From the NCBI GenBank assembly GCA_026770705.1, contig JANJGN010000116.1, positions 558,001-622,000 on the forward strand: a stretch of DNA of 64,000 bases, given 5' to 3'. The stretch comes from Isurus oxyrinchus (taxonomy: Eukaryota). Within the stretch, counting starts at the first letter, position 1, and each line of letters opens with the position of its first letter. Shown piece by piece: positions 1 to 64,000 of the stretch. The position numbers were made by a program, and so were the translations under genes. The notes beneath the pieces were generated by a model. It worked only from the letters and a program-made list of their open reading frames with translations, was not told the origin of the DNA and searched no databases.

Positions 1-545
1 CAGCTTTCTCCCTCCGAGTCACCATGCCTACCTTTAATTCTCTCCATATTTTCCCCTCTCTCTTTCTCGCACCAGCCACTGCTCCCTTTGTCTTTCACTG
101 TCTATTGGATCATTACAACCCCGTTTTGTGTTAATGCTGACACACTGTTTGTCGCTTTACTTTTATTTTATGTTGCCTCTTTTTTCTTTTTTTTCTCTTT
201 TACACTTGCTCAAAATAATTCCTTCCCTCAGGTTCTAATTCTCTGTCCATCTGTCTCTGCATGGACCCCCTTCATCTCTGTCTCTCGCTCATACTTTTAT
301 CTCCCACTCTGTTTCTCACTCTCTCTATCTGTATTAATAACCCTTTCCCATTCCACTTGTCTCCCTTCAGTTATTGCCCTCACTTTTCCCTGCAGATCTC
401 CTCCACTTGTTCTCGCAACATTCCTATCTCTTCCATATTCCCTTTCCAACATTCTTCATCCCTCACTGCCCGCTCCAACATGCCTCATCTATCTGCATCT
501 GGCCCCGGAGGGTTTTCTTGCACTCTCTCTTTCTCTTTCACAACC
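1..545. repeat. Pyrimidine (CT)-rich low-complexity tract
   Basis: Dense TC/CTT runs; overlapping ORFs are S/L/F/P-rich artefacts. Confidence 0.55.
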
Positions 546-619
546 TTAAATTGGGTTCGAATCGTGACAATAGCATTGTTTTGAAACTCTCTATCCAACA
601 GGAAGGGGTCCACATGCAT

Positions 620-868
620 CATAAAGATCATCGTGAATTCCCCGCTATGGTAGCAATAAAACATTGCAGTTTCTTCCGTCAGCTGGAGACAACCCAACTT
701 CAATGAAATTGATCTAACTGAAATGCACTGAACTCTGGAAACATTGTTGAAAGTATGGACACACTTCAAGAGTATTCGTTCCTCATTAGGAGGCTGGAGA
801 AACACTTCCATACCGGGATTGAAATCTCTGCAGTTTTGACTTATGTTCTCAGCAAAACGTTGCTAAAC
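620..868 (-). pseudogene. Possible decayed Ig-superfamily V-type exon
   Basis: After a tttctcAG acceptor (869-870), one frame reads NC...VFLQPPNEERILL...SISLKLGCLQLTEETAMFYC, resembling the V-set L-x-I-x-x-L-x-x-E-D-x-A-x-Y-x-C motif. Cys-Cys spacing is 59 codons; the core Trp is missing and no RSS was found. Confidence 0.25.
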
Positions 869-1829
869 CTGAGAAAAATAAAACATTAAAACATCAGAAT
901 TATATTTCGCACTTTGGCGACACAACTCTGACTGTTTTATCTCCTAAGCATTATACATCACCCCCGGACCCTAACCTATTCTTGGCATTATGGTTTCCAT
1001 CCGTTGTGACGTTTTCACTGTAGATTTATCTAAACAATCAAACTGCTTGACCTCTATTGGGGCCCTCCGAATACGTGCCAAACTCCCTCCACCTCTCGAA
1101 CTATTTATGTTGATCTTCCCATATGACTTAATCCCATAATCTATTGGCAACTGCAACAACATTTCTGCCAGAGGTACTTTTGCTTCTCCTATTTTGTCAG
1201 GATGGTCCTGCATTTTCCATTGTACTGTGTTACACACTTTACACACTGCCACCACTCCTCTGCTGATGTCTTTCCAGGCCTCTACTGTTATATCGCCTGT
1301 ATACCCTACCTGAGAACCTTACTACCGTAACTGAATGCTTCCTCAACTGGGATTAATCGCCCAACCCATTATTGTAACTGCAGATACCCTTTCTGATTTT
1401 CCACTCAGGTACTTCATTCTCCCAGTCCATGACATTCACTGCTTGCCCAACATCGTGGACATTTAATCAATTTTTGCATTTTACAGTACCTTTCCCTGCT
1501 CGTCCAACTAATTTTGAATCCCTCCAGTTATTCTACCCTTCTGGATGGTTGGACATATGGGAATCGAATTTGGGCAGTTTGTTTTTAGACGAAATAGACC
1601 GTTGCTCTTCATCAAATCAGTATTTCTCTTGGCATCCAACCCCTGATATATTACATCTTGTTCCTCCTTAAACGGACGATTAGGGCGTATTAGGTTTCCA
1701 GAAAAGAGAATTTCCCCATATGGAGGTTCTGGGCAAAGGCTGAGATAGTTAATTAATATTTTGCATCTGTTTTAACCAAGGATGAAAATGCAGACCCAAC
1801 CACGGTGAAAGAGTTTCAGATTCAGTCAC

Positions 1830-2085
1830 TAGAAGGGGTTACAATTGATAAGGAGGAGTTCTTGGATAGGTTGTCTGCATTTAAAGTTGACAAGCATTCG
1901 TGAAAGGATGATTCCATGCAAGGCTACTGAGGGAATCGAGAGATTCTTTGCAGAAGACATACGTTTGCAGTCTTCTATAGATTCAGTTGTGGTGCCCGGC
2001 GACTGGGAAATTGAACACATTACACCCTTGCTCAAAGAAACGTACAAGGATAAGCCCAGCAACGACCGATCAATCAGGTCTCTTG
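1830..2085 (+). mobile_element. CR1 LINE ORF2 fragment
   Basis: KVDK...QSSIDSVVVPGDWEIEHITPLLKE..KDKPSNDR matches the CR1 pre-RT motif VPEDWRIANVTPLFKKG...NYRP. Confidence 0.7.
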
Positions 2086-3056
2086 GAAGCAGTTTTTGCT
2101 CAAGCCACTTAGCCACCTTCACCTCATAGTGCGGCCCATCCTTCCTTTTCATGTAACAATCCAATTCAGCCACCTGTCCCAACCATCCTCTGAGCGATGG
2201 TGGTCACTCTATGAGAATGTGATGATTACAAAAAAAGTCAACTTCTGTTCATCACATTTTGTTACTCAAGCTGGATAGCACGCAATTTGGTAGAGCTTGG
2301 ATTCCATGGCCCATAACATTCGAGTTCCAGAGCAGTGTAGACGGGCGAAGCAATAAAGATGCACTGCTAATTCGCCACCCTGGAGGTACCCAGGTGAGGG
2401 TTGCACAACAATTGCCTGGGAAGTTCAAATGTACTTTGGGCAATTTCCCTGCACTGGTAAACATCCAAAATTGCAATTTAAATTGGAAAATTCCCATTGT
2501 TCTAACTGTCTTCCCTCATTAGTTACCCAGAAAAAAATAATTATAACCATTTCTAACTTTTGGGTCACTATTGCAAAGGCCGACATGGAAACTTATGGGA
2601 CGCCCTCAACCCAAATACCAAACACACCCCCTCCCACCACACACACCCATACAAAACCGAGACCCTCTAGGGATTCTTGCCTATACAAACTACCCCATAA
2701 TCACAGAAGGCCACCCACACATCTGAGGCTGCACCCAACACTAAAAGCACCAACCCGAACCGGCCACCCCCAACTGCTTAAACCTTCGCCCTGACTGGCC
2801 AAAGCGCCGACTACTCGACACTCCAAGAAACCCCCACTCCGACTGGCTGACCTATTCCAACTACGCCACCGTCTCGCCCAAAGTGTGCGGCGACATTATG
2901 ACTGTCCTAATCCCCCCCACCCCCGCACCACTGAGTGTCCGATCCCCTGACGACCCGACCCTTCAACTCAACTGCCGGATCATTACCCCCGATTGCGTGT
3001 ACAGCCCCTAAAAGAACTGCCCTTCCCTCCTACCGGCTGCCCAAACCTCCCCCCAC

Positions 3057-3110
3057 GGACTCACAGACCACGTCCCGAGAACCGGACTCGCAGACCACGT
3101 CCCGAGAACC
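3057..3110 (+). repeat. 27-bp direct tandem duplication (2 copies)
   Basis: ggactcacagaccacgtcccgagaacc followed by ggactcgcagaccacgtcccgagaacc, one mismatch. Confidence 0.9.
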
Positions 3111-4539
3111 CTACCCCAACCCCCACCAGCAAATTCTGTACCGAGCAAACCTCCCATCCTCCTGGCTTGAAAGTGGCTGGACCTTTAAACTTACCTGACT
3201 TAAGGAAGCCAGTGCCATAAAAACGACCACGTGGCCTCCTGGTGTCCGCCCCTGACCTGGTGTACGACAGCAACAGGGAGTGCGCTCGGATGTCAAGGTT
3301 AGAAAGTACCTGTGGAGCGGCAATCTGATTCTGATCGCCATTCTGCGGAAACTTAGTCGCAATCTGGATGTTCATCTTTTGAACGTCGGGTGGCATACTA
3401 CATTAAAAATGTGATAATGAAATGGAGCACTTATATATTGTATTTCAATGTATCCCATTCACAGGTAAATGCAAAACACAATTGTTAGCGTGAGGACTTC
3501 AGTAAGTTTTGTGACAGTGAAATGAGGCAACATAAGTTTATAGTCCCCATTTCATGTTTTTGAGCACACCGTTAAAAATATTACAGATTAGAGCGACAAT
3601 GAATGTTAGTTGTTTAGGAATTCAATTGAGTTGCAGTTTTGGACTCTTTGTTTTAGGGAGTTTTCTTTCAAATTCAGATACTCTACACACAAGACCATTT
3701 GTTTACATTTTCCCACATCCCCCAATTGGCAGTCAACACAAATCTTATTTGCAAAATTTTATACAATTTAAAGTTCAAGTTCATTTTAGGAATATTTAAT
3801 TTACTATCCTTGATCATCTATGATGGATTTATCCTTCTTTCCTTGCAGTAAAAGGAACGTATGTTGGTGTTTTCGCTGGCAACACGTCACTTTTGCACAC
3901 AGACTCTTATCCCAATACAGACCTTCGACACTTCCAGGCTCTGGAAGGGATTGGAATTTAAAACAAAATCTCTTGGTGAATGTCCCAGTGCATCAGATAG
4001 TGACTAATATATTAAATCGATTATTCTCACCGCTCATTACCAGCAAGGAGATAGCGGTTGTGTTCTTTTCTTGTTTTTTTTTTCCAAAGGAATGTTCTGA
4101 AATAGCCGTTACAACTACACATCCATATAACTTTAATAGATTGTGCCTAGTCTATTTTGACGAGTCCTGCCAAGGGGATTTATGTTAAGCAAGGAAAAAA
4201 AGGATAAGAACAAACAGCTTCTATAAGTTATAAAAGTTCCTTAAATAACTCCCACACATTAAGAATATTTGAAGCAACTTAGAATTGATGGACTGCGAAT
4301 CCTAGTTTAATAAACAGAAGCAAACTAAATCTGGAGATCAATGACAGCGGGCAAAATATATGTAACATCTGAATGACTGGTAAGCATTGGGTAAGGCCCG
4401 GTAAGTATTTATTACTTTTCTGGCTTATAGATGAAGATGTCTTTGTGATTTATAGCTTGTATATTCTATAGTAACGAGGAACAGGAAAGAAGGGCCCTAG
4501 AGTAATTGATTTAAAAGGTTTAATTTAAAATGATAAGTC

Positions 4540-7500
4540 ATCGTAGGAGAGCTCGAACCCATGGTGTGCTCCAAGTGCTTCACGTAGGAAGCCGGTAACA
4601 TTTGCAGTGGCCGGCATCAGCATGTGTTTAGGAAGTGTGCCCTACTGCAGCTCCAGGAAGCTCTGCTTTTAGAGCTAGAACAGCGGCTGCGGACACTGTG
4701 AATCATCCGCGACTCTGAGAGCATCATGAGTAGTACGTTTAGAGAGGTGGTCACAGTGCAGCTGAGGGGTCCTGAGGAAGGAAGCGGATGGGTGACCACT
4801 AGGTAGTCCAAGAGAAACAGGCAGGTATTTCAGGATTCCCCTGGTGTCCCACTTGCAAATCGGTATTCTATTTTGGAGGCTGATGAGGGAGCTGGATCCT
4901 CAAGGGAGTGCAGACAGAGCAAAGCTTCTGGCACCACAAGCAGCCTCTCTGTATAGGAGGGGAGGAAGAGACGAAGGGCAAGATTAATAGGCGATTCTAT
5001 AGTGAGGGGAGCAGAGAGGCACTACTGTGGCCGTCAACGTGTCTCAAGGATTGTGTGTTGCCTCCCTGGTGCCAGGGTCCTAGATGTCATGGAACAGCTG
5101 CAGGGTATCCGGAAGGTGGACAATGATAAGGCAGAGGTTTTGGTACATGTTGGTACCAACAAAATAGCTAGAATGAGGAATGCAGGCTTGTATCGAGAAT
5201 TCAGGGAGTTAGGCATTAGATGCAAAAATAAGAACACCTGGGTTGTAACGTCTGCATTACTCCCAGTGCCCGTGCTAGGGAACACAGAGATTAGACAATA
5301 GCGCAGATGAGCACGTGGCTTAGAGTTGTGGTAGGGGATAGGGTTTTAGATCCCTGGATCACTGGGACCGCTTCTAGGGAAGATGGGACGTGTACAAGAG
5401 GGATTGTCTACATCTGAACCAGAGAGGGGCTAAAATACGTTCAGAGGGGTTTGTTTTAGCTTGTGGGAGGAGTTGAAACCAAGTCAGCAAGGCAAAGGAC
5501 AACGGAATGGGAGCACAATCGGGACACATCACAATTTATTAAAACAATCAAGTCAGAGGGAGTACAGCTGCATTAAGTTTCATGGGAGTAAGGCAAGGCT
5601 GCATGGCCTCTACCTGCAGTATTACAGGTAAAACGGATGTGCTAAGGGTAAGGATTGACACGTGAAATTGTGAGGGCAGGAATGGCCCCTCAACGTTCCA
5701 AGATATAGAATCTCTAGGCGTGACAGAGGATGGGTAAAAGAGAAGGATGCATTGCATTATTAGTTAAGGAGTCAGCTACTGCTTTAAGGAGAAATGACAT
5801 CTTGAAAGGGGCATCGAATGAAGATTTGTGGGTAGAGCTTAGTAGTACAATTAGGGGCAGCCACATGGCTAAGTTTTTAGTATAGACCCCTAGATAGTCA
5901 GTAGCAAATTAAGGAGAAAATATGTGCGCAAATTGTTTTGGTGTGTTAAAACAATAAGGATAAGGTAATTAATTTAGGTGATTTCAACTTTCCCAAAATT
6001 AATTGGGTTCGCTATCGTGTTAAGGGCTTGGATGGAGTGGATTTCTTGAACTGTGTACTGGAGAACCTTTTACATCAATGTGTAAAGTGTTCAACAAGAG
6101 ACGGCGCATTGGTGGACCTTATTCTGGGGAATGAAGACCGACATTTGGCTCGTGTGGTAATGAGGGAGTATTTTAGTGATAGCGACTACAACTTTGTAAA
6201 AGTTAAGCTTGTTATGGACAAACAAATAGGCAAGTTGAAAAAAAAAATGTTTTGGATTGTGGGAGCACGGATTTTAGTGAAATAAGGCTGCATCTGGCCA
6301 AGGTACGCTGGGAACAGTCACTTGTATATAAATCTACAGAGGAGCAATTGGGGGGGGGGGGGGTGGGTGGGGGGTGGCGTTCAAAAACGAAATAGGGAGG
6401 CTACAGACTCAACATGTTCCCTCTAGGGGGATAGGACGGAGCAACAAGCCCAGAGAACCATGGATGATCAGAGCTATTCAGGAGATTATGAGATGGAAAA
6501 TAGAGGCTTTTAGCAGGTGCAAGGGGAGCATATAAGTGGAGGTATTTTTATAGTACAGAAAGTGCAGTGTGGAGATTAATATGCAATTTGGAGAGCAAAG
6601 TGAGGATTTGAGAAAGCACTGACTGGCAAAAGTAGGGGAAATCGCAAGATAGTTTATACGCATATTAATGCGAAGAGGATAACCAGGGAAAGAGTAGGGC
6701 CCATTTGGGACCTAGAGGCCAAGTTATGGGTGAAGCCAGAGGGTATTGGTAGAGTGTTGAACGAATGTTATCAGGCTTAAAATTGAACAGACCTCCCTTC
6801 TCTTCCCTGCTCTCTCTCCTCCTTTGCTGAACTTTCCCTCTGGGGTTCAAGTTATCGCATTTCCGTTTCATTTTGAATTACTTTTTCATGTTTATTTTTG
6901 CCTCCAAATCAAGTCGGTTCATAAAAAAGGCATATGGGGCACTTGCTTTTATCAAACGAGGCATAGATTGCAAAAGTAGAGAGGTCATGCTGGAGTTGTT
7001 TAGAACATTGGTGAGGCCACAGCTGGAGTACTGTGTGCAGCTCTGGTCGCCACATTATGGGTTGGATTTGATTGCACTGGAGGGGGTGCAAAGGAGATTC
7101 ATCAGGATGTATTCAGGGATGAAACAATTAACTTACGAGGGGAGATTGGATAACCTTGGGCTGTTTTTGTTGGAGCAGAGAGGTGACCTGATCAAGGTGT
7201 ACAACATTATGAATGTCATGGAGAGAGTGAATAGGGAGCAGCTGTTCCACTTAGTGAAGAGTCAGTTAAGGGGCAAGGTTGAAGATGACAGACACGGGTT
7301 TTTCTGTGGATGTGAGGAAAAATGATTTTACCCACAGGGTGGTGATGGTCTGGAATGAACTGCTTGAGAGGGTGGTGGAGGCGGTTTGCCTCATATCCTT
7401 TAAAAAGAACCTGGATGAGCACTTGGCATGTCATAACATTAAAGGTTCTAGGCCAGGTGCTTGTAAATGGCATTAGGTAGGTAGGTCAGGTATTTCACAC

Positions 7501-7570
7501 TTGTCGGTACAGACACTTTCGGCTGAAGGTCCTGTTCTGCAATGTGTGATCCTGTAATACTGCGATTCCA
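4540..7570 (+). mobile_element. CR1 LINE, decayed, RT core deleted
   Basis: ORF1 Zn-finger/coiled coil (~4560-4800); SGNH esterase IGDSIVRG...CCLPGARV...VHVGTN (~4985-5300); APE endonuclease (GDFNFP, LVDLILGN, SDYN); jump at ~6780-6905; RT C-terminus LVRPQLEYCVQLWSPH...RGDLIKVY; 3' UTR. Confidence 0.9.
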
Positions 7571-8010
7571 TGTATTCCTTTCGGCTTATTTGAACTCCCG
7601 AACTGCATCACATCTCTTTTCCTCCTGGCTCAATTCCATTTGGCCCTTTTCCTCCCAGCAATTGATTCGTTTCTGCCATCTACAGTTATCCTCCTCATGA
7701 TAAAATACAGCCATTTTTCATCTTGCCTGAAAACTTCCTGATTGTTCCTATGTGTATGTCGAAATAGTTAATAAGTACCACGAAATACATGGCTAATCAC
7801 AAATGTGGATTGTTTTCAGAAGAGAAACCCCATTGGTACTAATTGACCTCCCTAATACCGTTAAGGCTGATGTTTTCAGGATTCCAGCTGGTTCTTTGGC
7901 GCGCTTTTAAAAGTAAGTTCTCCATTCACTCTGTCATGCAGCCCGATACCAGATGCGCAAATTCCAATATTGTTTGCAGCAAAACCGTGCAATACAATTG
8001 AAAGCTTCCC

Positions 8011-8064
8011 ATTATGACTGTTATGATTGTGATTATGATTATGATTATGACATTATGATTGATT
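8011..8064. repeat. (GATTAT)n-like microsatellite
   Basis: attatgactgttatgattgtgattatgattatgattatgacattatgattgatt. Confidence 0.8.
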
Positions 8065-9002
8065 GGTGACACGTAATCCCCTTGGCTCAGAAACCATTGT
8101 CTCCCCCTTCAAATTCCAACCAATCTCGGACACTTAGTTACGAAGAACAGAGCGGAAGGCAAACGCTTTGCAAAATAAGAATGAGCTCCCCCCACAACGT
8201 TGCCCTGCGGCTTGTGAAGTGGTGCTGCTGTATGACCGTTACTCAGAATGATACATCACTCACAACGGCAGTTATCTTATTATTTACCACTTTCCCAAAT
8301 TGCATTTAACGCTTTACATAATTGATTGAGCGCCAAGTGGAAATATATTCCAGTGCCTGCCCTGCAGCTCCCCCGAAATATAGTGCCAAATGTAAATTTT
8401 TCAGACACTCGCTAATTTCTTGTTGAAGCCCCAGTCGTGCATTTGCACTGTGAGCATCTTCCTTCTAATTAGCCATTAAACTCCATACACTTGAATTGCA
8501 AAATTCTTGAGATACGGCAACGTTCAACATTATTTTTCCTTCAATGTTTGAAGTGCTTATACTCTTTGAATTTAGCAAACTTCTGAAGGCAATTGTGAAG
8601 GAGCAACATACACTGTTCATGCGTGACATGCCCACATCCCGTGGAAGGAATAGAAAAGTAGAGGCTACCTGAGGTATCAGTCTACTGATGATGAGAAATT
8701 GTGCAGCGTAGGGTTTGCTTTCGACAGAATATCTTCAACATTGAGAAGTAGGAGAACACATTTGTTGCTGGACAGCTTTGAGAAGATCGGATCATTCAGC
8801 AGCTCAGGGAAAAACACACTCACAGCTCGCTGGTAACCTGAAGCTTTGCCTGGGAGATTTCAAACCTGTACACAATCAGTCAAGAAGGAAGAAACCTGAA
8901 TTCTCCACTCATTGCTCGACTGACTTTGAAAAGCAATTGATTCAACTGGCGGCCAATTTGCTCTTAAACATAAACAAAATAATGTGGATGACAGAAAGCT
9001 CA

Positions 9003-9130
9003 AAGAAAACAGAAAATGCTGTGAAAAAAAAAACGTCTTCAGGGTCATACGTACCCGAAAAGTTAACTCTGTCATTCTCTCCACAGATACTGTCAGACCT
9101 GCTGAGTTTTTTCTGGCAATGTCTGCTTTC
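9003..9130 (+). mobile_element. Penelope-like terminal fragment
   Basis: ...cccgaaaagttaactctg...ccacagatactgtcagacctgctgagttt resembles the Penelope terminus at 56460-56565 and the palindrome at 49546-49663. Confidence 0.6.
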
Positions 9131-9203
9131 GGCAAGTTAGCTCCGTTACTTAGAGGATGATGTTAATGACAGTAAGCTCGCGGGTTTAATCCCCCAATAA
9201 CCA
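9131..9203 (+). tRNA. tRNA-Ile(AAT) pseudogene
   Basis: GGCAAGTTAGCTCCGTTACTTAGAGGATGATGTTAATGACAGTAAGCTCGCGGGTTTAATCCCCCAATAACCA aligns to vertebrate tRNA-Ile-AAT. The anticodon is kept; the stems and B box are damaged. Confidence 0.7.
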
Positions 9204-9819
9204 AATTGACAAGGAAGAATATGGTCTTTTTACAGTTAAGTTGCAGACCTTCTACTATTAAATTATTTCAGGTTCAGTTATAGTTCCTTTACTGTCACAT
9301 CGGAAGAGGATTTCGAATAGAACCGTGTTGCCTTGCGACATCGCAGGTTTTGTCTTTCTTTTCATACTTCTTGCCTCTGCAAAATTTCTGCTTCTTGTTC
9401 TGGCAAGTCTCTTCGTCGTTTAACGCTCTGTGCAACAAATCTCAGTATCATGACAGGAGCCTTTTCCCCTGTACAGCGAAACACTTGCAGATCAGCAGTG
9501 ACATTGCTGTCAACTGTGCCAATGCCTGCCGTTGGGCTGCAATTCTGCAGACAAATTCACTCGTGCCAACTTGCAAGTGCCAGCGCCACCAATCACACTA
9601 GCCTACCATAAAATGATTGCAACTAAACTATCAACAGCCCTCTACACGATAAAATAACTGGCTTCCCATCAATTTCACGCAAAAAATGCATCTGTCACGA
9701 AAGCGTATCCATTTTAATATTTCTGACATATGTCGGAACAAATCTGAACAGATCTCCTACAAACTGTGCTATTTATCTGACTGTCACTATCACTGTTCTT
9801 ATTTACTTCTTTCATACAA

Positions 9820-10800
9820 CGAACCTATTTATAATCATGATTCTCGCCAGAAGAGAAATTACGGCCATTCCAATTGTCTTTCTGTCTCTCTGGTGTCTGG
9901 CAACAACAGATCTACAGGCCATGTTTTTCCTATAATGGAATATCAAATTTTCAGCAAATTCTTTCCACATGCATTTATCTCTAACACTGCCATCGTTATG
10001 ACACGACAAAATTTATAATTCAACAGCTACTACATCATTTTGCGCTGATGCATTCATTATAGGTTTGCCACTGTGACCACCTTACTTCTCATTCACAATT
10101 CAGTTCCAATTCCAAGCTTCAATTGCCACTGTCCCTGTCAGCGAGATGATGTCAGAATTTTAAAACAAAGAATATCACTGAGAAAACTGACACAGTGAAC
10201 ATAATAGTGGTCTCTGTGCTGAACTATTGAGGGAAATTGCCATTTTGGCTGCCTAAAAGCACAAATGTTCATTTATGAGGAACTGAACAAACTGCGAAAA
10301 CGGGTGATCAACATACTGTTCATTAATAATATTCACTAGGGTTCCTGCACTTGCGTGGATTTTTTTCATCGCCTTCTGGTGTCGCAAACTTTCGGTTTGG
10401 AGGTGTTTTACCTCCATTACTTCCTTTTTCGTATTATTATTTAATTGTTCGACAATCAGACACATTTTGACAGCTCTCAGAGCGCACAGGGAACTTTGGA
10501 ATCACAACAGTAAGAAATGGAATGACCCAGAAGCGGAAAACTGAATAACACCAATTATTTGCCTGTTCACTGAATCAAGAAGTTTTCTGATGTTATGGTT
10601 CACAGCGGCTGTCTATTCTGTAACTAACAACCTAGCTGTTCATTACCGGCCGGATTTTACATCCCTGCCAAACATCGCCTCTCAAACAGGTTTAATGTTA
10701 AATTGTTTGACTTCCTTTACAGATACTTGTGTTTATGCAGCTAGACAAGCTGTTAACATCCTTTCACACAGATAAACCTCCTCCATCTGAATTAAAGCAA
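9820..10800 (+). pseudogene. GPR139/GPR142-like GPCR pseudogene (exon 2 relic)
   Basis: Broken acceptor (catacAA) then NLFIIMILAR..NYGHSNCLSV..ATTDL; FKTK..VSVL..LPFW; INNIH*G; LLFNCSTIRHIL; DPEAEN; LWFTAAV..TDTCVYAARQ. Collinear with the intact gene at 54 kb, with many frameshifts and stops. Confidence 0.85.
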
Positions 10801-11585
10801 ACCGCGTTAATGCTCATCAGCTGGAAATCCTGCATTTCCTCCCAAACATTTCAGGTTCTTATTAAAATACGTTTCAATTAGTTTCCTGAGTTTATTGATT
10901 ACCTGTTTTTGCAGTTGTTTCAGTTTGCTGTAAATTAAAATGATGTAATTGATCTGGATTTTTTTTTTGTGTGTGTGTTTCCAAGCTTCTGGTTAATGGA
11001 TTTAATTTTATGCATTTGCAAGTCAGGGAGCTGATAATCATTTCAATCATGAAGGCTGTGAGCAGTGTTTGAATGCTTCCTCCGAACCGCATATACAAGA
11101 GACTTGCAGAAATAGCTTAACCTTTTGGTGACCACAACTGGACAAATGTAGCTTTGTTAGGTGTGGGTACAAAATATCAGGCATAATGTTACGTAAAAAA
11201 CATCGGACAATTGCCTGGAATCATTCATTCATCACCTTCACCTCATGATCCCACTTCTAATCTCCCAGCCCATGTGGAAATTAAATTCGTGAATTGCTGA
11301 ATCCTACTGTTTAGATGGAAGCCTGTCGGCCCAACGTGCCTGTGCATCCTCTTTGAAAGATCTGTCAATTATGTTCTAAAATCCAGCTTATAACCATCAG
11401 CATGCAAATTAGCTCTATTTAAATCCCGATTGAAACTGATTTCGCCATTCCTTGAGGTGGAAAAACAAAGTAGCATAAAAGCTGGTAAAATGAAAGAAAA
11501 CAAATTCCCAAAGCAAACATGCAACAGAAGTTTGCGATACCTCTTTGTGGGCAGTGAAAGCGCCGTGGGAAGCATATGAAATGCA

Positions 11586-11657
11586 GCCCGGGTACCTCAG
11601 TCGGTTGAGCATTGGACATTTAATCTGAGGGTCCATGGTTCCATCGCTGTCTGTGCG
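11586..11657 (+). tRNA. tRNA-Lys(TTT) pseudogene
   Basis: GCCCGGGTACCTCAGTCGGTTGAGCATTGGACATTTAATCTGAGGGTCCATGGTTCCATC... aligns to tRNA-Lys-TTT; a TTTTT tract follows. Confidence 0.8.
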
Positions 11658-12629
11658 CGTTCTTTTTGGCTCAAGGCAAACCCCCAGCAAAACAGCAACA
11701 GAACGAGCAATGGACGTTGAATTCTTCAAGGAGAACTGAAGAAATGGATGATCCTTTGCTTTACAGAAAAATATCCACCATCTCGTAATTATGGTAGCTT
11801 CGAACAATTGTATAATTGTTTCTGGATTTCCAGCTACTGTAAGTGTGAAAAGTGCCTCCTGATTTTTCCGTTGGTTTGTAAGATCGCTGTGGATCAGAGG
11901 CAAAATCATGTCAAGGTTTAACACCATTCTTACCGGAGGGAGAAACAGTTTCTTGGTATTTAACCTAATAATTCACGTTAACAGGTTAGAGACCTCGATC
12001 ATATCAACATTCATTCTTCGGTACGCGAGGGAAAGCAATAGCTTGCAAGCCCTGAATAGGAAGAAAATGTACAGAGTTGAGGGAGGAGGCGAAGGGTTGG
12101 CGCTAGGTGAATTTATCCTTCTGAAAGCCAACACAGGCAGGATGGGTCAAATCCTATGCTGGGCCCGTTCTATGATCATGTTCAATTTTTCAGTGGGTAG
12201 GTGATGAGATTGAGGTCACGATGGTATTCTTTCATCTAAAAATGGGTCACGACTCCAGGTTGACGTGACATTTATAATAGATTGACAGCTTTTACTATTA
12301 TTCGTTCTTGGATGTGAGCATCGCTGGTAAGGTCCTCATTTATTTGTGGAGCTTTCTTCTCCAGTTCTCTGTTCAACTCTCCACCACCGTTCACTACTGT
12401 ATGTGGAAGCTCTGCACAGCTTAAATCTGATCCTTTGATTTTGGGATCACTTCGAAAGCAATAGTCTGTGAGAACAGGAGACAATAGTTTTCATGGCACA
12501 AATGCCACGTGTTGTAATGGGAATGAGATAAACAGTGTTTGCAGAAGGCACTACTTGGGCCTCAGTTGGTATATCTCGTTTGACTCTGAATGATGTGACG
12601 ATGTCAATCATGTTGGAACAAGGGCAGAA

Positions 12630-12965
12630 AAGATTCACGACAATTGTCCTGGAATGAGGAACTTCAGTTCTGATGCTACATTGGAGAAGTTAGTACTGTT
12701 TTCCTGGGAGAAAACAAGGCTTAGAGGAGGTTTGAAAGAAGGATTGGAAATCACGAGGAGTCTGGTCAGAGTAGACTAGGAGAAAGTTCTTCCATTCGTG
12801 AAAGGATGAAGATTGCAAGAGTAGAGTTTTAAAGTAGTATGCTAAAAAATAGCAAAAGTGAAACGAGGAAAAAGTTTACTTCTGATACAAAAAGTGGTTT
12901 AGGCTTGGAATGCACTGCCTGAGTTTATGCTGCAGACAGGTTCAAGCGAAGCATTAAAAAGGGGA
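12630..12965 (+). mobile_element. CR1 LINE 3' fragment
   Basis: RFTTIVLGMRNFS..LEKLVLFS..RLRG, then tggaatgcactgcctgag (WNALP). Confidence 0.65.
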
Positions 12966-13019
12966 CTAGGGGGACTAGACGGCTACCAGTGGCCCTGGTT
13001 CCGAGTTTCCAAGTCAGCG

Positions 13020-13990
13020 GAAATAGTGTTAGGCAGAACTTTCCTGTTCAACGTTACAAAAAAAGTATCAAATTCCTCCTACAATCACGAGTTAGGGTTT
13101 CCGTAAAGAGACAGTTTGTGTGTAAAATGTAGTGACCGGGCTGAGGTTCACTGTCGGGAATTGAAGAGAGTTAGTAGAGAGTTCAAGAAGCAAACAGAGT
13201 TACAGAGGAAGAAAACTGAAAGATTGGCGAGGAGTAAAACCGCGGTATATGAATGCAGTTCATCATCCTTCAAGTCTTACTCAATGAAGGACCGAAAGGT
13301 GAAATCATCTCACTGCAAAGGAGCTGCTGATTAGTGCAGTGACCAGAAAACATAACTGAAATGAGCAGAATAGTCGTGTTTACTGAGGGAGAGGAAACGG
13401 GGTAAGCAAGGAACAAAAGACGGTTGATACTGACTAGCTGTCATCAGAAAGCAAAATAATGGAAGGAAGAAAGTAAATTATATAAATGAACAAATTTGTG
13501 GCAGGGATTTCAATGTAAGTTACTCTGTCATGTTACGGCCACTGTTTACATGATGCACGTTTATTGTCAGATTATTAATGAATTCTGCCTGGACACTAAT
13601 TACCACATCGTGCATAGCTGGTTTAAAATATCTCGTTTCAGAAAACTGTCCTGCATTATATCTACCAAACCATTAATTCCGATTCAGCCCAGTTGAGGTG
13701 AAAGAGCTAGTTTCTGCGTTAACACACACAGGGAAATATCGCCTGACTTTCTGGGTGAAGATCCCGGGATCTCTGAAACCAACCGCTAATTCTTGACTCT
13801 GACGTTCGTTGATACATCTTTATCTTTTTCTGCATATGTCTTCATAAAACCAACCAATTATCAAATTTTAATGTATGTTTCAAATTTCGGCTTTATTTAT
13901 TTGTATAACTACTATGAACCCGGAATATTAGGAACTCGGGTCCCTTACGTGACAGACCACATTGCATTAACCACTATAGTAAGCAGGAAT
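13020..13990 (+). repeat. Local duplication block A, copy 1 (ends in tRNA-Asp relic)
   Basis: Collinear with 20540-21575 (gtcgggaattgaagag, gattggcgagga, tgagggagagg, cactgtttaca, aatgaattctgcct, ccgattcagcc). Confidence 0.85.
13915..13988 (-). tRNA. tRNA-Asp(GTC) pseudogene
   Basis: Plus strand gaactcgggtcccttacgtgacag...ccactatagtaagcagga matches the reverse complement of tRNA-Asp-GTC. Confidence 0.65.
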
Positions 13991-14487
13991 TGATCCACAT
14001 AGTGGCTTACAGGCTTAGATCTTCCATGCCTCTGACATGCAAACACAAACTCCTTTACAGCGCAGCACAATCGATGATCAATGCGCTGCTGCAGAGGAGA
14101 TGCTATCTGCATCACCTAAACGAGCCTAGTTATCGACCTGTGTAAAGCTGCAAAATGCAATTGTGAACATATGTATATGAGAGATGCAGAGATAATGATG
14201 GACAGGTGGAGAAACAGCGACAGAAAAACCTAATGGTGCAAGAGGACTGGAGGATCGAAAATGTTCTATCCGTGTTCAAGAAAGTGGTTGGAAATCTTCT
14301 TCTTGTAATTTCTGCCGTGTGTGTTTTCGGAACAAAATCTCACTGAAACTGATTAAATTAATCTCCGATCTTGGAGTTCCTTAGCTGAGAGGTTTTAAAT
14401 TAACAATAATAAAAACAGAAAATGCTTGAAAAGCTCAGCAGGTCTGACAGCATCCAAAGAGAGAGTAACGGAGTAAACATTTCTATT

Positions 14488-14559
14488 GGGCATGGCGGAA
14501 ATGCAACACGAATCGACAGCGCGGAAGACACATTATATTCCCTGCTACACCACTAACGC
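14488..14559 (-). tRNA. tRNA-Gly(TCC) pseudogene, heavily decayed
   Basis: gcatggcggaaatgcaacacgaatcgacagcgcggaag...ctacaccactaacgc approximates the reverse complement of tRNA-Gly-TCC. Confidence 0.5.
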
Positions 14560-14971
14560 GGTGTCTAAGCCTTTCTCTGCAGGGACAAATTTCGGGGCAC
14601 TTAGCTACAGCGTAATCCATAAAATTATAACGGGCGGTTGCTAAACAGCCATTCACAATCTCATCTGGAAATATCCTTTGTTTCTTTCCTAGAGCCATTA
14701 CAATTCTGATCAGCTTTTGTACCATGAAACCTTTTCTCTTCTGCACCCCAAAAACCCAGCTCACCACCAAAAACCCTCACACACCTATTTTGTTAACCTT
14801 GGGCCTTCTCACTCTCCTCTGGTTTAAATTTGTTATCTTTCTATCTTTCTTTTGTTCTGATGCAAAGCCAACGACCTGGCCAGTTCACTGTGTTTGTCTA
14901 CACTGATGCTCTATGCTCTATGATCTGCTCAGCATTTTCGGGATTTTTTTGGGCTCCCCCCCCCCCCACCC

Positions 14972-15002
<31 letters not shown>

Positions 15003-15804
15003 ACTTTTTCACTATTTATGCTATTTTCCTTTAAAATTTGAAAGGCTTGCGAGAAGGTTGCGAAACATATTTATATTCTTCGCTCTTCCTCCATGCTAAT
15101 CATCCAGTTTTCTTCCTTCACAACCGTGTCTGTCTCCTGATCTCCCTCCTAACTCTCCTCAATTCCAAATAATAAACCACAGCTCAGTCGCTAAGCTGAA
15201 GCCACTGACGGCCCCTGAAATGAAGTCTCCCTGCCTGATTTCTGCAAAATGATTTGTCACAAGCTTTCTAGATTTTAAGGAAAACAGATCAGTCAGTCAA
15301 AGAGCCAATTTCTATTGGCTGGTAATCTCGGACTCAAAGCATTAAAATTAGAGATTCCAGCATGGAAATTAGGAACCGATTCTACACACCAATCGTGATG
15401 GAACTTCAGGGCTAAACAGGGCCTAAAGCTTTTTGTATTTTCAACCTGAGCTCCATCGAGTTTTGTTAAAGGAGGGTGTTAAGGAATATGAGGCAAAGGC
15501 GAGCAAATGTAGTTATTCGCCAAATAGAGGCAACATCATTGTAATATTCTAGGGGCTAATAAGCCTCAGCAGGTGCAAATGTCGAGAGAAATCATTCACC
15601 TTCCAGCTGAGGGTTCTGCAGCCTTCTGGACACAACATGGAGTACAGCACATTTAGATCACAACATGTGCGTTCTTGCGCCTATTTTTATTTCCCTGGTT
15701 TAGTTTTGTCACGGCTCTTTCTTTATCCTTCATGTTACATTTAGATGTTTGCTATGCTGCCATTCACAACCTCACTTGGACACGTTTGATTCTTTACTAA
15801 ACCC

Positions 15805-16370
15805 TCAGAAATACAGAAATGTTATAGCGCAGCAGAACGACATACAGCCCTTCCTGTCTGCAACAGCCCTTGAATTAGTCATTCGTCTTCTTATCCCTCT
15901 AGACCTGCACATTCTTTCTTTTGAGATAACAGGCTAATTCACTTTTTAATGTTTCAATTGAAACTGCCTCCACCAAACTCAGGCAGCACATCCCAAACTG
16001 GAACCACGTTCAGCGCGAAAAAAATGTTTTCCCTCATGTCATTTTAGCTTATTTTGCCAACTAGTTTCAATCTGTGCCATCTCGAACTCGATCCTATCAC
16101 GGATGGGAACACGCCCCCCTTATGCACACGGCCCAAACCCCTGACGATTTTCAATACCTCTAGCAAATCAACTCCCACACATTTTTCTCCAAGCAGAACA
16201 GTTCTAACTTCTCCAATCTACTTTCACAACTGAATTTCCCCATCCTGGAAACCATTCTTGTGAATCTTCTCAGCCCTCTTTCCAACATGCTATGCATCTT
16301 CACATTCTTCCTCAAGTTCAGTGCCCAGAACCAAACTGGAAAAACCAACTGGGGCTGAAATAGTGCCCTC
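15805..16370 (-). mobile_element. CR1 LINE 3' fragment
   Basis: WFWALNLRKNVK..LERGLRRFTRMVSRMGKFSCESRLEKLELF. Confidence 0.75.
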
Positions 16371-17785
16371 TACAAACCTCCTTCAACAATTGCCCATTAC
16401 AGCACTCTTTGTGCATGAAAAATGCTGCCTCCTGCTGCCGCAGGCAATCACTTTCGAAGTGACCCTACAACCAATGGGTCAGATCTAAACTCTGCAGCCC
16501 TGACCCATCGAAGCAGGAATAGTGGTGGACAATTAAAAGGCTAACTGTACGGGGAAGCTGCCCGAATAAATGAAGGCCTGCTCACACATCAATCTAAATG
16601 CTTGCACATGCCTTGTTTGGTTTGGGTGCATCAACGGTCCGTGTTGCAAATTGGGACCTTTAGCTTTGTTGACCTGCGAAGATCATTTCAAACTTATGAC
16701 CATCCTTGAGTAGCTCTTTGATGCTAATTATTTTAGGCTTGTCTAGCAAGTCTTTCTGGAATGTGTCTCTGCGATTAATAACTGAACGATTCTGTTGGCT
16801 ATTTCTGCACTTGAAAAATGATACAATGGACCCCTTTGCATCTGTTGATGAGGGTGTCCATGGGTTCGGTCGGCTGTTGTAGAAATGATATGACCTGTCG
16901 TTGATGAATACTGAAGTTTAAAGCGATTCCGAGGTAGTCTTCCAATGTAATCAATTTATTTGCGGATCCTTTAGCTATTCTGCTGTTAATCCTGACTAGT
17001 TCAGCCTGCGTTAACCTTCATTCACAATTGTTAGGCGAATTTTAATGGCTTGCTTGTCTGGCTAAGACACACTGAATCGGAAAAAAAACTATTGATCTGT
17101 TTAAACTTTTTGAAATCGGGCGATACATCAGCTTCATCCCATTTCAATCTGGGAATATTGTGGCCATATTGGCGATGCCCCTTCGACCTTCCTTCTTCTG
17201 TAGTACTGGAATGACTGTCACTCTGGTTGCTTTTGCTGACTTTTCCAAAGTTGTGCCTAATTATTCGCAGCCTTCTCTGGCCTGCTTTTTAAACGGTTTG
17301 CTTTATTTTATTATTTATTTGACTCACAGTCGCTCACTCTCAATCCATTCCAGGCCCTGGACAGTCGCATATCTTGACTGACCCAATCTAGTGCTGGTCC
17401 TCGTGACACCCTTTCCCACTCACAGAAGTGACATGCCATACATTTCAATCTAACCATGAGGGGTCCGTCTGCTACCCTGCGCTTCATTTGAACACTATCT
17501 GACTCTGTCCTACAAGCTTTCTTGGACAGACAAAACGCTGGCTTCTCAAGGCTCTCGGATCTCCGACTTACTTGCTATCTGATCAATACATCAAGAGTCG
17601 CCTCATGCCATGTAGCATAAGCTGATACTGTTCACTAATCGTATCTGTATTCAATCTTACAGCTAGTCTGTCTGACCACAGCTGAACACCATTTCCTGTT
17701 GGTTAAATGATATAGTCACCAAAACCCATTAAGATGTTGGGTAAATGCATTGAGATACTTCAACGCATTCAATTGACTGTTATCA

Positions 17786-17857
17786 GTGATTGTGGTCTAG
17801 TGATGGACATAGCTGCTTTTCAAGCAGTTGATGTGGGCTCAATTCCCAACAATCGCA
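17786..17857 (+). tRNA. tRNA-Gly(TCC)-derived pseudogene, anticodon now TTC
   Basis: 72-nt ungapped alignment to tRNA-Gly-TCC; acceptor stem GTGATTG/CAATCGC still pairs; loop TTTTCAA; B box GTTCGA changed to GCTCAA. Confidence 0.85.
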
Positions 17858-18906
17858 GTTTGTTCATTTCAAATCTCTGAGAGCAAGCAAGTTTTGATGA
17901 GATTAAATTTTGCTCCAAAAACGCACGCGGCTGTAATTCAAGCAAAGCAATTTCCAAGCTCCATTTACATAACAGAGAAGTGAAGTCTTGGAGGGATTTG
18001 AAAGTGAGGATGAGGATTTTATAATTGAGGAATTGCCGTATGAGGAGTTAGTTTACTGGGTCAGCAATCACAGGGGTGATTGGTGCGGTTTCATATATTT
18101 AGATTAGGGACATAGAAATATTTATCCAGAGGTAGAAAGCTTGAATGCATCACAACTGTTCTGCTCACAGGCAGCAGTGAAACTACGACTGGGTTGCACT
18201 GTCCATTTCCTTTCTAGTTTGTCAGGCTGCTGTCTCTTAAACGCAAATTACAACACCTATGTACATTTTACCCTAGAATATGCAGGATGTCAACTGATAT
18301 ATCGGGATATGACCTAATTACTTCAGATAGAACATAAATGCACAAGGAACTGAGCTGGGCATTGACCGCTTCACAGGAAAAATTGAGATGGGAAAGCGAT
18401 GAAATACTGAAAGAATTAATCTCAAAAAAAAGATAAATACGGGAAAAACCCTGAAGCTCTGACAGTTTCGCGCAGCGGGTCTGTTATTTAAAGATTCTAT
18501 AGACCTGTAATATTGATCTACCCTTCCTCTTTCGGACCTGATTGCAACACCTTCTGTTCTTATTTCAGATTCCCAGCGTGAGTTATCTGTCCCTTTCTGA
18601 ACAATTAATCAATCTCTGTGCTGATATCAATATCCAAATAAAGAAATGAGAAGCAGCAGAAGGAAAGGTTTAATGGAATTAATGAATTTTATTTAATGTG
18701 GTTAAACCTATCCTGGCTCCACACTAAAGTTCAGCAATGAGGAACAAACCTGAGTAACATTCTAAATGGATGGTAAGTGGAGGTTGTAAATCTTTGTATT
18801 TGAATAACAGCTGCATGTTTTCTCCATGCAAGATCTCAGCGATTCTGATCAAATAAAGCTCCGAGTGTGGGGTTACTTATTTGAGAAGTTTTAAAAATCA
18901 ACAAAC

Positions 18907-18979
18907 TGCGATGTCGGGTAATTGAACCAGAGTCAACAGCTTGAAAAAGCAAGACCGCACACTACTATTACACCATCGC
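18907..18979 (-). tRNA. tRNA-Gly(TCC)-derived pseudogene
   Basis: tgcgatgtcgggtaattgaaccagagtcaacagcttgaaaaagc...actattacaccatcgc matches the reverse complement of tRNA-Gly. Confidence 0.75.
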
Positions 18980-18989
18980 TGAATTGGGT

Positions 18990-19615
18990 ACTTTCACAGC
19001 AGCAAACTGTCCCAAGGCACTTAAGAACGTTATCATTAAAAATAAGGCTGATGCTCAGCGACTGATGGAGAACTTAGGTCTGGTGACAAAAGCTTTCTCT
19101 GAGAGGTAGATTTTAAGGAGTTTCCAAAAGATGAGAGGGAGCTCGAGAAGTGGGGCGGTTTGGGAAGGGCGCCCATGATTTTAGACCAGGTCAGGTGAAT
19201 GCACGGTTGTCAATGCAGTAGAGAGTAAAACCCGTTATGTGCAAGATGACAGTAGAGCAGAAGTAAGAAAGTTTTCTTGGGCTGGAGGAGGTTAAATAGA
19301 AATAGAGGGGTGAATTCAGGGAGATATTTTAAAGTCAGGATGAGTGTTTTAAATATGAGGCATTGCCGGGTTAGGCGTCAGTGTCGGTCAGAAAACATGG
19401 GGGTGATTGGTGAACTGAACTTGGTTCAGGAGAAGTTCCAGGAAACAGAATTTTGGTTGAGCACAGGTGTATGTAGGGTGGAGATGGGAGGCCGGCCAGG
19501 GGAACACTAGAATAGTCAAGACCTGAGTGAACGAAGACATGGATGAGAGTTTCAGCAGCAGGTGAACTGAGGCAGGAACGGACTTGGCCGATGTTTATGA
19601 TGTGCAAGTCCATTC
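18990..19615 (-). mobile_element. L2 LINE 3' fragment
   Basis: AAETLIHVFVHSGLDYSSVPLAGLP, the L2 RT C-terminal motif (LIHAFVTSRLDYSN.LLAGLP). Confidence 0.75.
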
Positions 19616-19689
19616 TGTTCATCTGATAACATCCTGTCAGAGTCTCTAATATCATGCAGTTTTATCAGATATATTGGAGGGGAAAATAG

Positions 19690-20130
19690 ATACAGCGTCA
19701 GGTATTATTGATCAATGTTGGAATTTTTGCTGTATCTGTATCTCTCGAAAACTATGCCAGTGCCGGACTTTTCACATTTCATTGCAATTCGAAACTGAAC
19801 AGAATATCCCAGAATGTGGCCAAGGACTGAGAGCCTTTAAGTCTGACATTTTCCCCTTGAAGTAGCCCAATTGGGAGCATTTCCTGCAGGACATTTGTTG
19901 TTCATGAACTATTAATATCAATAATTTGTGGGTTCACTGAGGAGGATGAAGTGTCAGTGAACAGACTGGAGTGTCACAGTTATTCTGTTCCCAGCTCTCC
20001 AGCTCCCAGCCTTTTAGTGAGGAATCGGTCTCCCAGGGATTCTGTTGTCCCCATTTTCGCCCGATTCCCGACTCTTAACATTGAGTGAACTGGCAGCTGC
20101 CAGTAACTCCAGCATTGGGATCCTGGTGAG
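19690..20130 (+). repeat. Duplication block B, copy 1
   Basis: Collinear with 60610-61033 (ctttcacatttca, attaatatcaa, ttcactgag..gatgaag, tgtcacagtt.ttctgttccc, ctctccagctc, cgcccgatt, tcctggtgag). Confidence 0.8.
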
Positions 20131-20539
20131 TTCATTGTGGTTCAGTGTTTAAACAGTACAATAACAAACAAGGTTCATGAGGAATATCATAAATCAGATT
20201 CAGGATTGTATGAGGTCACGGGGGCAATGTGCGCTCTCGACCTTCTGATTCAGGTTCCTGAACGTTACGGAAAAATAAATTATATTTGTGCATTGTTGCT
20301 GTTGTGGTCGTATGGATTATTAGATGATGCGTTTCACTTCTGTTTGTCGTGCAAGGTTGTCAGAAGATTGTCGGGCAGAGTCCTACAATTTTTCTTATCA
20401 TTGGTCCATGCAGATAAATTGCCTTGAACAGAAGTTCTAGCGCACTTTGTGTGTAGAATTATTTTTCAATTTCCCGCAGAAAAATCTCTGGCTTTAAATC
20501 TTCGATGGTGGCACTGAGTCGTCTGTTCACAGTCAAGGG

Positions 20540-21575
20540 GAATTGTTTCCGATTTTCCATACCTGTTCAAACTTGCAAAAAAAATGTATAGAATCCTTAC
20601 TGCAATCATGACGAATTACTACGGCACAGGGACAGTCAGTGGGTTCTATGTAGAGACTGAATTGTGGTTTGGTGTCGGGAATTGAAGAGTATCAGGAGGG
20701 AGTTCAAGAGACAATCAGAGTTGCAAAGGAAGACAACTGGATGATTGGCGAGGAGGAAGAGAGAAGAATAAAAATGGCGTTCATCATCTTTCAAATTTTA
20801 TTCAATGAAAGGCCCAAAGAGAAAATAATCTCTGTGCCAGGGATCTGCTGATAGTGAAATGACCAGAAAATAGAACTGGAATTTGGAGAATCATCGTGTT
20901 CGCTGAGGGAGAGGCAATGCTATAAGAAAAGATAAGTTCGGAGGGGTGCGGTGATGAAAGGCAGGATTCTGAATAGCTGTTGTCCGAAAGCAAAGGAAAT
21001 AAAGGGCAAATTGCATTTTAAAAATGAACAAAATGGTGGCAGAGATTATAATGTATATAACCCTCTCATTTTACAGTCACTGTTTACAAGATGCAACTTT
21101 ACTGTGAGATTATGAATGAATTCTGCCTAGTTAGATTACAAAGTCGTGTATGGCCTGTTCCTCTCGGTTTTAAAATAACCTATTTCAGCAAACTGTCCTG
21201 CTTTCAAACAACAAAATTCAATGATTTCACAGAAATGCCGATTCAGCCTAGTTTAAGTGAAAGAGCCAACATTGGTGTTAGGACACATATCGAATTGTGG
21301 GCTGACTGTTGGAATGAAGGGCCGTTCCTCTCAAGGAACACTAAAATTCCTGTATCTCTAAAAAACTACTGCTGATCCTGAATCTGCCTGTCGCTGATAA
21401 GAAATATTTATCCGCACTGTCTTTTTACATATCAAACTGTCCAGTGTTAAAGTCCATTTCCAATTTCGTGTGTTTTCTTTCTTAAAGATAAAAAGAAACC
21501 TACGCCTGATTGCGGAATGGAACCCTAGTCTCCCTCATGATCAGTTGGCATACTAATCATTATACTAACGAGGAG
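20540..21575 (+). repeat. Local duplication block A, copy 2 (ends in tRNA-Asp relic)
   Basis: Collinear with 13020-13990. Confidence 0.85.
21502..21574 (-). tRNA. tRNA-Asp(GTC) pseudogene
   Basis: ggaatggaaccctagtctccctcatgatcag...tactaatcattatactaacgagga matches the reverse complement of tRNA-Asp; a minus-strand T5 tract lies downstream (21490-21494). Confidence 0.8.
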
Positions 21576-21838
21576 TTTCGAATCTTGGCGCAGAGTGGAG
21601 AAACCTGGGGTTATCTTCACTCAGTAACAACTTAAAGTGCTGAAGTGTTAAAATGTGTGACTGGAGGTGTTGCGAGCTTCCTTCTGTTGTTTCATCGATT
21701 AGAAGGATGACAGGATGCCTTCTCTGAGGGAACTCGCTGTTCCTCAATCCCAATCAGGAATTTATGATGCTTGATAATCTACAGATTAACAGAGTTGTTG
21801 AATTGTCCTCTGATCAGCACATGCATATGATGAAGCAT

Positions 21839-21890
21839 TCCTCGTTAGGACAGTGTCTCGATTTGTCAATGAGATATTGCGGCCGACAGT
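21839..21890 (+). tRNA. Internally deleted tRNA-Asp relic
   Basis: TCCTCGTTAG..AGTG..TGTCA..AGA..CCGAC retains tRNA-Asp landmarks in order. Confidence 0.4.
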
Positions 21891-23349
21891 TAGATCTGCG
21901 GATGTAATACTCACACCAGACTTCAGGGAAATTGCCAATATCACGATTTGTCACTGAATACTCGGCAGACGCCTGTGCACAATAATATGCACGGACTGAT
22001 GAAATAATGTAAATCCTGCACCTGCAGTTAAAGCCTAGGAGAGTTCGGAGACAATGAAAGTGTCATCAATTCAGGTTATCTGTTTTGTGGCAAATGCTGG
22101 CAAAATAATACTTCCTCTGACCCCAATTTGGGGTTTCTAAAACGGATAGTGATTTATTTTTTTCCTCTTGAAGCATTTCCTGACCGGGAACCCCGTAAGG
22201 TAAAATGAAGTTTAAAATGAAACGTGAATATATTTATGTTCACCCTGCAGTGACGGGGAAACCTCCCCGACCACACCCCCCACCCCCCACACCCCATCCA
22301 CGCCCTGTCATTGTTCTGTCCAGCATCCTGCTGGGCCGCCATCTTGCATTTGTGCAGCAGCTATTTATTATTCAGTTCAGCTCTGTCTATCCCGTCATTG
22401 GCTCTCCATTCTATCTTATGAACTCCGAGAAGGCAACGCATTCGCTTGATAAAATCACAAGGGAGAGACTCTTTTCCTGAAACATTTGGTCCCAGGCCGA
22501 GTGTTTATTTCACCACCCAGACGTCCCTTAAAATTACATGCAATATATTAACTTGCTTTATAAATGCCTGGTTACTGGTTGTTATATGCACTCGCCCTTG
22601 TCAGCGTCAATGGCCTTCAAGGGTAAAGACTTCTTCCTATCTGCTGTAGAAGTTTTGCCCTTGCAGCTTGAGTTCGGTAGGACATCACTAGTAAAGGTTG
22701 CATTCACCAGGTGGCTTCCAACCAGATTTCTCTTTTCTAATTTTTTCAGTATCTCCAGTTGTTCCAGTGCTAAAAAAAAAACTGACGATGTTGCAGTTCC
22801 ATCTTCTCTTGGCCTTGGTGTTGAAAGTTAGGGATTTAAATTGCTTTCCTGATTGTACAATGACTGCAAATGTGTGTTGCTGCTAAAACACCATGGGGTG
22901 TGAAAACTAGACATGATATTTTAATTTCCTGAGCGAATTGTACTTACGTCAAATCTCCCTTCCTACTCACATTCTTGAATCCTGCCTCCAAGAGTCATCC
23001 TTTGTGTAAAAATGGTTTCTTGTGGGCCCTGGAGCTTGGCAATTTCAGCATGCATGAGTGGTTGATTGGTTGTTGTCCTCTGAGTTTTGCCATAATGCTG
23101 GGAATAACAGCTGGTCTGTTTACAAAAGATTTTTTAAAAAATGTTTCAATGATGGACATTCAACCATCATAAACAACGAGTCTCAGTGAGATCGCTGTGA
23201 TTTCACCTTTAAATTCCCACAGTGGTGACAAGAATCAATCATTGGTGTTGACCAACCTCAAAGCTTCGGGAATGAAATAGGCAGGCCACTATATGCCTTA
23301 GTGAGCGGCAGAGTATGGTCCTTCTTCATTCTCTCAAAAGTTACAGCCC

Positions 23350-23640
23350 TGACAAGGCCGGCATCCCTATCCCTTGACAATGGTTAAACGTCAACCACGT
23401 TTCTGCAGGCCAGATTGGGTAAGGGCACTAGATTTGCATCGCTAAAGGACATTTGTGAAACAGTTTTTTTTTTTACTACAATCGATGAGATTCTAATCTG
23501 TGGTAGCATTATTCAAGTTAATTTTATATCCCAGAATTTCTAAACCGATTTTAAATTTGATCAGCTGACGTAGTTGGATTTGAACCTGTGTCCAGTTAGC
23601 ATAAGCCTCTCTGGATTACTAATCCAGTGACATGGCGAGG
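23350..23640 (-). mobile_element. tRNA-headed SINE (SacSINE1-like)
   Basis: tRNA-like head (ggatttgaacctg...ctctggattactaatccagtga), core gccagattgggtaagg...ctaaaggacatttgtgaa, and tail gcatccctatcccttga resembling the LINE tail at 35460-35530. Confidence 0.6.
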
Positions 23641-25510
23641 GAAAAAGGCCAGTTAATTGATGTAGGCCCCAGTATCTTTGACACACATTTTGCAATGAAT
23701 GTCTCGGGAAAGTCTAGGTCGATAACAGGATGCGACCACTCAATGTGACCTAATTTCATGTAATGGAGGGAAGATTCCACAAGCACTCACCCAGTTTTGA
23801 TCTTCAAACCTGCTCTCAATTGCAACCTTTGCCCTCCAAGAGACCAAAAATGTCCCCTTGAGCAGCAACTTACCAGGGTTCAAAGCATCAATGGAAAAAG
23901 GAAAGGCACAGATCTTTATCTTGCTCCCCAGAAGAATCCAAGGGTTATAAATGCAATGCCGTCGAGGGATTATCCAGATGAATTTCATTACATTCAATTC
24001 CAGAATCTCTATTCACACAACTCTGTTTTCAGGTGCCTCAAACAATTCATCATAATGTGTCGGGACACGGTAATCACACACTGTAGAGGAAGTTGCTGTT
24101 TAGTGGGGTGCAGCAGGGAACAGAGAATTCTTACCCAGATTGTCACCAAATAACATGCTCGTGACTTGGCCCAGCTGTTCAACTGAGCCTGTGGCCTCTC
24201 GTTCTTTGCAATCAGGATACCATTCTACTGCCTCGGGGAATCCATTTCAGCCTGTCACACTCGGTAGCTAAACTCTGGCATGCATGGAGATGGATAAAAT
24301 GCTGTTAGACCTGCGATGCTCGACTGTGCTTGCCAATTACTCTACCACATAGGTTCGGTTGTTGCCAAATGAAGCTCAGCAGAATGTGGCTGTGAATGCA
24401 GCTGGTGAGGGGCTCCGCGTCTCATTGGCCTGACGTGGCTGTTTTCATTCTGACTGGGGGCTAAACTTTGAGGCTCAGCCTCCTGTTGCCTTCCCTCCTT
24501 CCCACTGGCTGGATCAATTGGCTCCTTTACGCTGTGTTTGTATGGAGTGTCTGTTTTCACCAATGCTGAGCACTGCTAGCTGCCACTGGTGGAGGTTGAC
24601 ACTGTCCTGGCGGTAGTTGGTTCCTCCTCCTCCTCATCCTCAAACTTCGCAATTATCCCTGGAAACAGCGGTCAGCTGGGCTTCAAAAACTAGATTCAAG
24701 TGAAAGAAGCTGTTTTCACTTTTTTTCTTTGGTGTGCCACTCCCATTGCCATGGAGTCCAGCTGAGGAGATGGCACACTACACTTGGCCTTTACTTTTTT
24801 CACCTTCTGTGCGCTCACTCCTGCAGCATGGTGACCAGCTGCAGATTAAAAGTGTGCTGGGAGATCTTGATCTCCATTCTAAACTCGGCAAAAATAACAT
24901 TGGAATGTCTCAGAATTCAGTCAATTTTTAATGAATAGGATTGATTTAACGGCATAGTTTCTATTATATTTTCTGCAGCTTTTAGCATCTGCCTCAGTAT
25001 CAGCGCAATGATCATTGCATGTACTGCACTGTTTAGACAAGAATATAAATCATGGGCCTGAGTTCATTATGAAATGAATGTCTTTGACCTATACTCGGAA
25101 GCCCAAGCAGAAGATTTTGGGAAACAATTACTCAGATTCAGTTCCTAACCCGGTTTTTGGCCGTTTTACAATCGGCATTGTTGGGCAGGTCCCCAGAAGG
25201 ATTCAATTAGCTACAATTTCCCCAGCAAGTGGGCTCAAATTCATTGCAGCCTCCTGTGTGCAGCAACAGAGGAAAATGAAGACACCTTACGGCCGATTTA
25301 CAAAATGTCCCCTAAGATCTTTCCTTGTACCATTCATTTAACCCACCCGCACCCCAAAGCCACTCCCCACCTCCCCCGTCGACTCCCACCCTTCCTGTCG
25401 AACCTTCCAGTCGCTCATGGCAGACAGCGGTTCAATACTGGTGAAGAGCTCCACGATCCAGGAAACCGGACACAACTTTCGGGTCACTGTGGCTGGCTCT
25501 GCTAGGGGCG

Positions 25511-28500
25511 CTGAGTGAAAAGTACAGCACAGGAACAGGCCCTTCGGCCATTCTAGCCTGCGCTGATCATATTGCCCGTCAACTAAAGCATTTTGCACTT
25601 CCGGGGTCCGTATCCCTCTATTCCCATCCTATTCATGTATTGTCAAGCCGCCTCTTAAACAATACTATCGTACCTGCTTCCACAAACTCCACTGGCAGCG
25701 AAGCCAAGACACTCACAACCCTCAGCATAAAAAAAAACAATTGCCCCTCATATCTCCTCTATAGTTTTCCCCTCTCACCCTAAATCTATGTCTTCTAGTA
25801 ATTGACTGTTCCACCCTATGAAAAATATTCTATCTACTCTCTCCATGCCACTCATAATTTCGTTAACCTCTATCAAGTCGCCCCTCAATCTCCGTCGCTC
25901 TCATGAGAACAATCCGAGTTTATCCAACCGCTCCTCCTAGCTAATAACCTACAGACCAGAGAGCATCCTGGTAAACCACCTCTGCACCCTCTCCAAGCCT
26001 CCATGTTCTTCTGGTTATGTGGCGACCAAAATTGCACACAATAATCCAAGTGTGGCCTAACCAAGTTTCCATACAGCTGCAGCTTAACTTCCCAGCTTTT
26101 ATGCTCAATACCCCTGCCAATGATGGCAATTATGCCATATGCCTTCCTGACTACTTTATCCACCGGCGTTGCCACCTTAAGTGACCAGTGGACCTGTGCA
26201 CCCAAATCCCTCTGCCCGTCAATGCACTTAAGTTTTCTGCCATTTTCTGTATAATTCCTGCCTCTATTAGACCTTCCAAAATGCATTAACTCACATTTGT
26301 TCAGATTAAACAACATGTGCCATTTCTCCGTACAATTCTCCAATCTATCTATATCCCGTTGTATCCTTTGACAATCCTCTTCACTATCTGCAACTCCTCC
26401 AGCCTTAGAGTCGTATGCAAACTTACTAATTAGCACAGTAACATTTTCCTCCAAATCATTTATGTATTCTACAAACAACAAAGGTCCCAGAACAGATCCC
26501 TGCTGATCTTCACAAGTCGAAGCTCGAAATTCAGAAAAGCACATTTCCACTGCTACCCTCTGTCTTCTATGACTAAGCTAATTCTGTATTCATCCTGCTC
26601 ACCTCTGATCACGTTACCTTCTGTACCAGTCTGCCATGAGGGACCTTGTCAATGGCCTGACTGAAATCCATGTATATAACATACATTGCCCTTCCATCAT
26701 AGATCATCTTTGTCATTTCTTCGAAAAACTCGAACAAGTTAATGAGACACGACCTACTCCTCACAAAAGCATACTGCGTCTCAGTAACACTCAAATTTGC
26801 TTCCAAATGGTATTAAATCCTGTCAAGAAGAATCCTCTCCAATAATTTCACTCCCACTGACGTAAGGCTCACCGGCCTGTAATTTCCTGGATTATCCCTG
26901 CTACACCTGTTAAACAATGAAACAACATTAGCCATTCTCCAGTCATCTGGGACCTCACCCGTAGCCACTGAGGATACAAATTTTTCTGCCAGTGCCCAAG
27001 CGATCTCCTCCATTGCCTCCCTCATTACTCTGGGGTGGATCCCATCTGGCCCTGGGGACTTATCCACCTTAATATTCTTCAAAACGGCAAACACCTCCTC
27101 TTTTTTTATCTCAGCATGATCCAGGCTATCTACACCCTCTTCCCTAGAAAATTGACTGCTAAGTCCTTGGCTTTGGTGTATACTACTGAGAAGTAATCAT
27201 TTAGTATCTCTCCCATTCCTTCCGTCTCCCCACACGTCTGCCCTGCCCTTTAACTGGCTACCCTTTCTGTTTTTACCTGTGTATAAATGGCCTTGAGATT
27301 TTCCTTAATCCTGGTTGCCAGTGACTTTTCATGACCACTTTTATCCCTCCTGATTCCTTGCTTAAGTTTCTTCCTACTTTCTTTATATTCTCCACGTGCT
27401 TCATCAGGTTCAAGCCTTCTAGCCCTCACAAATGCTTCCCTTTAATTTTTGAATAATGACGCATTGCACATTATACAAGTTTCCTGAAACTTGCCATGTG
27501 TATCCTTCATCCTAGCAGGAATATGCTGGTCCTGAAGTCTTATTGACTGACGTTTGAAATCCCGCCCACATGTCAGTTGTTCATTTGCCCTCAGACATCC
27601 GCCTCCAGTCTAGAATCCTCAGTTCCTGCCTAACATTGTGATAATTAGCCTTGTCCCAATTAAGCACCTTAACCTGAGGACACCTGTTATCCTTATCCAT
27701 CAGTGCCTTGAAATTTAGTGAATTATGTTCACTTTTCCCGAAATGCTCCTCTGCTGAAACATCGATTACCTGTCCGGGTTAATTCCTTATTTCCAGCTCC
27801 AGTATTGCCCCTTTCCTAGTTGGACTATCTACATATTGTCTCAGGAAGCCCTCCTGGATGCACCTTACAAATTCTGCACCATCCAAACCCCTAGCACTAT
27901 GTGATTCCCAGTCAATATAGGGAAAGTTAAAATTACCCCAAGACTACAACCCTATTGTTGTTACATCTTTCCAATATCTGCCTACAAAACTGTTCTCCAA
28001 TCTCCCACCGGCAATTGGAAGGACTTTAGGAAACGCCCAAAATTGTGGCTGGACCCCTCCTATTCCGGAGCTCTACCCATATTGCCTCACTGCATCAGCC
28101 CACCGAGGCGTCATCCTGTCGTACAGCTGTGATATTCCCCTTAACCAGCAGAGCAACTCCCGCACCTCTTCTACCACCTTCTCTATCCTGCCTGAAACAT
28201 CCAAATCCTGGAACTTTAACTGCCAATGCTGTCCATCCTTCAACCAAATCCCTTTAGTAGCAATAATGTCATAGTCCCAAGTGCTAACAAAGCTCTAACC
28301 TCATCTGCCTTGTCTGTTATACTTCACACATTGAAAAAAATGCATTTCACTCCCCCAGTCACACTGTGTTCAGTAATTTCTCCCTGCCTGCCCTTCCTCT
28401 TAGTCCTATTGGCCATAATCAATGTTTCACAGTCATTTATTTCACCTGTTTACCTATTTCTCTACTTCACACACGCCTCTATTACGAGTTTAAATCCTCC

Positions 28501-29420
28501 CGAGGGACACTAGCGATCCTCACCTGCTGGATATTGGTGCCTCTCTAGTTTAGATGCAACCCGTTCTTGTTGTACAGTTCAAAACTGCCCTTGAAGAGCT
28601 CCCACTGATCCAGATATCAGAAATCCTTCCTCCTACACCATCTGTTCAGCCACGTGTTCAGCTGCACTATCTTCCAATTTCTAGTCTCAATGGCACGTGG
28701 CACAGAGAGTAATCCTGAGATTACAAGTCGAGAGGTCCTGTTTTTTTTAACTTACTGCTTAACTCCCTAAAGTCCAGCTGCAGGACCTCGTCACTCTTCC
28801 TACCTATGTCGTTGGTATGTATACCTTGACCTGGCTGTTCTCTCTACCCCTTCAGAATGGGACATTCCCGATCAGAGAAATCATGGACCCTGTCACCAGG
28901 GAGTAAACATTCCATCCTTGTGTCTCTTTCACGACCACAGAAGCGCCTATCTGAGCCCCTGACTATAGAGTTCCGTATGATAATTGATGTCCTGTGCTTT
29001 GATATCCCCCACCCCCCCACCACCACCACCACCTGCTTGACAACAGAACCATCTGTGGTACCACTGCTCTGGCTACTGCTGTTGTTTTCCCTTGATAGGC
29101 CAGCCACCCAACAGTTTCCAAAATGGTACACCTGTTATAGAGGGGGGGAAGCCACAGGAGATTTCTGCACTGCCCCTTCTAGCTGTCAGTCATCTATCTG
29201 TCTATACCTTCGTTGTGACCACGTCTCCAAAACTCCTGTCAATAACACTTTCCGGCACCTGATTGCTCCTAAGTGCATGCAACTGCTGCTCCAAACGATC
29301 CATGCAGTCTGTGAGGAGCTGCAATTGGGTTCACTTGCTGCAGATGCCGTTGTCCAGGACACCGGAAGCCTCACATATATCCCACATCCCACTTCACCTC
29401 AGCAACTGCCATTTCTAGAA
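25511..29420 (-). mobile_element. Near full-length CR1 LINE, decayed
   Basis: ORF1 Zn-finger/zipper (~29190-29390), esterase (SIVRGSDRRFCG..CLLPGDRV), endonuclease, and RT motifs KSPGPDG, NYRPVSLTS, YMDFSQAIDKVPH, QGSVLGPLLF, FAYD (FADD), LVRPHLDYCVQFWSP; 3' UTR. Confidence 0.95.
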
Positions 29421-29489
29421 CTATTCAATAAATTAATTTAAATATAATAATAATTAATTCGTTTAAGGTACAAAAAGCAAGTAGGAAAG

Positions 29490-30560
29490 CAGACAAAACC
29501 ATGGCTAACAAAGGCAATTAAGGATTCTAACAGGCAATAAGAAGAGGCATGTAAATTTGCCAAATGAAATCGTATGGCTTAGGATTTGAATAAGTTTGAA
29601 AATCAGAATAAAGAGAGGCATGAAATTGGTAATGAAAGAGAATATATTTGAGATTAAACTAGTGATGAACACAAAAATTGACTGCAAAAGCGTTTATAGT
29701 TATGTAAAAAAGAAAAAGTTTCGTAAAGGTTAGTAAAAGTTGATAATGTTTATTAATAATTTATGTGTGTTCATTACAGGCAGAGTTTGCATAATTAATA
29801 ATGGGGACTAAGGAAATTGCACAACACTAAATAAAAACTTTTGACCTGTCTTCAAGAAGGAGGATAAAAGAAACACTGAAGCTCCTTCGTCGCCCCCAAC
29901 CCCCCGAAACATTCAGGAGGAAAAGGAAGTAGTGAGATCGACTATGTGAAAGAAATAAGTATCTGTAATGAAGTTGTGCTGGAGAAATTATTTGGTCTGG
30001 ACTCTATGATTTACTTTCCAAACTCTTCAAAGAGATGGCTGTAGAGAAAATGGATGCTTTGCTGAACATCTTCCAAAATTAGATATATTCAGAAATGGAG
30101 CCTAAAGATTAGAACATTGCACATATGACCCCACTATTTAAGAAGTCTGTAAGAGGAAAAAATAGGGAACTGTAGACCTCTTAGCCTGATATCAGGTGGA
30201 CGGAACATGCTAGAATGAATAATAAAGCCTGTGATACCTGCTGAGATTGCGAAGCCAAAATGGATTTATGACAGGGTATTCATGTTTGACAAGCCCGATA
30301 GATTTTCTTTGAGAATTTTACTAGCAGTAGCTATAAGGGAGAGCGAATGGATGTGATGGATTTAGATTTCTAGAAGGTTTTAATAAGCTCCCACATCGGA
30401 TGTTAGTAAGGATAATTAGAGTTCATAGGATTTGCGGAAATACACTAGCATGGATTGAGGTTTAGTTAAAGGATTTAAAACAGAACATAGGGATAGACGG
30501 ATCATTCTCACGTTGACAGGCTTTAACCAGGTTTGGATCTGTGCTTGGGCCCCAGCCATT
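29490..30560 (+). mobile_element. Older CR1 ORF2 fragment
   Basis: KPWLTK, gggaactgtagacctcttagcctg (NYRP.SL), tcatgtttgacaa (SCLT), ttagatttctagaagg (LDF.K), ggatctgtgcttgggccc (GSVLGP). Confidence 0.7.
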
Positions 30561-30599
30561 CCTTAAACGTTAAATTGGCAGTCTTGTTCTGTCCCTGAA

Positions 30600-30900
30600 A
30601 ATTCCTCAGCATAAGGGAACGGTGTTTGGAACAAGGATCAGAACTCCACCTTCGGATATCTAACAGAAGGAAATGTGTGACCACCCAGTTTTGGATGCCA
30701 GATAAGCAGTCTGATTATTTAACCACACTGGAGGACTCGAAAAAAACATATTGTGAGGTTCAGCTGGGTGTCATTAGTGTACATGTGAAAATATTTCCTG
30801 TGTTTTGGGTGATGTCGCTGATGGGCAGCATATAGATCGAAAAAAATGAACAAAGACCCTTGGGCTATTGAATACGTGCATAACTGTTTCCGTGGCATGG
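30600..30900 (-). mobile_element. L2 LINE RT fragment
   Basis: FHMYTNDTQL corresponds to the YADDTQL catalytic motif. Confidence 0.6.
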
Positions 30901-30949
30901 CTTGATCTTGGAATATATTTATACACGTCACCTTGGTGAATATTGAAAT

Positions 30950-32040
30950 ATATAAAAATAATTATCTGTTCTAGATTTATTTATCTGAATTGGTCATGAT
31001 TAATTTTCGTTAATCCATTGTGCTTGCCTGTCAGATTTGTCTTTTTCTCGTTCATCACACTGCCAATGTTTTCCACTCAGGTCCGTATTGGACATCTAGT
31101 GATTTACGTATTCTATTAAATCATTCCTTGTTTTAGGACTGCATTAAGACTAATTCTTCAGTGAGTTTAATATTTTTCTTTTAAGCTCCAAGTGGAAATC
31201 AACAACTCTCTTGGGCATTAGAAATTCCCAACGAGAGCCAATGCAAGATATGGAACATCGATAAGAACAGCTCTTTGACTTAATTTCCAGCTGCAGGTCC
31301 AGGATTTCATTGATATCGTCGACAATTCCCACAATACTTCACTTCGACAAGCAGATGTTCGCGATCTGCCCCTTTTCATCTGGACAAAGTTGCAGCAGAT
31401 TCAAACATCAATTCCTTTATAAATTCTACTGTTTGTTGTCTTTGACAAGATTATGTCCATGAGATAGATCGTTCTCGCAATTCCATCCTGCTCTGCTAAT
31501 AGTTTAGTGAAAATATAATAATCTGCCTTATTTTTACGATTTGCATAGAACAAATGTATCATCCGATTTCTTAGTTAACCCTTCGGTAGACATTTAAAAA
31601 AAAAAATTTAATGCATACTTATACAAGTAATTCCCTTTCATTTTGCAACCTTTGAAGACTACCACACCTACTTTACAAATGACACAGACAGCTGTTTTAC
31701 GGATATTCAGGTAATGCATGGTGGAGTCCACTCTTGTTGATCAATTCGGCACTCAACTCCTGTTTTTCCTTTCATTAAGGCACTCATTGCTACCTTTGAA
31801 TTACATTTTGAACACTTTTGTTTTCGAACATGGCAACAAAGTGTCAGCGTCACGTAGAAATTAACGAACCCCACTGAGGTACAAATCGCTCACAAACAGT
31901 ACACTCCAGAGATAAATCTATTTTTTATTCCCACGTGCGCTAATGATCCCTAGATAGCATTTGTGTTTATTTTATTTAAATTTGCTAGACCCAGCTGCGG
32001 CCGGGATGAATCAATTTATGGTCCAAATAATTTCCCCAGG
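30950..32040 (-). mobile_element. hAT transposase relic (SPIN/GTF2IRD2-like)
   Basis: Across frameshifts: ECRIDQQEWT..AVCVICKVGVVVFK (BED-like), EFIKELMFESAA/LCPDEKGQIANICLSK..IVDDINEILDLQLEIK, matching the N-terminal half of SPIN/GTF2IRD2-type transposases. Confidence 0.6.
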
Positions 32041-32619
32041 CATTATTCTGCCCCCCATACATACAACTTTATTCTGTGCTTAGTTCTGTGATGCCCATGC
32101 AATTGTAAACTTCAACGAGCATTGTAGAGGGCTATTAATCGGTGTCCAATCCGGTACCCTTACAGTTGTGCAATTGTTTGATGGGGCAGTGCATTTAGAA
32201 CTTTATTCTACATCTAACGTCGGGCTGTACCTGACCACGTGAAGTTTTGAAGAGGCAGTGTAGATTGAACTTTACTCCGTCACAAATCAGCACTGAAAGT
32301 ATGCTAGGAGAGTTTGCTCAAAAAAGGTGGAGGATTTTTTAACATGATCTGCCTTGTTCACCATAGTGTAAATATTCTAGAGTATGGCTTGGTTTACTCA
32401 TTGAAAACGTCAATATTAACCTGTAGTCTTTTCTGTAGTATTGATTTTCTTGCGATCAGTGTGAATGTCTTATAATACATAATCAGTCACTGGCAGCATT
32501 TTGTTGCGCACACATGGTCTGAGTAAGTGTGAAAATGTTACTCAATATAATTTGCCGTACGTGGGAGAACGGGTTGGACACAATACGATTTACATTGCTG
32601 GAATGTTGGTACTTCCTAT

Positions 32620-33635
32620 AATCATTTAATTAAATTTACAACTGAACTACTATGGTAATGTAAAATATTTTTCAAGTGTTTCCTGAACTTAGCCTGAGTC
32701 ATTGCAGAAAAATAAATGTTCGTGCAGCATCCAAAGAGCTGGAGCACGTATCCCAGTTCTCGGATATGCATGTGGAAACGCAGAATGATACCCCATAGAG
32801 AGTACAGAGAAATATTGCCCAGAGCAGAATGAAAATCCCCGAGATAGCAAACAGCAAAATGTTGGGTTTTCTCCAACTTCCCAGTTCCAGGTCTCTGGAT
32901 ATTCCGGCACTGCTGCGTTGACAGCGTCTCCTTCGAGATCTGTTGGCTACCATTATTTGTCGGGCATTCACTGCATGCAACAACAGTATCAGAACAAATG
33001 AGTATCAGGGTGTGAAAATAAATAGAAGGAGCCAGATTTTTACCCAAACCAATGCTTGATGGATAATGTCAGGTGCTTCACAAAACCAGGATCTGTTCAT
33101 ATGCCAATCTTGACCTCTTAACATAAGATACCAGGTGCTGTCATTTAAGAAGTAAATGCCAAATCAACCCGTGCCATTTTCTTAGTGCAGTAATTAGTTT
33201 TCAACTTCTAACAACAACAGGTCCCGAATCGATCAAATGTGAAAGTCACGTTGAACCAAAGTGAACAGTCTGTTGCAGAAAGCAAAGCAGCATGAATATT
33301 ACACACAGGGATAGACTGTATCAATAGAAACTGTCGCTGGTAAGCAATTGGGATCTTACGCAAAATCAGATCAATGATAATGACCCGTAGATCAGTCACT
33401 GTCATGGCCACCATGTAACGGCTGAAACATTTGGAGACACACTTTCCACGAGATCAGATTACAGTCGGGACTAACTTAACAGTAGAAAGAAAAAAAAAGA
33501 AATATCATACACCACGCTGGGACCAAAATCAAATTGAATATGTAAAGAGATTTACAAATGTACTACAGCATGCAATGATGTAGTGAAATGATGGCACCTT
33601 TGGCAGGGTCATCCGTTGGAGACATGGGCTACCAT
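32620..33635 (-). pseudogene. GPR139/GPR142-like GPCR pseudogene, probably two exons with a short intron
   Basis: Exon 2 from 33479 after a mutated acceptor (ctacTG): RGKC-SKCFSRYMVAMTVTDL...TDCSLWFNVTFTFDRF...PWFC...CCTNIYFSAMTQAKFRKHLK. Putative exon 1 ~33555-33635 (FHYIIACCSTF followed by gtaaat). Confidence 0.85.
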
Positions 33636-34098
33636 AGAAAGAAATCAGTAACTATTTGCAAGTAATATTTGGCATAAGTTAAAATGAGGTTCAGTAATTT
33701 ACAGAGGTATAGATGAATGCAATTGTAGAATTGATGGTTAAGATCCAAGCTCGGATTATTGAGCCTGAATCTTTTGATTGTGAACCAGATTCAGAAGTCA
33801 CCAAAGCAGCCAGTGCCTATTTTTTTCCCCATTGACCTGTGTACATTTAATCGAGCCAAGGACTTATAACAGCACAAAAGGAGCAACTGTACCTGATAGT
33901 ATCCATTTGGTTCTCAATGAAAGAATCCAATCTGTGTAATTTCTCCTTTCTGTCCCGTTACAGGACATGCTTATCTAGCTCAAGTGTATATCCGAATTTA
34001 TTTATTAACCATTGTTCACACTTTGCTAATAGGCATCGAGTTCTAGTTTATTATGTTAGGAAGTTACAATAATACTCATAGTTTTTTTCTAAATTTAT

Positions 34099-34915
34099 TG
34101 TGATTTAGAGTAGTAGTCGGATATATTTATATTTGTGTGTGTGAGTGAGTTAATTGAATTAATCTCGGTGATTTGATCTAAGAGGAGAGATTAGGCTTGC
34201 AATTTTAATTACATAAACATGTTGAAGTTTAGAAAAATAGGTGTCAAGGGACCATTTGCATGGTGAAACAAACCAGGCTCGATTGCTTTCAAAGCAGGAG
34301 TGAGATGTGTCACCTATCCAGGTGGAGTTTGGAAAGGGTGTGTTTATTTTTCCCAAAGATTACTGTTAGCACTTTGTTCTCTGAGATGGTTCCATTATGA
34401 GGGGGATGTAATGTACAAAAGCATAGCGCAACAATGGGTCTTTGTATACTAAGAAGATAGGTATCAAGAACGAGCAAGTCTGTGTGCAGGGGAAGACATT
34501 TTACAAATGTGTGAAAAGTGTTCAGCATCTCTGCCGCAAATCGCTGTCTTCAAAAGATGAAGGTAAGATAACTCACTTGAAATTCGAATTGTTCAAGGTC
34601 TCAAGTTTCAACGCCTAGGTGTTTAATAATGTCTGTGCCTTACTGTTGCCTTAACGAAAATTTTACTGAGAGTTAGATTGTTTCGGTGATTTTGAAGTTA
34701 TCATAGCTATAATTGGTAGACATATGCATGTATTTAAAATCACTTCTCTTATTGCTTAATATCTTACCTAGTTTGGAAACACCTCTAAGACCAGGTGATT
34801 GTGTGACTACTGAGTTCAAGGCACACATCTAGAAATTTATGGAATTTGAAAATTAGTTGTGATAGCTGTTTCCTGGAATTGAACAGTGCACCATTTACCA
34901 TCGGCTGTCATAACA
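34099..34915 (+). mobile_element. Candidate solo LTR
   Basis: TG...tcataaCA termini with near-matching flanks tttat/attat and no coding content. Confidence 0.35.
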
Positions 34916-34959
34916 ATTATCACCAGCTGAATTAAAAACAAAAATCTCTTCCTAAAATG

Positions 34960-35422
34960 CGCAATTTATCTCCTGCAGAAAAAAAAAACAAATTTGTACT
35001 TTCCTATCCTTCAGTACCATCAACTCAATGTAATTCTTGGTTTTATGTAAACTTTCACACCTGTCATTTTCTTGCAAACCTTTATCAAATTTCCCTTCAA
35101 TTTCTTTGAGAACAACCGGAGTTTCTCCAATGTAACCAAATAGCTTTAAGACACTATTGATGGAAGAGTCTGGTAAATCTTCGTTGCATTGCCTCAAAGA
35201 CCCTTAGACTCTTCCTAAAGACCAGAAATGGAAGCTATGCTTTAGTTGGTGGCTTTGGCAAGGCTTGATAAATCTACTGCTTTGTCCTGATGTTATTGCA
35301 AACAACCCCACTATTTCTGAAGCACACGATCGAATTAATAAGGTTTGCTATCCTCTTGTCATGTCCTGCAGCTTTCAAATATACTTTCAGATTGAACGAC
35401 AGTTCCCCTTGACCATGAACAC
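34960..35422 (-). mobile_element. Old CR1 RT C-terminal fragment
   Basis: Decayed QRDLGV..SLK.AG..; ccaactaaagcatagcttccatttctgg (PQLEYCVQFW); caacgaagatttaccaga (QRRFTR). Confidence 0.6.
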
Positions 35423-35459
35423 GATTCATAAATGTGCCATTATATATATTTTGTAGTTT

Positions 35460-37670
35460 TGTATTCATTTGTTTGATGTGAGCGTCGCTCACATGGTCAA
35501 CATTGATTTCCATTCCTAATTACTCTTGAGCAGCTTGTGGTGAGCTGCTTTCTTGAGCTGCTGACCCCAAGAGGCGAAGGTAAACCCTTATTCCTGTTAG
35601 AGAGGTGGGTCGCGGACTTTGATACTGGGCCAGTGAAGGAACAGTATTATTTTTCCAAGGCAGGATGGTGAATGACTTAGAGGGGATCTCCAGTTGTAGT
35701 TTTCCCATGTGTCTGCTGGCCTTGCCAGTATTCTAGTTGTTAACTGCCGTGGGTTTATAATGTGCTGTCTAATGAGATTTGGTGAGTTCCTGCACTGCTT
35801 CTTGTAGATGGTAAAACTGTTGTTGTGCGTGGCTGGTGTAAGGAGTGTTCAGGGACGTGTTCAGGGTCAGGGGGAACTGTCGTTCCATCTGAAAATGTAT
35901 TTGAATGCTGCAGGACATGACAAGAGGATAGTGAGCCACATTAATGCCATCGCCCTATTCAGAACTAGCAGGGTTGTTTGCAATAACATAAGGATAAATG
36001 TGTAGATTTATAAAATATTATTGGAAAGGGTGGAAAAGAAATGCAGTTGTGCCAAGCTCCTTGAATGCTGTTGGGTCTGCGCTTACTCAGGTAAGTGGGA
36101 AGAAACCTAACATACCCCTGACTTGTGCCTTGCCGATATTGGGTAGGCAATGGCGAGGGAGAAGGCGATTTCCTCGCTGATGAATTCCTAGCCATTGGCT
36201 AGCTGCTTTTGCTAAAGTGGGTTTATGTCTAGTCCAGTTCAGTTTCTGGTCAATGGCAAGCACGATGATGCTGATGGTGGGGTTTAGCGATGGTAATGCC
36301 ATTAAAGGACAATGGGGCGAGGGTTAGATTCTCTCTTGTTGGATCTTAACATTGTCTCGCACGTTTGTGGTGTGACTGTTACTTTCCACAAGTCAGCACA
36401 AGCCTAGGTTGAATCGATGTCTTGCTGTATAGACTGTTTCAGTATTTGGGGAGCAGCAAATAAAGCTGTATCATCCATGATCATTCCCACTTTTTAACTT
36501 ATGATGGAAGGAATGTTGTTCATGAATGAACTGAAGAGGGCCTGTTCTAGGAATCTAATCTGAAGTCCTCCTATAGTGATGTCCTGGAACTGAGCTGATT
36601 GCCCTCTAACGACCACAGGCAAATTCCTTTGAGCTAGTTATGACACCAACAGTGGAGATTTTTAACTCTGAATCGTATTGAATCCAATTTTCCTCGGGCT
36701 TCTTGATGGCACACTCTGTCAAATGTTGCGTTGATGTCAAGGGCATTTACTCTTGCCTCACCTTTCATGTTCAACTCTTTTTTCCATCTTTGAACCAAGG
36801 CTGTAAAGAGGTAATGAGCTGAGTGACCTTGGCGGAACCCAAACTGATCTTCAGTAAACAGGTTATGACTAAATAAGTGCCGCTTGGCAGCAAAGTTTGA
36901 GACTAGTTCCATCCGTATACTGATAGCGGAGGTAGATAGGGCGGAAATTGGTTGTGTTGGATTTGGCCTGTTTTTTGCGTACATGACATACCTGAGCAAT
37001 TTTGCAAATTTCCGGGCAGGTGCTTTAGCTCTACTGGAAAAACTTGGCTACAGATGCACGTGGTGCACTGGTCTTCGATACTGTTGTCAAAATATTTTCA
37101 GTACCCATCGCATTTTGATATCGCATGCCTTCAGACTTTCCTTGATATCACATGGAGTGAATCGATATGTTTGAAGACTGATATCTGTGATGCTGGGGAC
37201 CTCCAGAGGAGGCCGAGATGAATTAGCCTTTTTGCACATCTGCTCAAGGTGGTTGCAAGTGCTTCAGCCTTATATTTTGCACTGATCGGTTGGGTTCTCC
37301 CCATCATGGGGTTATTTTTGGAGGTTTGCTCTCCAGTGAGTTGCTGAATTGTCCACCACCATTCATGACTTCATGTGGTAGGACTACAAAACACAAATAT
37401 CGTCCATCATTTGGGGAATCACTTCGCTCCAAATATCACTTGCTGATTCTACTGCTTGGCACGTAAGTCTTATATTTTGTTCCTTCATCAGTTTGACACC
37501 TCGTTTTTTGTGACGCCAGCTGCAGCTCCTGGCGTGCCCTCCTTCATTCTTCGTTGAAACAAGCTGATCCGTTGGCTTGATAGTACTGGTAGATTGGTGA
37601 ATATCCTGGGCTATGGGGTGACAGATTGTGGTTGTGTATAATTCTGCTGATATTTCACGCTGCATGCTGT
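35460..37670 (-). mobile_element. Second non-LTR (CR1/L2-group) LINE family, RT to 3' end
   Basis: HLFSHNLFTEDQFGFRQGHSA..LVQRWKKELN..ALDINATFDRVCHQ; 3' tail at ~35460-35530. Confidence 0.85.
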
Positions 37671-38319
37671 CTCCATAGCCATTCTCCGAAAATCCATCAC
37701 CTCACCCTCCTGTGCATTCAATTACATCGAACATTTTAACTTCCTTTCTGTTAGCATACCATGCCAGACGGATTTTTGATCTAGAGGGAGTCAAAGATTC
37801 CGGTGGAAAAAAACGCAAGTGGAGTTAAGGCCAAAGTTACATATAGCCATACGGTCAGTGAATGGTTTGGATCATCGTGGAGGGCCCGTATGGCCTGCTT
37901 CTGAGTCTTTTCCTTTTGATCTTATTAGTATCTTATGATCCCGTTGATTTTGATTGTTAATATGCTTCCTGATTGCCATACCTCCACGTATGATATCACG
38001 TTGGCAATTATCCTTCTTTGTCATGACAACCAAATCTATTTTTATAAGGTACCCTGTCAAATTTTAAAAAAACGCATGCAGCCAAAATACAGCACATTCC
38101 CCTCAGTAATCTTCTCTGTTGCCTTAACAAATTAGAGCAATTAGATTAGTTAGTCAGAGTCTGACATACCTGTCAGTAAAGTTGTACTAGCTGGGTTGGG
38201 TTTGGTAGAAATATCTTAGCAAAGTTCTTTGAACAAACATGTCATAACTTTTAAGTTTTATATGCTGCTAACATTGCTGGCATTTGAGAACCATTTAAGA
38301 TTAAGTCAATCCGTTATAT

Positions 38320-39610
38320 GCGCCCTGCCAAGACTGTAGCAATTATATTGACAGCTTTTGCTTCAGGTCTTGCTGAGCCCCTAGTCAAACTGTTCCAGCA
38401 CCGCCACAAAACTGGCTTCCAGCCTGCAATGATGACAATTTCCCAGACACGTCTTGCTCAGAAAAATCACGGGAAATTCAACCAGTCCAGTTGCTGCCCC
38501 ATGAGTCCAAGCACCATCTTCAATAAAGTAATGGAAGGGGTCACCAATAGTGTTACGAGCGGTGCCTGCTTAGAAATAACCTGCTCACTGATGCCACCAA
38601 GTTTACACAGCTTCAGAACACATTGCAGCCTTTTCCAAATATGGTAAAAGAGCTGAACATCAGGAGTGCGACGAGAGTGACTGGCCCTACCGCCCTCACT
38701 GCTTCATCAATGGCATTCCTTCCATCCAAAAATCAGATGAGGGGATGCTCGTTGATGACTGTGCTCAAAGTTCAGCAATATTTGCAACTCCTTTGACTTT
38801 GAGGTAGTCCATTTAGTCAACTGCAGCATGACATGGATAATAACTAGGATGGGCTGACACATGGCAAGTAACATTCACGCCATACAAATGCCAGCCATAG
38901 CCCATCACCAACAAGAGACAATCCAACTATCACCGCTCGAATTTCAAAACACTGAGGATTGCCATTGACCAGATTCTGAATTGGGCTAGCCATTTAAATA
39001 CTGTGACTACAAGAGTAGGTCAGAGGCGAGAAATCCTGTGGCGAATAACTAATCTTCTGACTCCCCAATGCCTATCCACCATGTACAAGGCATAATTCAG
39101 AAGTGCGGTGGAATTTTCCCCACCAGTCTGAATGAGTACAGCTGTGACAAGACTCAATAAACGTGACAACATTCAGGAAAAGGCAGCCTGCTTGATTGGC
39201 ACCCCTTCCAAATGGATTCAACACCTCCACCACGAGGAGCAGAGCCAGCAGTGTGTACCATTTGCAAAATACACTGCAGAAACCCACCAACGTTCCTTTG
39301 GCAGCACTTTCCAAACAAAGGACGACTTTACCATCTAGAAGGGCAAGGATAACAGACAAATGGGAACGTCACAACCTGGAAGTTACCCTCCAAGCCAATC
39401 ACTATCCTGCTTTGGGAATACATCGCTCCCGTGCTGTGTCGCTGGGTTAAAATCCTGACAGTCCCTCCATAATGGCACATTGGGCGTACCTACACAACAT
39501 GGACAGCTGAAGGAGGCATCAAACCATCACATTATCAAGGGCAATTAATGATGGGCAACACATGTTTCCCCAGCCAGCGAAGTCGAGATCCCATAAATGA
39601 ATTTAATAAA
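38320..39610 (+). mobile_element. Same LINE family, opposite orientation
   Basis: LAEPLVKLFQ..KVMEGV..; NIQEKAACLIGTPS; tail aagggcaattaatgatgggcaacacatg...cccataaatgaat. Confidence 0.85.
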
Positions 39611-39859
39611 TAGTAATTTGACAATGATCGTTTCCTGCCTTCAACTTGCTCTGTACTTATTTCTTTATCGACAAACTGTGGCTTTGTCTGAACATCCTTT
39701 CCCAATTGTGGGAATGTTCCATGGCTTTATCCAAGTCATCTTTTCAAATCTTTGTTCCACTGCAGTTTTTTTTTTCTTCCTGGGAATATTTGTTTCAATT
39801 CACTTGGCCCAGAATGGGAAATAAAAAAGTAGGTTAGCATCTGTTTGCGCTCGTGTGTA

Positions 39860-40070
39860 GGTGCTTGTGTGTGTGTGTGTGTGAGAGGGAGACAGAGACA
39901 GAGACAGAGGGAGAAAGAGAGATGAGTGCAAGGGATAGAGGGAGGTGGTTCGTTGTCGGGTAGACAGAGAGAGAGACAGAGAGAGTCAGAGTGAGAAAAT
40001 TGGAAAAAAGAGATAAAGAAAGAAAGAGATATCGAGGGAGAAGTGAACTCGAGTAAGAGAGAGAGAGAGA
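39860..40070. repeat. (TG)n / (GA)n compound microsatellite
   Basis: gtgtgtgtgtgtgtgagagggagacagagacagag... Confidence 0.85.
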
Positions 40071-40289
40071 CCTTTATACAGGGATGATTTTTTTTTTTTT
40101 ATTTTCATTTTACCCATTCGTTTGACACTACAAAATATTGGGTTCTGTGGAGAGGGAAGTGGATAACGCAGATATTATTGATTAATGTCTGTGGCCCATT
40201 CAGTTCAACATCCGAATCTGTTCCTGTATAAAAAGACAATGGATAAAATTCCGGCATCACGTCAGAGAAAGTCATATTGACAGATGAAT

Positions 40290-40550
40290 AAACATAGAGC
40301 TAAATAAAATATGTTTTTGGTGGAGCAAGAATAATATTGCTGCCGCATATGAAGATTTGGAAACAAAAATCTTGACCGTATCCTCCTCACCAAAGCTGTT
40401 GTAAGGATTCTGTCTGAGGTTGTTTTGCGCACTACCTGGTGCTGAAAAATTTATATTTGCAATTTTATCACAGGACAGTATCACGTCGTTCCAGCTCTCA
40501 TGCAGCTCCGCTACATCCCAGTCTACACCTTATACTATTGTGCCTCTCTG
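40290..40550 (+). pseudogene. Possible decayed Ig/TCR V-segment
   Basis: With frameshifts: KIC..NNIAAAY / WKQK / SSPKLL*..LPGAEKF..SFQLSCSSATSQST / YYCAS; Cys codons at 40312 and 40539; no RSS seen. Confidence 0.3.
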
Positions 40551-41829
40551 ATCTGACATTAAATTCTTCATCAGGAGAAATTTTATGTTAAGACTCCTAG
40601 CAGCAGCCAAGGTGGTAGAAGCTAGAATATTCTTAATTTAAACCGCTGTAGTTAAAAATATGGCAGCTGGCTTTTGGATGGAGATGCTGGTCGGCACTCA
40701 GATGATTGACCTCTTCATGCAGCCCCTGCCTCTGGAGTCTCACATGATGCACTAAGCTGGGGTGTTCTGCGGGTCATATTTTACAGAAAATAAAGTTTCC
40801 GAAGCAGGCCAGTCACCTGAGTATAGGTCTAGACTAATCAGTCTGTCTTCACACACAATCATCGCCTCCCAAAGATGCAGTCCAATGAAGAATCATTGCC
40901 CTTCCTGTCAGGGAAGAATGTCCTCACTTAGGTACCGAGACTAAAACAAGACAAAGTGCTACAGGAATGAGCTCAACAGTGCCATGTATATTATGATTAA
41001 TGCTTAATTCTCGTAATTTCTCCTATCAAACGAAATATTTCTAGATTTTGGCACAATGTATTCCAACTGCCTGTGCATTCCGGAACACTCAGCCCATCCA
41101 TCTCCTTCTGCAACTTCTAAACGTTATCTCCATCACACACGTTGCTACCATTTGAATCGTCAGTAAACTAGAATACTTGGTGTTGCAAGAGTTCTGTTCA
41201 GTAGTTCCCACAAAGTTGCTCAGAAGCTGTAATTTTGAACAAAAACTGTTGGTTGACGACACAGAAGCAATAGAGTATTTGTGTTCCTGTGCGTGTGTAA
41301 AAATTAAAGCCAAATCAAAAGTCATCTCAATGCTGAAATCTACTCAGGTCTCCTGACATGTCTGTCCCATGTTTCTCTTTCAATTACAATGTGGGCAGCA
41401 CTGTTCTCCAGTCTAACATTGACCCTTGCTATGCCAAACACCCTTGTATTACATTTCGCTACATTCTTAACCCAACAAAATTACAGCACAATATTTATTT
41501 ACAGCTTCCCTATCTCCTTCAAGCCTCAGAGCTCATGAATCCAGACAGTCTGAAGGCCTGAAAATTCTGCCAGACGTCGTTCTGGTCATATTTGGACGGG
41601 TGTAGGCCCATTTTTCTGTGTCAGCTTTGTTAGTTCAGATTTGAAATCATAGTATTTTTTGTTTGTGACACACTCGTTTATTCATTTGTGTGATGTGGCA
41701 TGTGGCTGGCTAGGCCAGTATTTATTGTCCGTCACCAATTGCCAATGAGAATGTGCTGGTGAGGTGCCTTCTTGAATCACTGCAATGAATGCGATGTAGG
41801 TAAACCCACTTTATTGTCTCCATCTAATC

Positions 41830-44800
41830 AGCTTTAAAATATGGTAGGAGGTTCGCCTCAGAAGATAAAGAGATGAATCCTGTTCTGCCCGACTGCACCT
41901 TGTGGAGTGGGTAACAGGTAAAATCTTGCATGATCATCACCTCTACAGACAATGATGCACACTCCTCCAAGGTCCCTGGTTGAAAGCTTGCCATATTTGT
42001 CTAACTCAGTAATGTTCTTGCTGCAGTATCTCCAGCTGTAGGCAGAAGACTCTCCCTGTCGTTAGGACTGTTCTCTTGAACCTCTTTGGCAGCACAGGTT
42101 ATTGAGTGCAAAATTCTTGGCTCACATGCCAAACGACGCTGGCAGGTTGGATCTCTCTGTTAAAAGTGTCGTTGGGAAGTAGTTGCTTTAGTAGAAAAGT
42201 GTTTTCAATGGTGCGGGTGCCTCATTCCTCCTCACCATTGGAACATGAATCCTTGGAGAGCTGGTATGTTGTTGAAACCCGGAATGGGCGGAGAATTGAG
42301 TGAAGACCTCTTTAGAAAATTGTCGGCCATTATGGGACACCACCTGGTGGACAATGCAACGTCTCTCAATTCTTCCTTCAGGGACTTAACGCTCACCTCT
42401 GTGTTCGTCCTGTGTAACTCCTTTGGTTTGATGCACTGGGAGATGTCGTCCACCACGAAGAGGTGGACTTTTATTTACATACGAATAAATGCATTCCTTA
42501 ACATTTGCATGTCTGGTAGGTAACTGCTGGCGGTTAATGGGGTCTCTCTATCTCTCTCAGGACTGGTTTGTGCGAAGCCCTTTTGGGTGATTCCTTAATT
42601 TCAGTCAAAACACTGCAGACAGTACCCGTGCTGTCCGCTCTGTAATGCCCCGGTGGCCTTGGTGGATTCGTTGAAGAACCTCTGGCTGAAGGGAAACTGA
42701 AATGGCCAGTTCTGAACCAGCAGATCATCTATCACAGAGAATTGTAGCTCCTGTTCAGAATGTACATTCATGATGTTGCCAGTTGGCTTCAGCTGTAGCC
42801 ATCCTCGTAGACCATAATTGTGGATGTCGACACACCTACCTTTCCACAACTTCTCCTTCCATGTTTGCTGAAGCTTTCCAGAGGTAGTTGATATTAGTTT
42901 TTTGAACAATTATGAACCAGATTCCAGCTCGTCGACCTGGTTGACATTGAGGCCGAAGGTAGGTCGCCTGTCTCTCTTGATAGTGTGGCTGCAGTCATTG
43001 GTGTTTCTGTTGAACTGATGCTGTACTGTATGTAAAATGAATGAGGCACAAGCAGAATTTCTGAAATCTAGGGACATCTTCTGAGGTTCTTTCTCACGAG
43101 CTTCAGGTTAACAATGGAGTCAAGGAACATCAAACAAGTTCACTTGACTGCCACATTTTGTAGAATGGCATGGTGTGTTTCTGTGTCGGACAATAATGTA
43201 CTTATTGGCGGCATCCATCAAGCTGCACCTGGAATAAACTGCTACTAGGCCTCTCGCCATGGCTTCCAATGCTGTTTTAGTGGACAGAGATAGATCATAG
43301 CCAGCCAGCGTTGATGGTGAAAGCAGCATCTCTTTGATGTGACTGAATTCTTGCTCTTGTGCGCAGCACAGCACCAGGCCTGGGCCTTTTTGAAGTGCAG
43401 GTCAGCGGAGCACTCTAATCTGGGTCAGGGTGTGCAGAAATTTCGCTAAATGGTTCACCATGTGAAGGAACCTTTCCAGGTCTGGAATGGATAGAGGTAT
43501 CGGGAAAGCCGTGATTTCCTTTGTTTTGTTTGAGTTCACCACGATGCCTTTGCTGCTCACAATAAGGCCTAAGAACTGAGTAGAGGTCATCGAAAACTTA
43601 TACTTCTCATGTAGTGTCAGGCCTGCTTCCTGAAGCTTTCTAAAACAAACGTGAGCCTCTAGTAGTGTTCCTCAATTGTAATACTGTGGACAATAACATC
43701 ATACATTTGACAGATATCATCCTACAGAACATGAAAGATAACTAACATTGTGCGCTGATAAACCTTGATGCTGGGGTAATACTGAAGGCAAGCATTTGGT
43801 GCAGGATTCAGCAAATTGAGAGTTCGGGCTAGTCAGTAAGTTGGAATCCTCATCTCTTGAAAGTTGCCAAACTCCACGGATAGCATCGTTTTTGGATAGT
43901 TTGTCAGGCTGCCGCCCAGCAAAGACATCGGGTTGACTTGTCTCACCACCAACTTGTTGAGTTGTGGAAGGTTGACTCAGATTGGAATGAACCCCTTTGG
44001 CTTTGGAACTCTCGGCTGAATGACGGGCCAGATGGCCCCCATTTTAGTCATCTCTTTCAGTTGTTGTTTCAACTGTTTTATAAGCATGTTCAGAATATTC
44101 CGTGGTGTGAGCAGACACAGGGAATTGGCATCATTTCATATTGTATTGTTACGTAAAATCTTAAGTCATCCTAATTAAGTGAAAACTTTCCAAACCTCTT
44201 TCTTAAAATTAGAAACAAACACATGCTGAGTGATCTCTTTTTTTAAGGAGGTTGAGGTCGACAAAGGCCTTACTGTTGAGGGGTTTATTTATTTTTTTGA
44301 CTGAGGTGTTCAATTATTTTCTACTGTATTTGCTTCGTTTGATATTGGAGTGTTGCGTGCAGTGTAGCTTTAATTGGGTGCTCATTTGCGTCTCATCTGA
44401 ACAGTGATAGTGTATGTGGCCTCAGATGTTGCCACACCAGCTATGGATCCTCATCTTAGAGGACTATCGCAATGGCTCCGATGGACAATTTGAAGTTGTT
44501 GAGGTGAAAGTTTTGAAAGAAGTCAGCATTGCTAAAATTAGATCTCGGATCCTTTGGATGCTTAATCGGACTCAAGAGGAAGCTTCTGACTCTTCCTGGT
44601 CTGACAAACCAATTGTTTGAGATTCTCCACATGACAGAAAATCTTAGCTTTACACAGCTTGCCAAAGTGCTCCAGGACTGCCAGTTGCTGTTGAAGTACT
44701 GTCAAGAGATTTCTGGACATCGTTTTCACCTGTGAGGACTTTTGGCTCCATAATGGTGACATTTCCCCCAACAGCCTGTGTGTGTTTAGGTGTTGCCTTC

Positions 44801-45420
44801 CTTGGACTGGAGTCTCCCTGCCATCTGCTGCTATGTAAGCTGGACAGTTGGATTTACTCTATTTCATAACTTAACTTTGTCATGTAAAATGAAGCAATGT
44901 TTTTGGCAGGTTTCAGCATTCCTCACTATTTGGATGGTTTTTTCTACGTCTAATCCTATTTTCCCTGTATGGGAAGGGACATCATCAACCACTCTGGCTA
45001 CTATACCGTCTGTGATGGCCTCTGGCTTACGACAACTGTCGTCACAGACTTCCTCCCATATGTATAACTTATTTATTAAAAGGTTAACAGATTCTTCAGC
45101 TTTATGCACCTGCTTGTTGAAGTTTCCTCGCGCTACAATTTTATTGCTTCTTAAATTACAATAGGTATCGAAGGATTTCAAAGCCTCATGAAATTTATGT
45201 GAAGATTAATTTAATTTTTGCCTCAAAATGATGTAATCGTTTATCATTCCTCCTGATTAAAATTTTGCGTTCACTTCTTCGGCCTCTGTCTCCTTACCTG
45301 AAGCTGTCTATGCCTCAAAAAATGTCAGCCAAAGAAACCAATTCTGCGCCTGATCTTCCCCTTGGATAAGTAAAATTGGCCTGGTAGTGTTGATTTATCA
45401 TCCATGGCTATTCGTTTTTT
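41830..45420 (-). mobile_element. Gypsy/Ty3 LTR retrotransposon internal region, decayed
   Basis: gag (FDTYCNLRSNKIVARGNFNK), protease relic ~44450, RT (FLGLIVSSKGI..LERFLHMVNHLAKF), RNase H (GL.AV.FQ..LSDTE), integrase (VDDISQCIK; VKSLKE), in Gypsy order. Confidence 0.85.
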
Positions 45421-45999
45421 TTCAGCAGAGGGCAGTATAGATTTAATTGATGTTGCTCTTTTAGAAGGTGGCGTTCAGTTACTGGTTTTTTTCACATCTT
45501 ACGCGCTAGTCTGGTTTTGGCCGGTTCATATGCAATCGCGGACCCGATCACAGAGCGATTTATTATCTTTGAAGCAAGCCTTTGAATCCACCGTTTGGTC
45601 TTTCTCGACGTTTTCCGAGAGTATTTCCCCGAGCAAAAGTGATTTGCGTGTTTCACTGAGGCATTAGACGTGTTTTTTTTTCAAACGATTTAGGCCGCCG
45701 ACTCGCGGTCCAAGCTGGCCGCGGTGATCAGTGAAATTGATTGTTCTGCACGATTGATGCCCTGAATACTTTTAAAGACCAGTTCAGCCTTTGACCCATG
45801 TCTTAAATATTATTTGGCTTGCTCGCCTTTGCGAACTGGCTAGGTTCATTGACTCTGCAATGGATGGGATTACACAGTAGCCCAAGACGTGCTCTGTTGG
45901 AGTCCTTAATTTGCCCATGAGCCTCCAGGTATGCTATACAGTTTCTCCTTAGGCGTTCTCCAGATGTTCCCTTCAGTTCTGTTGGATTCAGGCAGGTCA

Positions 46000-47450
46000 G
46001 AATGGGGCTCCATTAGTATTTTGCTATGGCATGTATGCATATTCTACACTTTGAACTTAGTTCCATCATGTCAGCCATTAATATGGACTGTACATAGCTG
46101 AGACCCTAATATTCATCCATCTGTAACCGCAGTAATTGCAGCCTGTCAAGTTGAAAATTTCTCTTTCCTTCCTAATCTTGGCTGTCGGCCCAAAAATCAT
46201 TTCTTTTTCCCGGCTAATATATTACGCTAAATCCCATCAATTGGAAATAATGTCAGCACCTTTAGGATTACAAAACGGATGCTCTCTGAACATCGAATTT
46301 TAACATCCACTTGTGTTCCCCTTATCCTCCACATAATTGAACCCTCAAAAATGCTGATGAGATTGCCACATTCAATTTCCCCTTCACAAATCTATGTCGA
46401 GTTTATTGGATTATATTATGTTTTTTTCCAATAGTTCTATTTGCACAATCCGAATAGAAAAAGAAATTGCTTTCCCTAGCAATGATGTTAAGCTAATAGT
46501 GCCTCGTTTTCTTTCTTGCACCCTTCCTATATATTCGGGTTTCTTACCTTTCAATAATTGGGAACTGTTCTGGATTCTAAGTAATTCTGAAAGATCGAAT
46601 CCAATGCATCCGCTATGTTTGCAACTACCTCGTCTGTAAAACTCTACTCTCCAGCCAGTAAAGTCTGGGTTATTGCTGGCCACTTAGTGTCATGCATATG
46701 TCGAGTGTTTTTGTTGATGCAGATGCCCGCAAGTTCCTTATATTCCCTAGATATTTGACTTCGCATTGATTCTGGATCGTTTCTGAGGCATCTCCCCATC
46801 CTGCATTATATTTCACCTTTAATCTCTGTCCAATGGGTCAATGTTTACTCTCACAATTGATTGTTTTTCTCAGCTGCATACTTTATAGAAATTTTTAGAA
46901 CCTTTTTAAAAAAAAACAGCAGTTGGTGCAATATCGCATTTTCTTTAGTCTACCCTTTTAAACGTTAGGTCCCCTTTTACTGAATACTAAAATCGTTTCA
47001 TTCCAATGATTTAGTAGTCAGCCTTGCGACATTATGCTATATTTAAATCTCATTTTCGTTATCATTACGCCACTTATCTTTTGTTGCGGGACTGGTGTAC
47101 CCTAAATGAATGTATACGTTTTTAAAATTGTGTAGTCGTTATTTTAATTTTAACTGTCGTTTATCCTGAGTCATATGCTTAAAATCCATAATTACATTTG
47201 ACAGTTCGCATTCCAGTTCAATTTGTTTGCTATTTCGAGAGTCATCATCCGAGATTCAGGGTAAATCACATCATTTCCGAAAACAAAATCTTAAGTTCGA
47301 CCATATTATTTTCGCTCTTCCTTAGAAATATTTTTTGTAAGCTTATTAATTAACCTTCGTTATTGCACAGTCGTAGTTCTAAAATGGATCTAAACTAGGT
47401 CAAGTACCCTTGTTGGGCCGTCGACATACTGATACACAAAATAATCATGT
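46000..47450 (-). mobile_element. Old CR1 ORF2 fragment
   Basis: Decayed EN-to-RT motifs (KRGTISLTSLLGK ~ NYRPVSLTSVVGK; gatttgtgaagggg ~ GFVKG). Confidence 0.55.
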
Positions 47451-47732
47451 ATACGTTGAGACATATTTCCTCTGGGATTCTTATCTGTTGATGAATTTCA
47501 ATGGCAGGTGTTTCGTTGACTGACCTGTTCAATTTTGACATTGTTTTTCTGAATGCACTGAGGTGGAAACAGCTCTTTGTTTGTTAAGTGCCTGTAACTA
47601 ACGCAAAATGTTGTGCAAGCTGCTTTACTCATCTGGGCACCAATTGTATTATAAATGTGATCTCACAAGGATCTCAGTTAAATTTCAATCGGAACAGCAA
47701 TTCAGGACTGCACGCGAAGGTTCTTCTGAAAA

Positions 47733-47802
47733 ATGGAGCGGCCAATAATTCTACAGATCAAGGATATTTACTATCCCGTGCTCGTAGCCATTGGTACTCC
47801 TG
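47733..47802 (+). CDS. GPR139/GPR142-like GPCR, coding exon 1 (MERPIILQIKDIYYPVLVAIGTP)
   Basis: AAAATGG Kozak-like start, 70 nt (23 codons + 1), canonical CCTG|GTAAGT donor. Phase 1 joins exon 2 in frame to complete TM1 (YYPVLVAIGTPVNLLTIV). Confidence 0.9.
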
Positions 47803-49545
47803 GTAAGTCAGTGTATCCTGCTGTCTGATAGCTGTTGAATATATGATTATTTTCAGAATGAGATTCCTCTCCTTAGCTCATTTATCCAGGGCCATAACTT
47901 GTTAAATATGCATGGAAAAATGTAGGAGCCCACCTCTAGCTGAGAGGCTCTGCTGTTCAGCAGATTAGTGGAACAGGTTTCCTCACTTTAATAAGACAGG
48001 TCGAAGCTGATTTGCCTCAATCCAAAATTTGGTAGATCATTAAATGAATTGTACGTTTTTATTCATCCCTAGAATTCTGGCAAGCTCGGCATTTTTTGAC
48101 GATCGGTGCTGGTTGACATGCTGATCGCTGAGTACTTTAACTCGATTTTTCTTCTGACTGCAACTCCGTACGGTCAACACAGGCCTTGATTTTTTTTAAT
48201 CAATATGTTTGTTGCTCCCAAACTTTGGGCTGGAACTTTTCAGCTTTTCGATCAGCACCCGCTCAGTTTCAGAGCAGCTCCCTCTCTCGGCTTGTAAACA
48301 CGAACAGAGAAGCGTTTTCAAATATGTTGAAAGATATTTATTCTCTTCTCAATATTTCATTTGAACTGTTTTTTTCCCGTTTATTGTTTGGAAATTATAT
48401 TGAAAGTTAATAGCATCGATTGCCGCTCGCACGATGCTTGTCTCCAAGTAAGTGGCCGGAAAGAAATGTAAAATTCAGTGATTTGCACCGTGGGCCTGCA
48501 GTGGGAACTCAGAAAATTGGGGAGGTAGACCTTACTGTGCAAGCTCCAGAAAACGATGTTTTAGCACTCACAATTTAGCAAACAATTATCCATTCATATA
48601 TATGTAAGATAGATATTTTACTATAGGTTAAATTTAAAACTAAATTATAGAACCATCCAATGTTTAATATTAAGAACATTCTTTCTCCAGAACTGCAATG
48701 CTGCTGCGTGGCACTCGCATCGCATTGTTTCCTTTTCAAGTTTGCCTTGTCAATGAGACCCACCCCCTGGCTACCTGAATCCTATTCCGACTACACACCT
48801 GATACCCAAAACTGTTGTAGCCCGTGCCATGTGATATTGTTCCCTTTCTTCCATTGAGGTCTTACTTTTCACGGTCACCTCTCTCCTCAAAAAGGTCATT
48901 TTACCCAGAGTCCTGCCCCAACTCCAAAACCCATATCCTGTCTAAAATCCTGAAATGCATTGTTGCCTTTTTAATTTTGAGCACGTATTTTTCAGAATGC
49001 CATGCTTGAGTTCCTCGAGAAAGATTTCAGCTCAACAACATACCAAAGTTTATTTCTATCAAAGTAACACGTTAATTCTATATAACTGCAAAAGTCTGTG
49101 CCGAGCTTCCTGGACCTACCTGCAGATGCAGTTGACCAATCCATCCTGCTCAAACGTTCTTCATTGTCTTGTAGTGAATTTGAGACTGCACTCTCTTGGT
49201 TCCATGGGAATGGGTAGGATTGATCATGGAAAACTTTGTTCAAATAATTTGGAGACCTTTTTGCAAAGAGATAACAGAGACGGTTGATGACGACAATGCT
49301 GTTGATATGGTGTGCATGGACTTCTAAAAGGCATTTGATGCTATCTCATCAAACAGACTTTTTGGCAAGGTAGCAGCTCATGCAATAAAAGGGACAGCAG
49401 CATTGTGGATACAGAATTAGCTGAGGAAAACGAAACAGGATGACTTGCTGCAGGTTTATTTTCGGTCTGGAGGAAGGTTTATAGTGGAGATCCCTAGTGA
49501 TAAGAATGGGGACAAAAATTAAAAAAAAAAAAACAGGAAAAACTC

Positions 49546-49663
49546 AGCAGGTCTGGCAGCATCTGCGGAGAGGAACACATTTTACGTTTTGACTCCTTAA
49601 GACTCCTGAACACAACTCGAAATGCTAACTGTGTTCCTCTCCGCAGATGCTGCCAGACCTGCT
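49546..49663. repeat. Perfect 34-bp inverted repeat of a Penelope terminus
   Basis: agcaggtctggcagcatctgcggagaggaacaca (49546-49579) and its exact reverse complement (49630-49663), 50-nt spacer. Confidence 0.95.
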
Positions 49664-50039
49664 TTGTTTTTCCGGTTATTTTTATTTTTATTTTTGTTTT
49701 GGATTTTCAGTATCCACAGTTTTTTTGCTTTTCTATCAGTATTGGGGACAATTGGTTTCCCTGATATTTGTTAACAACTTTTGTTTACATGACAAAATTC
49801 CAAACGTTGCAGATATATAAAACCTTGCGGTATTTTGAAATGTGAGGACGATGGTTAGAACATCAAAGGGAGTAGAATAGTTGGTGGAATGGCCGGACAG
49901 TTGGCAGATTATGTTCAATGCAGAAAATTGTGAAGTGACTCATTTTGGCAGGGAGAAGGGAGATATACAAAAAAATGTACAGCTCTAAAGGGTGTGGATT
50001 GGCAGAGAGACTAGAGTTCAGAATAAATTAGTATTGCTG

Positions 50040-50890
50040 AAAAAATACATGTTGTCAAAGATGTTTGCCTTGCAATCATCAGGACAATCGCAAGAATATC
50101 AGTCAGGGGAGCAACAGTTGATACTGTATGAAAAGAGAGTCCTGAATGTTTGACAAGTAGAGTCTGAATGGTAGAGGCTATGCTTGGAAAATTCTCCAGC
50201 TAATGGTGACTGACGGTTACCTGCGAAGAATTATTTCAAATTATAAAACATGCAGCTTGGCTCTCATTCTTCAAGGCATTACCCCACGGAAAGGACGAGG
50301 GAATGGCAATGACTATTTTGTTTAACTGAAACAGGCGCTATGCGTGCACATGTTCTTTCTGTCAGAAAAGAACGGAGAACTGTGTACAGATACACTGCGA
50401 TCCCGACTGACATTCTTAAATTGGTTGCCAGCGTTATACTTAACATGGTGAGGAATATTTAGCAAATGCTGTCCAATCGCAGAATCACATCTTATTCTAA
50501 CACTATCCTTTGAGTTTTGAAAAACGGGCTGTTTCGTAACGTCAGTATTTTCGCGTTACCAACAGCAAAGGAATGTACTGTTTGATACGAGACCTGCCGG
50601 ATTGTATCAAACAGCATGTTGCTTCTGTTGTGTGCTCGGACAAGTTGCAGACTGCACCCAACGAGCGAGTGTTTGAAGAACTCCTAACACATTGTTCCAA
50701 CATGAGATGTTATTCTGCAATTGGACAGCGTTGCCGAAAATTTACGCTGACGTTCCTATTCATGCGAATGCCCTCAAGAGTGCAAGCGGAAAAGCTTTAC
50801 AAAATGTCTTTTTTCAAAAGTACTCAAGTTCTGTACTATCAAACGAATATTTGTTCATGAATTATTGTAGTTGGCACGACATGTTGACAA
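50040..50890. mobile_element. Second Penelope-like family, inverted arrangement
   Basis: Plus strand DLPDCIKQHV..RCYSAIGQ (GIY-YIG region); the minus strand carries the same RCDSAIGQHL at ~50465-50495; termini have decayed hammerhead cores. Confidence 0.7.
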
Positions 50891-51689
50891 TGCAGTGAAA
50901 AATGCGGACAGTATCCTGGGATTTATCGAAAGTGTACAAGAGCGAGGCATTAATCTTGCACTTGTAAAAGGCCTAAGTTCGGCGTCAAAGCCGGGAATGC
51001 GTCCAGTCTGGGCGCTTCAGGAAGGATGAGAAGGCATTACAAAGAGTGCTGAATAGATTCACGAGAATGGTTCCAGTGATGACGAAAATTAATTCTGAAG
51101 AGAGATTGCAGACTTTGGTACTGTTTTCCATGGAGAAAGGTAGATTGAGAGCAAGTTTGACGGAGGCATTCCAAATCATGAGAAGCCTGGACAGAATTGA
51201 AAGTGATAATTTGTTCCACTTGTGAAAGGATCGAGAACGAGAGGGAACAGTTTTGATGTAACTATTAAAGGAAGCAAAAGTGATATAAAGAGAAAGGTTT
51301 TTATGTAGCCCGTGTTTGGGTTTGGAGTGCACTGCCCGAGGCTTTGGTGAAGGATGATTCCACTGAAGGTATCAAAGTGAATTGAACAGGAAGAACGTGC
51401 AGGGTTACGGGAAGAATGGAGGTGGGGAGAATAATACTAGGTGAGTTACTCATTTGGAGAGCTGGTGCAACCACATTGGGCCCGAACAATCCCTTGATTC
51501 CATGTGATTCTGTTTCATTTAATCATAGCCAGAGAAGGTTGCAATGGTTTCTCTTTCCACATCTGCGTCCTTAGCTCTGATATTCAAAGCACTCCAAGGA
51601 TTTCTACCTGCTGGCTTCCTATTTCACATAAACATGCTTCCCCTAGTCGAAAAAAACCCTAAAACGTAACAATAGTTTTCAAATGAACA

Positions 51690-52020
51690 GGGACTCCATC
51701 AGGAGCTCTCCGAGGCTCCTTCAGCAGCATCTTCCAAGTCCACGGCCATCTAGAAGGACAATGACAACTGCCATGTGCGAACACTACGACCTAGAATTTC
51801 CCCTCGAAGCCACTGATCATCTTGACATGGAAATATATTGCCATTCCATCATTGTCACTCGTTCAAAATCCTGGAACTCCCTCCCTTACAGCTTTGTGGC
51901 TGTACCCACACCACATTGGATGCAGCAGTAGAAGAAGGTGGCTCAGCATCATGGGCATTTAGCGATGCACAACAAATGCTGGCCTAGCCAGCGAATCCCA
52001 CATACTATGAATCAATTTAA
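51690..52020 (+). mobile_element. 3' end of second LINE family
   Basis: SKSWNSLP and tail caaatgctggcctagccagcgaatcccacatactatgaat. Confidence 0.75.
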
Positions 52021-52029
52021 AAAGTGCAC

Positions 52030-53522
52030 TGATGACTTCCAGCTCTGTCTCACCATCCAACTTCTCGATTACTCCACCTCGACTAAATTATGAGGCTGCT
52101 TTCCCCACCCATATCCAGTAGTGAATGATCAGACATTTTCTCTCATTAAATATCGGAAAGCTGGAAGCCATTGCCTCTGTTAAATTTGACTATGTTCCTC
52201 TGCTGAAAAGTTGTCTGGGGCTAAACAAGGCTGCTTGCAAACTGAATGTGGGAGCTGACCTTGAGATTAGCTTTTGATGACATATCCCTTCTATCTCGTA
52301 GCCGGTATTTATCCATCTTCGCAACATTTTCCAACTTTGCCAAGTCCCAGCTGATCTGCTGTGGAAACCTTCATTCTATAGTCTTTGTTACCTGAAGTCT
52401 TTGCTGTTCCAATGCACACCTGCCCCTCCTCCTACATTCTGCCGCTTTTAAACTTGTGGTCATCCAAATCTCTGTTACCCGAGTCCTTATCAACAACAAA
52501 TCACGTTCACTGATCATGCCTATGCTTGCTGGCCTAATACATCTCCCGATCAATCAAATCCTTCATTTTAAAATCCTCATCTTTGCTTGCAAGCCTCACC
52601 TTCCCCACTGTTACGATATAAAGTATAATTCTTTGTTCGGATATGATCAATATTCGTGGAATTAAAGGAGACAACTGATTATAAATGTCACTTTATTACA
52701 TTTACATACCGACAAGCAATAACATCACGTCCTTCTGCTCGTCGGGGACACCGTGGTGACGGCTGTTCGAGAGCTATCCTCATGTTCCTTGGCACTCGTC
52801 GTGAACCAGTTTCACTGGTGAAGGCCCAATTATTGTAGCAATAATCTCACATCCTTCTACAAATTGTAGACAACGTGGTGGCGGCTTGTCCAGAGATATC
52901 TTCAGGTTCCTTGCCACCGGTGGTGAACGCAGTGCATAGGTGAATTCGGAATTCGACTAGATGGTGCCCGCCTTTATAGAATGGTATAAACAAAGGACTT
53001 ATCTTGTTTGCTACGTTCTTTCTCGTGTTAGTCACTGCCAGCTGTTGTTAGCATGTATTAGACAGTTTATACTATATTAACCCATGAATATTATGTTAAG
53101 ACTGTGACAATCCGCAGATTCCCACATTCAGCCTCCCTCCTCCGTCCAAACCCCAAAACCCATTACCACAAGTTCTCACCCATTTTATATCTGAAATCTC
53201 CTCCAACTCCATGGACCGTGATGACATTTCCAACCTTATGAATCGGGCATCGTAGACATTTCCAGTTTTAATTGTTCCAGAATTCGGACCCTGTTTTGGA
53301 CTTGCTCCCTGAATTTCCAACCACAAACATTTCCGCCTCTCTACGTCTCTTCTTCCTTTCACGATGCTCCATAAAGTTGCACTCTTTGACCAAGCTTTTT
53401 GCCACCGTCCTAAGTGTTCCTCAATTGCTCCCTATCTATTTTGATTTTATGGCACTTATTTGAAGAGCCTCGAGAGATTTTATAACGTTAATGGCACTAT
53501 ATACATATAAGCTCTAGTTGTT
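52030..53522 (+). mobile_element. L2 LINE RT to 3' end, interrupted
   Basis: ctgatgacttccagctc (DDTQL), ETFIL.FVT..L, HFKILIF, and L2 tail ggcactatatacatataagctctagttgtt. Confidence 0.7.
52609..53109 (-). mobile_element. Candidate solo LTR inserted in L2
   Basis: tgttac...gtgaca termini, minus-strand TATAAA (~52972) and AATAAA (~52692) in LTR order; no TSD seen. Confidence 0.4.
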
Positions 53523-54030
53523 GCCACTTACATCCCATCCTTCCTTAACATTGGAGTTGGTTGCATTTCAATCATGGAAAACAAATGGCTGTAGAAGAAT
53601 TACAGATAAATGACTACAAATAAAACGACTCATATTAAAATATCAGCTGAAGTCGCAAGCCTGCCACAATCAGCCTCCTGCTACCAAGCATTCCCCTACA
53701 ACTGCTACACCGCACCATCCCTGTTAGTGACTCCTGTCTTGGGTTATTAGAGTCTGGGTCTCTTTGATGTAGGTCGCTCACTTTCAGCATTCCCCTACCT
53801 GATTCCGAAAGACTCTGTTACCTTTTAAATGAAATATGTATGAAGGGCATTCAGTGTTAAATTGTTTATTTGATTGGGGAAAAAAGTGCCATCAATGCTT
53901 GCCTAAAATTCTGGAAGGAAACAGTGCTGTCAATTGCAAATAGAAGCACATCTGTAAATTTCCCCGCAATTTATGGCCAGGTGTTCCTGAGTGTCCCCCA
54001 TTATTTAACTCTTCTCCCTCTTTCTTGCAG

Positions 54031-54971
54031 TGAACCTACTGACAATAGTGACTCTCTGCAAAGGAAATTGCCACCTTCCCATAAGTATCTCTATATACAT
54101 GGTGGCCATGGCAGCAGTGGATCTACTGGCCAGGCTCATCCATAGAATTGGGCATCAAATTATGCGGGAACGTTTTCCAAATTCAATCCTCTCCTATACC
54201 TTTATTTGTAAACTTATGTTGTACATGACTTCTACCAATGTTGGTTTGTCCGTCTGGTTTACAGTCTCCTTCACATGTGACCGGTTTGTTGCTATATGTT
54301 GTGAGAAACTGAAAACCAGATATTGCACAGTGAGAACTGCGTCCATCATCATAATAATTGTTTCTGTGCTAATTTGTTTAGAGAGCATCCCTTTTTGGCT
54401 TGCATTTGAACATAAAATAATAATTAACAATATTGAGTGGGGTTTCATCCCCAGTATGTCCTTTCTCAGATCGCCTGCAGGCGGAGCCTACTTCAGATTA
54501 CAAAGTTTTCTATTTTCATTGATTCCTTTTGCTTTGATATTACTATTTAATTGTTTAACAGTGAGACGCATTATCATAACCAATATTACCCGCAGGAGAC
54601 TCCGGGCTCCCAGGACTGGGAATCAGCGCGATGCAGAGATGGAGAACCAAAGGAAATCCATTATTTTACTGTTCGCCCTGTCGGCAAATTTTATATTGTT
54701 AAGTCTGATATCAGTAGTGAGTCAGTGGACTGATGCCCTGGTTCTAATATTCCGACGAGAATATACAAACCCTGCATATATTGTCAATGAGACTGGATAC
54801 ATGCTCACCCAGTTGAAGTCTTGTACAAACACATGCATTTATGCAGCGACACAAACAAAGTTCAGAGATGAGCTCATTAGTGTGGTCAAATCTCCTTGGA
54901 AATTTGTTTTGTCGTTGGGTACAAGTATGAATAAAAACAAAGCCAAATGTCCTGCCCTTGTTGGAGAATAA
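54031..54971 (+). CDS. GPR139/GPR142-like class A GPCR, coding exon 2 (full protein 336 aa)
   Basis: Polypyrimidine tract + ttgcAG acceptor at 54030; open 7TM frame with MAAVDL (TM2), SVWFTVSFTCDRFVAIC (TM3), IPF, IPFALILLFN (TM5), RKSIILLF (TM6), CTNTCIY (TM7). 70+941=1011 nt. Confidence 0.93.
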
Positions 54972-56459
54972 TTACAGCCCTTGTTTCCATATAGAATAGC
55001 CAACTTTCCATTTAGATCAAAGGAGTTGGTTGTCATTGAAAATCAAGAGGAATCAGAAAGCATTTCCTGAATTTAGTGCCGTGTGTTTCATGTCTATTGT
55101 TCTCCAACACTGTACAGCTCAATTCCCTGATTAAACCTTCCACTTTATACCCCAGATTCAAAGGGAATAGTCACGTTTGAGGTTCAAATAGGGAATCGAA
55201 CATGGGGGAGTCTGCATTTACTGCCATACACTCCAGCTACTGGAATAATGTTCTCTGGTAAATTAATTTATCGCATCCTTTAGGATAGAAGGTGTTGAAA
55301 ACTAGATTGTTTATCGTTAACCTGTAATATTGGTGTGGATGTTACAAACCCTGGTGCCTCCATCAGATTCCAGCTTCCATTTCTTCCGGAGGTAAAAGAA
55401 AAGTGTCATGTCCGTGATCTGTATCAAATTATAAGGCAACAAGAACTTGGTTCAACGTATTAACTATAACTCTCAATTGGTCGTGAAAATGTTGGTATTT
55501 TCAAAGAGGCGAATGGCCATTCCAAACAGCCAAAACTTGTGGACCTTTAGCCTCCAATCAAGAAAATAGTCGCAACAGTTTATGCCGGCACTTATGAACA
55601 TCATCTGGCTATTTTTGTTCACCAACATATTTATTTTCATCTTTATTTTGGAATAATTTCTGTCTCTGCGAAATCCACTGTCTCCCAGTTGCCGGTAAAG
55701 ATTTTTGTTCACCATCAATTCTAAATGATTCTGGCATTGAATATTTTATATCTGACGTTTAGTTCTTGACCCCTGATCTAACAGAAGGTATCAGCATCCA
55801 TTTGTCCAGTCCTCTTGAAGGTTAACCAGTTGGGTACGACTCAACGAATTAAAAATAAAAACTCACTTGATAACCGTGTGGTGTCCTTCTGCCAAGGAAA
55901 CCTCTGAACGTGCACCATTTTACTTAGTATGAAAGATACAGAAAAACAAGAACAGACATGCCGTTTCAATGTTACATTGATGGGATATTTATCTAGAGTG
56001 AAAGTATCCATAAAATGAATATATTAAACTTAATGCAATCATGCATTGCGTACTGGGGCTCATAGTCTGTTGCACATGAACACGCATATGCTGACTCAAC
56101 GCTTTTCTATCCATTAGGCCTCTGATACTGAACTCGGCATTCTGCTATGTTTTTTTCATCCACGAACAGTAGCCAGGCTGATTGTCATTTCAATTTCCCG
56201 CTTGTTCTTATTATTCCATATTTAATAAATCTATGGCGAATCACTTCAGTGTTCAAGAATATGGCTGCAAACCTTACATGTCCAATGAACTTCGAACTTC
56301 AATTCTGGAACAGATTCATTCATTCAGAATTGTGATTTAATTCGTTTCCCGTCACACTTCAATGTTCCATAACATCGTTAGGCTCACGGAAAGTCAACCT
56401 CCTAATTGTAGTGTTCAGTGGCATCCAGGCTCTGCCAATCCTGCTGGCAGTCAGCTTTC

Positions 56460-58105
56460 TGAAACAAAAACAAAAATACCTGAAAAAACTCAGCTGGTCT
56501 TACAGCATCTGCGGAGAAGTACACAGTCGACGTTTCGAGTCCATATGATTCTTCATCAGAACTAAGGAAATAGAAAAATGAGGTGAAATATAAGCTGGTA
56601 GAGGTGAGTGGGTCAGGTAATGCTGGATAGGGGCCCAGTGATAGGTGTAGGCACAGAAGCGATTGCCAAAGATGTCATAGAGAAAAGGGAAAAAAAAGTG
56701 GTGTTGATGGTGGTGATGTTATCTAAGGAATATGATAATGTGGACATTAAGGGAAGCAAGCAGAACAAGCTAGACGTGGACGGCCCTGGTGGGGGTGGGG
56801 GTGGGGGTGGGGGAAGGGATCGAAAGGTACAGATAAAACAATAGATCGAAATAAATTTTAAAAATAGGTTGGAAAAGAAAAATATATATATTTTTAAAGT
56901 ATACATTATTGGAAAAAGCGGGAGTGGAGGGGCTGGTGGAGAGTTCATGATAGGAAATTGTTAAACTCAATATTAACTCCGGAAGCCTGTAATGTGCCTA
57001 GTCAGAAGATGAGGTGCAATTGTAGCAAGCTAAGGATGGACATGTAGGCATGAGAGCAGGTTGATGTGTTGAAATGGCAAGCATCAGGGACGTCTGGGTC
57101 ATGATTGCGCTCAGACCGATGGTGTTCCGCAAAGCTGTCACACAGTCTGCATTTGGTCTCTCCAATGTAGAGGAACCCGCATTGGGAGTATCGAATGCAG
57201 TTGACTAAATTGAGAGACGTGCAAGTGAAGCTCTACTTCACTGGAAAGGGGTGTTTTGGCCCTTGGATGGTGAGGAGGGGGGAATAAAGGGGCCAGTGTT
57301 GCACGATCTGTAGATGCATGGGAAGGTTCAGTGGGAGGGGGTTGAGGTGTAGGGTGTGATGGCAGAGTGGACCAGGGTGTCCCGGAGGAACGTTCCATGT
57401 GAAAAGCCGCCGGGAGGCAGGAGGGGTGGGTGAAGGCAAAATCTTTTTGGTGCTAGCAGCATGCTGGAGTTGGCAAAAATAGGGGACGATGCTCCTTTCA
57501 ACGTGGAGGCTGTAGGGTGATAAGTGAGGACAAGGGGGACCCAATAATTCTTCTGGGAGGGAGGTAAAGGTGTGAGGGCGAATGCACGGGAGATGGACCG
57601 GACACGGTTGAGGGCTCTGTCAACAACCGTGTGTGGAAAACATCAGTTAAGGAAGAAGGCAGACATGTCAGAGGAACTGTTTTGGCAAGTGGCGTCATCA
57701 GAGCAGATGGCACAGAGGGGAAGGAACAGAGAGATTGGGATACAGTCCTTAAAGAAAGAGGGGTGTGAGGAGCTGTATTCGAGGTAGCTGTGGGAGTCGG
57801 TGGGCTTGTAATGAATATTGGTGGACAACCTGTGACCAGAAATTGAGACTGAGAGGTCAAAAATGGGAAGGGAAGTGTTAGTGTTGGACCACGTGAAAAT
57901 GATGGAGGGGTGTAAATCAGAGAAAAAAAAAATATTTTTTTCCAGATCCAGGAGAGATCATGAAGCGGCACTGAAACATTTATTGATGTAGTTTGAGAAA
58001 CATTTGTGGAAACTGAGTAGTACTGGAACAGGTAATGTCCCACATACCGCATGAAGACAGGCATTAATGGGGTCAATGCATTACCCATATCCACGTCATT
58101 TAATT
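56460..58105 (-). mobile_element. Penelope-like element (RT C-terminus + GIY-YIG + terminal repeat)
   Basis: DMGNALTP..VFMRYV, STNIHYKPTDSHSYLEYSSSHP..KDCIP, and a decayed CSRCG.LYIGETK region (~57160-57210). Confidence 0.9.
56525..56563 (-). ncRNA. Minimal type I hammerhead ribozyme motif in the Penelope terminus
   Basis: Minus strand AGTT-CTGATGA-A-GAATC-ATATG-GACTC-GAAA-C-GTC-GACT: intact CUGAUGA and GAAA cores, stem I AGUU/GACU, stem II with one mismatch, GUC cleavage triplet. Confidence 0.75.
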
Positions 58106-59940
58106 GCTCTCTGGAACTGCTTTCTGAAACTGGTGAACAGCTGCTCTTGTTTCTGCGCATAAATTGCATTTTCCTTTATCTGTATTCAGACGTGAAGTAC
58201 CATTTAAGGCAGGCGTCGGGCAGCAGATAGATGGTTTAATTATGTCGAACAGCGATTAATCAAAAACTATCTACTATGAGCATCAATGTCCAGTCAACAA
58301 TACATAAAATAAGTAATGGAAAATTTAACCCTTTACACTACGGTGTCAAATGCATTTACATATGTATGTATTTTCATAACCCTGTTTGTACGTGTAGACT
58401 TCTTGTTTTCCCTTAGGTAGCTCTTTTTTTTCTAATTAACAGTCACGGAGTATCCCCGACATTGCTATCCCTTGCGTCAATAATTAAGCCATTATTTTAA
58501 CTTGCGTCCACTACTTCAAAATAAATACATATCGCTTTCCCCTGATACGTCCATTCATTCCATTTCAATTTAGACAGCTCGTGTGTTACTCAAAACGAAA
58601 GAATATCAGAGGAGAGCTAATTATTTTGTGAATCCTCCTTGAATACTTATTTTGCCATTGGGTGAAAATTTGAAAAATCTAACCAAAAATTCCAGTCCGA
58701 GTTGGAGCACAGTTCGTGTGCTTCATTGAGTTATCTTGCCCGCCTATCAGACAACTCTCGATTATCAGTAAATTGACGGGAGGTGCTGTTGAAGTGCTAT
58801 CAAGCATCGCTTGCACACCAATAAAATGCTCACTGATGCGGTCGTAACTTTGCCTCACGATTTCCTTCAAAAATTACTCAGCGCTGCAGCCGGTAGAGGC
58901 AATTCCGGCTGCAGTAAATTGAAACGGGTATCGGCTCAATGTTATACGTGGCCATCGGTACTTGCCTCCGCTTCACTGCTACTTGGAAGATTAGGGCCCA
59001 TGTCTAAATCCCATAGAAGTTGAAACGCTGTTCTGTCCTACTCTCTGACCTGTGAACTTCACTGTGTCACAGATTAGTGACCACTACTGTACGGAAGCAA
59101 TAACTGCAACATAAGCGGAAAACTTCAAAGTCTGTCAGGGAATAGATTCTGCACGCTCGTATTCTTTCACAGTTAAAATGTAAATATGAAATGAACCAAT
59201 TCTTAACAAAAAAGTTCTCCTTTTTTGTTTCAATATTTGCAAACTTGCTCCATTGCCTTTTTACTATGGGTTAAACAGTAGTTCTGTGGAATTCCCATAA
59301 TACCATCTACATTTTCTTAAACAAAACCAAAACACAATTAAACAAAGAACGAAGCGCAATGCTGAGAGTTTCACAGGAAACAATCAAATCGGAGAGGAAT
59401 GATATCCGAGAAGAATAAATCTGAAAGAAAGGCGGACAATTGAAAGAGTCAGTTTTAGCCGGCAGATTCTGTGCAGTAGAGTATATCGGGGATCAGCTCT
59501 AGGATCCTTGTATAGACCTGAATTGTTATTCCTCCCTTTCTCTCTCCAGTGATATTACTGCTGAGTCTTTCCAGCAACTTATGTTATTATTTACGAATCC
59601 CAGCGTGTGCAGTAATACATCTCGCTTTTTGAAGACTAAACAACCCTTGTGCGGCAATCGATATTTAAATAAGAAATAGGGAACATCAGAGTGAAACTTA
59701 TCCGAGAATGACTGAATTTCACTTAATCCGAGTAATTTCATTTTCGTTCCACGGTGCAGCTCACGGAAAATCATAATTATTAAAAATGCGAAAAAAGGAA
59801 AAAAGCCTGAGTGAAAATTTAAATAGGTTTGTATTCCAATTAGACCCGCATGTATTGTCCAATTAAAATGCCTCCGAACCGCTTGAAGTGTACTTGCACT
59901 CTTATAGTTAACGGCTTCACGAATTTAGAGTTTGCATACT

Positions 59941-60011
59941 AGCATGGACGGGAATCGAAATCGGATTCAATGCTTTGGAAATAACCATGCTAGTCACTAT
60001 ATCACCATCTT
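59941..60011 (-). tRNA. tRNA-Gly(TCC) pseudogene
   Basis: gcatggacgggaatcgaaatcggattcaatgctttggaaataaccatgctagtcactatatcaccatc matches the reverse complement of tRNA-Gly-TCC. Confidence 0.7.
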
Positions 60012-60609
60012 TGACTGGTGAGGAGCTTTGGCGATTTTTTTTTCCAGATTTTATTACTGATCTGTTCCTCTTTGGTAATCAGTATTTTTTTCCACTCCCA
60101 TGAAATATTAAGGATACGCTGATAATGATGTAACTTTTCTTAGTGTAAAGGTGTAGCTAATACCTGCAACATTTGATGAGATTCACAGATGTCTTTTTCT
60201 GAAGCTCACATCAGTCATTCACTCAAGATAAATGTTAAGTTCAATTGTTGTTCAAAAGATTCAGACCTAGCACCCATACATTTCCAGACACCAGACACAT
60301 GCTCCATTATGGAACTCTTATTCTGTCCGCCCCCTCCCCAATCTCCCCATTCATTAAATAATGACCTATGTTCCATTGTGCGGCAGATTTTCAAAGTGCA
60401 CACAATCTTGGGCAAAGGGTGCAAAAAACTAGGAAATTATGAGCAACCTGTGTGAAACACTGCTTTGACCTTAGCTACAGTATTGTGCCCAGTTTTCATT
60501 GCCACACTTAGGAAGTAGTGAAATTCAAACACTTACAGTCCCAATTGCCAAACATTACTATTTTCGTTACAACTGTATTTCTGGAAGCTGATTATAATTA
60601 AATAGAAAA

Positions 60610-61033
60610 CACATAATTGGAATCAGGCATTAGAAATTGATGTCGGTTGTTACGGAGGACACATTGAGTGGAGATTAAGATTGTAAATCTCTCCAAGGGC
60701 CTTTCACATTTCAGTGTAACCTGAAACTGAATTTGAACAATAGACTGATACGCTTCAGTGTTTCCACTGATATTGTTCAAGTTGGGATCAAATCCTGCCG
60801 GACAATTTCTGCACATAAGAACATTAATATCAACGATTCCTGGGACAGGTTTCACTGAGAGAGATGAAGAGTCAGTGGACGAACTGTCACAGTTGTTCTG
60901 TTCCCGACTCTCCAGCTCTCTGTCTGCTATTGAGGAAATTGTCTCGCAGGAAATGTGTTTCGAATTCCGCCCGATTAACACTAGATGAATAGAACGCTGC
61001 TGATCCAATTTCCAGTATCTGGCTCCTGGTGAG
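60610..61033 (+). repeat. Duplication block B, copy 2
   Basis: Collinear with 19690-20130. Confidence 0.8.
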
Positions 61034-61179
61034 GACACCGCTGGATTTTGCGTGCAATTGGAAGGATGCAATAATGACTAAGCATTGGGTACAGAGCAGT
61101 AACTTCCGTATCTCAAACAAAGGGATTAATGCGTCTCTTTGCGTCAATCAGGAGATTTATTAAACTCAATAAATCATAC

Positions 61180-61745
61180 AGGATTAGAATGATGCAGCAC
61201 AGAAGCGATGCCATTCAGACATCATGCCTGTGCGGGCACTCTAAAGGAGCTAATCAATTAGTTCCACTACTCTTTCCTTCCTCCATAACCCTGTGACCTC
61301 CCAACATCACGGATTTGTTAAAATCCATTATTTAAGTTATTACTGTACCTGCTTCTACCACCCATTCAGGCTGTGAATTCCAGATTAAGACAATCTGCTG
61401 CATCAAAGAAGTCTTCTCATATCCCCCTCTTATCATTTTGTCAATTATCTACCCTCTGGTTAGCGCCTCTTCCCTCAATGGAAACAGGTTGTTATGATTT
61501 AGTTTAGCAGTTTGCTTAACTCCATTAAACCTCGTCTTAACACCTGCTGGAAGGAGAAGAATCCATCTTCCTTCTCTTTCCATGTAACTGCAGTCCCGCG
61601 CCTCTGTACTCTACTAGCATATCTCATTTGCAAAATCTTTAGCACCTTGACATCTTTCCTAAAGCATGCGGCGAGGAATGGGTGATAATACGCCAGCTGG
61701 GTTCTGACCAATCATTCAGAAAGGTTCAGTATATCTTCCCTGCTT
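61180..61745 (-). mobile_element. CR1 LINE 3' fragment
   Basis: VRTQLAYYHPFLAACFRKDVKVL...LRRGL. Confidence 0.7.
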
Positions 61746-61799
61746 TTGGATTGCGGCCCTGTTCAGATTTCTAACTCTGGGAGGACAGATGTAGCTTTA

Positions 61800-62960
61800 T
61801 TCCCTCTCTTGACTTTACTCTTCCTGGACACTTGCAGCAGTTAACGTATGACAGGCACGTTTCCCACATCTTCCTTCCCACATTGCGTAATCGAGCTCAT
61901 ATCGCCCCCCCAGCAGCCCCAAAAGGCAGCTGGGTCTTCGGATCTACATCCTCCGATGAGGTCTCATCCTTCTCCAGGTTGTACTCTGGCAGGGATTCGC
62001 CTCTTTGCATAGCTTGATTGATAAGAGCTCAAAATACTGCGATCTTGTTGGAAACCCTCTTGGGAGGGCATTGGGTGAGCTCCCTGAACGGTCCAGACAT
62101 CTGAAAGCATCTTCAGAAGCTGTGTGGTCTGCTCCATCGGAAATATGTGGAGTACTGAGCACCATTTCACCTCTCCTCGGAACGAGTCTTAGGGTGAAGC
62201 ACTGGTGTCATCAGCCAGCTTTTCAGTGCCCACCCCTTATCTCCAAGCAACCATCCCTGTAGACATAATGGCCCCTCGAAAATATCAGGCACCCGAGTTT
62301 GACTTAGTGTGTAGGATTTCTGGCAACTCCTAGGGTAAACCTTCATAAACGTGCAGGATGGGCTTTGGGTGATCACACACCAGTTATACCTTGATGGAAC
62401 GATTGTCCTTGCGGTTTATAAATATTGTAGGCTGCTACCATGGAGCCCGTACATCTATAATGGTGCAATCTAGTTCACGCTGCACTTTTGCGAAGCTTGA
62501 GATGCTGGCGAAGCCGGTATATTTCACAGCCTGATGATCTTCGCCCAGAATGAGCCAGACTAAATGACAGGCCTTCCAACAAAGTGCAACCGTAACCTTA
62601 TTTGTGCAACAATGTGCTGCGGACTGACTAACGCCACGCTGCCTGCTTGTTGAACATTTCAAAGATCCAGAAGCTAACAAATTGAGTGCAGTGGTCACCT
62701 TCAAAGCCACTGGCCAGGCATAGTCTCCAAATGAACGTGGGTCATATATTCACCAAGAATGTGGCAAATATGACATACCTGAGCTGGGGACAAGGGCAGA
62801 CGTGCATGGCAATGCCACTCATTTGATCTGTAAGTAGGAGACTCTTCAACGCTATGCCCTAGGTCTGGTGAGCCACCCCATTGTCTGGGAACAGCTACTG
62901 GCACTGCAAATGATGCTCTGGCTCTGCCTGACCATTTACCTCCTTCTGGATGCACGCAGC
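61800..62960 (-). mobile_element. PIF/Harbinger (HARBI1-like) transposase relic
   Basis: ALKVTTALNLLASGS..GVSQSAAH..FAKVQRELDCT, GWLLGDKGWALKSWLMTP, EQTTQLLKM/FRCLDRSG. Confidence 0.9.
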
Positions 62961-64000
62961 GCCTTGTCTCCCTCCCCTGCCTCCTTGCTTACGTTAGGAC
63001 CCTGACAAGGGCAGCATTGAGCACAATATCGCTGTCACCTTTTACCTTCCCTCTGAAAGGGAAATTTGAAGGTATTAACAGTTAGAGGCAACAAAGTTAA
63101 CCTGTGAGGATGACACGTTTGGAGAATGTAAGGGTCCACAGATTTTTCTTCCATACCTGCATAGTGGCTGAAGCCAGCTTGTCCCTGAGACAGAAACACA
63201 CAAACTGGGGTGACCAAGGTGGCATCGAGGATGTGTAAAATCTTGAGATCTGGGTGGGATGCTACAGATCAAAAGAGATGATTGGTCCAACCTAGCTCTG
63301 TGCTTCAATCTCTGATATCACAATCAATGATCAATCAGTGATTGGATGACCTTTGCCCCATAAGGTGCGGCAACCCTGGTGAACACGTGGCAGATTGATG
63401 AAGTTTCCTAAATGATGCCGGTATTCCTTCTTCACTATAGCTTGCATTCGTAAATCCTCTTCCTAAGTGCTTCTATTGAGGTGCAGTGACTGTGGTTTTA
63501 AGCCACTAAGTTCAGAGTAACTCTTTAACACTGTTAAAGAAACCATTGGCTTTCAGGGCCTTTCCATCCAAGGAATTCTCCCTCCTTTACTTTTAAGCGG
63601 ATTATTGCTCACTCCTGCGGGAACAAAGGTTTAGAGTTCATTCCGAGAAAGGGCACACTCGTGTTCACCCTTCCCCCTAACTGCCGTTTCACAGCCTTCC
63701 CCTCCGCCTGTTGCACTGGTGTTCACACTTTACCCTGGCGGCCATTGCACAACCTTCCTTCCCAACTGTCTCCCTCATGTTAGCCCGTGCAAATGTATGC
63801 CATCACACGAGCTTCACTCCCCGATAACCCCTCGTGTTCATGAAGCCAGCCCTCGCCTCACAGCCCACCCCAAGTTGAAGTTTAAGTCACTAAATTTGGA
63901 AGCATGCATGTGTATCGCAGTGCAGTGGTGCTTCTCGGGACAAGGTAGGCAAAGAGCAGGAGTACCCGACAGCCTGAGGAAAGTGGCATCCATCGCAATA

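What the first reader, a model, noticed from the sequence alone, without database searches (positions are those of the whole stretch)
9131..61033. Decaying array of GPR139-like receptors interleaved with tRNA genes
Seen: three GPCR copies (one intact, two pseudogenes, both orientations) mixed with about nine tRNA relics of four isotypes, several inside duplicated blocks. Known: mammals have single-copy GPR139 and GPR142, both activated by aromatic amino acids. Inference: this lineage amplified the receptor by birth-and-death inside tRNA arrays, with tRNA repeats possibly acting as recombination substrates or insulators. The family could be an uncharacterised amino-acid-sensing or chemosensory repertoire.
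Basis: partly seen in the sequence, partly recalled or inferred. Interest (0 to 1): 0.75.

Follow-up and report, generated by a model that had tools for sequence, protein, structure and literature searches.

The report
Shark orphan receptors amid dead tRNAs
This shark DNA holds one intact and two broken copies of a receptor from a very large, apparently unstudied shark-and-ray family that is only distantly related to GPR139 and likely detects many different chemicals, while the decayed tRNA genes around them are real but likely just passengers copied along with the region.

Summary
There is one intact two-exon, 336-aa class A GPCR, two pseudogenes in opposite orientations, a fourth short remnant, and eight decayed tRNA genes of four isotypes (Gly x4, Asp x2, Lys, Ile), several in old duplicated blocks. 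A ninth (Val) is unproven.

The interpretation needs correcting. The receptor is not a GPR139 or GPR142 copy: it scores 22 bits against human GPR139, against 93-98 bits for amphibian and coelacanth orphans (likely the 'GPR210' group), and keeps 0 of 4 GPR139 Trp/Phe pocket residues. It belongs to a family spread across sharks, rays and a chimaera (487 hits; 33 of the top 120 from one species), with hypervariable pockets and a conserved inner face. The three copies are old paralogues, not a local burst (AU p=5e-8).

The tRNAs have mutated B boxes, show CpG decay and lie no nearer the receptors than chance (p=0.55), so an insulator or recombination role is unsupported. Genome-wide co-location and expression could not be tested. 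I found no paper on the expansion in 10 searches. The family is the interesting part; the tRNA link looks ordinary.

The parts
9131..9204 (+). tRNA-Ile(AAT) relic
   Evidence: 68% full-length identity to an intact Ile-AAT gene, 25 bits; B box altered
9822..10751 (+). Receptor pseudogene 1 (exon 2 only, decayed acceptor, about 8 frameshifts and 5 stops)
   Evidence: same broad subfamily as the intact copy
11586..11658 (+). tRNA-Lys(TTT) relic with a T-run just 3'
   Evidence: 71% identity; 36.9 bits on the Lys-CTT profile, 26.3 on Lys-TTT; pairwise best is TTT
12989..13988 (.). Duplicated block A, copy 1, ending in an Asp relic
   Evidence: 65% identical to 20508-21500 over about 1 kb, E 2e-111
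13918..13988 (-). tRNA-Asp(GTC) relic, weak alone, supported by its paralogue
   Evidence: aligned in register with Asp 21503 and an intact Asp gene; 11.3 bits, within shuffle range
14488..14559 (-). tRNA-Gly(TCC) relic, with a repeat insertion directly 3'
   Evidence: 13.1 bits against shuffle maximum 12.1; flanks shared with Gly 18907
17786..17857 (+). Best-kept relic: Gly-TCC body with anticodon TTC (ARAGORN calls it Glu)
   Evidence: Rfam tRNA 40.3 bits; score 96 to Gly-TCC against 60 to Glu-CTC; B box altered
18331..20130 (.). Duplicated block B, copy 1, containing Gly relic 18907
   Evidence: colinear with 59331-61033 at 61-66%
18907..18979 (-). tRNA-Gly(TCC) relic
   Evidence: 71% identity, 18.9 bits
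20508..21574 (.). Duplicated block A, copy 2, ending in an Asp relic
21503..21574 (-). tRNA-Asp(GTC) relic with a T-run just 3'
   Evidence: 72% identity; blastn E 1e-8
32625..33480 (-). Receptor pseudogene 2 (exon 2 only, decayed acceptor, 2 frameshifts and 3 stops); a different subfamily
   Evidence: groups with a Stegostoma protein, SH-aLRT 99
47733..47802 (+). Exon 1 of the intact receptor (23 codons plus one base), TATA-like word about 80 nt upstream
   Evidence: (61.6 bits, shuffle maximum 7.1); matches the N-terminus of Carcharodon P0003
47803..54030 (+). 6.2-kb phase-1 intron, GT...AG, inferred from sequence and homology (no RNA seen)
54031..54971 (+). Exon 2 of the intact receptor (end of TM1 to stop)
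   Evidence: predicted helical-bundle model, pLDDT 89.7
58595..58714 (+). Remnant of the 3' end of a fourth receptor copy
   Evidence: 68% DNA identity to 54851-54973, E 1.6e-9; not detectable by protein profile
59028..59102 (-). Possible tRNA-Val relic, not above chance
   Evidence: 54.7% identity, equal to the shuffle maximum; 8.7 bits
59331..61033 (.). Duplicated block B, copy 2, containing Gly relic 59939
59939..60012 (-). tRNA-Gly(TCC) relic
   Evidence: 69% identity, 26.6 bits; depth near the single-copy level in run X1

Best explanation
The window holds one intact and two broken genes of a large cartilaginous-fish family of two-exon orphan GPCRs, which likely works as a repertoire of chemical sensors with diversified binding pockets, and the decayed tRNA genes beside them are likely passengers of the same DNA duplications. 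SHOWN: gene structure; family size and spread; distance from GPR139; variable pocket on a conserved inner face; three old paralogues; tRNA decay; duplicated blocks that carry tRNA relics. INFERRED: the family grew from one gene of the GPR139-related orphan group called GPR210, of which amphibians keep a conserved form. It expanded early in cartilaginous fishes by DNA-level duplication (the pseudogenes keep intron-acceptor remnants). Copies sit in an unstable, repeat-rich region that also held a Gly/Asp/Lys/Ile tRNA gene cluster, so both kinds of gene are copied in blocks and then die. Each receptor would bind a different amino-acid-like or peptide cue and signal through a shared G-protein interface. 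My odds by part: passengers in a shared unstable region about 0.75; external chemosensing rather than immune or hormonal sensing about 0.4.
For: FAMILY SIZE. 487 homologues among 5115 candidates; of the 120 listed, 33 are from Heptranchias, 24 from Heterodontus (12 sharing one contig length) and 23 from Pristiophorus. 135 clusters at 50% identity reach E<=1e-10. Of 20 high-scoring clusters looked up, 18 are elasmobranch, 1 chimaera, 1 unnamed. In run X1, whose contigs match the window almost exactly, summed depth over the middle of exon 2 is 376-1186 against about 17-20 on unique flanks, a hint of many close paralogues in this species (not a copy number).

PLACEMENT. A 99-sequence elasmobranch profile scores amphibian orphans 254-268 bits, a conserved fish/coelacanth/shark subtype 215-232 and the outgroup rows 101-135; human GPR139 scores 98.7 on the near-identical 103-sequence profile. 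In a 28-row tree the amphibian clade is sister to the expansion, 93/88.

POCKET. Column entropy is 2.9-3.5 bits at 3.32, 3.33, 5.39, 6.51, 6.58, 7.35 and 7.39, against 0.6-1.0 for the inner halves of TM3, TM6 and TM7. The same TM3 and TM7 columns are invariant or nearly so in the amphibian (15 rows) and conserved (16 rows) subtypes.

AGE. One clade for the three window copies is rejected, p-AU 5.5e-8, 24 rows.

tRNAs. All nine candidates differ from the nearest intact gene in the B box; substitutions hit 56 of 114 CpG bases against 137 of 535 others; relic pairs are 56-70% identical, their flanks 52-75%. Distance to receptor pieces is not below random, p 0.55 and 0.40. Sharks are rich in tRNA loci, and elasmobranch tRNA loci are clustered (bioRxiv 10.1101/2025.06.08.657570, section 6).
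Against: There are no expression or ligand data, so the sensory role rests on pattern alone. Wide pocket variation is expected of any old paralogue set, and the comparison groups are orthologue sets. The trees hold no GPR139 or GPR142 sequence, so the branching order relative to them is untested. Support for the expansion as one clade is modest (83/79; 77). The intact copy and its two Carcharodon relatives lack the ECL2 cysteine (91 of 99 have it) and W6.48 (92 of 99), so this copy may be atypical or relaxed. The proximity test has only 8 relics in one window and cannot exclude a region-scale link. In several relic pairs, shared sequence stops close to the tRNA 5' end (5' flank z -1.3 to 0.7 in 6 of 7 pairs), which would also fit breakpoints at tRNAs or an RNA-derived origin. 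The reference tRNAs are not from sharks, so some differences counted as decay may be species differences.
Confidence: 0.58

Rival explanations
1. tRNA genes drive or shield the array: they serve as substrates for unequal recombination that multiplies receptor genes, or as TFIIIC-bound insulators between them.
For: Both main duplicated blocks contain a tRNA relic, and homology often ends near the tRNA 5' end. In organism B, contigs over 53.8-61 kb, which span the receptor 3' exon and a Gly relic, have depth 109-198 against about 16-43 for most stray contigs, a hint that gene and relic were recently multiplied together.
Against: All B boxes are altered, CpG decay is strong and the relics are no better kept than flanks. 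Neither duplicated block within the window contains a receptor exon, and suspected exon-1 relics at 20128 and 61033 failed the test. No relic lies within 4.9 kb of the intact gene or 11 kb of pseudogene 2. Proximity is at chance level. Transposon-like repeats are longer and far more abundant substrates (depth 1e4-1e6 at 56.2-57.9 kb).
Confidence: 0.12
2. The family is an immune, skin or peptide-hormone receptor repertoire (in the manner of MRGPR or formyl-peptide receptors; analogy recalled) and not a sensor of waterborne chemicals.
For: Same pattern of hypervariable pocket and birth-and-death. Nearest solved relatives after GPR139 are peptide and chemokine receptors. GPR139/142 cluster with invertebrate peptide receptors (PMC8514136 passages). 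In the catshark, the 50 most abundant and specific genes of a brain-plus-olfactory library included no GPCR (PMC11979771 passage; weak, since receptors are low-abundance).
Against: No tissue data either way. The conserved amphibian sister keeps three of the four GPR139 pocket residues, which points to a small aromatic ligand as the ancestral state.
Confidence: 0.3
3. The receptors are amplified GPR139/GPR142 that still sense Trp and Phe.
For: GPR139 is the nearest solved structure by profile, 98.7 bits against 72.3 for the next. Databases name most members 'probable GPR139'. H at the H187 position occurs in 31 of 99 members, and 11 of 99 keep three or four of the four residues.
Against: The single-sequence score is only 22.3 bits. 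The intact copy has S, Q, S, Y at the F109, H187, W241, N271 positions; 1 of 99 members keeps all four. Other vertebrate orphans score more than twice as high.
Confidence: 0.08
4. The tRNA-like pieces are heads of old tRNA-derived SINEs, so their presence is genome-wide background.
For: The four Gly relics share about 120-150 nt of 3' flank (z 2.8-13.2 in 5 of 6 pairs), and 5' flanks mostly differ.
Against: There are four different isotypes, most with full-length tRNA bodies and several with T-rich runs directly 3'. Gly 14488 and 18907 share 5' flank (z 4.6), and Gly 18907 and 59939 share a colinear block 0.8-1.1 kb upstream. Depth over Gly 59939 is 18 in X1, near the single-copy level, against 1e4-1e6 over a transposon nearby (at 85% likeness).
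Confidence: 0.08

Closest known systems
GPR210A/GPR210B and a third unnamed subtype: GPR139/142-related orphans of gar, fishes and coelacanth (Rinne et al. 2019, PMC6504862; lead author's name recalled; section 47 read)
   Same: The window family's nearest non-shark relatives include coelacanth H3B118 and H3BBB8. Their accession spacing equals that of two Ensembl ids cited in the paper (3600), under a recalled numbering rule, so the match is inferred. All vertebrate rows form one clade against the outgroup rows, 100/99.
   Different: The paper's main text does not mention sharks (0 hits) and describes low-copy subtypes. Sharks keep a separate conserved member of the H3B118 subtype (66% to coelacanth); the expanded family is another branch, sister to an amphibian clade.
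Human GPR139 (PDB 7VUG, 9M42) and GPR142
   Same: Class A GPCR; nearest solved receptor by profile; recognisable TM1-TM3 similarity.
   Different: 22 bits single-sequence; 0 of 4 Trp/Phe pocket residues (PMC5430874 abstract) kept in the window protein; many divergent copies instead of one conserved gene; longer ECL2 and ICL3 in the profile alignment.
Birth-and-death GPCR repertoires (ORs, TAARs, V1R/V2R, MRGPRs; properties recalled)
   Same: Clustered paralogues, many pseudogenes, variable pocket on a conserved signalling face.
   Different: A different branch of class A; two exons; tissue and ligands unknown. Cartilaginous fishes are described as poor in GPCRs and ORs (PMC8455134 passage).
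Vertebrate tRNA gene superclusters shared with other multigene families (red stingray chr28, human chr6, zebrafish chr4; bioRxiv 10.1101/2025.06.08.657570, sections 6 and 9 read)
   Same: Sharks have many tRNA loci, clustered and co-located with a proliferating gene family (histones there). Olfactory receptor genes next to the human chr6 tRNA cluster are recalled, from no call.
   Different: That preprint scored tRNAs above a cut-off of 50 and does not mention this receptor family in its main text; its supplements could not be seen. Here the tRNAs are dead, and no histone or zinc-finger gene was seen.

Membership tests
Class A (rhodopsin-like) GPCR | 7tm_1 domain and seven-helix fold | tested here: met
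   Pfam 50.6 bits against cut-off 30.5; model pLDDT 89.7, pTM 0.84; all listed fold matches are class A GPCRs
GPR139/GPR142 orthologues | High sequence conservation with GPR139 | tested here: not met
   22.3 bits over residues 1-122 only, against 98.2 and 93.3 bits to salamander and coelacanth orphans
GPR139/GPR142 orthologues | Trp/Phe pocket F109, H187, W241, N271 | tested here: not met
   Window protein S67, Q157, S224, Y256; 1 of 99 family members keeps all four
GPR139/GPR142 orthologues | Nesting within the GPR139 or GPR142 clade in a tree | not testable with these tools
   No search returned a true GPR139 or GPR142 as a usable protein; the trees lack them
Wider GPR139/142-related group | GPR139 is the nearest characterised vertebrate receptor | tested here: met
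   98.7 against 72.3 bits among solved structures; same order for the two bony-vertebrate subtypes; Atlas neighbours are GPR139-named and FMRFamide/Srw-type clusters
GPR210 orphan group (PMC6504862) | Clusters with the coelacanth genes cited as its members | tested here: inconclusive
   Groups with H3B118 and H3BBB8 against the outgroup rows, but the link to the cited Ensembl ids rests on accession arithmetic, and the supplement did not hold those ids
Chemosensory receptor repertoire | Many paralogues, pseudogenes and a hypervariable pocket | tested here: met
Chemosensory receptor repertoire | Expression in sensory cells and activation by external chemicals | not testable with these tools
   No RNA or ligand data were available
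tRNA-gene insulators (TFIIIC barriers; features recalled) | Intact B box | tested here: not met
   All nine candidates differ from the nearest intact gene in the B box; the mildest cases have one or two changes
tRNA-gene insulators (TFIIIC barriers; features recalled) | TFIIIC occupancy and boundary activity | not testable with these tools
   Needs ChIP and reporter assays
tRNA-derived SINE | High copy number, with a tRNA head and a shared body only 3' of it | tested here: not met
   Depth near the single-copy level over Gly 59939; shared 5' sequence in two pairs; only one relic was checked for depth

The most novel reading that the evidence does not exclude
Sharks, rays and chimaeras have an unrecognised chemosensory receptor repertoire of tens to hundreds of genes per genome, derived from the GPR210 orphan lineage and hidden under the automatic label 'probable GPR139'. 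It sits in tRNA-cluster domains whose segmental turnover keeps creating and killing receptors. This would help explain how animals with few olfactory receptors discriminate amino-acid and peptide cues.
Probability: 0.3. Interest if true: 0.85.

Novelty: new variant of a known kind. Interest (0 to 1): 0.5.

Why it matters
Cartilaginous fishes are described as poor in GPCRs and olfactory receptors (PMC8455134). A large family with diversified pockets, mislabelled as GPR139 in databases, would change that inventory and gives directly testable targets. The conserved amphibian sister keeps three of four GPR139 pocket residues, which offers a simple route to the ancestral ligand. The tRNA interleaving adds a possible genomic address for the family (tRNA clusters) but, on this evidence, no mechanism.

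Tried and rejected
- Lowered ARAGORN thresholds: 5, 29 and 76 calls at ps85, 80 and 75, against shuffle means of 4.8, 24.6 and 85.8; uninformative.
- Rfam on sub-regions found no further tRNA.
- The idea that the donor-like ends at 20128 and 61033 are dead receptor first exons: no hit with an exon-1 profile, and direct alignment scores of 39.5 and 33 against null means of about 34.5; rejected.
- The 53426 'Thr' match (56.9%) was treated as chance because no profile or flank evidence backs it.
- Fold search does not separate GPR139 (rank 42) from other peptide GPCRs.
- Sequencing runs: no RNA holder listed; this is no evidence on expression.
- The 26-bp satellite reported upstream of family promoters in another genome (earlier finding e1-7939187) was not seen here: no TRF array, and periodicity of 0.45 upstream of exon 1 against a shuffle maximum of 0.43, at period 34.
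- No zinc-finger motif in six frames. No family member in the 113 metagenome loci.
- The one-clade test on 84 rows did not finish; the result is from 24 rows.
- In one search the window for Asp 13918 was cut about 7 nt short at its 5' end, so its score (38) and 5' flank test understate it.
- Literature: 10 searches found no description of the expansion. The 2019 white shark genome paper is not held, the catshark supplement was unreadable, and bioRxiv supplements are closed; any of these may mention the family. The whale shark supplements (24 files) hold no 'GPR139' or 'receptor 139', and one 'GPR142' orthogroup line.

Full report
WHAT THE WINDOW IS. The DNA is from a shark, probably a lamniform: the best protein hits are Carcharodon proteins at 80% and 76% identity. 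No whole genome is held, so genome-wide tests were replaced by protein collections and contigs of public runs.

RECEPTORS. The only long receptor ORF starts within exon 2. A splice acceptor lies at 54030, and exon 1 is 6.2 kb upstream at 47733-47802, ending in a GT donor. An exon-1 profile built from 85 family proteins, leaving out the window exon and its closest relative, hits only this place (61.6 bits; maximum 7.1 in 20 shuffles). Pfam gives 7tm_1, and the model is a confident helical bundle (pLDDT 89.7). Pseudogene 1 (9822-10751, +) has about 8 frameshifts and 5 stops; pseudogene 2 (33480-32625, -) has 2 and 3. Both keep a pyrimidine-rich stretch with a decayed acceptor, which points to DNA-level copies and not retrocopies (inference). 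A further 120-nt remnant of a 3' end lies at 58595-58714.

tRNA RELICS. Standard tools find one tRNA, and relaxed ARAGORN equals chance. I therefore gathered intact tRNA genes from 113 metagenome loci (641 genes, 303 unique) and compared them with the window. Six places reach 68-78% full-length identity, against 53-55% maxima in 8 of the 20 shuffles made and 53% in the reversed window. Isotype profiles give 18.9-45.8 bits for five of these six, against shuffle maxima of 7.4-12.1; Asp 21503 scored only 8.6 on the mixed profiles but E 1e-8 pairwise. Gly 14488 and Asp 13918 are weaker and rest partly on shared flanks. A Val-like candidate is within chance. The relic that ARAGORN calls Glu has a Gly-TCC body (96 against 60). 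So eight relics of four isotypes are supported. Two duplicated blocks carry them: about 13.0-14.0 kb with 20.5-21.6 kb (Asp), and 18.3-20.1 kb with 59.3-61.0 kb (Gly), at 61-66% identity, so they are old.

HOW BIG AND HOW OLD THE FAMILY IS. The exon-2 protein finds 487 homologues among 5115 candidates; 119 of the 120 listed are named from 17 shark and ray species, with 33, 24 and 23 from three species and 12 sharing one contig length. At 50% clustering there are 135 hits at E<=1e-10. I named 30 of the 150 listed. Of 20 high scorers, 18 are elasmobranch, 1 is Callorhinchus and 1 is unnamed; the 10 tail rows were a salamander, two coelacanth proteins, a teleost, a barnacle and five unnamed. Contigs of run X1 match the window almost letter for letter. 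Their summed depth is about 17-20 on unique flanks and 376-1186 over the middle of exon 2 at 85% likeness, a hint of many close paralogues; the tool warns that this is not a copy number. In an 84-row tree the intact copy joins the two Carcharodon proteins (100), pseudogene 1 falls in the same broader subfamily (95), and pseudogene 2 joins a Stegostoma protein in another subfamily (99, 96); both pseudogenes are long branches. On 24 rows, one clade for the three is rejected (p-AU 5.5e-8). The array is therefore a mix of old paralogues, and the expansion is shared across cartilaginous fishes.

IS IT GPR139? It is related but not the same. Among solved structures GPR139 is nearest to the family profile (98.7 against 72.3 bits), yet the single protein scores 22.3 bits. 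An elasmobranch-only profile scores amphibian orphans 254-268, a conserved subtype of fishes, coelacanth and sharks 215-232, and outgroup rows 101-135. A second search showed both bony-vertebrate subtypes to be widespread, and that sharks keep a conserved member of one (193 hits). In a 28-row mixture-model tree the amphibian clade is sister to the expansion (93/88), and the expansion itself has modest support (83/79). PMC6504862 (passages, section 47 and one supplement searched) names such orphans GPR210A/B in gar, fishes and coelacanth and does not mention sharks. Two coelacanth proteins in my set appear to be two of its three cited genes, by accession spacing under a recalled rule; this is an inference. 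No tree here includes GPR139 or GPR142, so their exact position is open.

LIGAND POCKET. PMC5430874 (abstract and section 15) gives F109, H187, W241 and N271 as key for agonists, with similar effects for Trp and Phe. Mapped through the printed alignment, the window protein has S, Q, S and Y. Of 99 family members 1 keeps four, 10 keep three, 30 two, 51 one and 7 none. The amphibian clade keeps F, W and N in 15 of 15. Within the shark family, pocket columns have 2.9-3.5 bits of entropy, against 0.6-1.0 for the inner halves of TM3, TM6 and TM7. This is the pattern expected of a repertoire with diverse ligands and shared signalling, though old paralogue sets always vary more than orthologue sets. 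The window copy and its two Carcharodon relatives also lack the ECL2 cysteine and W6.48.

DO THE tRNAs MATTER? All nine candidates differ from their nearest intact gene in the B box; 56 of 114 CpG bases are substituted against 137 of 535 others; relic pairs are 56-70% identical and their flanks 52-75% (references are not shark genes). The eight relics are no closer to receptor pieces than random positions (median 3.5 kb, p 0.55; 3 of 8 within 1.5 kb, p 0.40). Neither duplicated block holds a receptor exon. Two results go against this reading. Shared sequence often stops near the tRNA 5' end (6 of 7 pairs lack shared 150-nt 5' flanks). And in organism B, about 5% diverged, contigs across 53.8-61 kb have depth 109-198 while most stray contigs have about 16-43, a hint that receptor and relic were multiplied together recently; that fits passengers as well as drivers. 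A SINE origin is unlikely given four isotypes, some shared 5' sequence and depth near the single-copy level over the one relic checked. The Squalomix preprint (passages and sections 6 and 9) reports that sharks are rich in tRNA loci and that a stingray cluster of over 300 tRNA loci shares a region with histone genes, as on human chromosome 6. Co-residence of tRNA arrays with a proliferating gene family is thus a known kind of arrangement.

PRIOR DESCRIPTION. Ten literature searches found no account of this expansion. Other papers seen: PMC10620051, PMC11979771, PMC8455134, PMC8514136, PMC12208981 and PMC12294341 as passages, PMC8455134 supplements searched, and the rest as listings only. The 2019 white shark genome paper and some supplements could not be seen and may mention the family. 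Two earlier notes of this scan describe the same family in other genomes; they are unchecked and not independent support, but they mean the family is not new to this scan.

VERDICT. The best reading is an old birth-and-death array of a chondrichthyan-expanded, GPR139-related orphan family, likely a ligand-diversified sensory repertoire, lying in a decaying tRNA cluster whose genes are likely passengers (0.58). Novelty: new variant of a known kind. Interest 0.5; 0.85 if sensory expression is shown.

Noticed in passing
window 54444-54446 and 54702-54704 (residues 138 and 224 of the exon-2 protein P0001): The intact copy and both Carcharodon relatives lack the ECL2 cysteine (91 of 99 members have it) and W6.48 (92 of 99); the nearest Heterodontus and Stegostoma proteins lack both too. 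This may be a subfamily with an altered activation switch.
   Followed up: partly
P0218, P0316 and relatives: A conserved amphibian orphan receptor, not seen in fishes or amniotes among the 120 hits listed, is sister to the shark expansion and keeps three of four GPR139 pocket residues.
   Followed up: partly
window 53800-61100, runs X5, X6, X9: In organism B the matching contigs have several times the depth of stray contigs, while in X1 they are at base level; a hint of a recent multi-copy block that may vary between individuals.
   Followed up: no
window 19765-20130 and 60697-61033: Two paralogous blocks, each about 1 kb upstream of a Gly relic, end together at a splice-donor-like site. They are not receptor exon 1; possibly a first exon of another decayed gene.
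   Followed up: partly
window 17786-17857: A Gly-TCC-type tRNA with anticodon TTC still passes ARAGORN and Rfam and would be annotated as tRNA-Glu; such relics may inflate shark tRNA counts.
   Followed up: partly
window 49512-49697, 9035-9129, 14403-14483, 56462-56563: A dispersed repeat that forms a long hairpin at 49.5 kb gives sub-threshold miRNA-family hits. It matches the edge of the very high-depth element at 56.2-57.9 kb, so it is likely a retroelement end (Penelope-like by recall). One copy is inserted directly 3' of Gly 14488.
   Followed up: partly
window ~4987-7403 (+) and ~25655-28978 (-): Two decayed LINE-like elements, 58-62% identical to each other; one ORF has a weak reverse transcriptase hit, below the Pfam cut-off.
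   Followed up: no
L013, L033, L048, L072 and similar metagenome loci: Several contigs carry dense arrays of 20-47 eukaryote-type tRNA genes covering most isotypes within 5-9 kb; origin not examined.
   Followed up: no
window 52715-52953: A diverged tandem duplication of about 120 nt (74%) inside the receptor intron.
   Followed up: no
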